Source: Candidatus Saccharimonadales bacterium (GTDB lineage: Bacteria; Patescibacteriota; Saccharimonadia; QS-5-54-17). From it: 64,000 nt of DNA. The stretch covers positions 599,633-663,632 of the forward strand of contig JBBDUI010000002.1 in NCBI GenBank assembly GCA_040903985.1. The letters are read 5' to 3'. Both the position numbers and the translations under genes were made by a program. The notes below the pieces were generated by a model. That model had not been told where the DNA came from. It made no database searches and saw nothing but the letters and a program-made list of their open reading frames with translations. Positions 1-64,000 of the stretch are shown one piece after another (position 1 is the stretch's first letter; each line of letters opens with the position of its first letter).

Positions 1-602
1 GCGGTTTGGGGGTCAATATCGTTTTGGGGATCGTATACGTTCCAGATGCGACAACCCTGTACGATTGAGTCCGAAGAGTACTGCTTAATACCATCGTGGT
101 AGCAATCATAGATATTACAGCCTACAGCAGCGAGTCGCGCATTAGCTGCGGTCCAGTAAATACCGTTCTCGCCCCCGCCGCCGGCACCTACGGCCTGCGA
201 ATGCTGACAGTACCAAGAGATGATTCGGTCGTTGCCGTTATCCCAGCCCGATCCTGCATGAAGGCGGAGCTCACGTTCAAATTTTAGACCCACAAACACT
301 ATCCGAGAACACCCCTCCATGGATAGTCTCTCATTGATAACCACGTTGCCTGGTGTTTCCGCCTTAAGAATCAACCAGTCGTCGTGGGTGGCATCGGCTA
401 GTAGACCGGCGCTATAGGTGCCGTTGGGTATGACTATAGTCTGTCCGCCGCTTTGATCAACGTAGGTTCTAAAATCGGGGCCCAGGTCGAGGGGCTCAGG
501 ATCTCCTGGTCCAGCACTCTGCTCCCACGCTACAGTAGAACCACTTTGAGCATTGACCCAACGGTTATTATCGGGATCGGCAAAGAAAGTATCTAAACTC
601 AT
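1..602 (-). CDS. Partial (C-terminus off window) right-handed beta-helix / pectate-lyase-fold protein, the downstream module of tail-fibre-like gene 599..1174. Its ATG at 602-600 overlaps the upstream TGA (ATGA).
   Basis: Manual translation of the minus strand gives MSLDTFFADPDNNRWVNAQSG...NGIYWTAANARLAAVGCNIYDCYHDGIKQYSSDSIVQGCRIWNVYD, with repeated beta-helix rungs of N-G-hydrophobic and Cys/His ladder residues. The ORF is absent from the track only because it runs off the window edge. Confidence 0.55.
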   Translation of the reverse strand, partial: MSLDTFFADPDNNRWVNAQSGSTVAWEQSAGPGDPEPLDLGPDFRTYVDQSGGQTIVIPNGTYSAGLLADATHDDWLILKAETPGNVVINERLSMEGCSRIVFVGLKFERELRLHAGSGWDNGNDRIISWYCQHSQAVGAGGGGENGIYWTAANARLAAVGCNIYDCYHDGIKQYSSDSIVQGCRIWNVYDPQNDIDPQT

Positions 603-1174
603 TCTGATGGTTTGACGAGACGGTCGCCAGAGTTAATATTAGCAGGAGTGGCGATTCCATTTTCGGGATCGGCCGGGTCTGAAGTATTAGATAGGCCAAC
701 GAAGACAATCGGATTGATTCCAGCTGACCTGGCCGGTGCGTCAGCAGACCAAACACCGGCTGCTGTCTCAATAATTGTAAGGCCCACCAAACTTGTTACT
801 CCGGCTCCGTTGTCAATTTCGGCTTTAGTGTAATAATCGGTGAGATCCGGCGTGGCCTTGAGGGTGTAGTTACCGTCCTCTGTTGTTGGAACCATGTCAT
901 CCGCTGCTTCAGTCGGGTCGGGTAGATTACCCTCACTACTTACGCCGCTCACCATATCATCTACGTACTGCTTAGTAGCGGCGTGAAGATCATTGGCGGG
1001 ATCGTCATTAAGGATGAGTGGGCCGGTTAAGGTGCCACCGTTGATGTCGAGTTTATTATCGATCTCAGCACCGCGTTTAAGTGTTCCATCGGAATTATGT
1101 TCAACGAGAAGATACTCGTTAAGGATATCTCCCCATACTCCTTGATCGGAACCTGGTATTGGTAGGCGCGCCAT
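599..1174 (-). CDS. Tail-fibre-like protein, N-terminal module only (191 aa): conserved leader plus collar motif.
   Basis: N-terminus MARLPIPGSDQGVWGDILNEYL is shared with 5 paralogs. GGTLTGPL...NDLHAATKQYVDD matches the phage tail-fibre / HylP-type collar motif. Confidence 0.7.
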   Translation of the reverse strand: MARLPIPGSDQGVWGDILNEYLLVEHNSDGTLKRGAEIDNKLDINGGTLTGPLILNDDPANDLHAATKQYVDDMVSGVSSEGNLPDPTEAADDMVPTTEDGNYTLKATPDLTDYYTKAEIDNGAGVTSLVGLTIIETAAGVWSADAPARSAGINPIVFVGLSNTSDPADPENGIATPANINSGDRLVKPSE

Positions 1175-1322
1175 AGGCAGTCTCCCCCGTGTTTATTTTC
1201 TAACTGCCTACGCTTATAGACACAAGTGAAGAGACGGGCTTAAGCTGTTGCATTTTAGCTTAATACTCATCTTCACTTTCTAATCTCACTCAGGCTTTAT
1301 GTATCCGATGAGTAAGGGCTTG

Positions 1323-1721
1323 TTAACCATCTAGGGGATCAACAAATCTAAGCTTAGTCCATTCACCAGTTGAGGGCTCATACGAGGCTAAATGTGCGAA
1401 GTAGATGGGCTGTTGCAGATGCTCTGGTATGAACTCTAGATCACCGTCTAGGGTTACCGCTAGGACGTGTTTAACTGTAGCTGCGCTAGGATCAAGGGTG
1501 AGGTTGTGCGTGGTAGCCATCGCGCTACATTTACCCTCTAGCTGATCACAAGTGGTAGCAGGAAGTAAGCTGTTTGATTGCTCAGCCATGAGCTGGCGGC
1601 ACGGGCGTAAGCCGGACAACTCTTGGATTATAACTGTTAGTGATCCATCAGTTACTTCGAAATCGCACCATGGGGTGGGGTGATTAGGATCGCGTCGAGA
1701 GACAATAGTCGAATCTATCAT
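1323..1721 (-). CDS. Hypothetical 132-aa protein whose start is coupled (TAATG overlap) to tail-fibre-like gene 1721..2458. Possibly a C-terminal receptor-binding or chaperone module.
   Basis: ORF with start/stop overlap to the upstream gene. I found no recognisable motif. Confidence 0.45.
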   Translation of the reverse strand: MIDSTIVSRRDPNHPTPWCDFEVTDGSLTVIIQELSGLRPCRQLMAEQSNSLLPATTCDQLEGKCSAMATTHNLTLDPSAATVKHVLAVTLDGDLEFIPEHLQQPIYFAHLASYEPSTGEWTKLRFVDPLDG

Positions 1722-2458
1722 TAGGTGCTCTCCATGGCGATAAGTGATTTACGAACGGCTGAAAAAGTATTATACGCACTGGCTCCAGTGGTAGAGCGAC
1801 TATAAACCTGAGCGAATGCCTGGTCTTGATTATTGGGATGCGCGGCTACTGTAACTACTGGGACTGTATTGAAGGCAGTGGTCCAGGTTACTGATTCGCT
1901 CTGAGCGGAACCGGCTGTAATTTTGGCTTCTATATGTGGTATGGGGGGTAAGTCAGCGTAAGCTAGGGCAGTCCCGGCGCCGTTGACTGTCGGCACTTGA
2001 CCCACTGTACCGATGGGGAGTCGGGTAGTGGTTGTGCCGTTGTGAGTTAAAAGATCACCTGATGTAGTAAGAGGAGTAGCACTCCCAAAAGCTACTCCGC
2101 CGCTTCCATCCGGTTGCAGTACTTTGCTAGCATCAACTTCCGTAGCGGCAAGTGACTCAATAACTAGCTCATCACTACCACCATTCTGGTGGCTAGCGGC
2201 ATGGGCACTAACCCCCAGGCTATCGACGTATCCTTTGGTAGCTGCATCACTATTATCGATAGGATTAGCTAGTCCAATGATGCGGTTACTACCTAAGTTA
2301 AGATTACCGCTCATAGTGCCACCACTTAGATTAAGTTTGGCATCTATATCACCCCCTCGCTTCAAGGTTCCGTCTGAGTCAAGCTCTACTTCAAGAAACT
2401 CATTGAGTATATGGCCCCAGGTTCCTTCATCGGCGCCCGGGATAGGTAATCGTGGCAT
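1721..2458 (-). CDS. Tail-fibre-like protein (245 aa) of the conserved-leader family.
   Basis: MPRLPIPGADEGTWGHILNEFLEVE leader. GGTMSGNLNL...DNSDAATKGYVDSL collar motif. Confidence 0.7.
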   Translation of the reverse strand: MPRLPIPGADEGTWGHILNEFLEVELDSDGTLKRGGDIDAKLNLSGGTMSGNLNLGSNRIIGLANPIDNSDAATKGYVDSLGVSAHAASHQNGGSDELVIESLAATEVDASKVLQPDGSGGVAFGSATPLTTSGDLLTHNGTTTTRLPIGTVGQVPTVNGAGTALAYADLPPIPHIEAKITAGSAQSESVTWTTAFNTVPVVTVAAHPNNQDQAFAQVYSRSTTGASAYNTFSAVRKSLIAMEST

Positions 2459-2729
2459 GGTGTGCTTGTATCCTTGTTTATTTCTTTGAAATACTCTTAA
2501 AAGAGGTGCAGCACACCTTAACTGTATCGCGGTTATGGTTTAGGGACAAGGGGGTGAACCTCCACCTGCCGGTAAAACTTATTTTTCTCGAGATACACCA
2601 AAGAGCTCTCAGCTGTTGCCCTTCGACATTGTTTACTTGCTGCAGGTGTCGGGTGTATATAGATGCAGAAAGCTTCAGTTACTGATCGATACAATGGTTC
2701 AACTAGGTATTACGGCGTAGAGGCCTGGC

Positions 2730-4232
2730 CTAATAGTGGCTAGCCTCTGGGGCTAGGAGCAGAGCCTCGGGCAGAGAATGTGGAAAAGTTATTGTAGATA
2801 GTTGTACGACACTTGTTGAGTAGGGTGTGAAGTACAGCTTGCCGTTAGGAGCTGCACACGCCCCTGAATTACTGATCCCAGAGCCGCTATAGATCTCCTC
2901 GACTTCTCCGGTAATCAAGTCACAAGCCACAAAGGCTGCCGGGACCGCGCTGCGATAGAAGTAGAGTCGTCCATCGTGCCCTAGCGCACCTGATCGGAAT
3001 ACCGCAGTTGTGGCGGGATGGACGAACTCTGCAGTCTGAGTCCACGGGTCAATACGAATATACCCCAGAGTCGCTGCAGTTGAAGAAGAGGGAAACAAAT
3101 ACACTGCACCATCAGGGCCAACACACCCGCCCACCCACTGACGGTTCGATTCCCCTTGAGCTCGGTCAAGCCCATAGTTTGTCTGCCAGGCTTCTTCAGT
3201 CTCGGGATCAATAACCAAGATGCCGTCCAGCGTATTTTGCAGACCATATGGAGCACAGTAGATCAACCCGTCAGGACCGAGCACTCCACCATGATATTTG
3301 AAGGACGCAGGCATATCTAGGCCCGGATCCCACCGCTTGGCGGTCCCTGCCACAGTGTCGATAATCAAGATATCGGTAGCGTTATACGGGATGCCCACAA
3401 TCTTGCCGGTAGCTGTTACTGCTGACCCATACCACTTGCCAGTGCCCGATAGGTCAAGGCCAAAGTTCTCAAGAGTAGCGGTGTTATCAGAAGGGTTAAT
3501 CACCAAGGAGAACTCACTGCTAGAGGGCATAGAGTAGACCTTGCCATCCAGGCCTAGTTGACCGCCCATCCATTTTGTGGAATCTGACATATCTAGTCCG
3601 AAATTTTCGAGAGTTGCCGTGTCGTTTGTCGAATCCACAACGATTACATTGTCGAAATTGCGAGGAAGCATATAGATCCGGCCATCAGGCGTAAGTACGC
3701 CACCACCCTCACATCGCTGACCAAAGGAGACCAAGCCTAGACCGTAGTCATTCATTGTAGCTACAGCAGAGGCTCCCTGTCGACGCAGGCCATGAACGTG
3801 TTGCTTCAGCAGGGAGACATAAGGCCCTTCATCTACCGTGGCAGAGAGAGGGGCCTTATCATCCAGTGCACTCTGGAGCCCGGAGACGGCGGCTATAGTA
3901 TGTACGCTACTGCCACTTGCATGATCGGAGAGTTCACTATCGGTGTAGCTCTCAGCTGTAGCTTCAGCTGCCGCTTGGGCCGCACCCACTAGACTGTCAA
4001 CGTAGGTCTTAGTTACGGCGTCTTGGGGGTCTTCTGGATCGGCTAGTCCGAGAATGCGGTTACTACTAAGTAATAACGGTCCAGTTAGAGTGCCGCCAGA
4101 TAAGCCAAGCTTACTGTCGATGTCACTACTGCGCTTTAGGCTACCGTCTGAATTCAGCTCGACACTCAAGAACTCGTTGAGAATATCACCCCAAACACCT
4201 TTATCCGAGCCAGGTATAGGTAGTCGAGCCAT
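2730..4232 (-). CDS. Tail-fibre-like protein (500 aa) with a C-terminal beta-propeller-like repeat domain.
   Basis: MARLPIPGSDKGVWGDILNEFL leader and GGTLTGPL...DAVTKTYVDSL collar. C-terminal half has about 6-7 repeats of approximately 47 aa with a G-x-L-x-P-D-G-x-I/V-Y-x-x-P pattern. Confidence 0.7.
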   Translation of the reverse strand: MARLPIPGSDKGVWGDILNEFLSVELNSDGSLKRSSDIDSKLGLSGGTLTGPLLLSSNRILGLADPEDPQDAVTKTYVDSLVGAAQAAAEATAESYTDSELSDHASGSSVHTIAAVSGLQSALDDKAPLSATVDEGPYVSLLKQHVHGLRRQGASAVATMNDYGLGLVSFGQRCEGGGVLTPDGRIYMLPRNFDNVIVVDSTNDTATLENFGLDMSDSTKWMGGQLGLDGKVYSMPSSSEFSLVINPSDNTATLENFGLDLSGTGKWYGSAVTATGKIVGIPYNATDILIIDTVAGTAKRWDPGLDMPASFKYHGGVLGPDGLIYCAPYGLQNTLDGILVIDPETEEAWQTNYGLDRAQGESNRQWVGGCVGPDGAVYLFPSSSTAATLGYIRIDPWTQTAEFVHPATTAVFRSGALGHDGRLYFYRSAVPAAFVACDLITGEVEEIYSGSGISNSGACAAPNGKLYFTPYSTSVVQLSTITFPHSLPEALLLAPEASHY

Positions 4233-4404
4233 AGTTTGTGTTGCCGCCCCTTGCTTGGACTAACTGCCACGTTATTTTATAATGTTTATGGTAGCTTAAA
4301 TCAGGTTTTAGGGCAAGGCGAAGTAAATCTCGGCCAGTAAAGCTCCCGTATTGTTATGTAGCAGAAGAAGCATTCACTGGGTCTGTTCTATATAACTACT
4401 GAGA

Positions 4405-4782
4405 TTAAGCACTCATGTTAAGCCGTTCTTTTACTTTAGTCACGATGTCTTCTAGCTCCCAATCGGCCTTGGTGAGATAGTCGGTTACACCTAGGTTTAA
4501 GAAATCCAGCACTTTATCACTAGTGTCAGAGTTGGTCAGCACCATGACTATGACTTTATCCCCATCGGGTAGCGCGCGCAGTTTTGTCAGCATCTCCTTG
4601 CCATCCATATTCGGCATGAGAATATCGAGTAATATAACGTCCGGTAGCCATGACTCAATGGTTGCAAGCGCTACCGCGCCGTCATCAGCGACTTTGACAA
4701 TAAACCCTTCATCTTCAAAGGTATCACTCAGTACATTGCGCAGCGATTTATTGTCTTCAACGATCAGTATTTTTTTATCCAT
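4405..4782 (-). CDS. Response regulator, receiver domain only (CheY-like).
   Basis: KILIVEDN...DVILLDILMP...DG receiver motifs. 125 aa. Sits immediately downstream of the kinase. Confidence 0.85.
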   Translation of the reverse strand: MDKKILIVEDNKSLRNVLSDTFEDEGFIVKVADDGAVALATIESWLPDVILLDILMPNMDGKEMLTKLRALPDGDKVIVMVLTNSDTSDKVLDFLNLGVTDYLTKADWELEDIVTKVKERLNMSA

Positions 4783-4784
4783 AG

Positions 4785-6566
4785 CTATTCCTCACTTGTT
4801 TTGGCCATTATATCATTATCCTGGTCTGGTATAGTGACTGAGAATTGGGTGCCTTTGCCAATCTTAGAGTCGAACCAGATCTCTCCGCCCAGCCGATCGA
4901 TAGCCGCTTTTGCAGTGTAGAGGCCCAGACCGGTGCCTTCTTCGCTACCAGTTACGGCATTTTTAGCGCGGAACAATTTAGTAAAGAGCTTCGACTGCTC
5001 ACCGGAAGGTATACCTATACCTGAATCCTCTATACTGATGACGGCACCACCTTTCAGATGCTCAGATTTACCAGAGTACGGTACTGAGGTTAGAGTGATC
5101 TCTCCGTCGGATGGGGTATATTTCACGGCGTTGGATATGAGGTTTTGCACTACCATCTCTAATAACCTCATATCCGATTTCAAGGCTAGTTTAGGTGCTA
5201 GCTTAGTAGTTACTTTTAGCGACTTCTCTTTAATTAGTGGCTGGAGATCATTGAGGGCTTCCTCGATGGCAGTGTTGGGATCGATAGTCTCAAGCTGCAG
5301 TTTAGCCGTTTTGAGCTCTAGGCGAGATACATTTAGGTAGTCACTAAGCAGGCCGGTGAGGCGAGCGCTATCTTCATGGATAGTTTCGAGGTAGCCGCGT
5401 TCTTTGGGCTTGAGATCAGTGCTTCTCAGTAATCGTTCGGTGTACCATTTAATCGCGCTTAAAGGTGTACGCAGCTGGTGGGAAGCTAGAGAGACGAACT
5501 CGTCTTTGGCCCGTGCGATAGCCTGTTCCTCGCTAATGTCGTGGAACACTTCAATCGCGCCAATGTGCTGATTATCTAGCACGATAGGTGTTGAGGTAAT
5601 AGCTACCGGCACCGGCTGGCCGTTGTAGTTGTGATAGTAGTAGGTGTCTTCATGTTCCGAGGTTTGAGTGGCCAGGGTTTTAAGCAGGGGTGTGTGTTTA
5701 GTCGGTATGACATGGCCCGTTTCATTATATAGACGGAACATCTCCGAGTAGCTTTTACCGATGAGGTTGCTTTCGTAGTAGTTAAACATCCGCTCCACTG
5801 TCGGATTGACCATAATAATACGTCCTTTAGAGTCGACAGCAATTACACCTTCGCCGATGCTTTGGAGCAGGGCAACGTCACGGGCTTTTTTACGCTCTAG
5901 AGTATCTAGGTTATTTTTCAATGATTCACTGATGATTTTACGCTGCCTGATCTCATCCTGCAGCTGGGTGTAGATATCGGCCAGTTGCTGTTCTCGCTCC
6001 TGGAAAAGGCTGGCCTTCTGGTCCAGGCTATCTTGGTAGAAGTAGAGGAAGCCGGCCACCAAGGAAACACTAAGTATCAACTGCTGGAATGTGCCGGCAT
6101 CGTAGGAGATAGTGAAGACTGCGATAGCGCCGATATCTACCGCCAGGAACATAGCCGCGAGGATTAAAACCAGAATTAACAGCCAGATACTGCCCCCCCT
6201 CTTACCCTTAAGGAAGGTCGCAACTACCGGGAAGATGAAGAACCAGAAGATAGTGCTATTACTTAACCCGCTAGAGAGAATAGAGGAGAGCACGACCGAC
6301 AGGCAGAGTAGTATGACTAGCGAAGAAGCTAGATCGTATGAGTAGCGTTTGAGGATCCAGAGACTCAGCCACAGGCCTAGTAGTACCAGACAGTTAAAGA
6401 CGGCCAGAGACAGGGCGTCGATAATGATAAAGTAGCCACTCTGACCGATTATCAGGGCGACTAGTAGCAGTACAAAGCGGTGCAGGAATTTCTCTTGATA
6501 AGCGGTATCTACCAGCTCGTTAACCGGCGTCTTGCGTTCTTTGCCTTCGTATTTCATATTAAGCAT
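4785..6566 (-). CDS. Sensor histidine kinase with N-terminal membrane domain and PAS domain.
   Basis: H-box ASHQLRTPLSAI. G-boxes GTGLGLYTAKAAIDRLGGEI. Multiple N-terminal TM helices. Confidence 0.85.
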   Translation of the reverse strand: MLNMKYEGKERKTPVNELVDTAYQEKFLHRFVLLLVALIIGQSGYFIIIDALSLAVFNCLVLLGLWLSLWILKRYSYDLASSLVILLCLSVVLSSILSSGLSNSTIFWFFIFPVVATFLKGKRGGSIWLLILVLILAAMFLAVDIGAIAVFTISYDAGTFQQLILSVSLVAGFLYFYQDSLDQKASLFQEREQQLADIYTQLQDEIRQRKIISESLKNNLDTLERKKARDVALLQSIGEGVIAVDSKGRIIMVNPTVERMFNYYESNLIGKSYSEMFRLYNETGHVIPTKHTPLLKTLATQTSEHEDTYYYHNYNGQPVPVAITSTPIVLDNQHIGAIEVFHDISEEQAIARAKDEFVSLASHQLRTPLSAIKWYTERLLRSTDLKPKERGYLETIHEDSARLTGLLSDYLNVSRLELKTAKLQLETIDPNTAIEEALNDLQPLIKEKSLKVTTKLAPKLALKSDMRLLEMVVQNLISNAVKYTPSDGEITLTSVPYSGKSEHLKGGAVISIEDSGIGIPSGEQSKLFTKLFRAKNAVTGSEEGTGLGLYTAKAAIDRLGGEIWFDSKIGKGTQFSVTIPDQDNDIMAKTSEE

Positions 6567-6694
6567 AATCGTTATCTACGATTGTAGCATGGGAAGTATC
6601 TTAACTTGCGTTAAACATCAGGGGAATCTACACTTTATGGGTGGTATAGTATGACGAGTTTCATGTAAGCTGGTAGTGCTTTCCATTATTTTGG

Positions 6695-6770
6695 GGCGAG
6701 ATAGCTCAGTTGGTAGAGCAGTGGCCTGAAGAGCCTCGTGTCCTCGGTTCGAATCCGAGTCTCGCCACCA
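6695..6770 (+). tRNA. tRNA-Phe (anticodon GAA).
   Basis: Manual cloverleaf fold. Acceptor GGCGAGA/TCTCGCC is perfect. D-arm GCTCAGTTGGTAGAGC. Anticodon loop CTGAAGA. T-arm CTCGG-TTCGAAT-CCGAG. CCA is encoded. There is one U-U mismatch in the anticodon stem. Confidence 0.75.
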
Positions 6771-6926
6771 TAAGTATGAACTGACCGAAGCGTCAGTTCA
6801 TACTTATGGATGACTAAAAGTCATGGATTCGAACCGAAACCCCGCCTTGGCGGGGCGGTACGCTGAAGCGATACAGCGCGCAGTTGCTCGCAGCGAGCAC
6901 TGTTGAGCGGAAATCGCGCAAGCGAT

Positions 6927-6945
6927 AATCCGAGTCTCGCCACCA
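6927..6945 (+). repeat. 19-bp exact direct repeat of the tRNA-Phe 3' end (AATCCGAGTCTCGCCACCA). An att-like duplicate or integration scar.
   Basis: Identical to 6752..6770. A perfect 14-bp-stem hairpin (6772..6808) lies between the two copies. Confidence 0.7.
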
Positions 6946-6961
6946 CGCCAGACTAAACCCA

Positions 6962-6993
6962 CAGCTTCCGCAAAAACAGCGGAAGCTGTTTTT
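6962..6993 (+). terminator. Rho-independent terminator-like hairpin: 10-bp stem CAGCTTCCGC/GCGGAAGCTG, then a T5 run.
   Basis: Perfect inverted repeat followed by TTTTT, read directly from the sequence. Confidence 0.55.
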
Positions 6994-7015
6994 GCTTCCA
7001 GCTTTCAGTTTGTCC

Positions 7016-7057
7016 TCCTCTTCCGATTAAAACGTTACTGTTTTAATCGGAAGAGGA
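7016..7057. repeat. Perfect 17-bp-stem inverted repeat (TCCTCTTCCGATTAAAA / TTTTAATCGGAAGAGGA).
   Basis: Read directly. No T-tract follows, so it is probably not a terminator. Confidence 0.6.
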
Positions 7058-7213
7058 CAAGGAGATACTTATGAATGACTGAAAATTATGGACTCGTATC
7101 TGAAGCCCCGCTATAGGCCGGGTGATTCTTTGGAGCGAGCCAGCGCGCAGATACTGTATTTAGCTTTTCGATCGACTTTACTTCTAATTATGATTTACAT
7201 ATATTGGCTATAA

Positions 7214-7822
7214 ATGACGTTTCAATACCGTTGGCCTTGGACCTATAAACTTTTTATTCCTCTTACTCAGCGGAAGCATGTGCTTGAAGCTTTCAAGCAG
7301 GCCGTGGGGGTTGACGTTACCGTTCTTGATGTTGCAGGTGGATTTGGCCATATGAGACGCGCCATGGATAGCTCTGTTATCTACCGAGGGATAGATATTA
7401 ATAAGACATTCATTGCCTATGCACAGAAGCGAGGCACAGACATGCGTTATGGTGATATCTTCTATCCTTCCGCGTATGAATCATCGGATGTCGTTGTCAT
7501 GTCGGACGTGCTACATCACATACCTCGTGATAAATGGCCGGATTTATTGCGCCTTACCCTTAGTAGCGCTCAGCAAAGACTTGTCATTCTGGAGCCGGCC
7601 TTCTTGGGCGTATCGAATCGTAATCGCATGTTCGGTCCTCTAGTGGACTGGTTATTTAAAAAGCTCGACAATGACGGCACTGGAGAAGTTGAGACCTGGT
7701 ATACGAAGGATGAGTACGTCGCTATGCTCGAAGGTGGGCTCGGGCTCAAAGAGGCTGATGAGTTTAGTTTTAGTTGCGAGGATGTATTCCCGTACCTTTT
7801 GATTACTTACAGTAGGAAATAA
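7214..7822 (+). CDS. Class I SAM-dependent methyltransferase.
   Basis: Motif I LDVAGGFG followed by acidic D (GIDIN). Post-I motif VVVMSDVLHH. Confidence 0.65.
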   Translation: MTFQYRWPWTYKLFIPLTQRKHVLEAFKQAVGVDVTVLDVAGGFGHMRRAMDSSVIYRGIDINKTFIAYAQKRGTDMRYGDIFYPSAYESSDVVVMSDVLHHIPRDKWPDLLRLTLSSAQQRLVILEPAFLGVSNRNRMFGPLVDWLFKKLDNDGTGEVETWYTKDEYVAMLEGGLGLKEADEFSFSCEDVFPYLLITYSRK

Positions 7823-7989
7823 TATGAGTGAATCTAACTTCGGCTGATACAGATATCCCGAACACTTACATCCAGATGAGCTTGTATCAGTTATCGTTCT
7901 GCCGTTGCAGAAGGGCAGATACTTTCAAGACCTTAAAAACAGGTCCGTTGCGTAAGGCGCGGTGATTTACTACAATTAATAGGCGTTAT

Positions 7990-8065
7990 GCGGGTGTAGC
8001 TCAGTTGATAGAGCGCGTCCTTGCCAAGGACGAGGCCACGAGTTTGAGTCTCGTCACCCGCACCA
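7990..8065 (+). tRNA. tRNA-Gly (anticodon GCC).
   Basis: Acceptor GCGGGTG/CACCCGC. Anticodon arm CGTCC-TTGCCAA-GGACG. T-arm ACGAG-TTTGAGT-CTCGT. CCA is encoded. Confidence 0.85.
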
Positions 8066-9580
8066 AAGTTGAGTTTTAGCGCCGTCAGGCGCTTTTTCTT
8101 TTTCCTCAATTACCAAGTTAAAAGGGTAATTCACGGTATATGACAAGTTTTTATCGTTCAGTTTAAGGTTAGAAACTAGGAATCCTAAGAGCTTGGAACG
8201 CTGCCCCTCATCTGCAAGCTGAAACAGCTCTGAAACTCGACTTACTAAATCTAACAGATATGAAGCGGTTACTAAGAAGTCCTTATTCCCTCTGGTTAGA
8301 ACATTTAGCCTATCATTGAGCTGTTGCTGTCTATTTGTTAATGTCTCTACAATTTTATCGTGTTGTTCTGGTGATATTTTTTCATCTACTAGTTTTTCAA
8401 ACCACATTTCAATTTTTTTGTCGATTGAATCATATTCCTCTCGAACTGATAGTAACGACTGTGAGTAATATTTTTGTTGGTCGTCGTGGTTATCTTTTAG
8501 TTCTTTAATAACTTTGTTTAATAGCTTTTCCGGAATATTTATCCTTTTTACAAGAGCTTCCATAGAGCCTAGTACGAGCGATTCTGCGGTGTTGGGGTTG
8601 CTACACTTAGAATTTGCACACTTGAGGTACACCCAACGTTTACACTGGAACGGGGAAATAGTACGACCACACTTACCGCAGCTTAGAATATCGCTAAAAT
8701 TGAAGTTTAGACTATCCCATTTGGTTTTCATTGATTTGCGCTTGTCTTTAATGAGCTGACACCTATTAAACAAGGCTCGGTCTATTAATGGTGCGTAATT
8801 ATGAGGGTAATCTTTTCCTTTCTGAGTCATCATTCCGTAATAAAACTTATTATTAATTATAGCTTCGACAGCCCCTTTGGATAGGGTAGTTTTACCAGTT
8901 TTACTGCTCGTAAAACCAGCTTTTGCTAATTCTTTAGCGATAAGGCTGTACGGCATTCCTATTGCCCTTAGCTCAAACGCTTTTACAATGTAATGCGCTC
9001 TTTGCTCATCGACCACAATATCTTTTAATGGCTTGTTGGGATTACTAGTAGGTATAGATATGTTTTGATATCCTATTGGCGCCCTGTGAACCCATATACC
9101 ATCATTTAACATCTGTTCAAAACGACGCTTTACATTGTCTCGGCTTGAATCGGAATAGTACTTAGCAAGCAGCATTCCTATACCAAGCCTGAATAAGTCT
9201 GTGGCTGGCGAACTAGATGATATGAATAAATTGTCTGATGGAAAATGTAGTTCTATTTTATCTTTTTCCACGAGCTGTCCCATTATTCTCACTTCTCTCT
9301 GTGAGGCGTCACGAGTAAAACGGTCTATTTTATCAAAGACAATTATCGCCTGTTCATTCAAAGACTGGATTTCATCTTCAATCAAAGAAGCGAATTTTTG
9401 CCTGGCGTCCTTGTAGGCACTTTCATCGAACTCATGGTATCGCCATTCTTTGTCTTTATAGTTCAAAGTTCTAGCATAGTTTTCAAGCCGTTGCTTCTGT
9501 GCGGGTAACGCTTTACGTTGCTGCACGTCCGATACCCTAGCGATTAATAGAATTGGTTTTTTATTGGTAGTAGCATTCAT
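8054..9580 (-). CDS. Large serine recombinase (integrase). Its stop codon overlaps the tRNA-Gly 3' end.
   Basis: N-terminal resolvase domain (ILLIARVSD catalytic Ser). Recombinase domain. C-terminal zinc ribbon CGKCGRTISPFQC...CANSKC. 508 aa. Confidence 0.85.
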   Translation of the reverse strand: MNATTNKKPILLIARVSDVQQRKALPAQKQRLENYARTLNYKDKEWRYHEFDESAYKDARQKFASLIEDEIQSLNEQAIIVFDKIDRFTRDASQREVRIMGQLVEKDKIELHFPSDNLFISSSSPATDLFRLGIGMLLAKYYSDSSRDNVKRRFEQMLNDGIWVHRAPIGYQNISIPTSNPNKPLKDIVVDEQRAHYIVKAFELRAIGMPYSLIAKELAKAGFTSSKTGKTTLSKGAVEAIINNKFYYGMMTQKGKDYPHNYAPLIDRALFNRCQLIKDKRKSMKTKWDSLNFNFSDILSCGKCGRTISPFQCKRWVYLKCANSKCSNPNTAESLVLGSMEALVKRINIPEKLLNKVIKELKDNHDDQQKYYSQSLLSVREEYDSIDKKIEMWFEKLVDEKISPEQHDKIVETLTNRQQQLNDRLNVLTRGNKDFLVTASYLLDLVSRVSELFQLADEGQRSKLLGFLVSNLKLNDKNLSYTVNYPFNLVIEEKEKAPDGAKTQLWCG

Positions 9581-9747
9581 GATTATATCCTTTACAAATA
9601 TATTATATTGTTATTTAGTAGTATTTTCTATCGTTTTAGCTTTAGCCTTTTGAGCTAGGTCTATTTGAATGAGTACATCTAGAAATCCTGCAAGGTTCTT
9701 TAAGTCTTTAGGAGTTTCTGTAGATGGATTGTTGGGTTGTTTGGGGG

Positions 9748-10275
9748 TTACCATTTGAAACCCCCGTAATGTGTCGAGAAAATATCCGCAATATTATTCT
9801 CAGTATTTTTTAATTTTGGTCTTTTTAGAACTTCATATTCTTTACTGGTCACTATTGAAGCAGGTACACTCCTCAATTTGTTCTGGTAATCTCCTTGTTT
9901 TCGAGGTAGCTGTGTACAAACTTTTTGGTGTTCGTACAGTTTTATGACACAAGGTATTAGGTCGTATGTGTTAGAAGTTCCTCGCTTATGTCTGCGTTTA
10001 ACGAACTGTTTTTCTTCCAGTTTTCTCAATCGTCTTTGAACGGTTGAATAACCTTTGTGAGAGAACTTGCATAGCCGAGTAATTGACGGGTATACCCGAC
10101 TATTGTGGCTGAACCAAAATGTTAGCAAGTGTATCAGTGTTAATGTCTCACCGTCTGTTAGCCCAAGATGACCCTGGCAAGCTAACAGTAAGTTTGGTAC
10201 CTGAGTGAAGTTAAACTCCTCTATTTCAGGTGACCATTTCTCTGAAAAACCGTATTCCTTGTTATTGGTTTTCAT
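9748..10275 (-). CDS. Winged-helix DNA-binding protein (replication-initiator or regulator-like), island-borne.
   Basis: FTQVPNLLLAC...LTDGETLTLIHLLTF...GYSTVQRRLRKLEEKQFVKR resembles wHTH replication or regulatory proteins of mobile elements. Confidence 0.4.
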   Translation of the reverse strand: MKTNNKEYGFSEKWSPEIEEFNFTQVPNLLLACQGHLGLTDGETLTLIHLLTFWFSHNSRVYPSITRLCKFSHKGYSTVQRRLRKLEEKQFVKRRHKRGTSNTYDLIPCVIKLYEHQKVCTQLPRKQGDYQNKLRSVPASIVTSKEYEVLKRPKLKNTENNIADIFSTHYGGFKW

Positions 10276-10425
10276 CGTATTTTCCTTTGCGATGAAGCCA
10301 GCCCAACGGAACGGTTGTTATTGGTGTTGGGTGGCTTCGTTGCCGTTCCAAACACCACTTTAGACATTAAAAAAGGAGCTGTAATAAAGCTCCTAAATTA
10401 CTCGATTTTAGTCGGTTTTAACTTC

Positions 10426-11283
10426 TTAGGTTGGTAATATTTCTCGGTTTGTTACGGTTTCGTCACGGTTAGATTTTAGCCATTTTTCGAACCACTCAAG
10501 TTGTTCTCCGCTTATCTCTTTCCAAGGGGTGAACCTTATTGTTTTCTGTGTAGTTCTTTCAAAAAATATCTTCTTTAACTCTCTATTGAAGTGGCAGTTT
10601 CTAACAAGTTCACTCAAATCGGTTTTCGTTTTACAGCCTTCAACTTTTTCTTGTATCTCGTGAATGCTTATCGGTCTATCATGATTTTTAAGAATATAAC
10701 GCATGAAGTTATACGGTGGGCTGTCGTATCTGAGTGGCTTGCCAAGTATTACATTTGCCCCTTCGATTAAATCAATACTTGCATACCTAAGTCCGACAGT
10801 TATTAAGTTATTTCGTAAATCAATAAAAATAATTTCTGACCTGTTTTTCTTGGTTTGGGTAGATTTATGTTTTTTATCAGTAAGGACGCTGTCGTGGTAC
10901 TGGTATTTTTCCAAATCTTTCTTTCTAGCTTTGTTTCTCACTGACTCAAAATTGTCCAGAATATTAACTTTATAATTTCTCAAAGACTTCATTTTTCCAA
11001 AAAGATAGTGATAGTCTACGTCAAGAATATCTGCCTTAAACGTTGGGTTGTTCAATGATATAGATCCATCATCTTCTAACTTTTTATTTGGCTTGGTGTA
11101 GGAGTACTTAATACATTCATAATCATCTTGTAATGCGTCTAGAATATATTTCTGGTCTTCAAGTCGTACACCCGCAACGTCCAAGTCCTCTGAGCTGAAA
11201 GATACCTTGTTACCCGATAATGATTCTTGCAGGAACCTATCAATCAGGTTGATTGCGATTAATATTTTTTCACGACCAGTCAT
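10426..11283 (-). CDS. Hypothetical protein (285 aa), island-borne. Possibly Abi-like.
   Basis: ORF only. AT-rich codon usage matches the island. No motif recognised. Confidence 0.35.
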   Translation of the reverse strand: MTGREKILIAINLIDRFLQESLSGNKVSFSSEDLDVAGVRLEDQKYILDALQDDYECIKYSYTKPNKKLEDDGSISLNNPTFKADILDVDYHYLFGKMKSLRNYKVNILDNFESVRNKARKKDLEKYQYHDSVLTDKKHKSTQTKKNRSEIIFIDLRNNLITVGLRYASIDLIEGANVILGKPLRYDSPPYNFMRYILKNHDRPISIHEIQEKVEGCKTKTDLSELVRNCHFNRELKKIFFERTTQKTIRFTPWKEISGEQLEWFEKWLKSNRDETVTNREILPT

Positions 11284-11349
11284 TAGTGTAAATTATACTC
11301 TATAATCCCATTCCTCACTGTTCCGCTCTTAGTTTTTGAATTTTTATTA

Positions 11350-11841
11350 CTAATGAAAACTAGTCGTGTAATGTACGAAAACCACTCGTTTGAGTGATGA
11401 GTTTGGGTGTCTGTCTGCAAAGTCTTCAACAGCTTTTTGAGCTATCATAATCACGTCTTCGTATGGATTGCCGTGTAAGCCTGAGCCTAACGCAGGAAAA
11501 GCCATGGACTCTACACCATAGTCATCTGCAAGTTCTAACGAAGTATAAAAGCACTTATAGAGTATCTTTGGCTCTTTACCTTTATGGTAGCCGTATATAG
11601 GCGCAACTGTGTGTATGACGTATTGAGCTGGTAAGTCGTAGGCTTCGGTAATCTTTGCTTCGCCATAATCACAGCCACCAAGTTCTTTACAGGCATTTGC
11701 TAGTTCGGGTCCTGCGATTGAATGGATTTTACTGTCTACACCACCGCCAGGAATGAGCTGAGTGTTGGCTGCATTCACGATAATATCTGCATGGAGTTTT
11801 GTTATATCCCAATTCATTTCTTCTAGTCTTAATGTACGCAT
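11350..11841 (-). CDS. Stand-alone macro domain protein (ADP-ribose binding or hydrolase).
   Basis: IVNAANTQLIPGGGVDSKIHSIAGPEL and GLHGNPYE motifs are canonical macro-domain signatures. Confidence 0.8.
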   Translation of the reverse strand: MRTLRLEEMNWDITKLHADIIVNAANTQLIPGGGVDSKIHSIAGPELANACKELGGCDYGEAKITEAYDLPAQYVIHTVAPIYGYHKGKEPKILYKCFYTSLELADDYGVESMAFPALGSGLHGNPYEDVIMIAQKAVEDFADRHPNSSLKRVVFVHYTTSFH

Positions 11842-11842
11842 T

Positions 11843-12085
11843 CTAGTATTCGTTCCTCATGGCATTAATAAAATCTAGTAATGCTGGTTTACGGTTCATG
11901 CCATATTTTTTGTTGAGTTCTTTAGTTTTGGCGATAGTTGCTTCGTTAATACGATATATTACTGGTTGAGCGAGCTGTTTGGCAGTTTCTCTATCTATTT
12001 CGCCCGTCCTATATTTGTGTTGAATAGTAGCGATATCAGCTCTGTTTTTGACTGCTTGCTCAATGTTCTTTTCCATACTTCGCAT
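11843..12085 (-). CDS. Small hypothetical protein (80 aa) ending 1 nt upstream of the macro gene start. Possible partner (toxin or regulator).
   Basis: ORF with 1-nt spacing to the macro gene. No motif. Confidence 0.35.
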   Translation of the reverse strand: MRSMEKNIEQAVKNRADIATIQHKYRTGEIDRETAKQLAQPVIYRINEATIAKTKELNKKYGMNRKPALLDFINAMRNEY

Positions 12086-12212
12086 TCTGTATAGAAAATT
12101 AGAGGAATGCGAGCCGTAAAGTAGCCTTTCTGAGCTATTCTCAGCCTCTCTACGCTGTGTTTAGTGCAGATTAATAACTATGGACTATAAACAGAGGTGT
12201 TTATAGCGTACA

Positions 12213-15200
12213 ATGTTGCATAATATGGCTAGTCTATTTGGTAAAAACAAACTTCGTGATATAGCGACAAAACTACAAACTTCTGACTTAGAAGATAAAA
12301 TTGCAATCGTTAAAACTTGGCACAATGATTATCACAAAGGTAGCTTAAAAGCAGATAAAGAAACTTCCCGCGAGCAAGCCTACAATCATGACTTTTTCAT
12401 AAAGATTTTAGGTTATAAAGAAAAACCTACAGTGCCGTATAGCTTTGAGCCAAAAGCTACTACTGATAAAGGTCAACTCCCTGACGCTGTTCTTAGCCAC
12501 ACTGACGTAACACAAGACATCAAGAATATTGCAGCTGTAGTGGAATTAAAGGGTGCAAGTATTGAGTTAGACAGACCACAACGGCGTGAGGGCAACATGA
12601 GTCCTGTGCAACAGGGGTTCAAGTACAAGACTCAGTATAGAAACTGTCCATTTGTGGTTGTCAGTAACTTTTGGGAGTTCAGGCTATACCACGACAATCA
12701 ACTTGATTATGAGCTATGGACACTCGATGACTTAGTTGACCCTGATGACGACTATCTCAAGTTCAAGACTTTCTACACACTTCTCCACAGTGATAACCTC
12801 ACAACACCAAAGGGAGCAAGCAAGACAGAGGGCTGGCTCAGTGATATACGTTATGAGCAGGAAGAAATCGGAAAGAAATTCTACAAGATGTACCGAGAAG
12901 CTCGTCTCGATCTGCTAAGAGACATTTACAGGCACAATCAAACTGTACGTTCAGATATTGATATGGGTATAGAAAAAGCCCAAAAGATTATTGACCGCAT
13001 AGTATTTGCCTGTTTCGCAGAGGACCGAGGCTTGCTTCCAGACAATACCTTGCAACGAGTTATTCAAGCTGCCGATAAGTCAGCGTTTGGTGGTTCGCTC
13101 TGGTCAACCTTCAAAGCGTTCTTTGAAGCAATTGATGTTGGTAGCGAAAAACTAGAAATACCAGACGGCTACAACGGTGGCTTATTTGCACATGATCCGA
13201 CTCTTAACGCCCTCAAAGTAAGTGATGAGCCACTACGAAAAGTAGCAAACATCAGTAACTACAACTTTGAGGAAGATTTAAGCGTTACGATTCTTGGCCA
13301 TATCTTTGAACAGTCTATTAGTGACCTAGAAGAAATCAAAAGCAAAGTCGAAGAAACTAAAAGCCTAGATTCTTTTCAGCAGTCACGAAGAAAAAAAGAC
13401 GGCATTTTCTATACTCCTGACTACATAGTGCGTTATATCGTTGATAATTCACTCGGTGCTTACTTGCGAGGTGAAGAAGAACGTCTAAAGTCTGAGTTTA
13501 AGCTCAAGGGCGACATTACAGACAAAAATTATGAAAAGAGAGAACGCCAAGCATACAGTAAGTATCAAGAATTTTTACAGAATGTAAAAGTCGTTGACCC
13601 TGCTTGTGGCTCAGGTGCATTTTTGGTTTATGTTTTTGATTATCTACTTGCAGAAAATAAACGTGTAGCAAGTATTCTCGGCAATAACTTGTTTAGTAGT
13701 GAGGATTACATAAAATCAATCCTACAGAACAATATTTATGGTGTTGACCTCAATGATGAATCGGTTGAGATTACTAAACTATCGCTTTGGCTTAAATCTG
13801 CTCAAAAAGGCAAAAAACTCACAACACTGGACAACAACATCAAATGTGGCAACAGTTTAATTGATGACTCGGAAGTTGCTGGCGATAAGGCGTTTGTGTG
13901 GGAAAAAGAATTTCCTGAAATCTTTGCCAAAGGTGGCTTTGATATAGTTGTCGGAAACCCCCCATGGGTGTTCACTCGTGAAGGTGGTTTTACGCAAGGC
14001 TCAAAAGATTTTATAAGTGCGTACATAGAAAATAAAAGCATTACTACTGAGTCCCGCGGTCTTAATATCCAAAAAGGCAAAATTAATCTATATGCAGTGT
14101 TTATCGCTAAGGGCTTAGACCTTCTTACGAAAGGCGGTGTACTTTCATACATTGTCCCGAATAGCATACTTCGAGCTACGCCTTATGAGGCGTTTCGAAA
14201 GTATTTACTCGATAACTTTGCCATTAAACAGATAGTTAATCTTGGAGCAGGTATATTCAGTGGAGTTACTGCTTCATCAGTCATATTGTCCATTGGAAGA
14301 AAAGAAGGCATATCTAGTAACTACGAAACAGAAATCATTATAGACATACAAAATCCAAATGAAAAATCTAGGCTAGAGCAAAATAACTTCTCGAACAACG
14401 CCAGTTACGTTTTTAACATACTCGCAAAAAAGGAAGAAGTAACGTTAACAACAAAAATACTATCAAATCATATCGTTCTAGGGAATATAGCAAAATTTAT
14501 TTCGCCAGGTATTGACGGTGATAAGTCTAAATATGTTAGTAAAGAACGGCTGAGTGATGATTATAAGCCATTATTATTTGGTAAATCATTCGGTAGGTAT
14601 ACGATCAATTTTGATAATAACTACATTCTCTATGACAGGTCAAAATTGAATAGGGCGAGAAAAGAAGAAATCTTCACATCAGACAAAATCATTATACAAA
14701 GAATAAGCGGCGGACTTAATCCTTTAAGATGTACGCTTGATGTAGAACAGTTCTATACGTTCAACTCAGTCAATAACGTCATACTTAAAGATGACAGTGG
14801 CGTTTCAGCTCATTATGTACTGGCGCTACTGAACTCAAGGCTGCTCAACTGGTACTATTCAACTAACTTCTCTAACAAATCAACTCTTACGGTAAATATA
14901 TCCAAGACTTTTCTTGAAAAGCTACCGATAGCAATAGGGTTAAAAGGTGAGCAGGACTCTTTAGAGAAATTGACCAAGAAAATACTTAGCTTATACAGTA
15001 AGCAAGACCAGGTTTTGACTCGTATAGAGAAAGTCATTTTGTCAGAATATCAAATAGAAAAATGGCCGACTAAACTCAATAAATGGTGGTTAATCGACTT
15101 TGCTACTTTCGTAAAAACACTCAAGATAACCCTCACGCTTTCACAAAAAGATGAATTGATGATACTTTACGAAAAATATCGCAAAGAGTTACTGGCGCTT

Positions 15201-15308
15201 GAGCAAGAAATCAAAAACACTGATTATGAAATCAACCAGTCTGTCTATTCACTGTACGGTTTAACAAATGAAGAAATTGAAATTATTGATAAGCAAACAA
15301 ATGAATAA
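12213..15308 (+). CDS. Type IIG/IIL single-chain restriction-modification enzyme (MmeI/Eco57I-like): N-terminal PD-(D/E)xK nuclease, gamma-class N6-adenine MTase, C-terminal TRD.
   Basis: N-terminal LPDAV...VVELKG (PD..ExK). MTase motif I VVDPACGSGAFLV and motif IV VVGNPPWVF. 1031 aa. Confidence 0.8.
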   Translation: MLHNMASLFGKNKLRDIATKLQTSDLEDKIAIVKTWHNDYHKGSLKADKETSREQAYNHDFFIKILGYKEKPTVPYSFEPKATTDKGQLPDAVLSHTDVTQDIKNIAAVVELKGASIELDRPQRREGNMSPVQQGFKYKTQYRNCPFVVVSNFWEFRLYHDNQLDYELWTLDDLVDPDDDYLKFKTFYTLLHSDNLTTPKGASKTEGWLSDIRYEQEEIGKKFYKMYREARLDLLRDIYRHNQTVRSDIDMGIEKAQKIIDRIVFACFAEDRGLLPDNTLQRVIQAADKSAFGGSLWSTFKAFFEAIDVGSEKLEIPDGYNGGLFAHDPTLNALKVSDEPLRKVANISNYNFEEDLSVTILGHIFEQSISDLEEIKSKVEETKSLDSFQQSRRKKDGIFYTPDYIVRYIVDNSLGAYLRGEEERLKSEFKLKGDITDKNYEKRERQAYSKYQEFLQNVKVVDPACGSGAFLVYVFDYLLAENKRVASILGNNLFSSEDYIKSILQNNIYGVDLNDESVEITKLSLWLKSAQKGKKLTTLDNNIKCGNSLIDDSEVAGDKAFVWEKEFPEIFAKGGFDIVVGNPPWVFTREGGFTQGSKDFISAYIENKSITTESRGLNIQKGKINLYAVFIAKGLDLLTKGGVLSYIVPNSILRATPYEAFRKYLLDNFAIKQIVNLGAGIFSGVTASSVILSIGRKEGISSNYETEIIIDIQNPNEKSRLEQNNFSNNASYVFNILAKKEEVTLTTKILSNHIVLGNIAKFISPGIDGDKSKYVSKERLSDDYKPLLFGKSFGRYTINFDNNYILYDRSKLNRARKEEIFTSDKIIIQRISGGLNPLRCTLDVEQFYTFNSVNNVILKDDSGVSAHYVLALLNSRLLNWYYSTNFSNKSTLTVNISKTFLEKLPIAIGLKGEQDSLEKLTKKILSLYSKQDQVLTRIEKVILSEYQIEKWPTKLNKWWLIDFATFVKTLKITLTLSQKDELMILYEKYRKELLALEQEIKNTDYEINQSVYSLYGLTNEEIEIIDKQTNE

Positions 15309-16023
15309 GGCCAACGATAACTTAAAAAACAATAAGCTAGACTGGACGGCTATAGTAACAAAAGCGAGCTTAGGCGCTGTCCCTATTGCAGGTAGTTTTT
15401 TAGCGGAGATTGTAGGAACGTTAATCCCTAATCAACGAATCGAAAGAATCGCTGAGTACGTTACAGAACTTAATAATAAGCTAGAGACTATCCCTGAACA
15501 TGTAGTAAAGAGATTAAGGAATAACGAAGAATTTATTGATTTAGTTGAGGAGAGTATTATTCGGGTCGCCCGCTCAATATCAGAAGAAAGACGCAAATAC
15601 ATTTTGAATATCGTTCAAAATGGTATTTCAGATGATGACTCAACTGTTAATAACGCAAAATATCTTTTGAGACTGTTATCAGAGATAAACGACAATGAAG
15701 TAATCTGGCTTCGTTATTTTCACGAGCGGACACTAAACGATAAGGCTCATTTTCAAGCATTGCACAAAAATATTCTTTCACCCGTACAAGTTGTACTAGG
15801 GTCTAGTAAAGAGGAACGCCAACGAGGGGCAGTTCAGGAAAGCTACAAAGAACATCTGGAACGACTTGGCTTAATTGAAAATAATATCAAAATGAACAAA
15901 GACCTTGGTGTGCCAGAATATGATACATTCACTAATAAGCCAAAGGTGTCATATACTCAGACCACAACATTGGGTAACATGCTCTTAGAGAAGATTGGTT
16001 TAATAAATAATGCAGCAAAATAG
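15301..16023 (+). CDS. Hypothetical protein (240 aa), translationally coupled to the RM gene (ATG 15301 overlaps RM stop 15306-15308).
   Basis: The track ORF 15268..16023 has an in-frame Met at 15301 that overlaps the RM stop. No motif recognised. Confidence 0.45.
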   Translation: MNKANDNLKNNKLDWTAIVTKASLGAVPIAGSFLAEIVGTLIPNQRIERIAEYVTELNNKLETIPEHVVKRLRNNEEFIDLVEESIIRVARSISEERRKYILNIVQNGISDDDSTVNNAKYLLRLLSEINDNEVIWLRYFHERTLNDKAHFQALHKNILSPVQVVLGSSKEERQRGAVQESYKEHLERLGLIENNIKMNKDLGVPEYDTFTNKPKVSYTQTTTLGNMLLEKIGLINNAAK

Positions 16024-16777
16024 TTTCAAACAAGTCGCATACGACATTCTAAAAGAAGCCGGTAACCCACTCCACAGTAAGGAGATTACTAAATTAGCAC
16101 TCCAACGAGGATTGCTAGTAACAGACGGCAAAACACCAGAGGCAACCATGAACGCTCAGCTAGTGGTTGATATTAATAAAAAAGGTATCAAATCAAAGTT
16201 TATCAAAACAGCCCCTTCAACATTTTATTTGAACGATAATTCTGAACCCATTGAAACAAAAGAAGAAATAGCAGAAGAAGCTAAAAAAGAAGCTGTCATC
16301 TCAAACGTATCATCAAAGCAGAAAGGCGATATTGCTGAGGCTAGAGTTGCCGAACTTATCACCCTCTACGGTGATAATGAGGTGTCTTGTTTCAAGCCAA
16401 TTTCCGATGACGAAGGAATTGACTTAATTGTAAAGCCTAAGGGGCAATTGAAATCACTGTATATTCAAATCAAGTCACGATTTGGCAGTAACCCAAGTGA
16501 AATATTCACCGCTACTGTCAAAGCCTCAGGGGTAGTAGAAAATTATTCAATGGTCTACTTGTTTTGCTACTTTGATACTTCAACTGGCGATATGTGGGAC
16601 TATGTATGGCTTGTCCCTGCACCAGACTTCAAACGGCTAGCGAACAATCTTCAAGGCGGTAGTTTGTATGGATTTGTAGCAGGTAGGAAAAAATCGGACA
16701 GTAATAAATGGGACCAGTATCTCATACACAAAACCGACTTATCGGAGTCAATAATTAATCAACTTTCAAGACTGTAG
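16010..16777 (+). CDS. HARE-HTH domain fused to a PD-(D/E)xK-type endonuclease domain (restriction-endonuclease-like).
   Basis: N-terminus FKQVAYDILKEAGNPLHSKEITKLALQRGL...KTPEATMNAQL matches the HARE-HTH pattern. C-terminus D-EGIDLIVKPK...IQIKSR is a D..E.D..K nuclease core. Confidence 0.55.
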   Translation: MQQNSFKQVAYDILKEAGNPLHSKEITKLALQRGLLVTDGKTPEATMNAQLVVDINKKGIKSKFIKTAPSTFYLNDNSEPIETKEEIAEEAKKEAVISNVSSKQKGDIAEARVAELITLYGDNEVSCFKPISDDEGIDLIVKPKGQLKSLYIQIKSRFGSNPSEIFTATVKASGVVENYSMVYLFCYFDTSTGDMWDYVWLVPAPDFKRLANNLQGGSLYGFVAGRKKSDSNKWDQYLIHKTDLSESIINQLSRL

Positions 16778-16788
16778 ATTTGTAAATT

Positions 16789-18261
16789 ATGTACCTGTCT
16801 AAATCTGACTTCCTAAAATATCAATGTTGTCCAAGTTATCTATGGCTATGGAAATACAAAAAAGAAGTCGTACCCGTAGATGATGAGGAAGCAATTAATC
16901 AGCGACTAGAACAAGGTAATGAAGTTGAGCGTTTTGCTCGTGGCTTATTTCCTAACGCTGTTCTGGTTGGTTCTTACGGTAAGAAGGCTCGTAACGAAAC
17001 CGAGAGGCTTGTAAGTAATGATGTGCAAGCAATATTCCAAGCTACTGTTTATACAGACAAAGAATTATTGGCAATGGCAGATATTATTGAATTTGATGAA
17101 GCCACGCAATCTTGGGATTTGTACGAAGTAAAATCTACCAACTCTGTTAAAAAAGAACATATATATGACCTTGCTTTTCAGCGAGTGGCATTTGAAGACG
17201 CTGGCTATAAAATTGGTAAGGTAATTGTCATTCATTTAGATAAAACTTACGTTCGCAAAACAGCAGTAGAGCCATCTGAACTTTTAACGCAAACCGATGT
17301 TACAGAAAAGGTTGAAAAAATACTACCAACAATACGGCAACAAGCCTATGACGCTATTGAAGTATTAAAACAAAACGATGAGCCAAAAAAGTGTAGTTGT
17401 AGACTTAAAACTCGTTCAGGACACTGCTCGACATTTAATTATCTTAATCCCGATATTCCTGAGTATTCTGTTTTTAATATTTCAAGAATAGGTGCTAAGA
17501 ATCTGGCAGTACTTGTAGATGGAGACATTCATAACGTACATGATGTACCAGAGGACATAAAACTTTCTATTGGTCAGAAAAATCAAGTACTGGTGGCTAG
17601 GAGTAAAGAGCCGATTATAAACAGGCCAGCTATTCAAGAATTGTTAAGCGAACTTGAATTTCCTCTTTATTTCCTAGACTACGAAACCGTTTCATCGGCC
17701 TTACCAATGTTTAATGGCTGTACACCATTCCAACAAATACCGTTCCAGTATTCTTTACACGTTCTGAGAGAGCCTGACGGCGAACTTGAGCATTATGAGT
17801 ATCTTGGGCGTGATAGCACCAATCCACCAATGCCAGAGCTACTCGCAAGCCTACAGAACAATATCGGAGATACAGGTAGCGTTATTGTTTGGTATAAAGT
17901 CTTTGAAACAGGACGCAACACAGAAATGGGTAAAGCATTCCCTGAATACGCGGAGTTCCTTGAGGGCATAAATAATAGAGTGTTTGATCTAATGGACATA
18001 TTCAGTAAACAGCATTATGTACACCACGATTTCAAAGGCAGTAGCTCAATCAAATATGTGTTACCAGTCCTTGTGCCTGAGTTCTCATACAAGGAAATGG
18101 ATATACAGAACGGATTAGTCGCTTCAATACGGTGGTATGACGCCGTTATGGGTGCAGTAGACGAAGAACAAGCCCAAAAGACTTACGAAGCACTCTTGAA
18201 GTACTGCTGTTTAGATACTTTGGCAATGGTTAAGATTTACGAATACTTAAAGAAACTATAA
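16789..18261 (+). CDS. Cas4-like / RecB-family PD-(D/E)xK nuclease with Fe-S cysteines, fused to a C-terminal domain of unknown function (DUF2779-like).
   Basis: N-terminal YQCCPSYLW. MADIIEFDE...LYEVKS (D..E.K). C-x-C-x8-C cluster CSCRLKTRSGHC. 490 aa. Confidence 0.55.
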   Translation: MYLSKSDFLKYQCCPSYLWLWKYKKEVVPVDDEEAINQRLEQGNEVERFARGLFPNAVLVGSYGKKARNETERLVSNDVQAIFQATVYTDKELLAMADIIEFDEATQSWDLYEVKSTNSVKKEHIYDLAFQRVAFEDAGYKIGKVIVIHLDKTYVRKTAVEPSELLTQTDVTEKVEKILPTIRQQAYDAIEVLKQNDEPKKCSCRLKTRSGHCSTFNYLNPDIPEYSVFNISRIGAKNLAVLVDGDIHNVHDVPEDIKLSIGQKNQVLVARSKEPIINRPAIQELLSELEFPLYFLDYETVSSALPMFNGCTPFQQIPFQYSLHVLREPDGELEHYEYLGRDSTNPPMPELLASLQNNIGDTGSVIVWYKVFETGRNTEMGKAFPEYAEFLEGINNRVFDLMDIFSKQHYVHHDFKGSSSIKYVLPVLVPEFSYKEMDIQNGLVASIRWYDAVMGAVDEEQAQKTYEALLKYCCLDTLAMVKIYEYLKKL

Positions 18262-18311
18262 GTTAAACGTAAGCAATATAGTTATCAACCAAACAACGAT
18301 ACAATAATCTT

Positions 18312-19787
18312 ATGGTTGCAAATCAACAAAAAGGAAAACAACTAATAACTCTCAATGAGCATATTGGTGTACCTGTAGAAAAACTTGAAGAACTGGGTAT
18401 CCTAAACGCAATAATCGGCATAGATACTAAATTATTCATTGACCCTAAGTTGATAAATGTTACTGATATACCTGAACTTGATAATGTTGTAGAGGACATT
18501 CGTGCCTATGTTCGTAAACTGATATCTGTAAATAATCAGGCAGCAAAATCCGAACGTATTAGACAGATTGCAATAAAGATGATTGCCATTGAAGAACCAA
18601 AAGGTCTATCAATCGGTTACGGAAACAGCAGGGATAGTGGTACTTCCATTTCAGAAAGTGTGGCAAGGAAATCACTGCAATCATTATCTGAAATGATTTC
18701 AATCGGTGTAGAAGACCTTGAAGTTATGGAAATGCTAGGACTGTTTATAAGCAGATTCGGAGCTGACAGCATTAGTGATTTAATATCACACATCATTTAT
18801 CCCCGACTTTGTGCGTATACCCAAAGAGTCTCAAAAGAACTTGGTATAAAGGTTAAGGTATTTGAAATAAACGAAGCAAAGTATAACCTACCTGCACACC
18901 CCAAAAAAGATACTCCGCTTATTTTTGTTCCATTAGTGATATTGAGCGAACTTCCATTGGCGACTAGTTGGGAAGAAATTGCAGTTGCCGCCCAGTTAAA
19001 CGAAAAATGCAGACAAGCCTTTAACGACTTAGTCGGAGCCGATATTGCAAATTACGCAAAAAAGATTAAGAAGAACCCAGCACTTGTTACTGGTTCAATT
19101 GAAGCAATGAAAACCCTTATAGCCATCTATGACGAAGCTGTTGTAAGACCATATGATAGACAAAAAGACCCCGCTGGATACGTTCGTCTAAGCAAATTCG
19201 CGGCACAACTTAACGACAAGCTGCAATCACCAAACACGGTTATTAAAAATACAAACGAAATGGTTGAGTTTATTGACGGACAAGTAATAGACCAGTTTCG
19301 TCGTAATATTGAAAAACTAGGAGCTAACACCTTGCTGTACCACCGAAAAGGTGAATCTCCTGATTATTTGAAGCCAGTCAGAGAAGACGCTGCACAGATT
19401 ATTTTCCATACAGCTGCTGACCACATCTGTCAAAATAACGACATTTTGGTAAGTAGGGAGCCAGCGGTTGGTAATGGTGCTGTGGATTTCACAATTGGTC
19501 AAGGTTCTAGCAATAAGGCGGTCGTTGAAATTAAAAAATCAAACAATAAGAACCTGATTGACGGATATAATTTACAATTACAAGAGTATGTGGAACGAGA
19601 GAAAGCGGCTATCGCATTCTATGTAGTTGTATTAGTAACTCAAGCAAGTGTGGATAACAAAGATTCACAGTTGAACGAACTTAAAAAAATGTATGCTTCT
19701 AAATTACGCAAAAAAGAACAATGCCCAAGATTAGTAATTATTAATGGTCTTGAACAATTAAGCCCAAGTAAGATGAGGAGCAATTAA
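18312..19787 (+). CDS. Hypothetical 491-aa protein with a C-terminal PD-(D/E)xK-like motif.
   Basis: GNGAVDFTIGQGSSNKAVVEIKKS (D-x13-E-x-K) near the C-terminus. The rest is unrecognised. Confidence 0.4.
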   Translation: MVANQQKGKQLITLNEHIGVPVEKLEELGILNAIIGIDTKLFIDPKLINVTDIPELDNVVEDIRAYVRKLISVNNQAAKSERIRQIAIKMIAIEEPKGLSIGYGNSRDSGTSISESVARKSLQSLSEMISIGVEDLEVMEMLGLFISRFGADSISDLISHIIYPRLCAYTQRVSKELGIKVKVFEINEAKYNLPAHPKKDTPLIFVPLVILSELPLATSWEEIAVAAQLNEKCRQAFNDLVGADIANYAKKIKKNPALVTGSIEAMKTLIAIYDEAVVRPYDRQKDPAGYVRLSKFAAQLNDKLQSPNTVIKNTNEMVEFIDGQVIDQFRRNIEKLGANTLLYHRKGESPDYLKPVREDAAQIIFHTAADHICQNNDILVSREPAVGNGAVDFTIGQGSSNKAVVEIKKSNNKNLIDGYNLQLQEYVEREKAAIAFYVVVLVTQASVDNKDSQLNELKKMYASKLRKKEQCPRLVIINGLEQLSPSKMRSN

Positions 19788-20039
19788 CTAAGTAATCAAA
19801 TCTGCCGACAGATTAAATTGCCTTACTAAATCCTGTAACTTATAATTGTCTACATTGCCTTGGTTAGCGGTTAGAAATACACCAGCTATCCGGCACCAAA
19901 TGCTTAATTATCAAACTATGAACAAACCCTGACTACTTTATTGAAGCTGAGTATGGACAATAACCCTAGACTGCACAGTTGCGCCATCAACCATAACCGC
20001 TGTAGAGTATGGATATAACAAACGGTAGTAAAACATTCT

Positions 20040-21407
20040 ATGCCCCGCCTACCAATCCCCGGATCAGACGAAGGAACATGGGGTGATATCCTCAACGAGT
20101 TCCTCAGCGTCGAACTAGCTAGTGATGGCTCTCTCAAACGCGGTACCGAGCTAACCCAGAAGCTCAACCGTAGTGGCGACACCATGGGCGGCAATCTCAG
20201 TCTTGGTGGAAACCGTATCATCGGGTTAGCCGACCCCACCAACGCTACTGATGCGGCTACTAAGAACTATGTAGATACAGCTGATATAGCATCCCACACC
20301 ACCACCCACCAATCCGGCGGAACTGACGAACTGAACGTCGATGGCCTCTCCGGTGAATTAGCCGACCCTCAAATACCGAAAGGCCACTCACTGGGTGGTA
20401 TAGAACACAGTGCTACCACCCTGGCTGCCCTCAACGCCAAGCTCAGTGACGCCACCCTTGATGATGCCAGTGCTACTCGTACCCCAACTGAGCACGGTAA
20501 TGAAGCCCATTCCGCTACCTTCATCACGGCTGCCGAAGCCCCTGTTCAGTCCGTCAACGGTAACACCGGTATTGTTTCACTCGATGCCAGTGATGTAGGA
20601 GCTGATCCCTCCGGTACCGCTACCACAGCTGTTACTGATCATGAGGCAGCAGCAGATGCACATTCAGCTACCAGCATTGAGTTCGATCCGACCGGCCTTT
20701 CATACACTACAGCGATAGATGTCCAACAAGCCATCACCGAGCATGATCAGGCGATTGGTGATGGTACGTCGGGGCCGCCGCAGGTAGACACGTTCACAGC
20801 GTCGGGGACATGGGTCAAGCCGACCGGAGCGAAGCTTGTCGTTGCTCATGTCGTTGCTGCCGGTGGGGGAGGATCAGAACAGGATGGGTTCGGCGACGGT
20901 GGCGGAGGTGGGGGCGGGTCGCTACTCATTGTTGTATCCGCTGATGAACTTGATGCGACCGAGATAGTCACGGTCGGCTCAGGAGGGGCTGGTGCAACGG
21001 CCGGTGCATCGGCGGGTAATGGTGGCAGCAGCGCTTTCGCAGGCTACAGTGTCACCGGCGGGGGAGGATCGCGTAACCCTACAGGAAACAGCAAAGGTGG
21101 CGGGCACGACGGAGGTGCCGGCAGCTCTGGTGGAGCCCCCGTCGGTGCAGCTTTTGGTGGTGGTGGGGGGGGCCGGAGTTCGGGCTCGGCAATCCCTGGG
21201 GCTGGTTCGGTCTACGGCGGCGGCGGCGGTAGTACAAATGGAGCAGCCGGTGGGCCTTCGACGTTCGCTGGTGCAGGTGGTGTTGGGTCGACTGGCAGCG
21301 GAACGGGCGGTGCGGGCGGCATTCCCGGCGGCGGCGGCGGCGGGTCGCTGACTGGAACGGGCGGAGCAGGTGCCCGTGGCGAGGTTCGTATTACAACCTA
21401 CTTCTGA
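20040..21407 (+). CDS. Tail-fibre-like protein (455 aa) with a C-terminal Gly-rich module.
   Basis: MPRLPIPGSDEGTWGDILNEFLSVE leader. GDTMGGNLSL...TNATDAATKNYVDT collar. FTASGTWVKPTGAKLVVAHVVAAGGGG followed by about 200 aa of Gly-rich sequence ending GGAGARGEVRITTYF. Confidence 0.7.
   Translation: MPRLPIPGSDEGTWGDILNEFLSVELASDGSLKRGTELTQKLNRSGDTMGGNLSLGGNRIIGLADPTNATDAATKNYVDTADIASHTTTHQSGGTDELNVDGLSGELADPQIPKGHSLGGIEHSATTLAALNAKLSDATLDDASATRTPTEHGNEAHSATFITAAEAPVQSVNGNTGIVSLDASDVGADPSGTATTAVTDHEAAADAHSATSIEFDPTGLSYTTAIDVQQAITEHDQAIGDGTSGPPQVDTFTASGTWVKPTGAKLVVAHVVAAGGGGSEQDGFGDGGGGGGGSLLIVVSADELDATEIVTVGSGGAGATAGASAGNGGSSAFAGYSVTGGGGSRNPTGNSKGGGHDGGAGSSGGAPVGAAFGGGGGGRSSGSAIPGAGSVYGGGGGSTNGAAGGPSTFAGAGGVGSTGSGTGGAGGIPGGGGGGSLTGTGGAGARGEVRITTYF
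21165..21172 (+). repeat. G8 homopolymeric tract inside the Gly-rich coding region of 20040..21407.
   Basis: Read directly (tggtGGGGGGGGcc). Confidence 0.8.
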
Positions 21408-21570
21408 TCGGGTTAGCATATGTGGTATGCGCAGTAATGATCGACAATGTCACCAGTCGTTCGCCTGTCCTCGAAATCGAATCTGGTATAAATAACGATA
21501 TTAATTTATTGCAAAACGATAAATAGTATGCAAGACTAGTCATAAGATAATTATAGAAAAGGTGCAATAG

Positions 21571-22032
21571 ATGAATCGAGGATCAACCATATTCTTAAGA
21601 CTAGTTATTCTTACAATCGGACTAGTAGTCCTGGCACTTTGTGTCTACGGGATTCCACAAGCACTTATGTCGGACGTTGGCGGGTATAGATTAATCCTAC
21701 TCGGTATGTATGTACCGGCTATTCCGTTTTTTATCGCTTTATACCAAGGGTTTAAGCTGCTAGATTATATCGATAAAAATCAAACTTTCTCGAACTCATC
21801 GACTAAAGTCCTAGGGAATATAAAGTACTGCGGGATTGTAATTAGCGGGCTATATGTACTGGGCATGCCGTATGTTCTCATCGTCGCTGAGCGAGATGAC
21901 GCTCCGGGAGTAGTACTAATCGGGCTTATCATTATTGGTGCTTCCCTCGTCATTGCCGCCGCAGCTGGCCTATTCCAGCGCTTACTTCAGAATGCTATCG
22001 ATATAAAGTCTGAAAACGACCTGACGGTCTAG
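21571..22032 (+). CDS. DUF2975-like polytopic membrane protein (YoaS-like).
   Basis: 4 TM helices. Adjacent to a YozG-like XRE regulator, as in the Bacillus yoaS-yozG pair. Confidence 0.45.
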   Translation: MNRGSTIFLRLVILTIGLVVLALCVYGIPQALMSDVGGYRLILLGMYVPAIPFFIALYQGFKLLDYIDKNQTFSNSSTKVLGNIKYCGIVISGLYVLGMPYVLIVAERDDAPGVVLIGLIIIGASLVIAAAAGLFQRLLQNAIDIKSENDLTV

Positions 22033-22038
22033 GAGTAG

Positions 22039-22266
22039 ATGATGGCGATAATCATTAACATCGATGTCATGCTCGCAAAGCGTAAGATGAGCGTGACGGA
22101 ACTAGCGGAGAAGGTAGGCATCACTCTGGCGAATATCTCTATTTTAAAGAATGGCAAGGCAAAAGCGGTGCGGCTGTCGACCTTGGAGGCAATTTGTGAA
22201 GCGCTTGGATGCCAACCGGGAGATATACTAGAGTATCGCAATAATGAAACGAAAGAAGAGGCTTAA
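22039..22266 (+). CDS. XRE-family HTH transcriptional regulator (YozG-like, 75 aa).
   Basis: MSVTELAEKVGITLANISILKNGKAKAVRLSTLEAICEALGCQPGDILEY is a Cro/C1-type HTH. Confidence 0.75.
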   Translation: MMAIIINIDVMLAKRKMSVTELAEKVGITLANISILKNGKAKAVRLSTLEAICEALGCQPGDILEYRNNETKEEA

Positions 22267-22268
22267 TA

Positions 22269-22574
22269 ATGGAGAATAATACCCAAGTTATAGGAAAGAG
22301 AAACATAATCCGTATCGTGCTGGGAACTGCACTCATCCTGCTCATTCCGCTTATCGCGATGCAATTCACTGATGAAGTAGACTGGAAGCTATTTGATTTC
22401 GTTATTATCGGCATACTGCTGCTTGGTACTGGATTCACCTATGAATTGCTAGCGAGCAAGATGAAAGCTCCGGCTCAGCGAGCGATGCTCGCGCTTGTGC
22501 TCGTAACACTGCTCTTTCTAATCTGGGCAGAGCTGGCTGTCGGTATCTTTGGCTCACCATTTGCGGGGTCGTAG
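22269..22574 (+). CDS. Small membrane protein (101 aa).
   Basis: Three predicted TM helices. ORF only. Confidence 0.45.
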   Translation: MENNTQVIGKRNIIRIVLGTALILLIPLIAMQFTDEVDWKLFDFVIIGILLLGTGFTYELLASKMKAPAQRAMLALVLVTLLFLIWAELAVGIFGSPFAGS

Positions 22575-22842
22575 AAGTAGGAAAATCTCGTTAGTGAATG
22601 GATCTTTAACGTCTAATGAAGTGATTAGCTGGATATTTGGCGTGGTATTCGCGGTAATCGGGGTACTGAATTTGATATTGGTGCATGTTGTGCCGGGAGT
22701 CTTTTATCTCTTTTTATCCCTCATATATTTTCCGGCGAAAAGTATTTTTGCAGGAATAAAATTCAATAATCGTATTCCACTAAGAGTCAAAATTATAATC
22801 GGACTGATGGTTCTCTGGGGGACTTTAGCTGTGGGGAGCTGA
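22549..22842 (+). CDS. Small membrane protein (97 aa).
   Basis: TM helices. ORF only. Confidence 0.4.
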   Translation: MAHHLRGRRSRKISLVNGSLTSNEVISWIFGVVFAVIGVLNLILVHVVPGVFYLFLSLIYFPAKSIFAGIKFNNRIPLRVKIIIGLMVLWGTLAVGS

Positions 22843-23001
22843 CAGAGATGTTTGGTCTATAATTCTGCACAGTTTAGCATCTCGCCTAAGCTAAATGGGT
22901 AGACATCATCTACTCATCGGCCTATAACTATAGCTATAAGGTCTCTAACTGGCCATAAAGCTTTTCATAAAGTAACAATTCAATAATCAAGGAGATTCAC
23001 C

Positions 23002-23643
23002 ATGGCACTACTGACTAAATCATACCCGGCTCGACTAGATATCGACTACCCTAAAGAACTGGACCGTTTTACTACTTTCGTCCGTATCTTGTGGGCAATT
23101 CCGATTGTAGTAATTCTTTTATTGCTCACTGCGACCGGTGACGAAACTATAGTTAATGAGGCCGGTAAAGAGGTAGCGACTAGTAGCGGCGGCATCGTAA
23201 GCGGCTTGTTCGTAGCGACTGCGCTCATGATTTTGTTTAGGCAGCGTTATCCCCGCTGGTGGTTTAACTTCGCTCTAGAGCTCAACCGTTTCAGCACGCG
23301 AGTAGGTGCGTACCTACTTTTGCTTACCGATAGCTACCCGTCTACCGTCGATAAACAATCTGTCCAGCTCGATCTTGACTATCCTAACGTCAAGAAGAAG
23401 CTGAACCGGTGGTTGCCATTAGTGAAGTGGCTATTAGCCCTACCGCACTACATAGTATTGATCGTGCTGGCAGTGGGCGTGGTATTAGCCACCATCGTGG
23501 CTTGGTTTGCCATTCTCTTTACAGGTCGTTATCCGCGAGCGCTGTTTGACTATGTGGTTGGAGTAATTCGCTGGGCGTGGCGAGTTGATGCTTACGCCTT
23601 TCTCCTAGTTACGGATGAATATCCACCCTTCCGTCTGTCTTAG
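23002..23643 (+). CDS. DUF4389-like membrane protein.
   Basis: Two-fold internal repeat, each half having TM helices (ILWAIPIVVILLLL / LLALPHYIVLIVLAV). Confidence 0.45.
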   Translation: MALLTKSYPARLDIDYPKELDRFTTFVRILWAIPIVVILLLLTATGDETIVNEAGKEVATSSGGIVSGLFVATALMILFRQRYPRWWFNFALELNRFSTRVGAYLLLLTDSYPSTVDKQSVQLDLDYPNVKKKLNRWLPLVKWLLALPHYIVLIVLAVGVVLATIVAWFAILFTGRYPRALFDYVVGVIRWAWRVDAYAFLLVTDEYPPFRLS

Positions 23644-23753
23644 GCTACTGCTCGTATAGTCTAGTTCGACACTTCAAGGAGATAGTCTCAGGCATGCTTA
23701 TTTATAGTGTAGTAGTTAGATAAACTAGGCTGAGAGCCAGTTTTATACTACGC

Positions 23754-24296
23754 TTGTGCTTGACGAATAGCGCGCCTAGGTTCTTAATCTCAGTTATGAC
23801 ACATCCAGATACTTCTAGGTCAATCGAGTCGGTAACAGCTGTAAGCGCAGAATCATTTCATCCGCACTTAAGCGCCGAAGAAACAGTACTTGAAGTTGCT
23901 GAACTAAACTTATCTTACCTACAGCCGGATTATGAGTTGCTCTTTAGTAGTGAGCTTTCTGATGGAAACCACCTGTACTACATGCGTGTTTTGTCTATTA
24001 GTGAAGGCGGTAATCCCAGAGTGGTGCTAAGAGAAGTGCGAGATAATCGTTCACCTTCAGGCCTATGTGCAATTCTACCCCAGGATACTTTGGATATAGC
24101 GTTAGTGATGGGTGGGTGTGAACGCATCGATCCAGGATGGGGAGCGGCTGAGGGCGTAGAGTCAGGCTGGTTGAGAGTGGGGATGCGAGCTTGGTATCTC
24201 AAGCCTATGCTTATAGATTCCGTGACACAGGACTTTTTGAAAGTAGAAGAGGCTGCTTCACCGCCGATTCAGAGAATAGCGTTTGTAGAAAACTAG
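23754..24296 (+). CDS. Hypothetical protein (180 aa).
   Basis: ORF only. Confidence 0.35.
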   Translation: MCLTNSAPRFLISVMTHPDTSRSIESVTAVSAESFHPHLSAEETVLEVAELNLSYLQPDYELLFSSELSDGNHLYYMRVLSISEGGNPRVVLREVRDNRSPSGLCAILPQDTLDIALVMGGCERIDPGWGAAEGVESGWLRVGMRAWYLKPMLIDSVTQDFLKVEEAASPPIQRIAFVEN

Positions 24297-24300
24297 CTAA

Positions 24301-24386
24301 TGGTGCCCGGGGTGGGACTCGAACCCACATGCCGGTTAGGCACGAAATTTTAAGTTTCGCGTGTAAACCAATTCCACCACCCGGGC
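24301..24386 (-). tRNA. tRNA-Leu (anticodon UAA), long variable arm.
   Basis: Reverse complement gives acceptor GCCCGGG/CCCGGGC, anticodon arm CGAAA-CTTAAAA-TTTCG, a long variable arm, T-arm GGGTTCGAGTCCC, and CCA. Confidence 0.8.
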
Positions 24387-24504
24387 ATATGAAATTACAC
24401 TCAGGCAAAACGTTACTGTTCTGCCTGATTAAGGAAGGATAGCGAAAAGTTGGAGCAATGAAAAGTGTACTTAGCATCGCGTAAACTGATAGCTTATCCT
24501 AACG

Positions 24505-24578
24505 TGGAGGCGCGTACCGGATTTGCACCGGTGTACAGGGTTTTGCAGACCCTTGCCTAACTCCTCGGCCAACGCGCC
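24505..24578 (-). tRNA. tRNA-Cys (anticodon GCA).
   Basis: Reverse complement gives acceptor GGCGCGT/ACGCGCC, anticodon arm AGGGT-CTGCAAA-ACCCT, T-arm CCGGT-GCAAATC-ACCGG, and CCA. Confidence 0.8.
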
Positions 24579-24688
24579 GTAGCTGACGGCTACTTAATGG
24601 TATATCAATCTATACACGAGCGCCAACCAGAGCTGGATATGGGGACTTACAGATGCTATAATATGGCCAAACTAAGAGGTATAAAATC

Positions 24689-25237
24689 ATGTGGATCGCT
24701 ATCACGATTATCGCCGTTGTACTGGTCGCTATAGTATTTATTTATAACAGTCTGGTACGGGCTAATGTGCGGACTGAAGAGGCGTGGAGCGATATCACTG
24801 TGCAGCTCAAACGCCGTCTAGACCTCATCCCTAACCTGGTTAACACCGTTAAAGGCTATGCCTCGCATGAGAAAGAGGTCTTTGAGAAGGTGACTCAAGC
24901 TCGGGCGCAAGCGCTTAACGCTAGTGGCGTAAAAGAGACCGCTGAAGCTGAGAATCAGTTCGAGGGAGCCCTGAAGAGTCTATTTGCCGTCGCTGAAGCC
25001 TATCCGGACCTTAAGGCTAGTGATAACTTCCGTGAGTTACAGACTGAGCTGGTCGACACTGAGAATAAGATTCAGGCCGCCCGTCGTTTCTACAACGGTG
25101 CAGTACGTGATCTCAATATTAAGACTCAGGTGTTCCCGACCAATTTAATCGCTGGTATGTTGGGCTTTACGGAGAAGGAATTCTTCGAAGTTGAAGACAT
25201 GGCCACCGTCCGTGAGCCGGTCGACGTCCAGTTCTAA
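24689..25237 (+). CDS. lemA: LemA family protein.
   Basis: N-terminal TM helix, then the conserved LemA region ([25 protein letters not shown]...). Confidence 0.8.
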
Positions 25238-25274
25238 TTAGAGTAGTTAATTAATACTAAAGAGGTGTGACTAG

Positions 25275-26168
25275 GTGTATTCCGCAGTCCGAAAAAACAA
25301 ACTGAAGACCGTACTTATCATCTTCGCCTTTGTGCTACTGATGAGTGCGCTGGGATGGGTAATCTCCGTTACTCTTGATACCCCGGGTTTCTTTATCCCG
25401 ATGTTGATTTTCGCCATTACTTACGCTGGGATTAGTTACTTCGCTAGTGCGAAGATGGCGATCGCTATGACTGGGGCCAAACCGGTAACAGCTCAGGAGG
25501 CTCCCCGCCTGTATAAGATAGTAGAGAACTTAAGCATTAGTGCCGGTATGCCGATGCCTAAGATTTATATCGTTAACGACCCGGCCCCCAATGCCTTTGC
25601 CACCGGGCGAGATCCGGAGCACGGCGTGGTAGCTGCTACGACTGGCATCCTCGATATATTAGACGATAGCGAGCTTGAAGGAGTGATGGCCCATGAGCTC
25701 AGTCATGTCCAGAACTATGACATTCGGGTCACTAGTATCGTTATCGCTCTCGTGACGATTATCGCTTTCGTTAGTGATTGGTTACTGAGAATCGGAATGT
25801 TCGGCGGTCTTGGCGATCGAGACTCGCGGGCGGGGGGAGTAATGCTGCTGGTCAGTATCGTAGCGGCCATCATCGCACCCTTAATCGCGATGATGCTGCA
25901 GCTGGCCGTCTCCCGGAAGCGAGAATTTCTCGCAGACGCGTCAGGAGCGTTAATGACCCGCTATCCGGAAGGACTAGCTAGCGCTTTGCAGAAGATTGAA
26001 AGTTCGGCTCGACCTATGCGTAAGGCCAACAACGCTACGGCTCACCTCTTTCTGGCCAATCCTTTCGGCCGGGAAAAGCGCGGCCAGTTCGTACGTAAGT
26101 TATTCAGTACTCACCCACCGACGGCCGATCGTGTGGCTCAGCTGAATCAAATGGGAACTGAGCTTTGA
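25275..26168 (+). CDS. htpX: Zinc metalloprotease HtpX (M48 family).
   Basis: HELSHV zinc motif. TM helices. PTADRV C-terminal motif. Confidence 0.85.
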   Translation: MYSAVRKNKLKTVLIIFAFVLLMSALGWVISVTLDTPGFFIPMLIFAITYAGISYFASAKMAIAMTGAKPVTAQEAPRLYKIVENLSISAGMPMPKIYIVNDPAPNAFATGRDPEHGVVAATTGILDILDDSELEGVMAHELSHVQNYDIRVTSIVIALVTIIAFVSDWLLRIGMFGGLGDRDSRAGGVMLLVSIVAAIIAPLIAMMLQLAVSRKREFLADASGALMTRYPEGLASALQKIESSARPMRKANNATAHLFLANPFGREKRGQFVRKLFSTHPPTADRVAQLNQMGTEL

Positions 26169-26932
26169 CAGCGCAGGCAGCGACTCGCCCTTTACCAACG
26201 GCCCGCCGACTGGCAAGAGTCGGTTTTGCGCGCTGGCGCTCGCTTATAACTTCACTTACCTTAGTCGCTTTGGTGGCGGTAGCTGTCGATTTCTTTATCG
26301 TTACTTCGTCCGATACAGCTACGTTTGCCGGCGAGATCTGGTTCGCCATTATCATGAGTGTACTTATCTGGCGTATTGCTAAAACTACAGATAAGCAGCA
26401 ACCAAATTTACGCCAGACATTCTATAGTGGTTCACGCGATTTCATCAAACAACTCTTAGTGCTACTAGTTTGGATACTCTACCTTATACCGTTCGCAGTC
26501 GGTGGGTTGTTTGTGGAGCAGGTGATGCGCTATCAGTTTGGCGCCTCAACACCGGAGCAGGTAGTAGCTAGCGTAGTCTGGTTCTTACTAGCCAGTCTAA
26601 GCCTATACTGGCTACTGCGTTCTTGGTTAGCACCGCTTTACGTGGCAGATAAGAGTCCGGTTGCAGCAATCAAGGCCGCCTGGGGCTTCAGCCGCAAACG
26701 TTTGTGGTGGCTGGCTCGCAGTGTGGGATTGGCCGTACTGATTGCTACAGTTCCATTAATCCTCGCTGTAGTACTACTCTATGTGCCGGCTTTAAATAAT
26801 GATTGGATGGTACTTGTCATCAATCTGCTGACGCGGTTTATACTAATCGCCTTCTCGCTAGCCTACTTGATAGCTGTAACTTATGAGATCAAACGACATG
26901 GCCCTCCAGTCCAACCAAAACGAAAAAGATAA
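26165..26932 (+). CDS. Polytopic membrane protein, hypothetical.
   Basis: About 6 TM helices. Start/stop coupled to htpX (ATGA). Confidence 0.45.
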   Translation: MTAQAATRPLPTARRLARVGFARWRSLITSLTLVALVAVAVDFFIVTSSDTATFAGEIWFAIIMSVLIWRIAKTTDKQQPNLRQTFYSGSRDFIKQLLVLLVWILYLIPFAVGGLFVEQVMRYQFGASTPEQVVASVVWFLLASLSLYWLLRSWLAPLYVADKSPVAAIKAAWGFSRKRLWWLARSVGLAVLIATVPLILAVVLLYVPALNNDWMVLVINLLTRFILIAFSLAYLIAVTYEIKRHGPPVQPKRKR

Positions 26933-28937
26933 GGCTAAAGCCCGCATAGTCAAACTCCGGCAGTTGATCGATGAGTACCGCCACGAATACCACGTGAATG
27001 ATCGTTCGATCATGAGCGAGGCGGCGGCCGATAGTCTCAAACACGAACTCACCGAGTTGGAAGAGCGTTATCCAGACCTGGTCACCATGGATTCACCGAC
27101 GCAGCGCGTGGCCGGCACGCCACTGCCACAGTTTAGTTCTGTAGCACACCGCTGGCCCATGCTGAGCTTAAATGATGTCTTCGATGCTAGTGAGCTAGAG
27201 TCATGGCAGCAGCGGGTAGAAAAGCTACTACCGGGAGAGAAGACAACCTATTTCATCGATCTCAAAATGGACGGTCTGGCCTGTTCACTAGTTTATGAGT
27301 ATGGACTGTTAGTGCGAGCGGTGACACGAGGTGATGGCAAGAACGGTGAAGATGTCACTCAGAATGCACGGACGATTAATTCAGTACCATTGCGTCTGCG
27401 AGAGGATGCTAGTAGACACCTGCTGCAGGGCTACACTGAGGTACGGGGTGAGATCGTTATGTATAAAGCCGACTTCGAGCAGTTAAATCGGGTGCGTGCA
27501 GTAGAAGGCCAGGCGTTGTTTGCTAATCCGCGCAATCTAGCGGCTGGAACTATGCGCCAGCTGGATGCCACGCTTGTAGCAGCGCGACCGTTACAGTTTC
27601 ATGCTTACGATTTACTGCGAGAGGATATGGACGATGTTCCGACTAGCGCAGCTAGTTATGAGTATTTACGTGAATTGGGCTTCAACGTTAATACTCAGGC
27701 TCAGCCAGCCAGTAATATAGCTGCGTTGCTCGAGTTTGCTGAACAGTGGCAGGAGAAGCGTCTCGATCTACCTTTCCATACTGATGGGTTAGTGATTAAA
27801 GTGAATGACCGCGAACAGTTCGATCGATTAGGTGTGGTGGGCAAGGCGCCACGGGGTGCCGTAGCTTATAAGTATCCGGCTGAGCAGGCTACTACGGTAG
27901 TGAAAGATATCGTCATCAGTATAGGTCGGACCGGTGCGGCGACGCCGGTGGCTGTTTTTGATCCCGTCGTAGTGGCCGGTACCACGGTGCAACATGCTAG
28001 TTTGCATAATGCTGATGAGATCGCCCGCAAAGATGTTCGTATAGGAGATACGGTAATCATCTATAAGGCCGGTGATATCATTCCTCAGGTCGAGCGTGTG
28101 CTGCCTGAGCTGCGACCAAATGGGACTAAGGCCTTTGATTTTTCCGCTGCACTAGCTCGTCAACACCCCGATTTAGAGTTTGAGCGACCAAGCGGTGAGG
28201 TGGTGACGCGAGTCAAAGGAGCTACCGGTCCGCTACTACTTAAACGAGCGCTTCGTCATTTCGCGAGTAAAGGGGCACTGGATATCGATGGTCTGGGCGA
28301 GAAGAATGCCATAGCCCTGGTAGATGCCGGTTTAATACAAGACTTAGCCGATGTGTACACGTTGGATAAGGAGAAGTTACTGGAGCTGGAGCGATTTGCT
28401 GAAATCTCAGCCGAGAAATTAGTCCAGGCGGTTAACCGAGCTAAACGGCCAGCGTTGCACCGTTTTATCTATGCTCTAGGCATTCGTCATGTCGGTGCGC
28501 AGACGGCGATCGATCTGGCTAATCACTTCGGCTCATTAGAGCGCTTGTCTCAAGCTACGCTGGACGATCTAAGTGCAGTTGATGGAGTGGGTCAGGTGGT
28601 AGCTGAGTCGATCGTGGGATGGTTTGGTGATGCGGATAATTTGAGCATGTTGGAGAAGTTTAAACAGTTGAATGTGGAGCCAGTGCAGGCATTAACTGCC
28701 GGAGGCTCCTTAGAGGGTAAGACTTTTGTTATCACTGGTAGCTTAGGGGAGATGAGCCGGGAAGAGGCGGCAGAGCGGATTCGTGCACTTGGAGGTAAGG
28801 TTACCGCTAGTGTATCGGCACAGACCAGTTATTTGGTGGCAGGAGAGAAGCCAGGGTCTAGTAAGGTCAAGCAGGCCGAAGATCATGGTACGGAACAGAT
28901 AGATGAGCAGGGATTACTAGAATTGCTCAAAGATTAG
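26883..28937 (+). CDS. ligA: NAD-dependent DNA ligase LigA.
   Basis: Adenylation KMDGLA motif. OB, Zn, HhH and C-terminal BRCT domains (FVITGSL...). 684 aa. Confidence 0.9.
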   Translation: MRSNDMALQSNQNEKDKAKARIVKLRQLIDEYRHEYHVNDRSIMSEAAADSLKHELTELEERYPDLVTMDSPTQRVAGTPLPQFSSVAHRWPMLSLNDVFDASELESWQQRVEKLLPGEKTTYFIDLKMDGLACSLVYEYGLLVRAVTRGDGKNGEDVTQNARTINSVPLRLREDASRHLLQGYTEVRGEIVMYKADFEQLNRVRAVEGQALFANPRNLAAGTMRQLDATLVAARPLQFHAYDLLREDMDDVPTSAASYEYLRELGFNVNTQAQPASNIAALLEFAEQWQEKRLDLPFHTDGLVIKVNDREQFDRLGVVGKAPRGAVAYKYPAEQATTVVKDIVISIGRTGAATPVAVFDPVVVAGTTVQHASLHNADEIARKDVRIGDTVIIYKAGDIIPQVERVLPELRPNGTKAFDFSAALARQHPDLEFERPSGEVVTRVKGATGPLLLKRALRHFASKGALDIDGLGEKNAIALVDAGLIQDLADVYTLDKEKLLELERFAEISAEKLVQAVNRAKRPALHRFIYALGIRHVGAQTAIDLANHFGSLERLSQATLDDLSAVDGVGQVVAESIVGWFGDADNLSMLEKFKQLNVEPVQALTAGGSLEGKTFVITGSLGEMSREEAAERIRALGGKVTASVSAQTSYLVAGEKPGSSKVKQAEDHGTEQIDEQGLLELLKD

Positions 28938-28996
28938 ATAGTTCGTATACTATACATTGTCTCCATAGCGATATGGCTAAAAGCATTACTTTTCAA

Positions 28997-29073
28997 GGGG
29001 CATTAGCTCAGTTGGCTAGAGCGCTTCGCTGGCAGTGAAGAGGTCGTCGGTTCGAATCCGACATGCTCCACCA
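28997..29073 (+). tRNA. tRNA-Ala (anticodon GGC) with the G3:U70 identity pair.
   Basis: Acceptor GGGGCAT/ATGCTCC with G3-U70 wobble. Anticodon loop CTGGCAG. T-arm GTCGG-TTCGAAT-CCGAC. CCA. Confidence 0.75.
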
Positions 29074-29229
29074 AGAAAAGAGTCTCGGCGTCAGCCGGGG
29101 CTTTTTTCTTGGAATAAATATGATGAGAACCGACCAGACCGCCGCCGTGGCGGGCCGGTGCGATAGAGAAGGAATCAATTCTATTACGAACCTATCATCC
29201 AAAGGCTATACGAATGGTACACTATACCT

Positions 29230-30504
29230 ATGCGAAAAATTTTACGGAATCTCGTTTTACAGCGCCTCGAAGCGTACGTAGAAAAACTACTAGGTAAGCA
29301 CCAGCCTAAAGTAATCGCTATTACGGGTAGTGTGGGCAAGACCTCGACGAAACAGGCCATCGCTCAGGTGCTTAGCTATAAATTCAGTGTGCTAGCTCAT
29401 GAGGGTAACTACAATACCGAGTTTGGTCTACCTTTGAGTTTGTTCGAGCTGGAGCCACCCGAGCGAACTACCGACGTCATTGGCTGGCTGAGAGTGTTTA
29501 AAACTATGCGCCAGACTATAGCGAATGACGACTATCCTTACGATGTGGTAGTGCTAGAAATGGGCGCCGATCGTCCGGGTGATATCAAACGCTTTATGAG
29601 CTATATCCGCCCCGACATCGGAGTAGTAACAGCCGTAGCTAAGGTCCATCTTGAGGAGTTTAAGTCGATTGAGGCGATACTGCGTGAGAAATGGCTGCTA
29701 GCCGAGACGAGTAAGCAGGTTTTTTACAATCATGATGACGAACGACTGCGAGACCATGGCGAGGCACAGTCGCATATGTACGGTTATGGGTTGAGCCCAG
29801 CTACTTACTGGATGGATCTGCAGCAGTTTGACGGGGAGAAAGGCTGGGGCGGCGATCTCTTCTTTGGTGACGAGGGGCTGCCATTGAGAGTTCCTGTCAT
29901 AGCGCGCCAGGCGGTCTATAGTTTGGTCGCAGCAGCAGCTGTAGCTCATAAGCTGGGTGTCGGTAAACGCGATATCATCGAGCAGTTAGCACAATTCCAG
30001 CAGCCGAAAGGCCGGATGCGTGTGCTGCAGGGTAAGAATGGCAGCATCATCCTAGATGACTCATATAATGCTAGCCCATATTCCGGAGTGGCTGCTCTCG
30101 ATGCACTGAGTCAGTTTACGGGACGCAAGCTGGCAATACTGGGCACGATGAATGAACTGGGTGAGTATGAGGCCGCTGGGCATAGATTGGTTGGCCGACA
30201 CTGTGGTTTTTTGGATAGGCTGATGACTATCGGGCAGCCAGCTAATGAACATCTGGTAGAGGCAGCTGAGAAAGCTGGAGTGGAGAGCGACAAGATACAG
30301 ACCTTCGCTAGTCCACAAGCTGCTGGAGAGGCTATGGTTAGCGAATTGCAGTCAGGAGATGTCGTCTTGGTTAAAGGCTCACAGAATGGCGTCTTCGCCG
30401 AAGAGGCAGTTAAACTACTACTAGCTGATCCGAAGGACGCAGATCAGCTCGTGCGACAAAGCCAGGGCTGGTTAGATAAAAAGCGAGAGCAGTTTAGAGT
30501 ATAA
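29230..30504 (+). CDS. murF: UDP-MurNAc-tripeptide--D-Ala-D-Ala ligase MurF (Mur ligase family).
   Basis: P-loop ITGSVGKTSTK. Mur ligase middle and C-terminal domain pattern. 424 aa. Confidence 0.7.
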   Translation: MRKILRNLVLQRLEAYVEKLLGKHQPKVIAITGSVGKTSTKQAIAQVLSYKFSVLAHEGNYNTEFGLPLSLFELEPPERTTDVIGWLRVFKTMRQTIANDDYPYDVVVLEMGADRPGDIKRFMSYIRPDIGVVTAVAKVHLEEFKSIEAILREKWLLAETSKQVFYNHDDERLRDHGEAQSHMYGYGLSPATYWMDLQQFDGEKGWGGDLFFGDEGLPLRVPVIARQAVYSLVAAAAVAHKLGVGKRDIIEQLAQFQQPKGRMRVLQGKNGSIILDDSYNASPYSGVAALDALSQFTGRKLAILGTMNELGEYEAAGHRLVGRHCGFLDRLMTIGQPANEHLVEAAEKAGVESDKIQTFASPQAAGEAMVSELQSGDVVLVKGSQNGVFAEEAVKLLLADPKDADQLVRQSQGWLDKKREQFRV

Positions 30505-30511
30505 TAGCTAC

Positions 30512-31258
30512 ATGTTTGCCCCTATAATAAAAAAACTCAGAACAATCCAGCAGAACGGGCTTACCACTTCGGTAATACAGCTGGGACGGAAAGCACCCGC
30601 GGCGGAGTTAGAACGGGTGCAGAATGCCATCCGTCAGGAGCTAGAGTGGATGAGTGGATTTGAACCTTACAATAATAATGAAGATATCGATCGGGCGGTA
30701 GCCGACGGTGAGTTGGTGCCAGTGACAGAGGATGATAATTTGCGTCCCGTCATGCGCTACCGGAATCCGGAGTTGATCCGAGACTATCCTCCCTACTTAA
30801 GGCAAAAGCCTTACCAATTACTACAGATCATCGGCCAACGCTGGCGTGATTTGATGCGAGAGAGGGGTCTCTCGGAGGATATAAAACTGGCGGTCTCGAT
30901 GCTAACGTGCACCAAGGAGTACCAGCAGAAGTTAATTCAGGGGGGCAAGCTGGCAGTAGACAAAGGACCGCATAGCTGCGGATTCGCCTTTGACATAGAC
31001 GGTTGCGGGTATTATCTCGGCGACACGCCCATCAATCCGCGCCCTGATAAGCAGTCGGCTTACACTCAGGCCTTTGCTTCCGCTGGCTCGAGAGTGGTAC
31101 CTTTTGGTAGTTACGAGCAGTACGATCGACAGGTTCACCTGTTATTGGATCAGGTACTGGACAGTCTGGCTTCCGAAGGTTTGATTCATTTCATACTAGA
31201 ATATCCTGACAGCAACAACAGCTCCTACCATATATGTACCAATCCCGAGACTCCATAG
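30512..31258 (+). CDS. Hypothetical protein, possibly a LAS/M15-like peptidase.
   Basis: HSCGFAFDID resembles the H-x-x-G-x-A-x-D zinc motif of M15 D-Ala-D-Ala peptidases. The match is weak. Confidence 0.3.
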   Translation: MFAPIIKKLRTIQQNGLTTSVIQLGRKAPAAELERVQNAIRQELEWMSGFEPYNNNEDIDRAVADGELVPVTEDDNLRPVMRYRNPELIRDYPPYLRQKPYQLLQIIGQRWRDLMRERGLSEDIKLAVSMLTCTKEYQQKLIQGGKLAVDKGPHSCGFAFDIDGCGYYLGDTPINPRPDKQSAYTQAFASAGSRVVPFGSYEQYDRQVHLLLDQVLDSLASEGLIHFILEYPDSNNSSYHICTNPETP

Positions 31259-31390
31259 TATAGTCTGTGCATTCGACGCCTTTAAGGGTGGGGCGCCTGT
31301 TAGACAACGTCTGAGCCGTCGTAGAGAGCCTTATAGATTCGCTAATTCCCCCTAACAGACCGGGTTCTATCTGATATAATCAGCTTTGTT

Positions 31391-33844
31391 ATGAAACTTT
31401 ATGATCCAAAGTCGATTGAAACCAAATGGCAGGCCGTCTGGACGGATACTGGGATATATAGGACCGATTCGAACCCTAAGAAGCCTTACTACTACAACTT
31501 AACTATGTTTCCCTACCCTTCCGGGGATCTACATACCGGTCACTGGTACGCCCTAACTGCACCGGATGTGCTGGCTCGTTATCAGCGTCGTCAGGGAAAG
31601 AATGTACTGTTTCCGATGGGTTGGGATGCTTTCGGTCTGCCGGCGGAAAATGCCGCCCTTAAACGTAATATCCCTCCCGCCGAGTGGACACGGAGTAACA
31701 TCGCCAGTATGAAGGTACAGCTGGCCCGGATGGGGGCTAGCTTTGATTGGGACAAGGAACTTTCAACGGCCAGTCCAGAGTATTATCGGTGGACTCAGAG
31801 GCTATTTTTGCTCTTGCATGAAAAAGGTCTGGCTTACCGAAAAGAAGGTTTACAGAACTGGTGTCCTTCCTGCCAGACGGTACTGGCTAATGAACAGGTA
31901 GTCGGGGATGATCATCACTGTGAACGCTGCGGTACGCCGGTTATTAAGAAAGAGTTAGAGCAGTGGTTTTTCAAAATCACTGACTATGCTGATCGTTTGC
32001 TGGAAGATCTAAATGAAATCGACTGGCCAGAGAAAGTAAAGACGATGCAGGTTAATTGGATCGGCCGTAGTGAAGGGGCTAAGATTAGTTTTGCAGTGGC
32101 AGACTCATCAGAAGTAGTTGAAGTATATACTACCCGTCCTGATACCCTGTTCGGGGCTACTTATATGGTGTTAGCTCCAGAACACCCGCTAGTTGATACG
32201 CTGATGAGTCAGGAGCAGGCTAAGGCAGTAGTGCAGTATCAAACACAGGCTGCTCGCCTGAGTAATGTTGACCGGATGAGTGAAGGGGAGAAGACAGGTG
32301 TCTTTACTGGAGCTTACGCCATCAATCCGGTGAATGAGGCGAGGATTCCGATCTGGATTGCCGACTACGTATTAATGGATTACGGGACGGGAGCGATCAT
32401 GGCCGTTCCGGCTCATGATGAGCGAGACTATCAGTTCGCCACTAAGTTTGAGTTACCGATCGTGCAGGTGGTAGAACCTACAGGCGAGGCCACCGCCCTG
32501 CCTTTTAGCGGTGAAGGACAGCTAATTAACTCCAGTGTGTATGACGGTATGGTAAGTAATGAGGCACGAATAGCCATCACGAAAGCTCTGCAGCGGGACG
32601 GTACCGGCAAAGCCACGACTCAATATAAGCTGCGCGACTGGCTGATATCCCGTCAGCGCTACTGGGGTGCACCGATTCCGATTATCTATTGCGATAAGTG
32701 TGGTACAGTGCCGGTTCCAGAAGATCAGCTGCCGGTGTTACTACCTGAGGATGTAGAGTTTGAGCCGACCGGTAAATCGCCGCTAGTTGCCCGGGAGGAC
32801 TTCGTTAGCACTAACTGCCCAAAGTGTGATGCCCCGGCTCGGCGTGAGGTCGATACTATAGATACTTTTGTCGATTCGTCCTGGTACTATTTGCGTTATC
32901 CTAATCCCCATTATACCGAGGGTATGTTTGACCCAGAAGAGGTTAGTGAGTGGCTACCGGTAGACCACTACATGGGCGGTATCGAGCACGCTATTTTGCA
33001 CCTGCTCTATTCGCGCTTTATCACAAAAGTTTTATACGACCATGCCGGTTTAGAGTTCAGCGAACCGTTTAAGAAGCTAAGCAATCAGGGAATGATCCTC
33101 GGTCCTGACGGTCAGAAGATGAGTAAGTCGCGCGGTAACGTCATCAGTCCGGACGAGGTAATCGATTCTGGCTACGGGGCCGATGCTTTTCGAACTCATA
33201 TGCTCTTCATCGGTCCCTGGACTGATGGTGGGCCATTTACAACGGAAGGGCTCGCCGGTACCTACCGTTTCATCAATCGCATCTGGCGACTAGTAGGAGA
33301 ATACCAAGATGGTGAAGCTACCGATAAGGTTGACAACCAGAGCGAGCTTGAGACAGCTCTCATAACTCATACCCACCGCACCATAGCTAAAGTTAGTAAT
33401 GATATCGAGAACATGAGTTTTAACACAGCCATTGCTGCGCTCATGGAGTTTACTAACTACCTTTATAAACAGAAAGAAGTTTTTCAACCAACGACTGATA
33501 ATACCGTCTGGAAGGATGCGATAGAGGCATTACTACTCTTACTGGCACCTTTTGCTCCTCATGTATGCGAGGAGCTGTGGTCTGAGCTGGGGGGTGCGGA
33601 GAGTATTCATATTGCAGGGTGGCCGGTCTGGAATGAGGAGTACCTTACCGAGGAGATGGTAACTATCGTAGTGCAGATTGACGGTAAAGTCCGGGCGCAA
33701 ATTAGTGCGCCCGCCGGGCTCGATCAAACAGAGACAGAGGAGCTCGCTCGTCAGGATGCGAAGATTTCAAAGCAGCTCGAAGATGTGACGGTGAGTAAAG
33801 TTATCGTTGTGTCCGATCGACTGATAAACTTCGTGATCGGCTAG
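31391..33844 (+). CDS. leuS: Leucyl-tRNA synthetase.
   Basis: HIGH-type motif HTGHWY. KMSKS (QKMSKSRGN). Editing domain. 817 aa. Confidence 0.9.
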   Translation: MKLYDPKSIETKWQAVWTDTGIYRTDSNPKKPYYYNLTMFPYPSGDLHTGHWYALTAPDVLARYQRRQGKNVLFPMGWDAFGLPAENAALKRNIPPAEWTRSNIASMKVQLARMGASFDWDKELSTASPEYYRWTQRLFLLLHEKGLAYRKEGLQNWCPSCQTVLANEQVVGDDHHCERCGTPVIKKELEQWFFKITDYADRLLEDLNEIDWPEKVKTMQVNWIGRSEGAKISFAVADSSEVVEVYTTRPDTLFGATYMVLAPEHPLVDTLMSQEQAKAVVQYQTQAARLSNVDRMSEGEKTGVFTGAYAINPVNEARIPIWIADYVLMDYGTGAIMAVPAHDERDYQFATKFELPIVQVVEPTGEATALPFSGEGQLINSSVYDGMVSNEARIAITKALQRDGTGKATTQYKLRDWLISRQRYWGAPIPIIYCDKCGTVPVPEDQLPVLLPEDVEFEPTGKSPLVAREDFVSTNCPKCDAPARREVDTIDTFVDSSWYYLRYPNPHYTEGMFDPEEVSEWLPVDHYMGGIEHAILHLLYSRFITKVLYDHAGLEFSEPFKKLSNQGMILGPDGQKMSKSRGNVISPDEVIDSGYGADAFRTHMLFIGPWTDGGPFTTEGLAGTYRFINRIWRLVGEYQDGEATDKVDNQSELETALITHTHRTIAKVSNDIENMSFNTAIAALMEFTNYLYKQKEVFQPTTDNTVWKDAIEALLLLLAPFAPHVCEELWSELGGAESIHIAGWPVWNEEYLTEEMVTIVVQIDGKVRAQISAPAGLDQTETEELARQDAKISKQLEDVTVSKVIVVSDRLINFVIG

Positions 33845-33902
33845 GATGCCCAAGACTACAGAGAAGGATCAGTTAACATTACCTTCCAAGGAGCGACGTA
33901 GT

Positions 33903-34541
33903 ATGTCTCACCGCTTGGCAGCTGGCAGTTTGCTGCTCACCCTCGCCTGTACGAGCGAGACAGCTGAAGTATCCTCGCAGTCGCTCGAGCAGTCTGAACA
34001 GCTAGTGCAGCAGTCTGAGCGTGCTGAAGCTCTAGGACAGAAAGCCGTCACTGAGCTTAGAGATAAGATTAGAGGTGGTGTAGAGGTTGATTTCGAGTTA
34101 GCCCTGGATCAGTGTGTTTTTTGGCCCGATATTGAAGGTTTTTATCTGGTTGTCTACAATCCGATCATCTATCGTTACCAGGAAGACGGTGAGATATTGG
34201 AGTTCTTTCCCTTTATACCCCCAACCCCGAATACAGAGATACTAACAGTCATGAATGGACCCTATCGTTATGGCCTGACTGATGAGGACCATGGCTTTAA
34301 GGTAGTGGTCGACGATATCGGATCGGCCGATGATGCTATCATGTTTACTCTTGAATATAGCGAGATCTTAAGCTTGGGGCAGGGCGACAAACAAGAGATG
34401 TTCACTCCAGCCTGGGCTTATACAAGCGATGAGGTGCCAATTATCGAGACTCATATCGTAGCTGAGAGTGATATAGAACGAGCTATGCGAGATATCTGTG
34501 GACTAGAACCGGTCATAGATGATGGGACTTCAACTACCTAG
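33903..34541 (+). CDS. Putative lipoprotein (lipobox LTLAC). The track ORF starts at 33846, but the internal Met at 33903 gives a signal peptide.
   Basis: MSHRLAAGSLLLTLAC lipobox with acidic mature region. Confidence 0.45.
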   Translation: MSHRLAAGSLLLTLACTSETAEVSSQSLEQSEQLVQQSERAEALGQKAVTELRDKIRGGVEVDFELALDQCVFWPDIEGFYLVVYNPIIYRYQEDGEILEFFPFIPPTPNTEILTVMNGPYRYGLTDEDHGFKVVVDDIGSADDAIMFTLEYSEILSLGQGDKQEMFTPAWAYTSDEVPIIETHIVAESDIERAMRDICGLEPVIDDGTSTT

Positions 34542-34623
34542 GCTTGCAACTTCGCTTGTTATGGCGGGTGGTCTTCGTTATACTTTTATGTAAAGTATAA
34601 ATTAAAGCATGACAGGAGTCGGC

Positions 34624-34756
34624 AATGGGAATGCCCAAGAAGCGCCGCAGCCCACGCAAGCAAGGCCTGCACCGTTCACATTTGGTGCGACAGCTCGCCG
34701 AGCGGGTTAATAAGCGGTCACCGGTAAAGGTGAAATTAGGAAACAAGCAGTCGTAA
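34624..34756 (+). CDS. rpmF: Ribosomal protein bL32 (about 43 aa). Not in the ORF track because it is under 60 aa. Coordinates are approximate to within 1 nt: my hand count and the track frame disagree by 1 nt in this stretch.
   Basis: Manual translation gives M(GM)PKKRRSPRKQGLHRSH..., matching the bL32 N-terminal PKKRTSKSRRDxRRSH pattern. Confidence 0.5.
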
Positions 34757-34781
34757 ATTTAAAGTACGGGTACATTAAAAC

Positions 34782-35231
34782 ATGGCTTCAAATCGGCACC
34801 TTGGCAGGATAGTAGCACTTCAGAGTTTGTATGAATACGATTTTCGGGTAGACGAAAAGCCCGATATTGATGCCATAACTCAGCGCAATCTAGATCAGTA
34901 CGATGGTGTGATCGACGACACTGAGTTTGTCTATGATATGACGCGGTCGGTTTTAGTCGAGCAAGAGCGAATTGATGCCATCATCCAGCCAGCTGCACCA
35001 GAGTGGCCGATCGCTCAAATCGCCCGGATCGACAAGATTGTGCTTAGGATGGCAGTATATGAGCTGGTCGTGCAGCAGAAGATCCCGCCGAAAGTAGCCA
35101 TTAACGAGGCTGTCGAACTCGGCAAACGATTCGGCGGTGACAGCTCATCAAAATTTATTAACGGAGTATTAGGAACTATTTATCGTGAACAAATCGAAAC
35201 CAAATCAGACCAACCAACAGCAGCCGAGTAA
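34782..35231 (+). CDS. nusB: Transcription antitermination factor NusB-like.
   Basis: [13 protein letters not shown]... NusB fold pattern. 149 aa. Position upstream of rnc/rpsP. Confidence 0.65.
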
Positions 35232-35772
35232 GCCGCAGAATTCATCAAACGGAAGTAATCAACCTCGTTCTGGCTCACGGCCACGCGGTCATAAGCCGAA
35301 ACTGAATAAATTTCGGCAGATTCGTCAGCGTATTCGCAAGACCGTACCGGAAGAGACGGCGGGTGGAGTGGTATTTCGGCGCACTGAGCGAGGGATCGAA
35401 ATACTAATGATCCAGGATGCCAAGGACCGTTGGACCATCCCCAAAGGACATGTCGAGCCAGGTGAGCGGATTGAAGAAACAGCGGTGCGGGAGATTGAAG
35501 AAGAGACTGGATTGGGTGATCTACGTATTCTCGATCGACTAGGTAAGATCGATTTTCGTTATCGCAAACAAGACAAACTTATCTTGATGACGACGCATAT
35601 TTTCCTGATTCATGCCTTTAAGAACACAGAGGATTACGTACCGGAAGAGAACGAGGGGATTAAGGACGTCGAGTGGTTCCCAGCTAATAAAGCACTTGAT
35701 CTTATCGAGTACGACGACATCGGTAAGCTATTTCTAATCGCCCTAAAGAAGATACGCCATGCCGGATATTAA
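35185..35772 (+). CDS. Nudix hydrolase (GTG start).
   Basis: Nudix box [23 protein letters not shown]. Confidence 0.75.
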
Positions 35773-36451
35773 AGATTTACAAGCTGTTATCGGGGTGACG
35801 TTCACTCAGGTGGATTTGTATGAAACGGCCTTAACCCATCGCTCTTACCTGAACGAGAAGGGTAGATCCCAAGTAGAGCATAACGAGCGGATGGAGTTTC
35901 TCGGTGATGCCGTGCTGGAGTTGGTAGTCACCGAATACCTCTATCGTAACTATCAAGAGCCAGAAGGTATCTTAACTAACTGGCGCAGCGCGTTGGTTAA
36001 GACCGAGTCGCTTAGTAGCGTAGCTGAGACTTTAGAGATCGAGCAGTGGCTGCGGCTGAGTCGGGGTGAACGGAAGGGCAGTCGTCGAGCCCGACGGCAG
36101 ATTCTCGCCAACACCATAGAGGCTATTATCGGTGCTATTTATCTCGATCAGGGCTATGGACCGGCTCAGCTATTCATTACTAACAACATTATCTCTACCC
36201 TGCCAAAGATCCTGGCTGAGGGTAGTTGGCAGGATAGTAAGACAAAGTATCAGGAATTAGTGCAGGAGCGAGAAGGACACACGCCGGAATATGAAGTGAT
36301 ATCCGAAACTGGACCAGATCACGATAAGCGGTTTACGGTTGGAGTTTATGTCGACGGCCAATTACGGGGGCAGGGAGACGGCACTAGTAAGCAGATCGCC
36401 CAGCAGGAAGCAGCGACCGCGGCGTTAGCCGAAGTCGAAGTGTCTGAGTAA
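35759..36451 (+). CDS. rnc: Ribonuclease III.
   Basis: ERMEFLGDAVLELVVTEYLY RNase III signature. C-terminal dsRBD. Confidence 0.85.
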   Translation: MPDIKDLQAVIGVTFTQVDLYETALTHRSYLNEKGRSQVEHNERMEFLGDAVLELVVTEYLYRNYQEPEGILTNWRSALVKTESLSSVAETLEIEQWLRLSRGERKGSRRARRQILANTIEAIIGAIYLDQGYGPAQLFITNNIISTLPKILAEGSWQDSKTKYQELVQEREGHTPEYEVISETGPDHDKRFTVGVYVDGQLRGQGDGTSKQIAQQEAATAALAEVEVSE

Positions 36452-36480
36452 TTGACACCTGTGCTTCAGATGGGTACAAT
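36452..36480 (+). promoter_or_regulatory. Consensus sigma70-type promoter (TTGACA-17 bp-TACAAT) upstream of rpsP, followed by a leader hairpin (36519..36548) and T-run.
   Basis: Read directly. Perfect -35 and -10 hexamers with 17-bp spacer. Confidence 0.55.
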
Positions 36481-36564
36481 AGAGCAGGTTGTGATAAGAA
36501 ATTATGATATTTCACACTTATCCGCTCTCAAAATCAGAGCGGATTTTAATTCTGAAGAGGTGAC

Positions 36565-37035
36565 ATGCTAACAATTAGACTTGCCCGTACCGGTCGTAAG
36601 AAGCTCGCTCACTATCGTGTAGTAGCGGCCGATTCGCGCCGCGCGGCTACCGGGAAGTTTGTCGCTCAACTCGGTCATTATAATCCACACTCTAAAGAGC
36701 TGGTCCTCGATGAGGCTCTCACTCAACACTACCTTGATAAGGGGGCTCAACCTTCCAGTCGAGTGGTGCGTTTACTGCAGAATAACAAGGGCGTGAAACT
36801 ACCTGAGTGGGCTCTGAAGAATCTGGTGGTTAAAGCCGAACAGGCCAAAGTCGAGCCCGAAGTTGAAGCGGCTGAGACTACTCCGGCTGAAACCACTGAA
36901 GCTACAACTGAGCCGGAAACAGAAGTCGAGTCCACAGCTGAGACTACGGAGCCTGATAAGGCCGCATCAGAAGAAGATGCCGCCAGTGAGGCGGCTGAGC
37001 CGGAAGCCTCTACTGACGACAGTAAAAAAGAGTAG
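36565..37035 (+). CDS. rpsP: Ribosomal protein bS16 with an acidic C-terminal extension.
   Basis: MLTIRLARTGRKKLAHYRVVAADSRR is the canonical bS16 N-terminus. Confidence 0.9.
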   Translation: MLTIRLARTGRKKLAHYRVVAADSRRAATGKFVAQLGHYNPHSKELVLDEALTQHYLDKGAQPSSRVVRLLQNNKGVKLPEWALKNLVVKAEQAKVEPEVEAAETTPAETTEATTEPETEVESTAETTEPDKAASEEDAASEAAEPEASTDDSKKE

Positions 37036-37131
37036 CCTTTTCGCCCGTAAAAAGGCTGAGATCACCGCTTGAACCGGCGGCCTGACCATATGCTATGATG
37101 AGATGAGTTAAGTAAGCAGGAGATTCCGGGT

Positions 37132-37572
37132 ATGGCAGACACTATAGATCAACAGTTTATCGAGTATATAGCTAAAACTCTCGTCGAAAACGAAGACGCC
37201 GTTCGGGTGGAGCGCACTATTGATGAGCGGGGTGTACTACTTCAGCTCCATGTAGCGCCGGAAGATCTTGGCCGAGTTATTGGCCGGGCTGGTAGTACGG
37301 CTAAGAGTATGCGTACGCTTCTGCGGGCGTTAAGTGTGAAAAACGATGCTCGTTATAACTTAAAGATTGTTGATTCGGGCGATCCAGTTGCTAGCGTGAG
37401 TGACGATGCGGTAAGCCATGATGATGTAGATGCAACTCCGCCGGCTGAGCCGGTAGCCACGGATGAACCGATGGATATTCCAGACCATTCTGAAGAAAGC
37501 GACGCCGAAAGTGATAGCCTAAGTCGCAGCCGCCGGGAAATCGCTGATTTGACCGACGACCTCGATATTTAG
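37132..37572 (+). CDS. KH-domain RNA-binding protein (YlqC-like) with an acidic tail.
   Basis: VIGRAGSTAKSMRTL contains the KH GxxG loop. Conserved position between rpsP and trmD. Confidence 0.75.
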   Translation: MADTIDQQFIEYIAKTLVENEDAVRVERTIDERGVLLQLHVAPEDLGRVIGRAGSTAKSMRTLLRALSVKNDARYNLKIVDSGDPVASVSDDAVSHDDVDATPPAEPVATDEPMDIPDHSEESDAESDSLSRSRREIADLTDDLDI

Positions 37573-37580
37573 GATACCTA

Positions 37581-38225
37581 ATGAAGATAAGTATAGTTAC
37601 CCTTTTCCCTGACATGTTTGCCGGGCCATTTGCGATGAGTATGTTAGCTAAGGCGCAGGAGAAGGGGCTAGCGGAGATAGAGTTGATCGACCTGCGAGAT
37701 TTCGGCATCGGACCGCGACGGCAGGTCGATGATATACCGTATGGTGGCGGTGACGGTATGGTACTGCGTCCAGAGCCACTGTTTGCTGCGGTTGAATCGG
37801 TCAGAACATCTGAGAGCACAGTCATCTTATTGAGTCCACAAGGTGATACTCTGCGGCAGGAGCTGGTCCAAGACTTCAGTCAGTTGCCCCATTTGATCTT
37901 ACTTTGCGGCCACTACGAAGGATTTGACGAACGTATCCGCACGCTGGCCGATCATCAGATATCGATCGGTGATTATGTGTTGACGGGTGGCGAGTTACCG
38001 GCAATGGTTCTAACCGATGCTGTAGTGCGACTTATCCCCGGAGTGCTCGGGGGTGAGCGCTCGGCGCTCGATGAATCTTTTAGTGACGGCGTAACGTTAG
38101 AGCATCCGCACTATACACGGCCAGAAGAGTTTCGCGGTATGTCTGTGCCGGATGTGCTCCTCAGCGGTCACCACCAAAAGATCGATGATTGGCGTAAGCA
38201 AAAGAGTCGACGCAAGAACAGTTAG
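37581..38225 (+). CDS. trmD: tRNA (guanine37-N1)-methyltransferase TrmD.
   Basis: MKISIVTLFPDMF N-terminus. SPOUT knot motifs. 214 aa. Confidence 0.9.
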   Translation: MKISIVTLFPDMFAGPFAMSMLAKAQEKGLAEIELIDLRDFGIGPRRQVDDIPYGGGDGMVLRPEPLFAAVESVRTSESTVILLSPQGDTLRQELVQDFSQLPHLILLCGHYEGFDERIRTLADHQISIGDYVLTGGELPAMVLTDAVVRLIPGVLGGERSALDESFSDGVTLEHPHYTRPEEFRGMSVPDVLLSGHHQKIDDWRKQKSRRKNS

Positions 38226-38275
38226 CTTAAACACCGTATAATTAGTGGGGATAGTCGAAGTTAGGAGGCTTCAGA

Positions 38276-39016
38276 ATGAGTGAAGATTCAGAGAGCCGTT
38301 TATCTCACCCGGCCGCAGCCGGAAAAAAGCTAGAGCTGGAGCTCAGCGCACGGATAGCCGATCATGCCGCCAGAGCCGCCAGCTTGTTGGCACGGTTAGA
38401 GGCACCGGAGGAGCTACTGGATGGAGTTCGGGGGCAGGCCGAGCTAGGGGTGATTAGTGAGCAGAATAGAAGTAGTTATAATTTTCGACGCTACTACGCT
38501 CTTTTCGCTGAACCATTAGCTGAGGTTAGCTTAACTTTAGAGGATATAGATAGGGAGTGGCTGAGCCAGCTACTCTTGAACTGGTTCGGGGTTGATCAAG
38601 TGGTCCGTCAGGCCGCACAACGGCACATCGGAGCGCAGCTTTCTTCGGTAGCGAGCTATACAGACTGGCAGGATAAGATCGTCAAGCCACGTCTAGACCG
38701 TATCCCGACGGACTTACTACCTACGCAAGCCCGGGGGCAGACCCAGTTCGAGTCGGCGTACTATAGCCATATCAGAGTGGCCGCCTATGCGGCCGGAATC
38801 GGCCTCAGTTTTTTACGCTATGAGCTAGGCGATCAGTATCCGACCACTACTGTCGATAACATCCAGGATATTCAACTGCGTAAATATCTAGAGCGTGTGT
38901 CCGATAAGGACTTGCAGCAACAGGCAAATGCATTAACAGAACACCAGGCTAGTGCGTTTGCCTTTGACGATGTCTTTATTATCGATACGCACCGACAGTA
39001 CGTTGAGCAGGAGTGA
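38276..39016 (+). CDS. Hypothetical protein (246 aa) at the position where rimM/rplS usually follow trmD.
   Basis: ORF only. No motif. Confidence 0.35.
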   Translation: MSEDSESRLSHPAAAGKKLELELSARIADHAARAASLLARLEAPEELLDGVRGQAELGVISEQNRSSYNFRRYYALFAEPLAEVSLTLEDIDREWLSQLLLNWFGVDQVVRQAAQRHIGAQLSSVASYTDWQDKIVKPRLDRIPTDLLPTQARGQTQFESAYYSHIRVAAYAAGIGLSFLRYELGDQYPTTTVDNIQDIQLRKYLERVSDKDLQQQANALTEHQASAFAFDDVFIIDTHRQYVEQE

Positions 39017-39047
39017 TATACTAAAACGAAAGATAATCGGAGGGGAC

Positions 39048-39446
39048 ATGAAACGTTTACTTATGAAATTAGCGACTCCAGTCCAGGCTCACTGTGACTT
39101 AGCCTGTGGAGTATACGATCCAGCCCAGGCTAGAGTAGAAGCCGAATCGGTCAAGGCGATTCAGGAGAAATATCAAGCTTCAGATGATGCGACATTTAAG
39201 CAGCGCTGCGTACTGATAAAAGAAGAGCGGGCCCAATTAGTGAAGGAGCACCTCTGGGTACTGTGGACCGACTATTTTAAGCCGGAGCATCTAGAGGTGT
39301 ATCCAGATCTGCACGATCTGTTTTGGCGAGCGACTAAGCAGGCTGGAGAGTGCAAGAAATCGACCGACCCAGCTACCGGGCAGAAGTTACTTGATCTTGT
39401 GGCAGAAGTTGAGTCTGTCTTTACCGCTACCAAACAGCAGCAGTAA
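39048..39446 (+). CDS. sodN: Nickel superoxide dismutase precursor (14-aa propeptide, then the HCDLACGVYDP Ni-hook).
   Basis: The mature sequence HCDLACGVYDPAQARVEAESVKAIQEKY...VLWTDYFKPEHLEVYPDLH aligns nearly residue-for-residue with Streptomyces NiSOD. RBS GGAGGGG precedes ATG 39048. Confidence 0.85.
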   Translation: MKRLLMKLATPVQAHCDLACGVYDPAQARVEAESVKAIQEKYQASDDATFKQRCVLIKEERAQLVKEHLWVLWTDYFKPEHLEVYPDLHDLFWRATKQAGECKKSTDPATGQKLLDLVAEVESVFTATKQQQ

Positions 39447-39449
39447 CCT

Positions 39450-39740
39450 ATGTTTGGTTGGCCTTGGCTTAAGCTCTACCGGGTGGAAGGAGAGTCAATG
39501 TCCCCTACTCTTCGCCCCGGAGTTCTGTTCCTAGGCTCTGGGCTGATTACTGCGAAAGCTGGTCATATAGTTGTTATCAAGCGTAAACCTCTGAGCATTA
39601 AGCGAATAAAATCACTCGACACCGATGGAGTATGGGTAGAAGGTGACAATAAATCAGCCAGTACCGATAGCCGAATTTACGGCCCGGTAAAGAGAGAACA
39701 GATAGAGGCTATAATTTTTTTTCGGGTAGTAAGTAGGTGA
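39450..39740 (+). CDS. sodX: NiSOD maturation protease SodX (S26 signal-peptidase-like).
   Basis: GESMSPTL (signal peptidase I Ser motif) and STDSR. Sits immediately downstream of sodN. Confidence 0.7.
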   Translation: MFGWPWLKLYRVEGESMSPTLRPGVLFLGSGLITAKAGHIVVIKRKPLSIKRIKSLDTDGVWVEGDNKSASTDSRIYGPVKREQIEAIIFFRVVSR

Positions 39741-40003
39741 AAGTTAAATTAAAAATTATAATCTATGCAAGGTATCTAGACGTACGCCTTATTAGGCGCG
39801 GGCGTGTAGTATAGTTTGACCATAAAACGGATATAACTCAGATATTCTGTAAACTGTACTTGGTCCATTAGCTAAGTGAGGGTGTAGTTGTTTGCACCCC
39901 TTAACCATAAATGGTAAAATTGAGATATTGTAATCAATCGTTACCACGGAGGCTAATCTGCCTATTATGAACAGTAATTTATTTCTGAGCATAAGGTTAA
40001 CTT

Positions 40004-40987
40004 ATGTCTAGACTTCCTATTCCCGGCTCTGACGATGGAGTCTGGGGAGACATTCTAAACGAATACCTCCAGCACGAGCATAACGAGGATGGTACGCATA
40101 AAACAGTTCCTGTTTCCAGGGGCGGTACCGGTGCTATCAACGCTTCTGCCGCTAGAACAAACTTGGATGCTGCAGCTAGCGATCATAACCACGATGTCGA
40201 TTACGAAGTCGCCGGAGCAGTCTCTACTCATGCTTCCGAGGTTACAAGTGTGCATGGTATCGCTGACACCTCAGTGCTTGAAACTACTACCGGTGCTCAA
40301 GGTAAGGTGGATACCCATGCCTCCGATACAACAAGTGTCCACGGCATAGCCGATACTTCGGTCCTCGAGACTTCAGCCGGTGCTCAAGCAAAAATTGATG
40401 CACACACCGAGGCAAGTGATCCTCACTCTAATTACTTAGATACGACTCGCCATGAGGCTTTAGACCACTCCTCTGTACTTGCTACAGCCGCCTTATCAGA
40501 CCTCGGATCACTGGATGCCGGTTCGAGCAGAATCACAAATATAATCGACCCATCCAGCCCTCAGGACGCCGCAACAAAAGATTATGTAGATACCAATATT
40601 CCTTCAGCATTAAATGACTTGTCTGATGTTGATACTTCGGGCGGATCCGAGGGCGACTCTCTTACTCAGCAGGCTGATGGAACGTTTGCACCGCAGCAAA
40701 ACACGCACCCTACAAGCCTTCGCCCGCATACCTCAACGCTAGGCCCAGTGGCGTACAGGATGTCGAGAACCGGAAAGGATGAAAACGGTATTTTCACTAC
40801 GGTTAACTGGCATCGTCCTGACGACACCCTTGCCGTTCAGTCGGTACTGTCGGGTGGAACAACACCAACCTATACTGCTCGAACAGTTACGGAATATGCA
40901 GCAAATGGTGTCGATGTGTTGGAAACCACGACCTACACGCTTTCTTACGATGGTGACGGTGATCTTATTGCGGAGATATTCGCATGA
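40004..40987 (+). CDS. Tail-fibre-like protein (327 aa) with internal tandem approximately 27-aa repeats.
   Basis: MSRLPIPGSDDGVWGDILNEYL leader. Repeats TSVHGIADTSVLETTTGAQGKVDTHASDT appear twice. ATKDYVDT collar motif. Confidence 0.7.
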   Translation: MSRLPIPGSDDGVWGDILNEYLQHEHNEDGTHKTVPVSRGGTGAINASAARTNLDAAASDHNHDVDYEVAGAVSTHASEVTSVHGIADTSVLETTTGAQGKVDTHASDTTSVHGIADTSVLETSAGAQAKIDAHTEASDPHSNYLDTTRHEALDHSSVLATAALSDLGSLDAGSSRITNIIDPSSPQDAATKDYVDTNIPSALNDLSDVDTSGGSEGDSLTQQADGTFAPQQNTHPTSLRPHTSTLGPVAYRMSRTGKDENGIFTTVNWHRPDDTLAVQSVLSGGTTPTYTARTVTEYAANGVDVLETTTYTLSYDGDGDLIAEIFA

Positions 40988-41646
40988 TTAGTATGCTCGA
41001 CGCACATGGCATCGTTGGCGGCGGAGGTAATGCAGAGAAAGTTCTAATGAGTCAGGCATTTACTGTATCTGGACAGTTCGTCGTACCTAGCGGAGTTACT
41101 GAGATATTAATCTCTGCTATTGGCGCTGGCGGGGGTGGCGGGTATGCCCATAATGGAGGATATGGCTGGTCGATGCGAGGCGGCGGCGGAGGTAGTGGTT
41201 ACTACTTTCCAAAGACTCGATACACCGTTACGCCAGGTATCACTCTGACGGTTACTATTGGCTCGGGCGGGGCAGGCCAATCTAGTGGAAATTCTTCCCC
41301 TGGCCCCGGTGGTAGTACTGTAGTTTCTGGCACGGGAGTATCAATTACTGCTGGCGGAGGAGCAGCGGGTAATGGTGCTGCTGAAGGCAATCCTGGGTCT
41401 GGCACAGGTTCTAGTCACTTTTGGCGGGGTGGGGCGGCTGGACGTGCAGGCTACGTTCAGAACGGCAGTGGTTCTGGTGCAGGCGGAGGTCCGTTAGGTG
41501 GAGCGAGTAAGACGTCGGGAGGCTCGGGCAATGCTGGTGGAGTAGGATCCGGTGGAAGCGGTGGGCATAACTCAACAGGTAGCGGGAGTGTCTACGCTGG
41601 TGGAGCAGGAGGTCGTGGAGAAGTCTTGATTGAGTGGTACGAATAA
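40984..41646 (+). CDS. Gly-rich tail-fibre C-terminal module encoded as a separate ATGA-coupled gene (220 aa).
   Basis: FTVSGQFVVPSGVTEILISAIGAGGGGG...GGAGGRGEVLIEWYE is homologous to the C-terminal half of 20040..21407. Confidence 0.6.
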   Translation: MISMLDAHGIVGGGGNAEKVLMSQAFTVSGQFVVPSGVTEILISAIGAGGGGGYAHNGGYGWSMRGGGGGSGYYFPKTRYTVTPGITLTVTIGSGGAGQSSGNSSPGPGGSTVVSGTGVSITAGGGAAGNGAAEGNPGSGTGSSHFWRGGAAGRAGYVQNGSGSGAGGGPLGGASKTSGGSGNAGGVGSGGSGGHNSTGSGSVYAGGAGGRGEVLIEWYE

Positions 41647-41742
41647 GAGAAGACTACAAACTAAGACATGAGCAGCCTATACAGCAAGCGGACATTAATA
41701 ACTGGCTAATTCAGTAATAATTTGTTAAAACTTATATAGTGT

Positions 41743-41817
41743 TGGCGCGTGGCCAAATGGTAAGGCACCTGGTTCTGGTCCAGGGGATTCTAGGTTCGAG
41801 TCCTAGCGCGCCAGCCA
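41743..41817 (+). tRNA. tRNA-Gln (anticodon CUG).
   Basis: Acceptor TGGCGCG/CGCGCCA (U1-A72). Anticodon arm CCTGG-TTCTGGT-CCAGG. T-arm CTAGG-TTCGAGT-CCTAG. Discriminator G plus CCA. Confidence 0.8.
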
Positions 41818-41875
41818 AGCATAAGCATTATGCACTCCTCTATCATGAGAAGCATGTTGTTGGTATAGTTACTGC

Positions 41876-42403
41876 ATGAATTTGATATTTATTTATGGTC
41901 CGCCTGCATCTGGGAAGCTAACCGTAGCAAAAGAGCTGTCAAAACTAACGGGCTATCCAGTATTTCATAATCATTTGACTCGCGACCTTGTACGGAGCCT
42001 ATATCCAGGCAAAGTAGATGATCATTATGACCTTGTAGATACTTTGCGTGAAGAGGTGATGAAGCATTGCACTATCCATGGTACAAATCTAATTTTTACA
42101 ATGGTGTATGATGGCCCAGAAGACGATGAGGTAGTAGCAAGGCGAGTTAATACAGTTATTGAGAATGGAGGAAGCGTACTCTTTGTCGAATTAACTGCTC
42201 CACACGATATTTTGCTTGAGCGAGTCTCCAATGAGTCTCGTAAGCAACATAAAAAGATTGAAGACCGCGAATTACTGGCGTCATTGCTCAATACAAAAGC
42301 CTACTCATCCGTTCCATACGGCAATATCTTAAAGATCGATACATCTATCATGAGCCCGCAACAAGCAGCAAAAGAAATTGCTAGTCACCACAAACTCACC
42401 TAA
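41876..42403 (+). CDS. P-loop kinase / AAA-type NTPase (zeta-toxin or chloramphenicol-phosphotransferase-like fold).
   Basis: Walker A IYGPPASGKLT. 175 aa. Confidence 0.55.
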   Translation: MNLIFIYGPPASGKLTVAKELSKLTGYPVFHNHLTRDLVRSLYPGKVDDHYDLVDTLREEVMKHCTIHGTNLIFTMVYDGPEDDEVVARRVNTVIENGGSVLFVELTAPHDILLERVSNESRKQHKKIEDRELLASLLNTKAYSSVPYGNILKIDTSIMSPQQAAKEIASHHKLT

Positions 42404-42652
42404 TTTTTAGTTAGAACAGTAACTATGGTTACGATAGCGTCTGCTACGTCCCTTCTAGTTTAATAATTTAGGAAATAAGTGATCGTATGGTCGAAATCGT
42501 TGCTGGATTAACCTTGTCTGGCAAGGTTCGAAAATCGGACCACAAGCCCAGCCATAAGAAAGTAGCTACATACTTGAAGCTACTTTCTTATGGCTGGGGT
42601 GTGTACACCACAGAGTCTACTAGGTTATGATACCGGTATAAACAAAGTCACT

Positions 42653-43339
42653 ATGTCAGAAACTAACTCACGTCATCAGTCAGCTCAGCATTTTGAGCTA
42701 CACCATGAGGATAATGGTGAGGCTATTGTCTGTATGTCGCATGATAACGAATGCTCGGTTTTAGCGCAGATTGCCGCCGAGTATTCCGATGTTGAGGAAG
42801 AGTTTTTAGCAACTTCAGTAGAGCAGGCTCTGTCTGCTATCGATAATTACATGGAGGGACGGGCGAGCGAGGTATTTCAGGGACTACATATAGTTCTAGG
42901 GGAGGATCTGACTTCGGGTGGTGCGGAAGCGTTACCCGCAGAAAATCGAGTTTTGCTTAATGGTAGAAAGCTATCGATGAGCATAGCTGACATGCGCAAT
43001 ACTCTCGATTCGTATAGTGACGATGAACTGACGGGTGGAAGTATAGATGAGCACGATCCTAGTGGAGCACTGCAGTACACATTAGTACATGAGATGGGGC
43101 ACATATTAGATGAGAGAACTTTGACCGGTGAATCCCGCCATCGAGTAGATGCGGGTGAAAGTCCCACAGCGTATGGCCGTGTACCTGATGAGTGGCATGA
43201 TGAGAAGGATCATGAAGCATTTGCTGAAGGGTTTGCGCACCTAGTTTTCGGAATACCGGTCAGCTCTGTCTTAGAAACTGCCGTCGCGGAAACTATAGAG
43301 TCGCGGCTAGATGAGGTTGACGCCGCTAAGACTCAGTAA
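42653..43339 (+). CDS. Putative HExxH zinc metallopeptidase (start moved to internal Met 42653).
   Basis: TLVHEMGHILDE HExxH motif. Confidence 0.45.
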   Translation: MSETNSRHQSAQHFELHHEDNGEAIVCMSHDNECSVLAQIAAEYSDVEEEFLATSVEQALSAIDNYMEGRASEVFQGLHIVLGEDLTSGGAEALPAENRVLLNGRKLSMSIADMRNTLDSYSDDELTGGSIDEHDPSGALQYTLVHEMGHILDERTLTGESRHRVDAGESPTAYGRVPDEWHDEKDHEAFAEGFAHLVFGIPVSSVLETAVAETIESRLDEVDAAKTQ

Positions 43340-43562
43340 AAGACTGTTTTCTTTTCTGGGTAAGCTTAACATATCTATATATGGAGTAGCTTAGAGTTGC
43401 CACTACGACAACCATTATCAGCCAACCGCCACCAGTAGTCGGCAGGGAGTCCGGTAGAGTAATACCACCCGATTCGGTAGTCTCATTGTACTCTTGTGCC
43501 CCATAGGTGCTGGTGCCATACTGGGAAATCATACGAAGTGCTAAAAGTGTTATCTGATCCAT
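43326..43562 (-). CDS. Small (78 aa) LPxTG-type sortase substrate-like protein.
   Basis: C-terminal LPTTGG, then a hydrophobic stretch WLIMVVVVATLSYSI and a basic tail KLTQKRK. Confidence 0.45.
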   Translation of the reverse strand: MDQITLLALRMISQYGTSTYGAQEYNETTESGGITLPDSLPTTGGGWLIMVVVVATLSYSIYRYVKLTQKRKQSFTES

Positions 43563-43651
43563 ATTTATTTTCTACCCTGTACCGTTGTTACTTGAAGGTT
43601 ATTGTATTAAACTTATGTTAGCATAGCAACTAAGAACAAGCGAGGGATAAA

Positions 43652-43828
43652 GTGCCAGGATTAGGATTAACAGAATTACTAGTAATATTAGGTATATTGA
43701 TGCTACTTTTCGGCTCTAAGAAGTTGCCGGAATTAGCGAAGAGCATAGGAAGCTCAGTCCAAGAACTACGCAAGGGAGTGAGTACGGAGCCTAAGAGCGA
43801 CGACTCTAAAGACGATACGACTCTATAG
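43652..43828 (+). CDS. tatA: Twin-arginine translocase subunit TatA/E (58 aa, GTG start).
   Basis: Manual translation gives PGLGLTELLVILGILMLLFGSKKLPELAKSIG, the canonical TatA TM plus FG-KKLP hinge. RBS GAGGGA upstream. Confidence 0.7.
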   Translation: MPGLGLTELLVILGILMLLFGSKKLPELAKSIGSSVQELRKGVSTEPKSDDSKDDTTL

Positions 43829-43853
43829 CTCTACCTAAAGATAAAAGGAGAGT

Positions 43854-44936
43854 ATGGGTATGAGTAGTGGGACATACCAACAGACGTTACTTGACCATCT
43901 AGTTGAGCTACGTCAGCGTCTGTTTTGGGTGGCATTGACGTTAGTATTCGCATCTGCAGCGGGTTATTTGATATTGGATCAGATAATAGATGTATTGATG
44001 AGTCCTCTGGCCACTGACCAGCCGCTAATTTACACCTCTCCGGCCGGTGGATTGGAGTTTCTGTTTAAGATCTGCTTATTTTTTGGCTTTTTACTGACAA
44101 TACCGGTCCTGCTGTACCACATAATTAAGTTTATCGAGCCGATGATATTTAAGCAGTCGGTGCGCTCACTGATCACTTTGATCAGTGTTTCTATTATACT
44201 GATGGTCCTGGGGGCCAGTTTCGCCTATTTCGTCAGCCTACCGGCGGCGCTGCACTTTCTAACCGGTTTTAATACTGATCAACTACAGGCGTTGCTTTCG
44301 ACGAATGAATACCTATCATTTGTCATGATTTACGTCGCCGGTTTCGCCCTGATATTCCAGCTGCCGTTGCTGATGATATTTATCAATCGAATTAACCCAC
44401 TACAGCCACAGAAGTTATGGTCGACTATGCGTTATGTGATAGTTATCAGTTTTATCGTAGCCGCTATTATCACCCCTACACCGGATCCTATGAACCAGGC
44501 CCTAATGGCTGGTCCAATTATAATTATGTATATCATCGGTGTTGGCGCTGTCTGGTTGATTAATCGGAGTAAGGCAGTGTCGGTTACTGACCCTGATATT
44601 GACCCCAGTTATTTCGACAATCTAACTGAGACGGCTAGTGAATTAAGACCGGAGACTCCGGTAATCGGTCCAAGCCTTTGCGGTGCTAACTCTACTTCAG
44701 TAATAGATTATTCTCAGGCTAACGCTGAGTTACGAACCGAGACATCTAACTTACTTGATTTGACGAGCCGACCCCGAGCGAAACTTCAAGCAGCAGAAAC
44801 TGTTGTGGACTTACCCCTGGTAGTGCCGGGCGCTCCTCTTGCCCCGCATATTGCAGATAGTGATTCTGGGCCAACTGTAAAACCGCCACTCCGACCGCGA
44901 ATAGGGTCGTCTCACGTGCTTGATCCGCGCAGCTAG
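43854..44936 (+). CDS. tatC: Twin-arginine translocase TatC with a roughly 110-aa C-terminal extension.
   Basis: HLVELRQRLFWVAL N-terminus. 6 TM helices. 360 aa against a typical 250. Confidence 0.8.
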   Translation: MGMSSGTYQQTLLDHLVELRQRLFWVALTLVFASAAGYLILDQIIDVLMSPLATDQPLIYTSPAGGLEFLFKICLFFGFLLTIPVLLYHIIKFIEPMIFKQSVRSLITLISVSIILMVLGASFAYFVSLPAALHFLTGFNTDQLQALLSTNEYLSFVMIYVAGFALIFQLPLLMIFINRINPLQPQKLWSTMRYVIVISFIVAAIITPTPDPMNQALMAGPIIIMYIIGVGAVWLINRSKAVSVTDPDIDPSYFDNLTETASELRPETPVIGPSLCGANSTSVIDYSQANAELRTETSNLLDLTSRPRAKLQAAETVVDLPLVVPGAPLAPHIADSDSGPTVKPPLRPRIGSSHVLDPRS

Positions 44937-45021
44937 CTTGACAGCGCCTGCCAGACTAGTATTATAAGAATAAGCGTAAAGCAAAATTGAAGCAAAATAA
45001 AAAACTAAAAAGGAAACAACA

Positions 45022-45219
45022 ATGAATTCCAACGACACCAAACAAGCTATTACTAATATAGTTAACACTCCGATGGATCGAAAACAGTTCCTGACCTATG
45101 TCGGCGCCGGCGCAGTAGCGGTATCGGGCATTAATGCCGGACTTAAGCTATTTAGTGGCAACAAAAGAGGTATAGGTACTGTAACTAGTGGTTACGGCGG
45201 TAGCGCTTACGGCGCCTAG
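45022..45219 (+). CDS. Small protein (65 aa) with a Tat-like RK-QFL signal region, directly downstream of tatAC.
   Basis: DRKQFLTYVGAGAVAVSGINA resembles a degenerate twin-arginine motif plus h-region. Confidence 0.3.
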   Translation: MNSNDTKQAITNIVNTPMDRKQFLTYVGAGAVAVSGINAGLKLFSGNKRGIGTVTSGYGGSAYGA

Positions 45220-45628
45220 TCGTAGCAGATTGTTCTACGTTTTACGAAACAAGCGTAAACATAGCGAGGGTAGAAATTAAAGATTTACCTGGCGTTAAGA
45301 CTCTTATATGTTATTAGCTTAGAGAATTAAAATTACAATTTGGTTTATCTTACCTTCCAGCACTAAGCGAAAAATTGCTATAAAGGCTTCAGCTTGAAGT
45401 AGCGGCATACTTTAGTACTTATGCTAGAATGTGGTGCGTAATGAAAGGTTGATGAAGTGATAGTTGCTGATATACACAAACTTGCAGCGATTACTCTTGA
45501 AATTAAAATTGATTTGGCCAGGATTACTGCAAATGTTATCAGTATCAGCTGGGTTTCTCGTACTACTGCAGCTAGCCTCACCATGAGAGATGAGGCAGCA
45601 TTTTTTATACACAGAGTGAGAGTCTGTA

Positions 45629-47155
45629 ATGGCAGTTATTGATACCTCAACCGTATCTACCGCCACAGCTTACAGCAATCAGCGTAAGGTTGATCGATGT
45701 CAGAATGGTGTACTTTGGTCGTTCTTTAATAATGGTTCTGGAGTAGTTGAACCTTGGTATTCAGAAGATGATGGGGTTACTTGGACGAACGGAGGCGCTA
45801 ATTTCTCTACCAACAACGCTTCATATACTCCTAATTTCTCAGTATTCATTGATTTAGATGATTATTGCCATGTTGTGTATAAGAACGGTAACTCTGGGTA
45901 TATTGAATATCGACGAGGAACACCAAACGCTGGACGCACTGCCTGGACTTGGACGAGTGCACATGAAGTTTTTGGTCATGCATCCTTCAACTATCCCGAT
46001 CTTGTCGCTCACCGGGAGGGGAGTGGCTGGGCTGTTCATCTAGCGGCGGGGTACGTAACTACAGGCTATGCCCAGATGTACGGCCACCGTTTCGATATTG
46101 ACTCAGGGGGAACTATTACTCCGGTATCATTGGGTGTCATAACGAATAACTATAATAGTGGTGTACAGCTCTTTCCTTCCATCGATTTTAATCATACTGG
46201 TGACGGGAAAACTGTGGCTGGGAGCACTCCACATATTTATATGGCTTGGTCGGCTGGAGCCACCGGCACTGGTAATGGTGTTCGGTTCAAGAAAGCTACC
46301 TATTCCGGTGGCTCATGGACGTGGGGCACTGAACGGGAGATTGATTCAACTAGGTACTTCCCATTCTCTAATAGAAATGCAGTATGCTTATTTGACGGCA
46401 CAAGGGTTATTATTGCTGGTCACGTGTATGATGCTAGCGGTAATGATGATATCGTACTATATGAACGTGATGTAGCAGACACTACTACAACTACTCGTAT
46501 TTTATTAGATAATGCTAATTCTAATCAATGGCATTTGGTCGGCTCATATACCTATGACGGTGAAGGCAATGTGTATTATTTTGGAGTAAATAACGGTGAA
46601 TTAATCTACCGTAAGTGGGTTAGAGCTACTACCACATTTGAAGCAGAAGTTATTATTGACAGCACTAATATAAGTAATAGTGCGGCTTGGGTATCAACGA
46701 AACGCGGCCACTCTAGCAACCGTATCGAGTACATCTACACCGATGGCGTTTCATCCCCATATAATATTACTTACGGTTCAATCCTACTTAACACTGCGCC
46801 CACTACCCCAACTATTCTTACACCGATAGTAAATGAGCGAGTTCACCATAACAGTATAGACTTCTCCTGGAGCTTTAACGATCCTGACGGCGGAGACTCT
46901 CAAAGTGCCTATGCCCTTCGGCGACAGCTCGATGGTGGGAGTGAAGAGTGGTGGGATGGTAGCACTTGGGTGGGTAGCGAGGTATTTGTCTCAACTGCTA
47001 GTACTACAGTGTCTATTCATTCCGACACTTTCGAGTCTGGTACCTATAGTTGGAGTGTGGTTACCCAGGATCAGGCCGGTGCAACTTCCGGCTACTCAAT
47101 ACCTCAGAACCTTAAGATTATTCGCTTTGAGCGGTGGGGAGCGGTACAGATATGA
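45629..47155 (+). CDS. BNR/Asp-box (sialidase-like beta-propeller) protein with a conserved C-terminal Ig/FN3-like domain ending FERWGAVQI.
   Basis: Asp-box YSEDDGVTWTNG. The C-terminal 110 aa are paralogous to the C-terminus of 47218..48195. Confidence 0.55.
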   Translation: MAVIDTSTVSTATAYSNQRKVDRCQNGVLWSFFNNGSGVVEPWYSEDDGVTWTNGGANFSTNNASYTPNFSVFIDLDDYCHVVYKNGNSGYIEYRRGTPNAGRTAWTWTSAHEVFGHASFNYPDLVAHREGSGWAVHLAAGYVTTGYAQMYGHRFDIDSGGTITPVSLGVITNNYNSGVQLFPSIDFNHTGDGKTVAGSTPHIYMAWSAGATGTGNGVRFKKATYSGGSWTWGTEREIDSTRYFPFSNRNAVCLFDGTRVIIAGHVYDASGNDDIVLYERDVADTTTTTRILLDNANSNQWHLVGSYTYDGEGNVYYFGVNNGELIYRKWVRATTTFEAEVIIDSTNISNSAAWVSTKRGHSSNRIEYIYTDGVSSPYNITYGSILLNTAPTTPTILTPIVNERVHHNSIDFSWSFNDPDGGDSQSAYALRRQLDGGSEEWWDGSTWVGSEVFVSTASTTVSIHSDTFESGTYSWSVVTQDQAGATSGYSIPQNLKIIRFERWGAVQI

Positions 47156-47217
47156 TACTAATCGTTCATTATCACCGTAGAATAAGTATTGATTATGTGA
47201 GAAAAGAGATACAGTAA

Positions 47218-48195
47218 ATGTCAGCACCCTCTTTCGTAAACTCAGCTTACTATAATAGCGGTGGCGGTTTGAATGCCACGGTCAATAAGCCTACCGGTAC
47301 TGGCTCGGGACACCTAATGCTCGCTTTTATTCATACCGGGGGTGACAACCCGACTAGCATAACTGCTCCGTCTGGCTGGTCGACACTACAAAGTCATTTC
47401 GCTCAGTACGTAGGATTTGCGTGCTTCTATAGGTGGGCAGGATCATCAGAACCTTCATCCTATCAGTTTAGTTGGAATAGCAACGGATGGGGTGTAGGCG
47501 GAATCCTGACCTTCTCTTCGGTCGGCTCTATCGGTAGTAGTGCAAAAAATTATACTTCTGGTACGACAGTTAGTGTCAGTGCGCCCTCACTTGCGATGAA
47601 TGCTAATTCGGTACTTGTAGCTGGATTTGGATTTAAGGGTAATGGATCGGTCTCTTCACCTTCCGGTATGACAGAGAGAATCGATGCGCCCCACACAAAT
47701 AACAACTACCCGACTACGCTAGGGGCATCTACGCAAGATTACCTTTCAGCGGCTTCCTCAGGGGCAAAGACAGCGACAATATCCGCATCATCAGACAGAA
47801 GCGCGGCTGTATCGGTAGAGTTACTAGGCACCAACTCTAACCCAGACACACCAACTCTTCTTACCCCGGCTGACAATCTTCGACAGCAGGGCGGGAATGT
47901 AGACTTTAGTTGGTCTCATTCTGATCCAGATGGCAACCCACAAGCCGCCTATGCTCTTCGTCGTCAAAAGATTGGTGATAGCTATGAGTGGTGGAATGGG
48001 TCTAATTGGGTTGCTACTCAAACATTTGTTAGCTCATCTACAGGGTCGGCCACTATTGATGCATCAACGTTTGAGAGAGGTGTGTATACATGGAGCGTTG
48101 CCACTCGTGACAGCATGAATGCTACTAGTGCATATTCTTCGCAGCGGACATTAGAAGTCATTAAGTTTGAACGGTGGGGAGCGGTACAGATTTAA
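47218..48195 (+). CDS. Paralog of 45629..47155: different N-terminal domain, same C-terminal domain (ends FERWGAVQI).
   Basis: Shared C-terminal block FSWSxxDPDG...AYALRRQ...WW.GS.WV...FVS...FE.G.Y.WSV.T.D...YS..Q.L..I.FERWGAVQI. Confidence 0.55.
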   Translation: MSAPSFVNSAYYNSGGGLNATVNKPTGTGSGHLMLAFIHTGGDNPTSITAPSGWSTLQSHFAQYVGFACFYRWAGSSEPSSYQFSWNSNGWGVGGILTFSSVGSIGSSAKNYTSGTTVSVSAPSLAMNANSVLVAGFGFKGNGSVSSPSGMTERIDAPHTNNNYPTTLGASTQDYLSAASSGAKTATISASSDRSAAVSVELLGTNSNPDTPTLLTPADNLRQQGGNVDFSWSHSDPDGNPQAAYALRRQKIGDSYEWWNGSNWVATQTFVSSSTGSATIDASTFERGVYTWSVATRDSMNATSAYSSQRTLEVIKFERWGAVQI

Positions 48196-48318
48196 GGTAC
48201 TTATCTGTTGTTTGTGTTGGTTATACATAGTAAAATAGACGCAAGCGTGAAGACCTACATATTCTTCTGGTAGTGCGCTCCAATAATATTTACTAAAAAC
48301 TAAAAGCAAGGGATAGAG

Positions 48319-49608
48319 ATGCCACGTTTACCGATACCGGGTTCTGATGAAGGAACATGGGGTGACCTCCTCAATGAGTTTCTTGAGGTAGAACATAGTG
48401 CTGACGGTACTCTAAAACTCACCGATACTATAGCTAGTAAATATGTGAAGCCCACTTCCGGTATTCCGAAGTCAGATCTAGCCGCCCCGGTTCAGTCTTC
48501 ACTTGATGCGGCCGATGCCGCAGCGGCACAATCGGCTTTGGATGATCATGTTAACGACACTTCGGCCGCCCATGCTGCTTCAGCTGTTTCATTTGCGCCA
48601 GCTGGTGCTATCTCGGCTACTACGGTGCAGGCGGCTATTGAAGAAGTGGCAACGGAAGCAGGCTCTTCGATCACTTTATCTGATGCTAGCCCTTCAGCCC
48701 TAGCAGCGGCCGCAGCTGCTGGTGTGTCAAATGAGATATCTCGCCATGACCATGTCCATCCCGATACCGGTTTAGCTACTGAGACGGCTCTCGATAGCCA
48801 TACTACTGCTACCACTGGCGTGCATGGTATTGCGGATACATCAGTACTTGAGACTAGTACCGGTGCTCAGACTAAAGTTGACGCCCATGCTGGAGACACT
48901 ACCGCCGTGCACGGTATTGCCGATACTTCAGTATTAGAGACGACCACTGGAGCACAGGCTAAGGTAGACGTACATACTGGAGACGGCGTTGATGCCCATG
49001 CTGCTACAGCTATCTCTTATGATAATACGGCCTCAAGTCTAACTGCTACTGACAGCCAAGCGGCTATCGATGAGTTAGTAACTACGTTATCCAGCACTCA
49101 ATTAGCCGACCTCGCCGATGTGGTTGAGACTGCTGCAAGCGATGGGCAGGTTTTAACCTTTGACACCACCAACGGTTGGCAGCCAGAGACTCCAGCAGTC
49201 GGGATAACCAGTCATAGCGGCTTAAGCGATCTTGGAGCTGATGATCATCTCCAGTACCAGATCGCCGATATAGCGCAGTTTGCTAGGGAGGGCACTCTAT
49301 CGGTGGCTAGTGGACGTGGCCGCTACCGTTTTCCTTATACTGCTACTATCTTGGGTGTCTCAGCCGCCGTCGATACGGCGCCGGTTGGATCCGGGATAAC
49401 GATCGATGTGAACAAGAACGGCACCACTATCTACACCACTCAGGGCAACCGTCCTAGTGTAAGTGATGGAACTAACGATGCTGCTGAGACTACACCGGAT
49501 GTCACTGCCGTGGCTAGTGGTGATCATTTAACAGTAGATATCGATACGGTTGGCTCATCTACTCCGGGAGCGGATTTGACGGTTTTCGTCCGTTATGCAC
49601 GAGCCTAA
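48319..49608 (+). CDS. Tail-fibre-like protein (429 aa) of the conserved-leader family.
   Basis: MPRLPIPGSDEGTWGDLLNEFLEVE leader. The same approximately 27-aa repeats (TTGVHGIADTSVLETSTGAQTKVDAH) as in 40004..40987. Confidence 0.7.
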   Translation: MPRLPIPGSDEGTWGDLLNEFLEVEHSADGTLKLTDTIASKYVKPTSGIPKSDLAAPVQSSLDAADAAAAQSALDDHVNDTSAAHAASAVSFAPAGAISATTVQAAIEEVATEAGSSITLSDASPSALAAAAAAGVSNEISRHDHVHPDTGLATETALDSHTTATTGVHGIADTSVLETSTGAQTKVDAHAGDTTAVHGIADTSVLETTTGAQAKVDVHTGDGVDAHAATAISYDNTASSLTATDSQAAIDELVTTLSSTQLADLADVVETAASDGQVLTFDTTNGWQPETPAVGITSHSGLSDLGADDHLQYQIADIAQFAREGTLSVASGRGRYRFPYTATILGVSAAVDTAPVGSGITIDVNKNGTTIYTTQGNRPSVSDGTNDAAETTPDVTAVASGDHLTVDIDTVGSSTPGADLTVFVRYARA

Positions 49609-49617
49609 AGCTAGCGC

Positions 49618-51138
49618 CTAACGCGGCACAAATTGGAGGTGACGGGATTCACTCCCGAAAATGAGCGGTTGCAGTGCTTTTTGAGTAGTAACGTTAATCT
49701 GCTCGACGCTTTGGTTGGGCCAATACCAGTTGGGGTTGCTGCGCACGATGAAGCTCACTACACCCCCGCCTTGGAGGAAAAGCAGGATCGTTAGGGTGGC
49801 TAGGGCGATTTTGAGCTTGGGTTTAGCGGTGAATATTGGCGTCATAGCGTGGCCGAAAATAATGATGACGGCTGGGATAATTAACAGTAAATAACGGCCG
49901 TTAAGGGCTGATATACGACCCAGGCTACTGTAGCCAGCATAGCTTTGGTACCACAATATTAGGATGTAGCTTATTATTATGGCAGCTAGAAAGCCGAGGA
50001 AAGGTTTAGTGCGAAAGATCTGGCGAGGCCGTCTTAACACAGAGAGTAGGCCGAAGCTAAATATGGCTACAGCTGAGAGAGCCGGTAGCGGGAGGGGTGG
50101 GAAGTTGTGGTAGCGGTCGGCAGCTAGGTCACCGTTAATCATGAAGAAAAGGCGGTACCACATCCCACTGAGCCATGTACCGATGTGGGTTTGGGGCGAG
50201 GGTTCAAAGTTTGGGTCTGCCGTTTGTCGGTAGCCAGCGTTCCGCTCATAGGGGCCAAACTCCAGACACTGTTCCACACTGATAACCTGATCACAATCAG
50301 GCACTAGCGTGTGGTAGCGGAGGAGATTCAGACCGAAACGCTCAAAGCATAAGAGACCACCGATAAGTAGCATGATAGGGAGTATAACCTTCAGTGGTCG
50401 TGCGATTCGGTGCCAACTTCTGCGGATTAGAGCGATGGTTGATCGCAGTGAATAGGAACGAAAAGTTAAGTAGGTATAGAGCAAGATGAAGCCGACGCCA
50501 CCGAGAAGAATCGGCAGTACGGCGTACTTAACGATAGAGGCAAAGAGGGCGACTATACCGATAATGAGCAGTTGCTGCAGGGGCAGCTGGTGCGCTTTTA
50601 GAGTACTTAAGGCGGAGTGAGAGACAAGCAGTAGCCAAGCGATGAGCAGCATCAGGCCGTTGTCGTAATTAATATGGGCGGCTAGCATAGGCACAATAGG
50701 GATTAAGGTAAAGAGCAGCAGACCGACATGGGTGAGAGCGTGAGATAGACCGGTAAGGGTAAATATCTTCCGATACAGCACGATCGTATAGGCGAAGATA
50801 CCGACATTGATCAGTCGTAGTGTGATTATCTGGACGGTTGGGGATTCACTAAAGAGGGTGATTATACGGAAGGGAAAACTAAGCAGGTAGTTATAGAAGT
50901 AGGAGGGCTCACGGGTGACTGAGTTAAGGTTGTAGCCCTCCGGATGTTCACCTAAGAAGGGTAGCCATTGTTCGGAGTAGACGCGGATGAAATTAAAGTG
51001 GTAGGCTTCATCAAAGGCCATGGGATAGCGAGCCGAGAAGACAAACCACAAGGCTTGGACGAGGAAAAGAGCTAGGATGAACCAAAAGAATTTCGGTGCA
51101 GCTATGATACTGTAGGCCCGAGAGTAGACTCTATTCAT
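49618..51138 (-). CDS. Polytopic membrane protein, GT-C-type glycosyltransferase-like (PMT/ArnT-like).
   Basis: More than 10 TM helices. N-terminal periplasmic-loop acidic motif (AFDEAYHF). Confidence 0.45.
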   Translation of the reverse strand: MNRVYSRAYSIIAAPKFFWFILALFLVQALWFVFSARYPMAFDEAYHFNFIRVYSEQWLPFLGEHPEGYNLNSVTREPSYFYNYLLSFPFRIITLFSESPTVQIITLRLINVGIFAYTIVLYRKIFTLTGLSHALTHVGLLLFTLIPIVPMLAAHINYDNGLMLLIAWLLLVSHSALSTLKAHQLPLQQLLIIGIVALFASIVKYAVLPILLGGVGFILLYTYLTFRSYSLRSTIALIRRSWHRIARPLKVILPIMLLIGGLLCFERFGLNLLRYHTLVPDCDQVISVEQCLEFGPYERNAGYRQTADPNFEPSPQTHIGTWLSGMWYRLFFMINGDLAADRYHNFPPLPLPALSAVAIFSFGLLSVLRRPRQIFRTKPFLGFLAAIIISYILILWYQSYAGYSSLGRISALNGRYLLLIIPAVIIIFGHAMTPIFTAKPKLKIALATLTILLFLQGGGVVSFIVRSNPNWYWPNQSVEQINVTTQKALQPLIFGSESRHLQFVPR

Positions 51139-51196
51139 TTATCTCATTGTACAGATTGAGCGTGATTTCGCCCAGCTGTACTGCTATGATTAGTCT

Positions 51197-51508
51197 ATGA
51201 GCCTAGAAAAGCACCCTTATCGTACGCCAGTGATTCTCACAATTATTACGATTGCTCTAGGTGCTAGCTTCTATCACTTTTTTGAGCAGTTCTCCTGGGT
51301 GGATGCCTACTACTTCACGGTCGGTACGATGTTTACTGTCGGCTATGGCGATCTAGCACCTAGCACCGACCTGGGGAAGATATTCACGACTTTCTACATG
51401 TTTATCGGTGTCGGCATTATCGGTGGCTTTATCCGAGCTATCTTTCACCACCGTCTAGAGAACTCGAAGATTACCTATTTACATCGTAACGACGAGTCTG
51501 GACAGTAG
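51197..51508 (+). CDS. Minimal 2-TM potassium channel (103 aa).
   Basis: K+ selectivity filter TVGYGD between two TM helices. Confidence 0.7.
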   Translation: MSLEKHPYRTPVILTIITIALGASFYHFFEQFSWVDAYYFTVGTMFTVGYGDLAPSTDLGKIFTTFYMFIGVGIIGGFIRAIFHHRLENSKITYLHRNDESGQ

Positions 51509-51517
51509 CCAAAGGAG

Positions 51518-53101
51518 CTAGTTAAGACTAGTTGCTTGGGGTCTGCGCCGCCGAGAGATGAGGCTGCGGATATCGTAGCGCCATTCCCAGACACCATAGC
51601 CAGCGGCTAAGAGTACAACTACCCCGGCCACCCACCAGGAAAGTGGCGTACCTGTTGATTCGACTTTTATATCTTTAACGCCAGCTATAGTGCCGTCATT
51701 GGGAGCTCCGACTCGGCGACAGCGATTAGTCTCCGGATTACGCTCTTGATCGGGTCCGCACGGCACCAGTTCAGAGGTAGCGGCTGCAATCTTTCGACAG
51801 CGATTAGTGTCTGGGTTGCGCTCTCTACCGGGACCGCAATCGGCTAGCTCTGAGGTAGTAGGAGCGATATTACGACAGCGGTTGGTCTCCGGATTGCGCT
51901 CCCGTCCCGGTTCACAAGGGATTAAACTGGAGGTCGCAGTTACTACATTTCTACAACGGTTAGTCTCCGGATTTCGACTTTGTCCTTCTGGGCAAGGGCG
52001 GAGTGGTAATATCTCATTTAGTGCATTCGGTGTCGGAGTATATGTTAGTGCCCAGTCATCTCCATCCAGCCAAGCCCAGGCTGCATCGTCCGGCATGGCA
52101 GCCGGATAGCTGGCACTGTATAGCTCGTCCGTATCGGAATTAAGTAGAAATACCGTACCGCCAGAAGAAATAGTAAGCCAGACGTCGGTTTCGTAATCGT
52201 AGAAGGCGCGGTAGCTCCCCGGTGACAGTGTAATATCGTTGAACCAATAGATATTATCGTTGTGGGTGCTTTGGAGTCCGCAGCCCGCTAGATCAATAAT
52301 GTCCGTGGTGGGGTTATAAATTTCTATGAACTGCCGGCCGGTCGCTGCCCCTTCCGGATTAGCGAAGATCTCCGATATTACGACTTCTTCACAGGGTGAG
52401 TCGGAGCTACTCCCTGTATCAGTCTCTTCATCGTCCTCAATTTCGTCCTGGGCCGTCGTGCAGGCCTGCTTGAGGCCGGGCTGCGGGGTTTCACTAACAT
52501 GGAAATCGTGTGAATTATCTCGAGTATCGACTATATCGTCTCCATTAAAACAGCGATGGATCGACTGACCAGCTGCTGGTGGAGGGGCTGGAGCTCCGAG
52601 GTAATATTCCGGCATACCATAACCTACCATATCGACAACAGCAGCGGACTCATCTAATAGCTGTAGAGTACCGTCGTTATAATTAAGCCCTAAAGTCGAC
52701 CCGAGCGTGATAAAAAAGTCCGCCTCAGCCAAGTAGCTCTCTCGACTGACGATAAAGTACTCACCCGGCTCTATCTCATAGTGTAGTTCAAGCGCAGGGT
52801 CGTCGTTAAATTCGGCGATGAACCGACTGCTACTACCACTTTTATTAGTGAACTTAAGCCGCCAACCGTCTAGCGATACTGTCATCTCACTTGCGTTGTA
52901 CAGTTCGACAAATTCATCCGTACCAACTGAGCCGCCAGCATTATTCACGCCACGAGTTTGTAAGCCGCTAATTAATACGACGGGATCCTCAGGCAGCGGA
53001 TCGGTGACGTCTTCACTGGCATAAATCTGGTTATTCACTGGCATAAGCCCCAGCGTTAAGACAGCAAATATAGGCAGTATAAGTTTCCCCATAAACTTCA
53101 C
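51518..53101 (-). CDS. Secreted, membrane-anchored protein with two lamin-tail domains (LTD) and about 3.5 Cys-containing 26-aa tandem repeats.
   Basis: Signal peptide. LTD signatures DEFVELYNAS...LDGWRL and RQFIEIYNPT...LAGCGL. Repeats CxPGRERNPETNRCR. C-terminal TM. Confidence 0.6.
   Translation of the reverse strand: MKFMGKLILPIFAVLTLGLMPVNNQIYASEDVTDPLPEDPVVLISGLQTRGVNNAGGSVGTDEFVELYNASEMTVSLDGWRLKFTNKSGSSSRFIAEFNDDPALELHYEIEPGEYFIVSRESYLAEADFFITLGSTLGLNYNDGTLQLLDESAAVVDMVGYGMPEYYLGAPAPPPAAGQSIHRCFNGDDIVDTRDNSHDFHVSETPQPGLKQACTTAQDEIEDDEETDTGSSSDSPCEEVVISEIFANPEGAATGRQFIEIYNPTTDIIDLAGCGLQSTHNDNIYWFNDITLSPGSYRAFYDYETDVWLTISSGGTVFLLNSDTDELYSASYPAAMPDDAAWAWLDGDDWALTYTPTPNALNEILPLRPCPEGQSRNPETNRCRNVVTATSSLIPCEPGRERNPETNRCRNIAPTTSELADCGPGRERNPDTNRCRKIAAATSELVPCGPDQERNPETNRCRRVGAPNDGTIAGVKDIKVESTGTPLSWWVAGVVVLLAAGYGVWEWRYDIRSLISRRRRPQATSLN
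51717..51995. repeat. About 3.5 copies of an imperfect 78-bp tandem repeat inside CDS 51518..53101.
   Basis: Unit starts at 51717, 51795 and 51873 (cgacagcgattagtctccgg...). Confidence 0.75.
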
Positions 53102-53168
53102 AGCGTAATCTACTCTTTTTAATCTACCTGCTTACTTTTAGCGTATGGCACCGTTAAGAACTGGGTCA

Positions 53169-53214
53169 AATAATCTTCAAAAAGTGTCCGATCGGACACT
53201 TTTTGAAGATTATT
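53169..53214. promoter_or_regulatory. Perfect 46-bp palindrome (AATAATCTTCAAAAAGTGTCCGA|TCGGACACTTTTTGAAGATTATT). A half-site copy lies at 53702..53729, upstream of the same gene.
   Basis: Read directly and verified base-by-base. The palindrome overlaps the stop of 53213..53689. A 26-nt half-site recurs in its promoter region. Confidence 0.7.
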
Positions 53215-53689
53215 ATTGCAAGATCCGAGCTACAAATATGCGGACGTATTTTTCTAAGTCAGAGGCCCTACACTCCTGCTTCAAATATTGGCCATAGCGG
53301 TAGCGCGACACCCAGACACTTTTCTGTACTTGTTCGAATCCAAGCTCGCGGAGTAAAGTGCGGATGAAGCGTCGTTTATGCCGGTCCGTCTCCGGAATGT
53401 CGAACGCCACTACCAAGTAGCGGCCGTCTTTAAGCTTAGCTGGTTCACCTGCTTGCAGCTGACGCCGTCCTTCTTTGGTAAGTGACGGTCTGCGCTGCAA
53501 GTCGAGCTCTATCAGTCCTGATTTTACCGAGCGGTAGTAAGCCGACTGTAAGGTCTTTTTCTTGTATTTCGAGTGTTTTTCCAGTTCATTAAAGAACTTA
53601 TTGGGTGTGAAAGACAACAGAAGATTAGGCCGTGTATACGGGATTAAAGCTTTGAGTATATAAGCCGTGCTGGGGCTTAAGCGCTTCAT
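53213..53689 (-). CDS. Small basic protein with a Cas2/VapD-like or PaaX-like C-terminal pattern. Likely a DNA-binding regulator.
   Basis: YLVVAFDIPETDRHKRRFIRTLLRELGFEQVQKSVWVS resembles the Cas2/PaaX_C beta-alpha-beta core. Flanked by the palindrome and its half-site. Confidence 0.35.
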   Translation of the reverse strand: MKRLSPSTAYILKALIPYTRPNLLLSFTPNKFFNELEKHSKYKKKTLQSAYYRSVKSGLIELDLQRRPSLTKEGRRQLQAGEPAKLKDGRYLVVAFDIPETDRHKRRFIRTLLRELGFEQVQKSVWVSRYRYGQYLKQECRASDLEKYVRIFVARILQ

Positions 53690-53755
53690 ACTTTATTATC
53701 TTCAAAAAGTGTCCGATCGGTCAAATTCTGCAAATGAATTACCTAGTTAGAAGGG

Positions 53756-55228
53756 TTACACTATAGGGTTGTAGCGACGGAAGTTATGTTTGGTCACCCG
53801 CCAGAGGTAGACCATGAGTAGTGTGATTAGGACGTAGCTAATCGCTACAGCTGTGACGGAAAAGTTTAGTTCGCTAGTGGCATAGGGTGATAGGGCTAGC
53901 CAGTCGGTTACGGTCGTCATGCCGAGGAGTAAGGCGTAGGCCGGAGCACCAAAGATAGAGGCTAGAGAGGGAAGGAAGGCCGCTCCGAGACCGCTGAGTA
54001 GGGTCAGTCCCATTGTAATTGGGATGAAGGGTAGGAGTAGGAGGTTAGCCAGTAGTGCGAGTGGTGAATACTGGCCGAAGACGAGGGCTACGACAGGAAA
54101 GGTTGTAATCTGGGCTGCAATTGTGCCGACAGCTATATGGCGAACGGCTCCAGGTTCTTTGTCCGAACCCCAGAAGAAGTCGTGCAATAAAGGTGCTAGG
54201 ATGATTACGCCGGTAAAAGCGGTGAAAGAGAGGAACCAGCCGATGTCACCCCAGATAACCGCCGGATCGATCAAGACAGTTGTGGCTGCAACAGATAGTA
54301 GTAATACTATCGGGTGAATCTGTCGGCCATAGTACCAAGCTAGTAAACTTAAACTGGCTACGAGAGAAGCACGTACCATCGAGGTACTAAAGCCGGTTAG
54401 CAAAAGGAAGCTAGCGATCACCGTGAGGCTAAAGAAAGTGGTTAGGTATTTTGAGATCGGCCGGAGTAGTTTATGAAAGTAGCGGGTCACAATCGTGAGA
54501 TGAAAACCACTAGCTACGACGATATGGGCCAGTCCAAGTAGTCGTAGCTGCTGGCTTATATCACCCGGCAGTAGTCCCCGCTGCCCGGTTAAGTAACTGA
54601 CACCGAGCAGGGACTGTGGTTCGGGAATAGCTAGCCGGACATAGTCGGTGAATCGATCTCGGACACGCCGCGCAATATCTCCAGGGCTAGGCCTGATAGC
54701 TTCAATTAGAGTGGCGCGGAAGAGGGTGGCGGACATCGAACCGAAACCAGGCTCGAGCTGACCCTTGAGCTGAATGTGATCACCGCGCTTGAGTTCTATT
54801 TGGGTCATGGTGCTTGTCCAGACCTCACCTGGGAGCCGGCGGCCGTCGATAGTTATGTGGTTGAGACGGAGCTGGAGCTCGCCGCGACTACTGTAGGTGG
54901 TGTCATCGGCTATATGTCCACTGAGATGAACCATCTGGCCAAAGTAAGGTTCATACTTAGCTAGACGACTATCTGCTACAGAGCCGGAGTATAGACCGAG
55001 AATGAGGCCACTAATGAATGCGCCGATAACTAACCACCGCTGGCGCCCTAGCAACAGTGGTAATAGTAGAGCTATCACCACTAAGAGCCAGCGACTGTCC
55101 GTAAAAGTATAGTCGGTTAGCACTGGAATTAATGCCGTCCCAGCTAGGATGCCGGCCGCTAGGCCCGTTAGATGCCATGAAAAGTGCAGGGGCTTATTGA
55201 GTAGAGTGCTTAATTCAACCTGCCGCAT
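53756..55228 (-). CDS. comEC: ComEC/Rec2 DNA-uptake channel protein (competence domain, no beta-lactamase domain).
   Basis: N-terminal DUF4131-like region followed by a ComEC polytopic membrane domain. 490 aa. Confidence 0.7.
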   Translation of the reverse strand: MRQVELSTLLNKPLHFSWHLTGLAAGILAGTALIPVLTDYTFTDSRWLLVVIALLLPLLLGRQRWLVIGAFISGLILGLYSGSVADSRLAKYEPYFGQMVHLSGHIADDTTYSSRGELQLRLNHITIDGRRLPGEVWTSTMTQIELKRGDHIQLKGQLEPGFGSMSATLFRATLIEAIRPSPGDIARRVRDRFTDYVRLAIPEPQSLLGVSYLTGQRGLLPGDISQQLRLLGLAHIVVASGFHLTIVTRYFHKLLRPISKYLTTFFSLTVIASFLLLTGFSTSMVRASLVASLSLLAWYYGRQIHPIVLLLSVAATTVLIDPAVIWGDIGWFLSFTAFTGVIILAPLLHDFFWGSDKEPGAVRHIAVGTIAAQITTFPVVALVFGQYSPLALLANLLLLPFIPITMGLTLLSGLGAAFLPSLASIFGAPAYALLLGMTTVTDWLALSPYATSELNFSVTAVAISYVLITLLMVYLWRVTKHNFRRYNPIV

Positions 55229-55973
55229 CTATCGGTTCTTCGATTGGTAGTACCTGGAGCGGGCAGGTGTTAAGTACGCGCCGCATCGCAGCTAGTTCAG
55301 TTCGAGTGATCCAGAGTAGATACTTTAGCTTGATGGCAGTTTGACGGGCTACGTAACGGCAGCGATAGTTTGGGTGCGGCAGCCAATGGGCGGCATCGGC
55401 ATCACCTTTATCCATATTAGCTTCTGCTGAGGTAGCGATTAAGTTTAGGGGGTCGTTGTAAAAGGTGTGACGCTCGGCCGCGCTTAGGTCCTGGGCTCCC
55501 TTGCGCCAGGCATCAGAAACGGCGACGATATGGTCGATGTGTACCGTATCGGTCTGATTACCGTAGATGAACCCGACTTCAGTCTCGGTATAAGGGTCAG
55601 GATTAAGTGTACCGGCTAGAACCTGGCAATTATCAGCATCTAAGATAATATTTCTCAGATCACGCTGAAGAATACGGTTACGCATATCGCAGCCGTCGAC
55701 TATGGCCCAGCCTGGGCTGAACCGTTCCCGACTGTAGCCGTGACGCGAGAGAGGGTCGGCTACAGGTAGGGTTTGGAGCGCATCACTGGCTAGCTGGTAG
55801 GGTGTATCAGGATCAAGCGGTAACTCGGATGCGGGTGCATTCTCACCGCTAGAGAACCAGTCAAGCGAGTTGAGATTTGTAAGGCTAATGTAGATGAGTA
55901 GCAGTAGCATGAGCAGTGCAACGGCTGAGAAACGCCGGCGTCGGGCAATGTAGGTGGATTGATCATCGTTCAT
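55215..55973 (-). CDS. Membrane-anchored extracellular His-Me finger (HNH/DUF1524-type) nuclease.
   Basis: N-terminal TM. DHIVAVSDAWRKGA...NDPLNLIATSAEANMDKGD matches the DUF1524 HNH motif. Coupled to comEC. Confidence 0.55.
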   Translation of the reverse strand: MNDDQSTYIARRRRFSAVALLMLLLLIYISLTNLNSLDWFSSGENAPASELPLDPDTPYQLASDALQTLPVADPLSRHGYSRERFSPGWAIVDGCDMRNRILQRDLRNIILDADNCQVLAGTLNPDPYTETEVGFIYGNQTDTVHIDHIVAVSDAWRKGAQDLSAAERHTFYNDPLNLIATSAEANMDKGDADAAHWLPHPNYRCRYVARQTAIKLKYLLWITRTELAAMRRVLNTCPLQVLPIEEPIDAAG

Positions 55974-56051
55974 AATGAGCGATCGTACTCGTTAGCTACC
56001 TTACTAATATTATGGAGTACTAGGTAACTATAATTCAAATTGAGCGGCCAT

Positions 56052-56816
56052 CTAGTAGGTAGAAGCCGGTGGTAGATCGAAGAACTCTTCCAGAGTTGGG
56101 TTGTCTTGTCGGTGTAGCTCTCTTGCTAGTTCAGTCCCAACGTAGCGGAAGTGCCATGGCTCGTAGCTGTAGCCGGTAATGTCGGCCATCCCTTCACGGT
56201 AGCGGAGGATGAAGCCGTACTCATGGGCGTGAGCAGCTAGCCACTGACCTTCGGCGGTTTCATCGAAACAAGCTTCGATGAAACATTCGCCATCACGACG
56301 GACAAAATCGACGGCTAGGCCGCTCTGATGCTCGCTGTGGCCGGGACGAGCACTGAAAGTGTCGGCCGCTGTCTGGCCTTCGCGTTCGACATATAGATTA
56401 TAGATGCCACTTTGGTAACTAGCGGAGCGGTAAGCACTACCGAGGGCGAGTTGAAGTCCCTCGCTGGTAGCGCTGGCTACCAGAGCTTTGAGGTGATCTG
56501 TAATCCGGCTGTCGACCTGCATGTTTTCTGCGTCACTTGGGCCGTAGAGTGGGATATCGGGTGTGGTGAGGTGAGGGACATAGCTTTCCGGTAGAGGGCG
56601 CTGTTTGTTGACGATGAACCAGAGGCTACCTGGTTCATCGAGTGAGTAAAGTTCACGGTCAAACGCTGCACTCTCGGCGTCTGGATTATTAGGGTCAGAG
56701 TTCGGAGAAGCTGCGCGCTCGACGAAGTACCAGCTTACAAGTCCAAGTAGGACAATTAGTCCGATGACTAAAGGAAAATGCGATCTGGTTTTTGTTTGTT
56801 TGATTGGTGGGCGCAT
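56052..56816 (-). CDS. D-alanyl-D-alanine carboxypeptidase (VanY/M15B family), membrane-anchored.
   Basis: SAYRSASYQ and GHSEHQSGLAVD zinc-binding motifs. N-terminal TM. Confidence 0.75.
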   Translation of the reverse strand: MRPPIKQTKTRSHFPLVIGLIVLLGLVSWYFVERAASPNSDPNNPDAESAAFDRELYSLDEPGSLWFIVNKQRPLPESYVPHLTTPDIPLYGPSDAENMQVDSRITDHLKALVASATSEGLQLALGSAYRSASYQSGIYNLYVEREGQTAADTFSARPGHSEHQSGLAVDFVRRDGECFIEACFDETAEGQWLAAHAHEYGFILRYREGMADITGYSYEPWHFRYVGTELARELHRQDNPTLEEFFDLPPASTY

Positions 56817-57050
56817 GGAGTTAGATTATAGGGGATTGAAGCCAGCCTGCAAGCGGTGTGTAGTTGACATAATAGAGAGAAATATGTATAAAAAGTAAGT
56901 CTATACTTGATATAGTGCTGCTTGAAATAGAGTTAAGGTGAGTGAAATTTGAAGAGGGTTGAGTGGTTTTGGGCTTAAAGTCACCCAACCCTCTTCAAAT
57001 TAGGAGGGTTAGTCGATCCTAGGTGAAAATCTAGGGAGAGGATATCGATC

Positions 57051-57605
57051 ATGCCCATCACTGATCTCGCTACCAATCCCTTCTGGCTGCTGTTCTATAG
57101 CACCGGTCAGCTGGCAGGTGTCATCGCTATCGCCCTGGTGGTCGTATTCCTGCGCGCCCTATGGGTGAAGAGGAAGGTCACGCTTCTGTCCGTCAGCTAC
57201 CTTGGTGCCGCCGGCGTCATGGGCCTCGCTACCTACGAGCTGTCCGCGTTCAGGATGCGATCACCGCTCGGGCCTATCCCAGGAGTAGCAGTCTTACTGC
57301 TGATCCTGTTGGTCGTGCTTGGCGGCAGACTCGTGCACGAGTCTGTGAACCAACAGCTGATCGGGTTGATGGTGACCTTCTTCATGGTGCTGGTTACTGC
57401 CGCCATGCTGGCTGAGCTACTGCCTGTAGGTATGGGCTCGGTGGCATTGGCCAACCTGCTGCTGTGGTTGGCGCTTCTGTTGGGGCTTGCGACGCTCTTG
57501 GTCCACTTCCGGCAACGACAGAGTCGAGACTCCCAGATCGCTCCTCGCAGTGGGTCACATCGGCGCGACACCTCTGGCTCCCGGATCGTCGATCAGTCGG
57601 CCTGA
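57051..57605 (+). CDS. Polytopic membrane protein encoded in an anomalously high-GC (about 60%) segment.
   Basis: 4-5 TM helices. Composition clearly differs from the flanks. Followed by a 14-bp-stem hairpin at 57615..57663. Confidence 0.45.
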   Translation: MPITDLATNPFWLLFYSTGQLAGVIAIALVVVFLRALWVKRKVTLLSVSYLGAAGVMGLATYELSAFRMRSPLGPIPGVAVLLLILLVVLGGRLVHESVNQQLIGLMVTFFMVLVTAAMLAELLPVGMGSVALANLLLWLALLLGLATLLVHFRQRQSRDSQIAPRSGSHRRDTSGSRIVDQSA

Positions 57606-57795
57606 GACCCTCGCTAGTGCGGACGAGACGGCTCTTTGAGTCTGTACTCGTCCGCACTAGCGGAACTACTTAAGTTACATAACCTTATTTTTTATGCTTA
57701 CTTCTTTATAACTAATTTATTACGCTTAAGCTGGACTGACTCAGCGTTCTTTGCTATATTTCAGCCTAGTTTCAATAACAAAAAGAGTCCGTCTT

Positions 57796-58287
57796 ATGAA
57801 TCGACCGAGTCAGAGCACACAGATTATCGGCATTATCCTTATTCTCATGACGGTGGTGGTCTTAGCAGTGGTGGGCTGGATGTGGCTTGAGGCGGCCGAG
57901 TCTAGTCGTCAAGTCGATAACACTCCCAGCGAGAATACTACCTTAGCTACCGAGTACACGTCAGAGTCTGGGGTGAAGGTTCGGGTGACTGCCCCGGAGA
58001 GTGGGGTAGTAGTATCCTCCCCGCTAGTAGTCCGAGGCGAAGTTCCAGGTAACTGGTCGTTTGAAGCCAGTTTTCCAGTGCGATTGCTGGATGAGGAGGG
58101 CGTTGAATTGGCAACCGCTATCGCGACTTTGGAAGATGACTGGATGACGGAAGAGCTAGTATCTTTTAGTGCTGAGCTGGAATTTGATGCACCTGAGAGC
58201 GAGCGCGGTACCCTGGTACTTGAGAAGAGTAATCCGAGCGGTTTGGCTGCCCAAGCCGATAAAGTCACACTGCCGCTGCGTTTCTAG
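57796..58287 (+). CDS. Secreted or membrane-anchored hypothetical protein (start at Met 57796).
   Basis: N-terminal TM/signal IIGIILILMTVVVLAVVGW. Confidence 0.45.
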   Translation: MNRPSQSTQIIGIILILMTVVVLAVVGWMWLEAAESSRQVDNTPSENTTLATEYTSESGVKVRVTAPESGVVVSSPLVVRGEVPGNWSFEASFPVRLLDEEGVELATAIATLEDDWMTEELVSFSAELEFDAPESERGTLVLEKSNPSGLAAQADKVTLPLRF

Positions 58288-59030
58288 CTTGCTGCTCCGG
58301 CTGAACTCGGTTTAGTCTGTTCGATAATCTTAATGATCTCATCGAAATCATCGGTTAAGGTATAGAGCTGAGTGTCGTTCTCTCCGATGGTTTGATTTTG
58401 TTTTTGCAGAGTGGTTTCGATGTAATCTAGTAGCGGCTGCCAAAAACTACTACCCACCAGAATGATAGGAATCGGTTTAATCTTTCCAGTCTGCTTCAAA
58501 GTTAAAATTTCGAAGAATTCGTCCATAGTACCGAATCCGCCCGGGAAGTAAACGTAGGCTCGGGCAGCGAAGGCGAGGGCGACTTTACGACTGAAAAAGT
58601 AGTAGAAGTCGCTGGAGTGAGTGACGAATTCATTTGTCACTTGTTCGTAAGGCAGCTCTATCGTCATACCGACCGAGTCGCCGTTAACATCGTGTGCCCC
58701 ACGGTTAGCGGCCTCCATAATACCGCGACCACCACCACTGACTATAGTGATGCCTAGCTCTTGAGCGATTCGCTTAGCTAGGTGACGTGCTTGCTGATAG
58801 TACTCGTTATGCTCGTCGAAACGGGCCGAGCCGAAGAAAGATACGGTATTGGGGTGGTTCTGGATGATGCGAAAGCCGCTTTCAAAGTCAGAGTGGATCC
58901 GTTTCATACGGATACGAATGTCATCGTTGCTGAGTGCCCGAATCTCACGATCCTCACGTTCGGCTACGGTGCGAAGGGAGGAGTGGCGCCGGCTACTGGG
59001 CTGGAAAATCTGTTTGAGTTTTTTCTTCAT
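58284..59030 (-). CDS. LOG family protein (cytokinin riboside 5'-monophosphate phosphoribohydrolase-like / TIGR00730).
   Basis: GGGxGxMEAxNRGA and PGGFGTMDE(F)FE motifs. Confidence 0.8.
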   Translation of the reverse strand: MKKKLKQIFQPSSRRHSSLRTVAEREDREIRALSNDDIRIRMKRIHSDFESGFRIIQNHPNTVSFFGSARFDEHNEYYQQARHLAKRIAQELGITIVSGGGRGIMEAANRGAHDVNGDSVGMTIELPYEQVTNEFVTHSSDFYYFFSRKVALAFAARAYVYFPGGFGTMDEFFEILTLKQTGKIKPIPIILVGSSFWQPLLDYIETTLQKQNQTIGENDTQLYTLTDDFDEIIKIIEQTKPSSAGAAS

Positions 59031-59160
59031 ATCTATTTTTTACACTTTAGGTTAGCTAGCGTTATGGTAGCAGATTACCGTCCTAAGATAAAAGAGTCTT
59101 TTCTCGCTTCAATAACTTGAATGCGTTAATATGGGGTGAGAAGTAAACATAAGCAGAAAA

Positions 59161-61704
59161 GTGAACTCATCCGTGAAGGCCTATTACCAACAGTCTACTA
59201 CTGAGCTCTATGAGCAGCTTAAGACCGGCGAGCATGGGCTCAGCAGCGCTGAGGCTACCGCACGGCTAGCTGAGTACGGTCCTAATACTATTCAGGTAGA
59301 GACGGAATCGCTCTGGCATAAGCTCAGCGAACCGTTTCGGAGTGTCTTCATGTTGATCTTAGCGATTGCAGCCGGAGCCAGTCTTGCGACTAATGAGCAG
59401 CTCGATGCGGTGATAATTTTTGCCATTATCGTGATATCGGTCGTAATCTACTACTTACAGCGGTTCTCGGCCGATCGGGTATTGCGAGCACTGGAGCAGA
59501 CTGACCGTCAGCTGATTAAGGTTTTCCGCGACGGAGTCGAGCATGAACTGCCGGTAGAGCAGTTGGTGCCCGGGGATGTGGTCGAGCTACATGAAGGAGA
59601 GAAAGTGCCGGCCGATGCGCGCTTAGTCACAGCCGATAACGTTCGGAGTGATGAGGCGCTACTCACCGGCGAATCGGCACCGGTCGCAAAAGTCATCCAG
59701 CCAGCCCGGGCGAAAAAACAGGTGTACGATCAGACCAATATGTTGTTTCGCGGTGCCTTCATAGTTTCTGGGACGGCTGTGGCAGTAGTAGTAGCCACTG
59801 GAAACGCTACAGAGTTCGGCCAAATCGCAGCCCTCTCTCGGCGTACCGACTTAACTAGTCCGGTTCGGGCTAAAATCGACCGGCTTATTTCGCAAATAGT
59901 CGGTGTAGTAGCCCTGATATCTCTGGGTGTATTTGGGCTGGGTTTTTATCGAGGGCTAGATCTGGCTGAGTCGATTCGTCTAGTACTAACCTTATCGGTT
60001 GCGGTGATTCCAGAGGGGCTACCGATCGCTATCTCGGTCATTCTAGTGCTTGGTATGCGGCGAATGGCCAAACAACAGGCGTTAGTCCGGAGTATGAGTG
60101 CCATTGAGAATATCGGCAGCATTACTACGATTGCTACCGATAAAACTGGTACTCTAACTCAGAACAAGCTATCGATCCAAGATGTCTGGTTGCCGAGTGA
60201 ACCGCTTGAGTTACGTCAGGTGGCGGAGGCTGTCTATTTGTCGGTTAATCAGGGCAAAGGGGAGTTGTTTGATCCCTTGGATAGTGCCCTAATGGCGTTT
60301 GCGACTTCCTACCATGTCTCCAGCGTTACCGGACATGATCTGGTGTCTAGCCTGACTTTTGAGCAGGAACAGGCGATGAGTGGTAATGTCTGGCAAGATG
60401 CTAAAGGGTATGAGACTTATGTCAAAGGTGCACCGGAACGCATAGTGGCCGCTAGTTCTCTAAGTGACAAACGCCGCCAGGCAATCGAGGAGCGCCTGCA
60501 CGCCCTCACGGCAAAAGGTTATCGAGTGATTGCCTTAGCCCGTATCCATCGGGGTAAGGAAGTGCCTCAGACATTAACGGCCGTCCGCGAAGAGGGGCTA
60601 GAGTTTCTCGCTTTAATTGCGGTAGCTGATGAGTTAAGAGCCGAAGCTAAACAATCGGTGCTGGATGCCCAAGCAGCTGGGGTGAATGTTCGTATGGTTA
60701 CCGGTGACCATGCGGAGACAGCTTTTGCGATCGGGAAAGAGCTCGGCCTAGTCGAACAACGCAGCCAGGTGTTTGACTGTACCGCTATTGACCAGCTGTC
60801 CGAATCGGAGCTGAAAGAGAAGGTAAATAATGCCCAGGTCTTCGCTCGGGTGCTACCGGAGTATAAACATCGTATTCTCAGCATTCTAAAGACGAGCCAG
60901 ATCGTAGCTATGACTGGTGATGGCGTTAATGACGTACCGGCCCTAACCAATTCTCATATCGGTATCGCCATGGGTAGTGGTTCGCAGATAGCCAAGGAGG
61001 CTGGTGATATCGTGCTCTTAGACGACAATTTTAGCAGTATTACAGCGGCGCTGAGGCAAGGGCGCGTTATATTCGACAACATTCGGCGCATGCTCTACTA
61101 CCTGCTATCTAGTAATCTGGGTGAGGTTCTAACGGTTGTAGCGGCCTTAGTGGTAGGTCTACCGTTACCGCTGCTGCCGGTGCAGATACTTTGGATTAAC
61201 TTAGCTACCGATACGTCAATGGTAATTCCGCTGGGTTTGGAGCCGGCTGAGTATGATGTGATGAGTCGTCCACCGCGTCCACCTAAGCAGCCGATTTTTA
61301 CAAAAGCTATGATCTCAAGGATGGCTCTAGCCGGGGTAACGATGGCTATCGTTGCAATTGCATTCTTCCAGTATCATTTACAGACCGAGAGCGCTGACTA
61401 TGCGCGCACGGTCGTGTTTAATATCTTAATCGTGATCCAGCTGGCCCACGCCTTTAATGCTCGGAGTGAGTGGCAGTCAGTTTTCGCGCGCCTAGGAGTG
61501 ATGAACTTTAAATTTTATGTCGGACTCATACTGACTGTCGGCCTGCACGTTCTCTCTCTGCGTGGACCGCTAGGGCCGATTCTGCATCTTGAGCTGATTA
61601 CACTAGAAGATATTATTATTAGCGGTGGGGTGGCTCTGACCGCTATATTAGCCGTAAGCGAACTACATAAGTTCATTGGACGCCGTTATTTTCAGCGGAA
61701 CTAG
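59161..61704 (+). CDS. P-type cation-transporting ATPase (type IIA/IIIB-like, Ca2+/Mg2+).
   Basis: DKTGTLT phosphorylation site. TGDGVNDVPAL hinge. 10 TM helices. 847 aa. Confidence 0.9.
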   Translation: MNSSVKAYYQQSTTELYEQLKTGEHGLSSAEATARLAEYGPNTIQVETESLWHKLSEPFRSVFMLILAIAAGASLATNEQLDAVIIFAIIVISVVIYYLQRFSADRVLRALEQTDRQLIKVFRDGVEHELPVEQLVPGDVVELHEGEKVPADARLVTADNVRSDEALLTGESAPVAKVIQPARAKKQVYDQTNMLFRGAFIVSGTAVAVVVATGNATEFGQIAALSRRTDLTSPVRAKIDRLISQIVGVVALISLGVFGLGFYRGLDLAESIRLVLTLSVAVIPEGLPIAISVILVLGMRRMAKQQALVRSMSAIENIGSITTIATDKTGTLTQNKLSIQDVWLPSEPLELRQVAEAVYLSVNQGKGELFDPLDSALMAFATSYHVSSVTGHDLVSSLTFEQEQAMSGNVWQDAKGYETYVKGAPERIVAASSLSDKRRQAIEERLHALTAKGYRVIALARIHRGKEVPQTLTAVREEGLEFLALIAVADELRAEAKQSVLDAQAAGVNVRMVTGDHAETAFAIGKELGLVEQRSQVFDCTAIDQLSESELKEKVNNAQVFARVLPEYKHRILSILKTSQIVAMTGDGVNDVPALTNSHIGIAMGSGSQIAKEAGDIVLLDDNFSSITAALRQGRVIFDNIRRMLYYLLSSNLGEVLTVVAALVVGLPLPLLPVQILWINLATDTSMVIPLGLEPAEYDVMSRPPRPPKQPIFTKAMISRMALAGVTMAIVAIAFFQYHLQTESADYARTVVFNILIVIQLAHAFNARSEWQSVFARLGVMNFKFYVGLILTVGLHVLSLRGPLGPILHLELITLEDIIISGGVALTAILAVSELHKFIGRRYFQRN

Positions 61705-61761
61705 TAGTTGACTGCGTAAACCATAAGCATATAATTAAGACCAGTTTAACTGGTAGTAGAG

Positions 61762-62478
61762 ATGAACAAGATCGCTATAGTATCAACAGTAGTCGGAGCG
61801 TTATTTGTTACGACCGTGACTTTTTCTACCGTAACCGCTCAGGCTCAGCTAATCGATAGAGCAGCTGAGTCGTCTGAAGCGCTTCAGCAAGAAGTCGACC
61901 GGCGAGCTCAACAGACCCCACTGCAGAGGGGTAATTTGGCACCAGATACACCAGTAACCTCAGAAGACGAATCACCTGCGACCACCCCGATGCGCACAAC
62001 TCAAACGGACGCGCGTGATAATCGATCAAGCTGCACCAACAGGGCCACCGCAGTTAATACTATCGCTGAACGATTTGTGCGCTTAAGTGAACGCCAGCTT
62101 TTAGTGATAGGCACGATCGTTGAGCGAGTGGATGGTTACTACAGAGAAAGTGGTCTAGAGGCGGATGGTTACGCTGACTACTTGGCTGCCAACCAAGAGC
62201 GACGGGTACAGCTGGAGACAGCGATCGCACAGATTACTGCCACTCAAACAGAGCTAGCCTGCCCTGAGGCTGCTCTGCGTGAGCAGCTAAGGGATTTACG
62301 TGTTCAGCTGCAAACAGTTGTGACCCGGGTAGGTGAATACCGACGTACAGCCCGGGAGCTAGTAGTGGTGGTGCGAACGGCTGCTCAAGCCGCCGCCACT
62401 GAAGGCGAGACCGAAGGAGAGAATGATTCCGCTCCGGAGGAGCCAGTTATCAATGCCACGGACAGCCCGGATGCGTAA
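61762..62478 (+). CDS. Secreted hypothetical protein with signal peptide.
   Basis: N-terminal IAIVSTVVGALFVTTVTFSTVTAQA signal. Coiled-coil-like remainder. Confidence 0.4.
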   Translation: MNKIAIVSTVVGALFVTTVTFSTVTAQAQLIDRAAESSEALQQEVDRRAQQTPLQRGNLAPDTPVTSEDESPATTPMRTTQTDARDNRSSCTNRATAVNTIAERFVRLSERQLLVIGTIVERVDGYYRESGLEADGYADYLAANQERRVQLETAIAQITATQTELACPEAALREQLRDLRVQLQTVVTRVGEYRRTARELVVVVRTAAQAAATEGETEGENDSAPEEPVINATDSPDA

Positions 62479-62758
62479 GTATCGTCTTACCCCGATTGAG
62501 CTGTTTCTTATCGCGGCTACCGTTTTTGTGGTTGGGTTTGTCGGTTATGCGGTCTACCAGACCCAGCAGATTGCCGAACAGCCGCTAGAAGAGACGGAGA
62601 TAGCCCCCCGCGATGATGCGGCCGATCGCGTCCCGGATGCGCCAGAGGTAGAGTCGGCACAAGATCTCGATGCTGCCGTTCAAACTTTAGACGAGATCGA
62701 TCCAGAGGCCGGCCTAGAGGAGGATAGCGAGTTAGAATCTCAAGCCAGCGAACTCTAA
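62423..62758 (+). CDS. Small single-TM protein with an acidic C-terminus. The real start is probably an internal Met.
   Basis: TM FLIAATVFVVGFVGYAVY. Overlaps the previous ORF by 56 nt. Confidence 0.35.
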   Translation: MIPLRRSQLSMPRTARMRKYRLTPIELFLIAATVFVVGFVGYAVYQTQQIAEQPLEETEIAPRDDAADRVPDAPEVESAQDLDAAVQTLDEIDPEAGLEEDSELESQASEL

Positions 62759-62839
62759 GTTCTAAGTTTGCCGCCAGCTAGAAAACTCCCGCGAAATTAT
62801 TCCGTGGGAGTTTTACGTCTGTAGTTAGAGTTGGTTGTC

Positions 62840-63094
62840 CTAGCGCCGGAGAGCGCGAACGATAGCTAGGAGGATCACCGCACCGACTGTGGCGACAATT
62901 AGCCTACCGATAATATTAGCATCTACCTCGAAACCGAGTGCCTCAAAGACGATACTGCCGATAAAACTACCGATAATACCAACGATAACGTTCATTACTA
63001 AGCCCTGTTGGGCGGCCGTTTTCATGATCAGTGAGGCTAGCCATCCGGCTAGACCACCGACAATTAAGGTCATGATAATTACAGGTCCATCCAT
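62840..63094 (-). CDS. GlsB/YeaQ/YmgE family stress-response membrane protein.
   Basis: MTLIVGGLAGWLASLIMK...IVGIIGSFIGS family signature. 84 aa. Confidence 0.75.
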   Translation of the reverse strand: MDGPVIIMTLIVGGLAGWLASLIMKTAAQQGLVMNVIVGIIGSFIGSIVFEALGFEVDANIIGRLIVATVGAVILLAIVRALRR

Positions 63095-63165
63095 AGTGAT
63101 TTTCTCCTTAGCTTTATAAACCCCACAATTATAGCATTGAGATCCGTTGCAATTAAGTTTTGTTT

Positions 63166-63206
63166 ATAGAAAAACCGCCCGAGGCTTTGATGGCCACTGG
63201 GCGGTT
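63166..63206 (-). terminator. Rho-independent terminator downstream of 63229..63927 (stem AACCGCCC/GGGCGGTT, then T-run on the minus strand).
   Basis: Read directly. Confidence 0.55.
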
Positions 63207-63228
63207 CTCTAAAGTGCTAGCGCGCAGG

Positions 63229-63927
63229 TTACTTGCGGCGCGGAGACTTTTCGCTACGTGTGTAGGCTCGCTCGATGATTCGAGCGGCGGTGTCGCGTCC
63301 ACCGAGTCCGAAAGCGAGAGCGAGTCCTAACATTACACCGGCTACGATAACCGTAATGTTAGCGGTTAGGATGGTAGTGTCGAAGCCAAGCTGGTCGACG
63401 GCCATCAGTGAACCGAATGCTACTAGTGAGTAGAATGCTACAGTGGCAATCGGTGAGGCGAAGTCGACACTCATGCGGGCTAGTCCAACCGCAACGGCGT
63501 CCCGTACTAAGCGCGCACCAGCTACGGTCACAGTCAATACGATAGCGGCAGCTAGAACGTTAGGCAGGTAGTTTAGTAGCTCGCGGATCACATCGCGCAT
63601 GGCGTTCAGTTCGAGCACATCAGCGGCAGTGAGGGCGAAGATGACGATTACTACCCAGAAGACTACTCGAGCGGCTAGGCCTACCCAGTCAGCTTCAAGA
63701 CCGGTAGTTCTAAGCGTTTGAGCTACAGTTTTGTTAGTCTTTAGTTTGTTAATTCCAATAAATTCGAGCACCTTCTTAGTTAGGCTTTCTGCTAGCTTAG
63801 CCACTAGCGCACCTAAGATAATAAGTAGGATCGCTCCTAGCAACTTCGGCATGAATGTGCCGATTGATTGCCAGAATTCGTTGGCTGAATCCGTAACGAG
63901 ATCGGTGAAGTTTTGTACTTCCTGCAT
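63229..63927 (-). CDS. Mechanosensitive-channel-family membrane protein with two 'conserved TM helix' repeats.
   Basis: Two copies of the TM_helix repeat pattern (LPKLLGAILLIILGALVAKL / LPNVLAAAIVLTVTVAGARL). Confidence 0.5.
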   Translation of the reverse strand: MQEVQNFTDLVTDSANEFWQSIGTFMPKLLGAILLIILGALVAKLAESLTKKVLEFIGINKLKTNKTVAQTLRTTGLEADWVGLAARVVFWVVIVIFALTAADVLELNAMRDVIRELLNYLPNVLAAAIVLTVTVAGARLVRDAVAVGLARMSVDFASPIATVAFYSLVAFGSLMAVDQLGFDTTILTANITVIVAGVMLGLALAFGLGGRDTAARIIERAYTRSEKSPRRK

Positions 63928-64000
63928 CGTTTCCTCCTAATGTTTAATTTACAACGATATAAACATAGTATACCCAATCAAATTCGATTGTGCAAACGCA

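Follow-up and report, generated by a model that had tools for sequence, protein, structure and literature searches.

The Island and Its Genes

The genes described here lie in a stretch of 64,000 nucleotides that is called the window below. In its GC profile, a content of 0.45-0.55 gives way to 0.35-0.40 between ∼8000 and ∼20000, and at the left edge of this segment the last codons of a large serine recombinase gene overlap the 3′ end of a tRNA-Gly gene (Table 1). Because of this overlap and the GC step, the segment is recognized as a mobile island of ∼12 kb and low GC content, extending roughly from 8050 to 19950 in a Candidatus Saccharimonadales genome, with tRNA-Gly as the integration site. 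GC content sets its far border; a search for a direct copy of the tRNA 3′ end that would mark this border found none, as is expected when the integrase is a serine recombinase.

The island has two arms. On the minus strand, the backbone genes follow each other in the order small ORF, macro domain gene, 285-aa protein, DnaD_N/HTH_36 protein, 47-aa ORF, and recombinase. Divergent from them is an operon of defense cargo that contains a type IIG restriction-modification (RM) enzyme; the remaining cargo, as seen in Pfam and PADLOC scans, consists of Abi_alpha-like, HARE-HTH/PD-(D/E)XK, DUF2779/Cas4-like, and PDC-M36A-like proteins. The initial annotation had described a macro domain gene lying 1 nt behind an 80-aa ORF, both in the orientation of the recombinase and both on a mobile island, and this description is borne out by the coordinates, strands, and lengths of the genes, together with the tRNA-Gly, the recombinase, and the GC step.

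Table 1. Features of the island and of its integration site (window positions)
Feature	Position	Strand	Basis or remark
tRNA-Gly(GCC)	7990..8065	+	left island border, integration site; Rfam tRNA 69.3 bits, ARAGORN, GC step
large serine recombinase, 508 aa	8054..9580	-	Pfam Resolvase 5.6e-13, Recombinase 4.2e-11
47-aa ORF, directly upstream of the recombinase gene	9611..9754	-	conserved in related elements
DnaD_N/HTH_36 replication-initiator-like protein, 175 aa, backbone	9748..10275	-	Pfam HTH_36 4.6e-9, DnaD_N 2.3e-7
285-aa backbone protein	10426..11283	-	7 homologues only; weak WH_Rok and Trans_reg_C matches
macro domain gene, 163 aa, predicted MacroD/YmdB-type	11350..11841	-	Pfam Macro E=1.3e-35
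small backbone gene	11843..12076 from M4 (77 aa); 80 aa if start 12085	-	29 homologues, phrog_10302
divergent intergenic region between small ORF and type IIG RM gene	12077..12212	.	upstream-region alignments
defense cargo operon, divergent from small ORF	12213..19787	+	Pfam and PADLOC scans; low GC to ∼19950
type IIG RM enzyme, in cargo operon	12213-15308	+	

Among the other backbone genes, the 175-aa DnaD_N/HTH_36 protein also matches PHROG families of replication initiation, and the 47-aa ORF is 50-59% identical to 44-aa ORFs of two related elements, L028 and L017. The conserved C-terminal ∼100 aa of the 285-aa protein are probably a winged-helix DNA-binding domain, and homologues of this protein occur in elements both with and without the macro gene.

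The Small Backbone Gene

The length of 80 aa given initially for the first gene of the backbone is correct for the ORF but not for the protein: since nearly all homologues and the NCBI annotation (P0001, 77 aa) begin at the second ATG, the true start is probably M4 (12076) and the product 77 aa. Homologues of the ORF fall into 29 protein clusters at 61-100% identity, and the match at 100% is an annotated protein in a Candidatus Saccharimonadales MAG. An exhaustive profile search of 1.84 billion representatives gathered 85 clusters. Nearly all are proteins of 51-114 aa that stand alone, and in none of the 85 is the small domain fused to a macro domain, an ADP-ribosylglycohydrolase (ARH), or an ADP-ribosyltransferase (ART). 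Against the copies in the related element L025, dN/dS is 0.16 for the small ORF and 0.13 for the macro gene, indicating purifying selection on both; most pairs in this comparison are saturated at synonymous sites, and the closest pairs alone are usable. The small ORF is thus a real, constrained gene.

What kind of protein does it encode? Neither Pfam nor NCBIfam has a family that matches it. It does match phrog_10302, a family of small phage proteins (E=1.3e-7, profile positions 4-62 of 63), as do 32 of 33 of its distant relatives. The AF2 model, built with 29 sequences, has a pLDDT of 92 and predicts two long helices (residues 2-26 and 32-61) followed by a short C-terminal one. When the model was compared with the PDB by Foldseek, nothing came below E=1.8 and the hits were only generic helical hairpins; a profile search against PDB sequences likewise gave nothing meaningful.

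The GenBank phages that match the small ORF are temperate phages of Firmicutes, while the close small-ORF alignment found no matches among IMG/VR viral contigs. The homologue comes after a gene for a ParB-domain DNA methyltransferase in both Enterococcus phiFL3A and Listeria B054, and in phiFL3A terminase genes lie downstream of it; in Geobacillus GR1 the context differs from that in phiFL3A and B054. The Saccharimonadia members of phrog_10302 are longer by ∼12 aa and carry a KTKELNKKY insertion and an MRNxY tail, and unlike the homologues of phiFL3A and B054, which follow the ParB-methyltransferase gene, they head the backbone operon of an integrative island.

At the junction with the macro gene, the minus strand reads ...AAT GAA TAC TAG A ATG CGT..., so that the TAG of the small ORF (11843-11845) and the ATG of the macro gene (11839-11841) are separated by exactly 1 nt. 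Within the small ORF, 12-17 nt ahead of this ATG, is a GAGGA motif, and a simple promoter/terminator scan found no terminator between the two genes. Given the gap of 1 nt, the GAGGA motif, and the lack of an intervening terminator, the two genes would be co-transcribed. Upstream, the small-ORF homologues share a conserved block, which in the window takes the form GGCTCGCATTCC...TATACAGAAT-7 nt-ATG and may be a promoter, proposed to be leaderless; in the window this block was missed by the simple scan, whose signals were not above those of shuffled sequences. On the other side of the intergenic region, an 8-bp perfect inverted repeat (12186-12205) has as its loop the GAGG that precedes the RM start. 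No Rfam family matched the gene pair and its leader.

The Macro Domain Protein

The second gene encodes a canonical macro domain, as first annotated: the Pfam Macro profile (PF01661) scores 122.3 bits against a cut-off of 22 over positions 1-117 of 118, and the motifs IVNAAN, GGGVD, and HSIAGP are all present in the translation. This single domain occupies residues 22-133. Over their full length, MACROD1/2, YmdB, and SCO6450 of S. coelicolor match the protein with E values from 2.9e-35 to 2.1e-30, and among proteins of solved structure it is closest to human MACROD2 (2.9e-35), MACROD1, and E. coli YmdB, not to the TARG1/DarG, PARG, or macroH2A clades. The shared features are those of the MacroD type, namely, a single domain of ∼160-180 aa, the NAAN...GGGVD..IH motif, and a glycine-rich loop 2. 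The differences are few: the window protein is encoded on a mobile island and not in a housekeeping context, it has Pro31 before the GGG loop, and its loop 2 (GSGLHG) carries His123 where Tyr is usual.

The residues needed for catalysis, whose presence was in question, are kept: the catalytic Asn, Asp, and His of MacroD enzymes have their counterparts in N26, D36, and H40, and the loop-2 glycine has its counterpart in G121. In MACROD1 the trio is N174, D184, and H188, and the roles given to the residues are those established for MACROD1/2. The protein is presumably an active enzyme; its activity may be altered, given the change of the loop-2 Tyr to His and the fact that in the macro proteins of two sister lineages, L026 and L028, the catalytic Asp is replaced by Ser.

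The best NCBIfam family is the O-acetyl-ADP-ribose deacetylase, with 155.7 bits, under the equivalog cut-off of 200. Taken together, the sequence comparisons class the protein as a predicted MacroD/YmdB-type ADP-ribosylhydrolase, or as O-acetyl-ADP-ribose deacetylase-like, and not as DarG/TARG1-type. This assignment bears on a role named at the outset for macro domains in mobile elements, that of antitoxin to DarT-like enzymes. Macro domains do act as antitoxins in DarTG, where, as here, a macro domain hydrolase is met in a setting related to conflict. DarG, however, is a two-domain protein of ∼330 aa with a C-terminal DarT-binding domain, whereas the window protein has 163 aa and lacks that domain. 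The match to DarG is negligible with the NCBIfam antitoxin_DarG model (13.9 bits against a cut-off of 250) and marginal with the PADLOC DarG model (E=0.009, 13.5 bits). Nor is there a darT gene beside the macro gene, whose neighbors encode the helical 77-aa protein and the 285-aa protein; a DarTG-type role is not supported.

Related Elements and the Variable Slot

The sample of related elements comprises 37 loci, among which L001-L024 were retrieved with the small ORF and the macro-bearing loci with the macro protein; clustering of the small ORFs at 95% identity defines 25 lineages. In the slot behind the small ORF, five of the 25 lineages have a co-directional macro gene, one has a convergent macro gene, and two have an ARH gene, counts that carry a bias in that the macro loci came from searching with the macro protein itself. 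The slot of the other 17 has no macro or ARH gene or is undetermined (one contig ends at the small ORF, and one copy is frameshifted and phage-like), and in the lineages without an eraser it holds other genes or nothing. No macro gene was detected by tblastn in the loci retrieved through the small ORF. Wherever these loci are sufficiently long, the small ORF heads a module that runs to a same-strand serine recombinase and is divergent from variable cargo: eight loci have a type IIG RM enzyme there, L004 has a type III RM, and L005-7 have a DUF2326/MC6/CTD10 system. In L028-30, unlike most loci, the cargo is co-directional with the small ORF.

The elements that carry the macro gene are diverse. 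Their recombinases are as distant as 22% identity (L025 versus the window), and they have no cargo gene in common: there is a type IIG RM enzyme in the window, a type III RM in L025, a type III-like RM with GmrSD in L028, and C5 methylases in L035. In the macro clusters at 77, 66, 63, and 59% identity, the gene lies 1-4 nt after, or overlaps, a homologue of the small ORF, and a protein of 244-289 aa comes next. A fifth cluster, at 49% identity (L036/37), has its macro gene last in an operon of the opposite strand (HI_0787_N, 64 aa, 105 aa, macro), which converges on the small ORF so that the macro gene abuts its 3′ end; the HI_0787_N operon is present without a macro gene in L008-L012, L016, and L020. 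All five of the closest macro clusters checked thus abut a small-ORF homologue, and the association that was initially proposed for the two genes recurs elsewhere. In general, every element-borne macro gene that was checked adjoins the small ORF. In L032, the closest macro-less relative, no macro remnant was found, so that gain and loss of the gene cannot be told apart at that locus.

The ARH genes sit in the same place. In L021, a full-length ADP_ribosyl_GH domain (PF03747, E=1.2e-60, profile positions 1-281 of 287) begins 0-2 nt after the small-ORF stop, and in L004 an ARH reduced to its C-terminal half begins 1 nt past the small ORF. Two unrelated ADP-ribose-removing folds therefore occupy one slot, and this argues that the eraser activity itself is favored by selection there.

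These arrangements place the small ORF in the backbone of a family of islands with serine recombinases, and the macro gene among the accessory genes, in a variable slot behind it. What, then, is the relation between the two? In view of the tight operonic pairing, conserved in five lineages, one might think of a toxin-antitoxin pair in which the small ORF is a new kind of toxin and the macro protein its antitoxin. The distribution speaks against it: the small ORF is found without a macro or ARH gene in 17 of the 25 lineages (the undetermined cases included), as well as in temperate phages of Firmicutes, and a toxin dependent on the macro protein is very unlikely, since a gene of that kind would not last unaccompanied in this number of lineages. 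Moreover, the small protein is modeled as a helical hairpin that has no enzymatic fold and would be unable to make ADP-ribose marks, and the macro protein is not of the DarG type. We regard such a pair as very improbable, and the notion that the small ORF is a toxin partner specific to the macro protein gives way to that of a backbone gene shared by all 25 lineages. A false lead is thereby removed, that of the 80-aa ORF as a new toxin.

A less demanding link is that of a functional module, in which the 77-aa protein would be a regulator, an adaptor, or a target of ADP-ribosylation modulated by an optional eraser, whose presence would depend on the host background. Both of the unrelated erasers are coupled to the small-ORF stop by 0-4 nt or by overlap; in L036/37 the macro gene abuts the 3′ end of the small ORF even though it is convergent; and the adjacency holds for every element-borne macro gene checked. 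Still, an eraser is absent from the 17 lineages mentioned above (again with the undetermined ones), none of the 85 clusters of the family joins the small domain to a macro domain or ARH in one protein, and the slot is the sole variable position of the backbone, so that the adjacency may be merely positional. A module of this kind appears quite unlikely.

The opposite possibility is that there is no link at all. The macro protein could be a passenger housekeeping enzyme, a MacroD/YmdB-like hydrolase of O-acetyl-ADP-ribose or ADP-ribose-1''-phosphate that was captured from a chromosome, serves metabolic clean-up, and has no role in conflict; its position behind the small ORF would then reflect only that the backbone has one slot permissive for insertion. 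The best family matches are indeed O-acetyl-ADP-ribose deacetylases, unrelated genes also occupy the slot, and relatives at about 50% identity exist outside such elements, as exemplified by the 50%-identical P0042, which lies in an unrelated, non-element context of Saccharimonadales beside genes for a methyltransferase and an acetyltransferase. Yet purifying selection has kept the macro gene in at least five lineages of elements that differ in cargo and recombinases, the gene has reached the slot a second time in a convergent arrangement, and an unrelated ARH has been recruited to the same slot; a repeated recruitment of erasers is hard to credit to chance. Simple carriage of this sort is judged to be on the unlikely side, though it is to be taken seriously, and more so than the functional module.

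Role Proposed for the Macro Protein

If not an antitoxin, what does the macro protein do? The reading that we favor, and to which we give an even chance, is that of an accessory orphan ADP-ribose eraser that serves as counter-defense or orphan immunity. The protein would work alone, removing by hydrolysis the ADP-ribose that enzymes encoded elsewhere, in a recipient cell or in a competitor, have attached to their substrates, and the outcome would be the protection of the element or of its host. The small protein would not be what it neutralizes. The biological target and the counter-defense role proposed here are extrapolated from gene content and position. Of the claim that the macro protein is an ADP-ribosylation eraser carried by a mobile element, the eraser part is retained as the best reading, that of a stand-alone enzyme, and the antitoxin pairing with the small ORF is given up. 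The position of the gene, in the backbone operon beside genes of replication and integration and not in the cargo operon, suggests that the macro protein serves the element itself.

Candidate substrates would be those known for enzymes of the MacroD type: mono-ADP-ribose on acidic residues of proteins, ADP-ribose on phosphate ends of DNA or RNA, and O-acetyl-ADP-ribose. Phosphate-end ADP-ribose on RNA and DNA is removed by MacroD-type and ARH-like enzymes (PMC11833690). For thymidine-linked ADP-ribose on DNA, in turn, the reversing enzymes are TARG1 and DarG, with no redundancy from other hydrolases (PMC8501950). By analogy, the base adducts of DarT-type enzymes, linked to thymidine or guanine, are unlikely substrates because the macro protein belongs to the MacroD clade and is not DarG/TARG1-like.

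An orphan eraser would have no partner at hand, and the initial annotation had suggested looking for a gene with an ART fold elsewhere in the island. None was found: Pfam and PADLOC gave no match to an ART, SIR2, or TIR family among the cargo and other island proteins scanned. One neighbor, the 285-aa protein, was considered as a hidden ART and rejected, with no ART match in Pfam, PADLOC, or NCBIfam. Its AF2 model has a pLDDT of 73, the best hit of the fold search has E=0.44, and the weak matches are winged-helix proteins; homologues are also present in macro-less elements.

These searches bear as well on the idea of self-immunity, by which the macro protein would neutralize collateral ADP-ribosylation, or NAD-derived products, of an effector in the island's own cargo. 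The island does contain several poorly characterized, defense-like genes, among them the Abi_alpha-like and PDC-M36A-like ones. No cargo gene is common to the macro-bearing elements, though, no ART, SIR2, or TIR domain was found in the island, and the macro gene is part of the backbone operon; self-protection of this kind would come as a considerable surprise.

The orphan-eraser reading has its own debit side: besides the residue changes, the biased sampling of loci, and the non-element relatives noted above, an ADP-ribosylating defense or toxin in Saccharimonadia is not documented here, and the coupling of two different erasers by 0-4 nt could also mean that they are functionally linked to the small protein.

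A bolder version of the orphan-eraser reading concerns the slot itself. The position behind the 77-aa gene could be a dedicated counter-defense slot, to which the macro gene, in two orientations, and the ARH gene were recruited independently, with the small protein possibly acting as a regulator or co-factor. We offer this tentatively, as a possibility well short of an even chance. If it were true, ADP-ribosylation, perhaps of nucleic-acid ends, the substrate class that MacroD and ARH enzymes have in common, would be a principal obstacle for mobile DNA in these episymbionts.

Relation to Known Erasers

ADP-ribosylhydrolases that stand alone on mobile elements are an already known kind. AdfN, an orphan ADP-ribosylglycohydrolase of the NADAR type, is a counter-defense gene of T4-like phages (PMC11825919), and AdfM, which is DarG2-like and has a macro domain, is a counter-defense gene of phage PhiKZ (PMC13309987). 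The window protein resembles both in being a stand-alone eraser on a mobile element without a cognate transferase, and the logic proposed for it, to undo ADP-ribosylation imposed by the recipient cell, is the same. It differs in that it belongs to the MacroD clade, is carried by an integrative island of Patescibacteria and not by a lytic phage, and is known here from its sequence.

A second group of relatives is found among immunity proteins. ARH-type immunity proteins protect against ADP-ribosylating effectors, as does Tri1 against Tre1. Their principle, an eraser that shields the cell from the ART toxins of other cells, is shared by the pair of PARG and RhsP2, where PARG is the immunity enzyme (PMC11833690). 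The slot occupied by the macro gene in the window holds an ARH in the sister elements L021 and L004. In contrast to the ARH and PARG immunity proteins, the window protein has no cognate or nearby toxin, and its fold is different.

The biology of mobile elements in Patescibacteria is barely known. If the macro protein is an orphan eraser, the carriage of ADP-ribose removers would extend from lytic phages of Proteobacteria (AdfN, AdfM) to integrative defense islands of Patescibacteria, and it would point to ADP-ribosylating immunity or toxins in the latter. At a practical level, the islands form a recognizable family, marked by its serine recombinase, by the 77-aa gene conserved at the head of the backbone, by the variable slot, and by defense cargo running divergently, and these features could be used to find genes of defense and counter-defense in Saccharimonadia. 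The family is almost entirely from Saccharimonadia; one locus, L013, lies in a MAG labeled Limnocylindria, which is possibly a binning error.

Integration of the Island

The overlap between the large serine recombinase gene and tRNA-Gly(GCC), together with a fall in GC content to 0.35-0.40 over ~12 kb, marks out a tRNA-integrated island (see table). At its far border, no direct repeat was detectable. In three related loci (L004, L034, and L035), the 3' end of the serine recombinase gene runs into the beginning of a gene for a YchF-type GTPase. The 5' end of ychF is thus an integration site of the element family in addition to tRNA-Gly, which brings the number of sites to two or more.

Coordinates of features in the window and in related loci
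Feature	Locus	Position	Remark
tRNA-Gly(GCC)	window	7990-8065	overlapped by last codons of large serine recombinase gene
Large serine recombinase gene	window	8054-9580	last codons within tRNA-Gly(GCC)
Low-GC island	window	~8050-19950	
Conserved upstream block	window	12077-12140	
Inverted repeat	window	12186-12205	8 bp, perfect
ARH (PF03747)	L021	283-1187	full-length
ARH (PF03747)	L004	6236-6688	C-terminal half only
HI_0787_N operon with macro	L036	4130-6097	macro is gene 4
HI_0787_N operon with macro	L037	445-2412	macro is gene 4
48-aa motif ORF	L032	468-614	behind small ORF, overlapping

The Small ORF and Its Surroundings

Upstream of the small-ORF homologues, most loci of the set L001-L036 share a conserved sequence block regardless of their cargo; it is not evident in L026, L028, and L033. 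Its form in most loci is GCCTTGAGC.ATCTCT.....GGACAATATATT, followed by 7 nt and the ATG. The block resembles TTGAGC-17-TATATT, with its end 7 nt from the start codon; a near-leaderless mRNA would result. The copy in the window is weaker than the form in most loci, and a simple promoter scan made no call for it.

On the cargo side, an inverted repeat, TATAAACA-GAGG-TGTTTATA, ends 7 nt upstream of the start codon of the type IIG RM gene. The GAGG in its loop is likely a Shine-Dalgarno sequence; the repeat is not conserved among related loci with the same RM family.

The usual arrangement in the islands of Saccharimonadia is a small ORF and RM cargo that point away from each other. Distant relatives of 60-65 aa with a C-terminal LMR occur in two phages, where they directly follow a gene for a ParB-domain DNA adenine methyltransferase: gp37 of the Enterococcus phage phiFL3A (L041) and gp78 of the Listeria phage B054 (L042). 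It is possible that the small-ORF family is linked with DNA methyltransferases. In phiFL3A, terminase genes lie downstream of the relative, and in the phage-like contig L024 we read an ORF downstream of the small ORF as terminase-like.

Several homologues carry the short motif S/R-R-F-x-x-x-D/E-x-D-x-x-I-T/I fused to the small protein as a C-terminal extension, and in L032 a separate ORF encodes it; besides L032, the motif was noted with the proteins P0006, P0166, P0167, and P0176.

A MAG labelled Candidatus Limnocylindria (Chloroflexota) has a contig with one such element (L013 / L023), which comprises the small ORF, a 92-aa protein, a 153-aa protein, and a serine recombinase. Is this a binning error, or does the family occur beyond Saccharimonadia? 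Either may be the case.

Occupants of the Slot behind the Small ORF

The slot held by the macro gene in the window is occupied in L021 and L004 by an ADP-ribosylglycohydrolase (ARH), directly behind the small ORF. In several lineages (L008-L012, L016, and L020), it contains an opposite-strand operon for an HI_0787_N protein, a 64-aa protein, and a 105-aa protein. L036 and L037 combine this operon with a macro gene, which converges on the small ORF and shares 10 nt with the gene for the 105-aa protein.

As for the macro relatives, the catalytic Asp of GGGVD is replaced by Ser in two element-borne sister proteins, P0033 (L026) and P0034 (L028), and by Cys in chromosomal relatives from Saccharimonadales. 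The loop-2 Tyr position is His, Phe, or Tyr among the macro proteins P0033, P0034, and P0037-P0043.

Follow-up and report, generated by a model that had tools for sequence, protein, structure and literature searches.

A probable composite defence operon on a tRNA-Gly island of a Candidatus Saccharimonadales bacterium, ending in a predicted dual nuclease that recurs beside DNA-targeting systems

RecBCD and AddAB act after restriction, and the Fe-S nuclease domain of the RecB family works at double-strand ends. Fusions of UvrD with Cas4-like nucleases adjoin type III Mod/Res and Dcm/Vsr genes, an ancillary role having been proposed for them, and solo-Cas4 genes occur beside restriction-modification (RM) genes in DPANN archaea (Hudaiberdiev et al. 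2017, PMC5704561). Proteins of the DUF2779 family, which fuse a Cas4-like nuclease to a DEDD exonuclease, are uncharacterised; the member present in the minimal cell JCVI-syn3.0 is quasi-essential there (PMC13621843). A literature search found no paper linking DUF2779 to RM systems. Two further described families have relatives in the locus analysed here: Abi-alpha, a single-gene abortive-infection protein that acts by premature lysis of the host (PMC6356687), and HARE-HTH, a proposed reader domain for DNA modification (Aravind and Iyer 2012, as cited in PMC11037411).

The DNA analysed (the window, 64,000 nucleotides) came from a Candidatus Saccharimonadales (CPR) genome and carries a low-GC island at about 8060-19900, with 35-40% GC across 8-20 kb versus ∼50% outside. 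The island begins at a tRNA-Gly(GCC) gene, its integration site and left end (7990..8065, + strand; ARAGORN), and an identical tRNA sequence flanks the related islands L082, L092 and L101 (blastn). Abutting the tRNA gene is that of a large serine recombinase (8054..9580, − strand; Pfam Resolvase, 5.6e-13, and Recombinase, 4.2e-11), which shares 45-54% identity with its counterparts in L092, L101 and L083. At the other end, eight nucleotides read directly from the sequence, GCACCAAA (19893-19900), exactly copy the 3′ end of the tRNA gene (8060-8067) and coincide with the GC jump at ∼20 kb; this candidate attachment core is only suggestive of the island's right end. The GC drop, the tRNA gene, the recombinase and the copied tRNA end bear out the integrative-island setting that the original prediction had proposed. 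Further island genes on the − strand encode an HTH_36/DnaD_N-like protein (9748-10275; Pfam), a 285-aa protein without assigned function (10426-11283; homologous protein in islands L082/L083), a Macro-domain protein (11350-11841; Pfam) and an 80-aa ORF (11843-12085).

The first operon gene (12213..15308, + strand) encodes a single-chain type IIG (MmeI/Eco57I-like) RM enzyme with an N-terminal PD-(D/E)xK nuclease (a D...ELK motif was seen in the sequence), a gamma-class N6-adenine methyltransferase and a C-terminal specificity domain. It matched PADLOC REase_MTase_IIG (4.6e-118) and, in Pfam, Eco57I (9.5e-42, 143 bits) and TaqI_C (3.6e-23, 82 bits); N6_Mtase and MmeI_Mtase also scored over their cut-offs, and MmeI_N was borderline (26.6 bits, cut-off 27). 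A match to PglX/DrmMI involved only the methyltransferase part (NCBIfam BREX_1_MTaseX, 135 bits versus a cut-off of 500). Homologues of the enzyme, 59-63% identical overall, lie upstream of gene C (see below) in loci L171, L082 and L092, and in L181 as judged by DNA homology. The L171 alignment is near-identical to about residue 550; among the homologues, similarity fades in the C-terminal specificity region.

Four genes, A to D, follow on the + strand, directly behind the RM enzyme as had been proposed, and an ORF check reproduced the predicted coordinates, overlaps and spacing throughout. The ATG of gene A (15301) lies inside the final codons of the RM gene (stop at 15306-15308), giving an overlap of 8 nt; A shares 14 nt with B, and gaps of 11 nt and 50 nt separate B from C and C from D. 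No terminator-like sites were found on the + strand between the operon genes. The many homologues of each mark A to D as genuine genes rather than chance ORFs. They are of defence type, three with conserved PD-(D/E)xK cores, one of these with HARE-HTH and another a Cas4-like/DUF2779 Fe-S nuclease, and the nuclease motifs quoted in the original prediction are present and conserved in homologues of B, C and D. Profile searches of A to D against PADLOC, Pfam and NCBIfam returned no named multi-gene system, as anticipated, and none of the four matched core genes of BREX, DISARM, Zorya or Druantia. The prediction was wrong in recognising no motifs in A and D beyond the nuclease core of D, since A is Abi_alpha-like and D matches DUF8371, DUF8370 and phrog_30194.

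Gene C (16789..18261, + strand) is the recurrent terminal gene. Its product matched DUF2779 (PF11074; 6.5e-42, 143.2 bits, cut-off 23.3), the full profile (1-126) aligning to residues 294-420, and weakly PADLOC Cas4 (3.6e-6); NCBIfam UU173_fam covers it partly (78 bits versus a cut-off of 225). Domains and Exo motifs were assigned following PMC13621843 and PMC3985635. In the N-terminal part, D98, E113, K115 and Q131 are invariant across 76 sequences; of the cysteines, Cys14 and Cys213 are nearly invariant there, and all four (Cys14, Cys202, Cys204 and Cys213) are invariant in 16 close homologues. The RecB-type D...ExK...QxxxY core and four putative Fe-S cysteine ligands place it in the Cas4 family of predicted nucleases. 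The C-terminal part would be a DEDDy 3′-5′ exonuclease, D297, E299, E373, D400, Y472 and D476 being invariant, with either E373 or D400 as the third ligand. No Cas1 or Cas2 was found among the called genes or Pfam-scanned neighbours of any C locus, and the protein would be at most a solo, fused Cas4-like nuclease.

Genes A and B are optional inserts between the RM gene and C. The product of gene B (16010..16777, + strand) begins with a clear HARE-HTH domain (1.4e-18, 67.5 bits, cut-off 25.9), and its Mrr-like PD-(D/Q)xK nuclease domain matched below threshold, to PDDEXK_5 (3.6e-4, 21 bits, cut-off 26.1) and Mrr_cat (0.05, 14 bits, cut-off 21). The GIDLIV...IQIKS stretch is common to a 39%-identical homologue, and the D...QxK core is kept in the L082 homologue; the sub-threshold matches together with the conserved core indicate a fusion of HARE-HTH and a PD-(D/E)xK nuclease. 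In L082-84 the 39%-identical homologue, with both domains, occupies the RM-C interval. A nuclease-only ORF related to B was seen downstream of C in L093.

Gene A (15301..16023, + strand) encodes 240 aa according to the NCBI call, which begins at 15301; a longer ORF runs from 15268. Its match to Abi_alpha (PF14337, DUF4393; 7e-5, 23.3 bits) is under the Pfam gathering cut-off of 29, yet 12 of 18 members of its family match Abi_alpha (E<0.01) and no other family, and its product is best treated as a divergent Abi_alpha relative. A 78%-identical homologue is found between RM and C in L171/172; others (69-76% identical) lie beside recombinases without RM or C in L173-L180, and A stands alone in at least two other contexts, an arrangement consistent with autonomous action.

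Gene D (18312..19787, + strand) encodes an N-terminal domain and a C-terminal BamHI/BstYI-like PD-(D/E)xK nuclease. It matched Pfam DUF8371 and DUF8370 and, over its full length, phrog_30194, and D392, E406 and K408 are invariant in 20 diverse homologues. In a species-representative genome collection, 192 relatives were confirmed by tblastn; the best 80 of these 192 loci, compared at species level, had neither relatives of A, B or C nearby nor any conserved neighbour. The orientation of the upstream neighbour is mixed, ∼14 of 76 being co-directional with a gap of ≤25 nt. Residues 26-215 match part of the PADLOC profile PDC-M36A (E 1.4e-11), and over D and its homologues the N-terminal ∼190 residues score from 1.4e-11 to 3.9e-15. 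Assignment of D to PDC-M36 was rejected, as the profile match is partial and no second PDC-M36 component was found beside D or its homologues, whose downstream genes are HNH, PDC-S08, TIR-like or unassigned. It was likewise rejected as a classical type II restriction endonuclease, there being no adjoining cognate DNA methyltransferase. These data mark D as a widespread, unrelated and apparently solitary nuclease gene placed behind the operon.

In each of the 17 informative contexts, a close homologue of C (64-92% identical) lies next to a DNA-targeting defence system; because these contexts were gathered by searching with C, they show the neighbours of C and not the share of such systems that lack it. 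The partner is a type IIG RM enzyme in five (the window, L171, L082, L092, L181), a type III RM system in five (L094, L096, L098, L101, L184), Shango in three (L088, L091, L183; SngB 1.9e-153, SngC 2.6e-198), a Dcm-type RM system in two (L093, L187) and a Mokosh-like helicase in two (L085, L186). In 14 of these contexts C runs in the same direction as its partner and at most 25 nt from it, often with overlaps of 1-4 nt. The coupling is not universal: the gap is ∼525 nt in both Mokosh-like contexts, and the RM genes of L187 are divergent. Among the loci, DNA homology sets in no more than ∼10 nt from the start codon of C and ends at its stop codon, so that C behaves as a discrete cassette. Its identity is independent of the partner, the C protein of Mokosh-like locus L085 being 87% identical to that of the window and that of L186 68%. 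The interval between RM and C is empty in L092 and holds a B-like gene in L082, A and B in the window, A and an unrelated 174-aa gene in L171, and an unrelated 262-aa gene in L181. The 3′ side of C varies as well: D lies there in the window, HNH in L088 and DUF4145 in L085, L171 has an unrelated gene of 317 aa, and L092 has genes for a Zn-ribbon protein and DUF6119. The neighbours of more distant DUF2779 proteins, from other phyla and 30-40% identical, are heterogeneous and in part housekeeping genes, and the association with defence may be limited to this Saccharimonadia clade. What stood of the predicted module was thus the recurrence of C, together with the RM gene that had been placed outside it; in the loci compared, A, B, C and D as a set do not co-occur outside this genome.

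The locus is probably, if by no means certainly, a composite defence operon on a tRNA-Gly serine-recombinase island, framed by the type IIG RM gene (5′) and C (3′), with A and B as interchangeable inserts and D unrelated. The RM enzyme would cut unmethylated incoming DNA; C, a portable ancillary nuclease, would load on the ends and degrade both strands through its Cas4/RecB-type Fe-S 5′-3′ nuclease and its DEDDy 3′-5′ exonuclease. Its domain content and gene context indicate that C probably finishes or processes cleaved DNA, as RecBCD/AddAB do after restriction in other bacteria, and the same cassette may do this job for the type III RM, Dcm-type RM, Shango and Mokosh-like systems of related genomes. 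From its domain architecture, B is probably a modification-dependent (type IV-like) nuclease directed against phages that escape the RM enzyme; A would probably be an abortive-infection backstop and D a separate line of defence. A broader proposal, possible but doubtful, is that C is a system-agnostic finisher which serves at least five DNA-targeting systems of different mechanism in Saccharimonadia, and perhaps in other minimal-genome bacteria without RecBCD/AddAB, where it would be needed to destroy marked or nicked DNA or to repair self-inflicted breaks. We know of no nuclease assigned to Shango. If the broader proposal holds, C would supply that missing step, and a large uncharacterised family with a quasi-essential JCVI-syn3.0 member would gain its first function.

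In compact CPR genomes genes often overlap, which is no proof of functional coupling. It might be argued that five independent defence genes merely cluster here, C being a stand-alone anti-phage nuclease without a functional tie to the genes upstream. Defence genes do cluster in islands generally, D and A behave in exactly this way, distant DUF2779 genes have no constant partner, and the JCVI-syn3.0 homologue is quasi-essential in that cell (PMC13621843). We nevertheless think this unlikely, since close C homologues are always found behind a restriction or helicase system and their tight co-directional spacing (14 of 17) far exceeds that of D (∼14 of 76). Moreover, a lone non-specific dual exonuclease would have no obvious self/non-self discrimination, which a partner that makes the ends would supply.

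Quite unlikely, in our view, is that C belongs to the backbone of Saccharimonadia integrative islands, for example as an exonuclease for recombination or replication of the element, with defence systems as cargo at a hotspot upstream. C is the better conserved, at 64-92% identity against 45-54% for the recombinase, 59-63% for the RM enzyme and 39% for B; it usually lies at the island end far from the recombinase and stays while the cargo upstream varies; Cas4-like nucleases are also common in mobile elements (PMC5704561). However, RM...C units without a recombinase within 8-10 kb occur among housekeeping genes in L171 (after pheT) and L181, and serine-recombinase islands of the same kind lack C in L081 and L173-L180; C therefore follows the defence system and not the island backbone. 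Nor would a simple hotspot be expected to yield repeatedly the translational coupling of C, by 1-4-nt overlaps, to at least six unrelated upstream families. The 17 partners are all DNA-targeting systems, with no toxin-antitoxin or membrane Abi system among them. The earlier proposal that A to D, whether or not the RM gene is counted in, are parts of a single new obligate multi-protein system, to which the tight packing of overlapping or abutting ORFs without internal terminators, the lack of any named assignment and the recurrence of the order RM-A-x-C in one further lineage (L171/172; A 78% and C 87% identical) had lent some weight, is scarcely credible and already contradicted by the co-occurrence data, as D occurs without the others across its 80 loci, A occurs alone, the place of B is left empty or taken by unrelated genes, and the slot after C holds different genes in L171, L088, L085 and L092.

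The composite operon favoured here can be set against described systems gene by gene. D shares its N-terminal profile with PDC-M36A, a PADLOC candidate, the PDC systems being themselves unvalidated candidates. A resembles Abi-alpha (EF2833 of Enterococcus faecalis prophage 6; PMC6356687), the sole Pfam family it matches, in size and in being able to stand alone in mobile elements, but it scores 23 versus 29 bits and is translationally coupled to an RM gene. B has the layout and RM context of the HARE-HTH-restriction endonuclease fusions described under Pfam PF05066 and in PMC11037411, with HARE-HTH at the N-terminus and an Mrr-like nuclease at the C-terminus; it differs in that its predicted nuclease domain falls below Pfam thresholds. 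C belongs to the same Pfam family as MMSYN1_0389 of JCVI-syn3.0 (PMC13621843) and shares its two-nuclease architecture and its D-E-K and DEDDy residues, but the Mycoplasma protein is longer, has two of the four cysteines and is quasi-essential and housekeeping-like, whereas C has all four and is island-borne. With RecBCD/AddAB it would share the destruction of restricted foreign DNA or the resection of self-inflicted breaks for repair, an activity that for C is predicted; it is, however, one polypeptide of 490 aa that lacks a helicase motor and is encoded inside a defence operon and not in the core genome. Like the UvrD-Cas4-like fusions (PMC5704561), C joins a Cas4/RecB-type nuclease to a second DNA-processing domain beside several restriction systems, and, as with these fusions and solo-Cas4, such genes are over-represented in small-genome CPR/DPANN organisms. 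Unlike them, it has a DEDDy 3′-5′ exonuclease in place of a helicase (Pfam DUF2779, not pfam12705), and its partners also include type IIG RM enzymes, Shango and Mokosh-like helicases.

The region downstream of the type IIG restriction-modification (RM) enzyme is a composite defence operon, not one new four-gene system, and what recurs in it, and is of greater interest, is C, the DUF2779 nuclease at its end. The four open reading frames lie where the original prediction placed them, all on the plus strand: A at 15301-16023, B at 16010-16777, C at 16789-18261 and D at 18312-19787. Their packing was also confirmed: the start codon of A at 15301 falls within the final codons of the RM gene (ATGAATAA), giving an 8-nt overlap with its stop codon, 14 nt are shared by A and B, and gaps of 11 and 50 nt separate B from C and C from D, respectively; no terminator-like hairpins were found between the genes on the plus strand. 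The upstream neighbour is indeed a single-chain RM enzyme (Eco57I, TaqI_C, N6_Mtase and MmeI_Mtase domains), the three nuclease cores quoted in the prediction are present and conserved among homologues, and searches bore out both the HARE-HTH domain of B (1.4e-18) and the identification of C as a Cas4-like/DUF2779 nuclease (6.5e-42). None of the five proteins was assigned to BREX, DISARM, Zorya or Druantia using PADLOC, Pfam, NCBIfam and PHROGs. What found no support was the proposal that A-D form a single new system: the 80 best loci of D relatives contained no relatives of A, B or C (tblastn, phmmer), and homologues of A (69-76% identical) also stand without the RM gene and without C, at the edges of other recombinase islands.

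The RM gene (12213-15308, plus strand) matched the PADLOC type IIG model REase_MTase_IIG at 4.6e-118. Identity as BREX PglX or DISARM DrmMI was rejected, since these models matched the methyltransferase only, and far under their curated cut-offs. DNA similarity between this gene and those of related loci in other genomes (numbered with the prefix L) runs from ∼25 nt upstream of the start codon to the start of the specificity domain. Compared with the enzyme at 4415-7621 of L171, overall identity is 59%; by eye, the first ∼550 residues are near-identical while the C-terminal target-recognition part has fully diverged, a pattern that suggests specificity-domain swapping inside one RM lineage.

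DUF2779 proteins, a family of thousands of members, consist of a Cas4-like PD-(D/E)xK nuclease fused to a DEDD-type 3′-5′ exonuclease; they are functionally uncharacterised, and a member present in the synthetic minimal cell JCVI-syn3.0 is quasi-essential there (PMC13621843, PMC3985635). The papers on the family's domain architecture, like the titles of others that mention DUF2779, gave no indication of RM or other defence systems, and PADLOC 2023 contains no DUF2779 model and gave only weak Cas4 matches. Both active sites of C and its Fe-S ligands appear intact, because residues D98, E113, K115, Q131, D297, E299, E373, D400, Y472 and D476 are invariant in 76 homologues, and cysteines 14, 202, 204 and 213 in all 16 close homologues. 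Close homologues of C (64-92% identity, apparently all from Saccharimonadia) were found in 17 distinct contexts, a sample obtained by searching with C and not a census. In these, C accompanies a homologue of the type IIG enzyme (the window, L171/172, L082-84, L092 and L181/182), a type III RM system comprising Mod plus Res (L094, L096, L098, L101 and L184/185), a Dcm-type (type II) RM system (L093 and L187, the latter with RE_Eco47II and divergent transcription), Shango (L088-90, L091 and L183; SngA 7e-12, SngB 1.9e-153, SngC 2.6e-198) or a 1557-aa Mokosh-like helicase (L085-87 and L186; MkoA 4.8e-44), from which it is separated by about 525 nt. C has a co-directional gene directly upstream, at a gap of ≤25 nt, in 14 of these 17 contexts, and in five loci the two overlap by 1-4 nt; for comparison, by our own tally roughly 14 of 76 upstream neighbours of D are placed in this way. 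DNA similarity between the window and these loci begins within ∼10 nt of the start codon of C and ends at its stop codon. Identity to the C of the window does not simply depend on the partner: among loci with the Mokosh-like helicase it is 87% in L085 and 68% in L186, and the C of L183, whose partner is Shango, is nearest to the type III group.

The interval between the type IIG gene and C is a variable slot. In L092 it is empty; in L082-84 it holds a B homologue with both domains (39% identical); in the window, A and B; in L171/172, A (78%) followed by a 174-aa protein that is unrelated (L171 8346-8870); and in L181/182, an unrelated 262-aa protein (L181 7213-8001). Neither of the latter two proteins showed similarity to A or B, or matched a Pfam or PADLOC family. 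The genes 3′ of C vary too: D in the window, a DUF4145 gene in L085, a B-like nuclease-only ORF in L093, and in L171 a 317-aa protein (10459-11412) unrelated to A, B and D and with no Pfam or PADLOC match. Those in L092 (7200-9946; a 373-aa Zn-ribbon protein plus DUF6119, 3e-122) and L082 (10689-13305; a convergent 668-aa GHKL/HATPase_c protein plus a 183-aa gene) are further candidate defence cargo. SngA, SngB and SngC are complete in L088-L090 (4780-11482) and L183 (2752-9503), where the DUF2779 gene comes next with a 4-nt overlap, followed in L088 by a small HNH gene; Shango plus DUF2779 (plus HNH) is a four- or five-gene Shango variant. In L187, positions 1-4274, beside the C homologue, carry genes for type IV secretion/pilin proteins as well as a partial reverse transcriptase accompanied by bAvd, which may be a diversity-generating retroelement borne by a conjugative element.

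The genes described here belong to an island, across which GC content falls from ∼50% to 35-40% (between 8 and 20 kb). Its left edge is a tRNA-Gly(GCC) gene (7990-8065), abutted by a large serine recombinase gene (8054-9580, minus strand; Resolvase and Recombinase domains), and DNA comparison placed the same tRNA-Gly sequence at the border of related islands in other metagenomes. The 8 bases of the tRNA-Gly 3′ end, GCACCAAA, recur at 19893-19900, just before GC content rises; the repeat search found no long att repeats, and this 8-nt core, spotted by eye, is only suggestive as a candidate right end. Other island genes encode an HTH_36/DnaD_N-like protein, a 285-aa protein with a homologue in islands L082/L083, and, at 11350-12085 on the minus strand, a Macro-domain protein (1.3e-35) preceded by an abutting 80-aa ORF, a pair that is possibly a small module related to ADP-ribose, either toxin/antitoxin or anti-defence. 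Divided between the two sides of the island are four paralogous genes (599-1174, 1721-2458 and 2730-4232, minus strand; 20040-21407, plus strand) with a nearly identical N-terminus (M[AP]RLPIPGSD.G.WGDILNE[FY]L) and divergent C-termini, the one at 20040 having a Gly_rich_2 domain; they look like a family of surface or secreted proteins undergoing diversification.

C might be a backbone gene of the island, tied to the element rather than to the defence system. This explanation is less favoured: units running from the RM gene to C occur among housekeeping genes with no recombinase nearby (L181, and L171, where the unit directly follows pheT), and C is missing from some recombinase islands of broadly this type (L081, L173-L180). 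Since each occurs without the other, the evidence favours C being tied to the defence system. So far, this tight association characterises the Saccharimonadia clade; it is not generalised past the close homologues because distant DUF2779 proteins (30-40% identity, other phyla) have heterogeneous neighbours, which include WYL regulators, HD hydrolases, BolA, one MmeI, one BrxA and a KAP NTPase; among 48 of them, only 16 are preceded at ≤25 nt by a gene in the same direction.

The sole family matched by A (240 aa) was Abi_alpha (formerly DUF4393), with a score of 23 bits where the cut-off is 29; 12 of 18 diverse members of the A family matched Abi_alpha and no other family. Abi-alpha itself, from an Enterococcus prophage, mediates abortive infection as a single gene and brings about premature lysis (PMC6356687). 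In its structural model (pLDDT 79.5), A forms a helical bundle, one end of which is small and resembles a winged helix; fold comparison gave no informative match. In B, a C-terminal nuclease with a D...QxK core gave sub-threshold matches to both PDDEXK_5 and Mrr_cat; HARE-HTH has been suggested to be a reader of DNA modification (PMC11037411). Neither B nor C matched any sequence in the PDB, and scans of viral contigs with D and with B were likewise empty.

D is a solitary, fixed-architecture nuclease in variable, defence-rich neighbourhoods, since its loci contain no A, B or C relatives and no conserved neighbours, and its N-terminal domain occurs in proteins of near-constant size (858 clusters at 50% identity, nearly all ∼470-490 aa). 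A scan of one genome per species yielded 192 tblastn-confirmed relatives, the listed loci being from many bacterial phyla and one archaeon. Clustering of the neighbours in the best 80 of these 192 loci, to which all neighbourhood analyses refer, revealed no family in more than nine loci and no conserved partner. DNA methyltransferases made up 6 of 126 immediate neighbours (Pfam scan), the others being diverse, with many defence and toxin genes (e.g. Zeta toxin, RES, Vsr, Schlafen-type helicase and Fic). Recurring downstream genes of ∼320-340 aa were considered as a common partner and rejected, being mutually unrelated (HNH, PDC-S08, TIR-like, unassigned). In L008-L010 (Nomurabacteria/Paceibacterota, about 8550-12590) the D homologue forms part of a type I RM operon, following hsdM (470-484 aa, N6_Mtase/HsdM_N) and preceding a 355-378-aa gene that is probably hsdS (Methylase_S); it is 0-6 nt away from the flanking genes or overlaps by 11 nt. 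Residues 1-340 of D (18312-19331) contain the invariant acidic residues D38, D44, E95, D152 and D156, in the motifs DTKLFIDP, EPKGLSIGYG and FGxDSISD. This domain could form a second site, for catalysis or for ligand binding; no structural relatives of it were found in the PDB, and a literature search returned no mention of PDC-M36 or DUF8370/DUF8371.

In the mechanism we propose, the RM enzyme would discriminate self from non-self and create DNA ends, which C would degrade or resect. C seems suited to ends made by a partner because a RecB/Cas4-type Fe-S nuclease and a 3′-5′ exonuclease are combined in it, and neither a specificity nor a helicase domain is recognisable. The same reasoning would apply to its type III, type II, Shango and Mokosh-like partners; to our knowledge, no nuclease step has so far been assigned in Shango. 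In bacteria with RecBCD or AddAB, end degradation is performed by that core enzyme, and core genomes stripped of end-processing machinery may be why CPR bacteria package C with defence systems. B would plausibly counter phages with modified DNA, A would plausibly act as an abortive-infection backstop, and D is a separate nuclease. Abi genes are found inside RM loci, as is prrC within a type I locus, and the overlap of A with the RM stop codon recalls this arrangement.

The tight and consistent place of C behind five kinds of defence system provides a testable hypothesis for DUF2779 function, and the slot between the RM gene and C is a place to seek new small defence genes, such as those for the 174-aa and 262-aa proteins. 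This variable slot is comparable to the genes embedded in RM operons, of which PrrC is one. For C itself, the closest precedent, with the same logic, is that of the UvrD-Cas4-like fusions, which adjoin type III Mod/Res and Dcm/Vsr genes and whose role in several defence pathways is probably ancillary; solo-Cas4, over-represented in CPR and DPANN genomes, also sometimes adjoins RM genes (PMC5704561). If the hypothesis is true, C would be another accessory nuclease common to unrelated immune systems, as proposed for UvrD-Cas4, from which it differs in being another fusion (Cas4-like plus DEDDy, DUF2779) and in having a wider set of partners.

Follow-up and report, generated by a model that had tools for sequence, protein, structure and literature searches.

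The window analyzed here is a stretch of 64 kb from a Candidatus Saccharimonadales chromosome, taken from a metagenome-assembled genome whose two assemblies with this sequence may share reads. Two loci in it encode a Gly-rich module of the Gly_rich_2 family (Table 1), and the three open reading frames and the peptides quoted from them in an earlier note were all found as described. In the 455-aa protein, the module occupies about 205 aa (45% of the length); it is the Gly-rich C-terminal part that the note recognized, but the note's lead motif and further 200 aa together overstate its size. At the second locus, the module follows a gene that the note called a leader gene. This gene does carry the leader, but its product also has a repeat shaft and an orphan C-terminal domain of its own. 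The 455-aa protein has tail-fibre matches in PHROG, its proximal 110 aa match annotated phage tail fibres by tblastn, and phage tail-fibre proteins are similar to its residues 19-109. PF21722 is already assigned to it in the annotation of NCBI contig JBBDOY010000002.1.

Table 1. Features of the fibre and Gly_rich_2 loci in the window
Feature	Position	Strand	Description
Leader paralog	599..1174	-	191 aa, without Gly-rich domain; found by tblastn and alignment; leader HMM 85 bits
132-aa ORF	1323..1721	-	Overlaps leader paralog 1721..2458 by 1 nt (coupled); not Gly-rich
Leader paralog	1721..2458	-	245 aa; closest to the proximal half of the 455-aa protein (alignment)
Leader paralog	2730..4232	-	500 aa; C-terminal domain of DUF6923-like repeats
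Single-chain fibre gene	20040..21407	+	455-aa ORF: N-terminal leader, tail-fibre-like shaft, C-terminal Gly_rich_2 domain
Leader of the fused 455-aa protein	20040..20138	+	33 aa, conserved, M.RLPIPGSD.G.WGDILNE.L...DG
Fused Gly_rich_2 (TNF-like + polyglycine "brush") domain	20784..21404	+	Residues 249-455; 36.7% Gly
Upstream fibre gene	40004..40987	+	327-aa ORF: leader, HGIADTSVLET-type repeats, DAATKDYVD motif, orphan C-terminal domain of ~100 aa
GGAG, Shine-Dalgarno-like	40972..40975	+	8 nt upstream of ATG 40984; read from the sequence
Free-standing Gly_rich_2 gene	40984..41646	+	220-aa ORF; ATGA overlap with the upstream stop codon
Domain proper of the free copy	41047..41640	+	Residues 22-219; 33.7% Gly
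Leader paralog	48319..49608	+	429 aa; HGIADTSVLET repeats in common with 40004..40987; NCBI WD467_03520

The junction of the two-gene locus reads ...GAG ATA TTC GCA TGA, and the ATG at 40984-40986 overlaps the stop codon by 4 nt (ATGA), which agrees with the proposed start of the free gene 4 nt inside the upstream stop. The start codon could be either 40984 or 40993. NCBI, in annotating the same contig, begins the free gene at the next ATG, 40993, giving 217 aa and a 5-nt gap without overlap, and the 220-aa form is called exactly on a Logan contig (assembly of a sequencing run). No promoter-like site was found between the two genes. The 327-aa protein is named [quoted passage not shown] by NCBI. 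It has PHROG tail-fibre matches, and a DAATK.YVD motif is a further tail-fibre mark of the partner proteins. Homologs of its C-terminal 103 aa were sought, and none were detectable. In the 220-aa protein, only about 21-25 residues precede the Gly_rich_2 domain, and the protein therefore has no obvious attachment domain.

Six dispersed tail-fibre-like paralogs in the window, including both fibre proteins described above, begin with the same 33-aa leader, in which 17 columns are invariant. The leader, which may be a common docking element, is covered by no Pfam or NCBIfam model. The product of 1721..2458 is 62% identical to the 455-aa protein over residues 1-109. Together with the 132-aa ORF, whose product has no Pfam or PHROG match, it was counted as another coupled leader-gene layout.

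The proposed homology of the two Gly-rich regions was examined by several methods, with divided results from pairwise comparison. Uncorrected tblastn aligned the modules at 39% identity over 213 columns (E=3e-26), but BLASTP with compositional adjustment left the Gly-rich parts unaligned (E=45), and phmmer with the free module as the query did not report the 455-aa protein. The Smith–Waterman score of the pair (282) exceeded three composition-preserving nulls, namely whole-sequence shuffles (160-166 ± 13; z=9.0-9.4), sequences shuffled only inside blocks of 15 aa (z=9.2), and sequences in which such blocks were permuted (z=5.9); none of the shuffled sequences (n=500 in one set and 400 per null in the other) reached this score. 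When all glycines were masked, the signal became weak (z=1.9), indicating that it rests on the glycine positions and flanking strands. These corrected and masked comparisons would suit compositional convergence of unrelated Gly-rich sequences, the condition named in the earlier note as refuting homology. This explanation is extremely unlikely in view of the remaining evidence. In the columns where neither module has Gly, 32 of 101 are identical. PF21722 matches residues 256-453 of the 455-aa protein (profile positions 6-225 of 226; 34.7 bits) and residues 28-219 of the 220-aa protein (2-226 of 226; 42.1 bits), both above the gathering cut-off of 24.3 bits. When an HMM was made from 15 outside homologs plus the free module, leaving out the 455-aa protein, it still found residues 249-452 of the latter over positions 4-198 of 200 (195 of 200), at 34.1 bits after a bias correction of 92 bits. 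The predicted models of both modules have eight strands in identical order and agree in their three best PDB matches. Homology from end to end is thus confirmed, with the curated profile and the independent HMM being decisive.

The two copies are the only Gly_rich_2 domains in the window, and they are distant from each other. Ranked by normalized score among the relatives of the free copy, the fused copy is 15th of 22, and its own nearest relative is a free form from another genome. Neither copy is the closest relative of the other, so nothing points to a recent exchange inside this genome. The description of the module as an autonomous, shufflable unit is therefore apt in that a discrete predicted domain is used both fused and separately translated, but a recent shuffle does not appear to have taken place.

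The near-full-length PF21722 matches and the independent HMM, together with the predicted models, identify the module as the known receptor-binding domain consisting of a TNF-like β-sandwich and a polyglycine-II "brush." In the PF21722 family (~62,800 clusters), the domain occurs free (proteins of about 210 aa), as a C-terminal fusion, or in tandem, with as many as 14 copies. Stand-alone proteins with this domain only (204-236 aa) are common in phages and metagenomes. A search of PDB sequences with the A2 profile gave the Pam3 fibre (E=4.5e-16) and Bxb1 gp33 (E=2e-9), and the structure matches among viruses at E<=1e-3, 242 in number, are named as glycine-rich domain, minor tail, or tail fiber proteins. 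In solved phage structures, the domain forms the distal, receptor-recognizing tip of tail fibres or spikes (Pam3 gp24; Bxb1 gp29 and gp33), and brush domains differ in their mode of deployment (PMC13243795).

Both the split and the fused layouts recur in other Saccharibacteria. Leader and Gly_rich_2 are fused in proteins of loci L008 and L012. In L033, a leader gene is followed by an ATGA-overlapping Gly_rich_2 gene and then by a second one, and in L045, two tightly spaced Gly_rich_2 genes lie behind the leader gene. The free copies of L033 and L045 have a conserved MS.RK.W..QW N-terminus, which is absent from the 220-aa protein. In related Saccharibacteria, some leader proteins have collagen-like GxT repeats, with separate Gly_rich_2 genes after them. 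In L040, a 139-aa leader gene is followed after 2 nt by a gene for a 687-aa protein that matches a phage virion structural family (E=5e-64).

Here, we propose that the PF21722 tip serves this leader-type fibre family in two ways, as a single chain at 20040..21407 and as two genes at 40004..41646, a reading to which we give a probability of about 0.6. At the former locus, the tip would be the C-terminal domain of a one-chain fibre. At the latter, the tip, a 220-aa protein that is nearly all domain, would be encoded in one operon with the 327-aa fibre, which ends in a small C-terminal domain of its own; in this operon, the ATGA overlap and the GGAG may permit coupled translation and matched amounts of the two proteins. 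The free tip most likely trimerizes via its TNF-like sandwich and then most likely binds the C-terminal domain of the upstream fibre noncovalently, as Bxb1 gp33 does on wing proteins and S16/T2 gp38 on gp37. The tip would bind the receptor, and the leader would dock the fibre. The short stretch before the domain, the missing MS.RK.W..QW, the lack of homologs of the upstream C-terminal domain with which a conserved pairing could be seen, the lack of an export signal and of a phage cluster nearby, and the ambiguous start codon count against this proposal.

The free protein might instead work by itself as a trimeric binding module, either soluble or with an anchor of its own, or transiently aid the folding of the neighboring fibre without being joined to it, as T4 gp38 helps gp37 fold. 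Its minimal N-terminal extension for docking, the abundance of domain-only proteins elsewhere, and the label "tail fiber assembly" on its best PHROG match (phrog_863) are consistent with this role. Nevertheless, we consider it unlikely, as tight translational coupling with a fibre gene is seen in three other genomes. The phrog_863 profile has 690 positions, and the fused protein matches it too, over shaft and tip; the profile thus represents a fibre family rather than a chaperone family. Pfam detected no Tfa/Caudo_TAP-type helical domain, and the predicted model of the free protein is strand and coil throughout. It is far less probable that the two genes are a fused gene broken by a frameshift mutation or assembly error, with one or both ORFs being pseudogene fragments. 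The ORFs do abut in different frames, and both assemblies may come from the same reads, but TGA at 40960-40962 closes the downstream frame, which is open for only seven codons before an ATG with GGAG at a suitable distance. The ~100-aa C-terminal domain of the upstream protein has no counterpart in the fused protein, free homologs of 208-224 aa with similarly short N termini are common, and the split layout recurs with the ATGA overlap in L033 and in similar form in L045. The 21-nt window at the junction contains no X XXY YYZ slippery heptamer, and a programmed frameshift fusion is therefore also unlikely.

A broader alternative, doubtful but to be taken seriously, is that the leader family and both Gly-rich copies are parts of a phage, or of a particle derived from one (prophage remnant, tailocin, or GTA-like), with the other structural genes elsewhere in the genome, and are not cellular adhesins. 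All recognizable parts are of the phage tail-fibre type, no signal peptide or hydrophobic segment was found in these fibre and tip proteins, which suits release by lysis, two neighbors of paralog 48319 weakly match virion and minor-tail families, and the L040 partner is of virion type. However, the window contains no terminase, portal, capsid, tube, or sheath gene, and no phage structural gene cluster was found near these fibre genes. The leader-family genes stand singly among housekeeping genes (e.g., LigA, LeuRS, TrmD, TatC, and ComEC). The leader motif occurs at 46 loci among species-representative genomes, nearly all Saccharibacteria, and was confirmed in 0 of 2.9 million IMG/VR viral contigs; no conserved phage-like neighbor was found across the leader loci.

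The deployment proposed here can be compared with several known systems. The adaptor-plus-tailspike design is a known concept, and the short leader protein and large virion-type protein of L040 resemble the anchor-plus-tailspike of podophages. The viral matches of the domain include collagen-repeat proteins, as in the fusions of giant viruses and phages. Those systems are virion components, whereas the present loci lie in the chromosome and outside prophages. The glycine-rich domain of ALK/LTK (PDB 7LRZ, 7NX3, and 7LIR) likewise combines a TNF-like fold with a PXGG lattice, but it is the extracellular domain of an animal receptor kinase, and the similarity is distant (15-26% identity over 117-133 aligned residues).

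In cyanophage Pam3 gp24 (PDB 7YPX and 7YFW), a docking helix at the N terminus precedes a TNF-like and a glycine-rich domain, and these two domains recognize the host (PMC9608196). The protein shares with the module the TNF-like sandwich whose loops enter a glycine-rich lattice with GGGGxGG-type runs, and the distal position on the fibre. Unlike Pam3 gp24 with its helical docking and trimerization domain, the free copy has no docking domain, and the fused copy sits on a long shaft that is not a helical bundle, behind a different 33-aa leader. In Pam3, gp24 is followed by the chaperone gene gp25, whereas no gp25/Tfa-like gene follows either locus here, and the carrier genome is that of a bacterium, not a phage. 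The T2/T6/S16-type gp38 on gp37 (PDB 6F45) is similar in that the gene for a small Gly-rich (polyglycine-II), receptor-binding tip lies directly downstream of the fibre gene and its product is attached noncovalently to the end of the fibre; the Pam3 paper (PMC9608196) and the PPII paper both remark on the resemblance to gp38. It is nevertheless of a different family, with a gp37-attachment N-terminal domain and without the TNF-like sandwich, and the proteins here gave no match to Pfam GP38 at E<=1.

The closest parallel is mycobacteriophage Bxb1 (PDB 9D93), in which one genome encodes a fused copy (gp29, tail spike) and a free copy (gp33, tail wing brush), a direct precedent for the pair described here. 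Bxb1 gp33 is a separately encoded brush on the wing protein gp30 and does not bind other tail proteins directly (PMC12646305). Its N-terminal part is about 55 aa long, as against the short stretch in the free copy; N-terminal attachment parts are found in Pam3 gp24, Bxb1 gp33, and S16 gp38. Also unlike Bxb1, the fibre presumed to be the partner here ends in an orphan domain, and the genes lie outside a virion structural module. The phage hosts are Actinobacteria, on which cultivated Saccharibacteria also grow (PMC10633639). The pair had been put forward as direct evidence of modularity, but free, fused, and tandem forms of PF21722 were already on record, and Bxb1 gp29 and gp33 preceded it. Fused and free use of this domain is therefore known in phages, and the pair is mostly ordinary; less ordinary is its setting, a Candidatus Saccharimonadales chromosome with six dispersed leader paralogs and no prophage in view.

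The Gly-rich module present at the C-terminus of the 455-aa fibre protein (the fused copy) and as the free-standing 220-aa protein (the free copy) can be assigned, with a probability of about 0.9, to the Gly_rich_2 or "brush" domain (Pfam PF21722). Both copies match the family HMM over nearly its full length and above the gathering cut-off of 24.3: the 455-aa protein with 34.7 bits (residues 256–453, profile positions 6–225 of 226), a match that is also precomputed for its gene, and the 220-aa protein with 42.1 bits (residues 28–219, positions 2–226 of 226). An independent HMM, trained on the free module plus 15 outside homologs without the 455-aa protein, found residues 249–452 of that protein (positions 4–198 of 200). 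In the predicted models, a two-sheet TNF-like sandwich has loops that form a stacked glycine-rich (PPII-like) lattice. In the sequences and their alignment, the central loops contain GGGGxGG-type runs, and the strands that flank them follow the patterns F-T-x-S-G...P-x-G and G-x-V-x-I. The motifs are FTVSGQFVVPSGV, GAGGGGG, GGGGGSG, VTIGSGGAG, and GGAGGRGEVLIEW in the free copy, and FTASGTWVKPTGA, AAGGGGS, GGGGGGGS, VTVGSGGAG, and GGAGARGEVRITT in the fused copy. The non-glycine landmarks F-T-x-S-G...P-x-G-V, V-T-[VI]-G-S-G-G-A-G, G-G-[ST]-[ST], and G-G-A-G-x-R-G-E-V-x-I are common to both and occur in the same order. These two are the only copies of the domain in the window, and the C-terminal placement in the 455-aa fibre would agree with a distal location.

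The homology of the two Gly-rich regions, as asserted in the earlier note, is thus borne out by the PF21722 profile, the independent HMM, and the fold; the pairwise alignment offered there as a check stood only in part. Without correction, the two regions (glycine content 34–37% in both) aligned by tblastn with 39% identity over 213 columns, and their Smith–Waterman score of 282 was reached by none of the shuffles in any set (z = 9.0–9.4 against whole-sequence shuffles, 9.2 against shuffles inside 15-residue blocks, and 5.9 against permuted 15-residue blocks). With compositional adjustment, however, BLASTP did not align the Gly-rich regions (E = 45), and phmmer did not report the pair. When glycine was masked, the pairwise z value was only 1.9, too weak a signal for a decision; therefore, the pairwise evidence alone consists of glycine positions and flanking strands. 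The failure of BLASTP and phmmer is not taken as a refutation because the profile and fold evidence agree.

All three ORFs have exactly the boundaries reported previously, and the ATGA overlap between the 327-aa fibre gene and the 220-aa gene is real (GAG ATA TTC GCA TGA, ATG at 40984–40986). An in-frame TGA at 40960–40962 closes the frame of the 220-aa ORF upstream, so that it is not extendable in this direction. The NCBI record starts at the next ATG (40993), which gives 217 aa and a 5-nt gap to the fibre gene, and the Logan assembly starts at 40984 with the 220-aa form. The latter start is favoured because of the spacing of a GGAG Shine–Dalgarno-like motif, which lies 8 nt upstream of ATG 40984 versus 17 nt upstream of ATG 40993. 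With either start codon, the fibre gene and the downstream Gly_rich_2 gene are tightly packed. The promoter scan gave no promoter-like site between them; the promoter and terminator scans carry little weight because their counts were at or below shuffle expectation.

Coordinates of the features discussed in the text
Feature	Sequence	Coordinates	Strand	Product
Leader paralog	window	599..1174	−	
ORF downstream of a leader paralog	window	1323..1721	−	132 aa
Leader paralog	window	1721..2458	−	
Leader paralog	window	2730..4232	−	
Low-GC island	window	7990..19787		
tRNA-Gly	window	7990..8065		
Large serine recombinase	window	8054..9580		
MmeI-type restriction-modification enzyme	window	12213..15308		
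Leader paralog, fibre with fused module	window	20040..21407	+	455 aa
Sod_Ni gene and Peptidase_S26-like gene	window	38952..39740		
Leader paralog, fibre of the two-gene pair	window	40004..40987	+	327 aa
Free Gly_rich_2 gene	window	40984..41646	+	220 aa
First gene of adjacent pair	window	45629..47155	+	
Second gene of adjacent pair	window	47218..48195	+	
Leader paralog	window	48319..49608	+	
Cas2-like / PaaX_M protein	window	53213..53689	−	158 aa
Leader locus with tandem Gly_rich_2 genes	L033	4001..6435		
Leader locus with tandem Gly_rich_2 genes	L045	130..2411		
Leader locus, contig labelled Actinobacteria	L040	4001..6480		
Leader locus, contig labelled Actinobacteria	L021	4001..5593		

Free and fused forms of the domain are common. 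A profile search over 1.84 billion representative proteins gave 62,761 Gly_rich_2 clusters at E ≤ 1e-3 (27,548 at E ≤ 1e-10), and the best 150 of the 62,761 include eight free-standing proteins of 208–248 aa alongside many C-terminal fusions and giant proteins that carry up to 14 domain copies. A structure search of the viral library BFVD gave 242 matches at E ≤ 1e-3. Among them are stand-alone proteins of Gordonia and Mycobacterium phages (204–236 aa) and fusions (500–1345 aa) that carry tail fibre or minor tail annotations. When the free module was used as a tblastn query against 50,697 phage genomes, nothing matched, which the low-complexity filter probably explains. Given this abundance and the gp29/gp33 pair of phage Bxb1, the modularity is a known property of a catalogued family. 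The autonomous, shufflable unit proposed in the earlier note is real as a module, but its modularity was already known and a recent shuffle is not supported. In a comparison of 22 domain sequences by normalised score, which is a rough guide only because the scores are raw and glycine-biased, the free copy had the fused copy only in 15th place, the fused copy was itself best matched by a free-standing protein of another Saccharibacterium (L045), and the two forms interleaved. Such interleaving would be consistent with long-term repeated domain shuffling, not with exchange inside this genome.

The six leader paralogs of the window share a 33-aa N-terminal segment that no Pfam or NCBIfam model covers and that is invariant at 17 of its first 30 columns (M.RLPIPGSD.G.WGDILNE.L..E...DG); the C-termini of the paralogs are unrelated. 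The leader is followed by generic tail-fibre elements (GGT[LM].G.L, a DAATK.YVD motif, and HGIADTSVLET repeats), and the regions past it match PHROG tail-fibre families, annotated tail fibres of phages, and PDB chains of phage hyaluronidase and tail fibres. Repeats of the form H....T.VHGIADTSVLET..GAQ.K.D.H are found in both the 327-aa protein and the last leader paralog of the window. Among the 592 database relatives retrieved through this region, the majority have PF18454 (Mtd_N, major tropism determinant N-terminal domain) and a few have PF19264 (DUF5907); no reverse transcriptase gene was found among the window genes checked.

In species-representative genomes, the leader motif occurs at 46 loci, nearly all in Saccharibacteria. 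No universal partner gene is present across them; the neighbours include a glycosyltransferase (7 loci), a 926-aa esterase-domain protein (6), and TatC (5). The brush domain is deployed behind the leader with a short linker (loci L008 and L012), behind the leader with a long shaft (the 455-aa protein), or in one or two separate genes after a leader protein, as in the window pair, in L045, and in L033, where an ATGA overlap is again present. What recurs is a conserved proximal adaptor whose distal modules are either part of the same chain or encoded by neighbouring genes. The 132-aa ORF, which is not Gly-rich and has no family match, lies downstream of a leader paralog with a 1-nt stop-codon overlap, and this coupling suggests a fibre plus a coupled distal gene as a general layout of the family. 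In L033 and L045 (Saccharibacteria MAGs), a short leader protein with collagen-like G-x-T repeats precedes two tandem Gly_rich_2 genes. Their Gly_rich_2 products have the N-terminus MS.RK.W..QW...G in common, and their leader proteins the C-terminus ..VWFY.G.DY.EKP.ARIF.G..DP..EGFTL..GDIWE.T; these termini have the look of two halves of a docking pair. Some contigs with leader genes are labelled as Actinobacteria MAGs (L040 and L021; Galbitalea and Salinibacterium). In L040, only 2 nt separate the 139-aa leader gene from a downstream gene for a 687-aa protein that matches phrog_23819 (virion structural protein, E = 5e-64). The products of two adjacent genes just upstream of the last leader paralog in the window lack a signal peptide and share a ~100-aa C-terminal domain ending in FERWGAVQI. 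Their weak matches are to an Ig-like Pfam model and to virion structural and minor tail families of phages, and they are possible partners of the fibre family.

The window belongs to NCBI contig JBBDOY010000002.1 (739 kb, assembly GCA_040876815.1), whose proteins are named there as those of a Candidatus Saccharimonadales bacterium MAG. Between the 455-aa gene and the two-gene fibre operon lie genes for LigA, a Mur ligase, LeuRS, NusB, RNase III, ribosomal protein S16, TrmD, and Ni-SOD, and TatC, a histidine kinase, ComEC, VanY, and a P-type ATPase are also encoded nearby. Directly upstream of the fibre operon are the nickel superoxide dismutase (Sod_Ni) gene and a small signal-peptidase-like gene (Peptidase_S26, weak match). 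A prophage tail module is not supported here: the neighbours are housekeeping or defence genes, the leader was confirmed in no IMG/VR contig, and no terminase, portal, capsid, tail-tube, or baseplate gene was seen in the 64-kb window or in the flanks (≤4 kb) of related loci. Directly upstream of the 455-aa gene, a 12-kb low-GC island (GC 0.35–0.40 versus ~0.50 elsewhere) begins at tRNA-Gly. It encodes a large serine recombinase, DnaD-like/HTH and Macro-domain proteins, an MmeI-type restriction-modification enzyme, and Abi_alpha, HARE-HTH/PD-(D/E)XK, DUF2779, and DUF8370/8371 proteins, and it looks like an integrated defence island; no convincing att-type direct repeats flank it. A lone protein with a Cas2-like / PaaX_M domain has no CRISPR-associated genes among its Pfam-scanned neighbours.

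Here, we propose how the two-gene fibre could assemble, starting from the domain identity, the operon layout, and the recurrence of both layouts, which are observed. The free 220-aa protein would trimerise via its TNF-like sandwich, and the trimer would then cap the 327-aa fibre by binding the C-terminal domain of the latter. The product would be a two-chain counterpart of the single-chain 455-aa fibre, with Bxb1 gp33 or S16/T2 gp38 as models. Physical association of the two products is a tentative proposal, at slightly below even odds. A weak point of capping is that just ~21–25 residues lie ahead of the domain in the free protein. The search with the C-terminal 103 aa of the 327-aa fibre retrieved no homologs, not even the protein itself. 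The two genes could also be read as a broken fused gene. This is unlikely because the free gene has its own Shine–Dalgarno-like motif and ATG, the upstream protein carries an additional domain, free homologs of this length are common, other genomes show the same layout, and a slippery heptamer for frameshift fusion is missing. A programmed frameshift fusion of the 327-aa and 220-aa ORFs was likewise rejected: the stretch from the in-frame TGA to the ATG is only 21 nt long and holds no such heptamer.

As to what the fibres decorate, signal peptides and hydrophobic segments are absent from these proteins, which suits virion proteins. Against this assignment, the genes are interspersed with housekeeping genes, the family is spread widely across Saccharibacteria, and no member turned up in viral contigs: an exact-pattern scan of IMG/VR, which distant viral relatives may escape, gave 35 matches to the leader motif and 0 confirmed. 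A more speculative possibility, which we consider rather improbable at present, is that the leader family is a Saccharibacteria-specific toolkit of host-attachment fibres, for which the episymbiont domesticated phage receptor-binding parts. In such a toolkit, the leader would dock many different fibres on one cell-surface anchor or export route, and interchangeable distal modules, fused or coupled as downstream genes, would decide which host envelope is bound. These modules would include the brush domain used by actinobacteriophages on actinobacterial cell walls. The hosts of cultivated Saccharibacteria are Actinobacteria (PMC10633639). The best-characterised users of the brush domain include phages of Actinobacteria, which is circumstantial support for host attachment; no paper linking Saccharibacteria to tail fibres of their own was found in the literature search.

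The fused/free pair alone adds little, as the brush domain is catalogued and its use as a module by phages has been documented before. Its genomic setting is moderately interesting. In this reduced chromosome of a Saccharibacterium, at least six genes within 64 kb encode phage-fibre-like proteins with swappable tips and a common, unannotated N-terminal leader; no prophage is nearby, and the leader is present across dozens of Saccharibacteria species. Should these proteins be attachment fibres, they would be candidate host-range determinants in episymbionts whose cultivated members live on Actinobacteria, and the leader would mark an anchoring or export mechanism.

The 220-aa gene resembles those of the Tfa, Pam3 gp25, and Caudo_TAP chaperones in its position downstream of a fibre gene, but its product has no Tfa-type Pfam match and its predicted model is helix-free, and a chaperone of this type is not supported. 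phrog_863 is labelled "tail fiber assembly", but its profile of 690 positions is fibre-like and covers the fused protein as well. With T2/S16-type gp38, the 220-aa gene shares being separate and directly downstream of the fibre gene; however, its product has neither a GP38 family match nor a PGII sandwich with an N-terminal gp37-attachment domain. The GGGGxGG-type motif of both window copies is as described for Pam3, in which a TNF-like sandwich is extended into a lattice with twelve glycine-rich motifs, and this unit is the distal, host-recognising end of the fibre (PMC9608196). No paper found in the literature search mentions PF21722 or Gly_rich_2; such units are named polyglycine-rich or "brush" domains, with PPII bundles in Pam3, gp29, and gp33, and their varied deployment by phages has been stressed (PMC13243192, PMC13243795). 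Bxb1 encodes the domain fused in gp29 and free in gp33, which docks on the wing protein gp30 (PMC12646305), and thus, like the window, it holds both forms in one genome.
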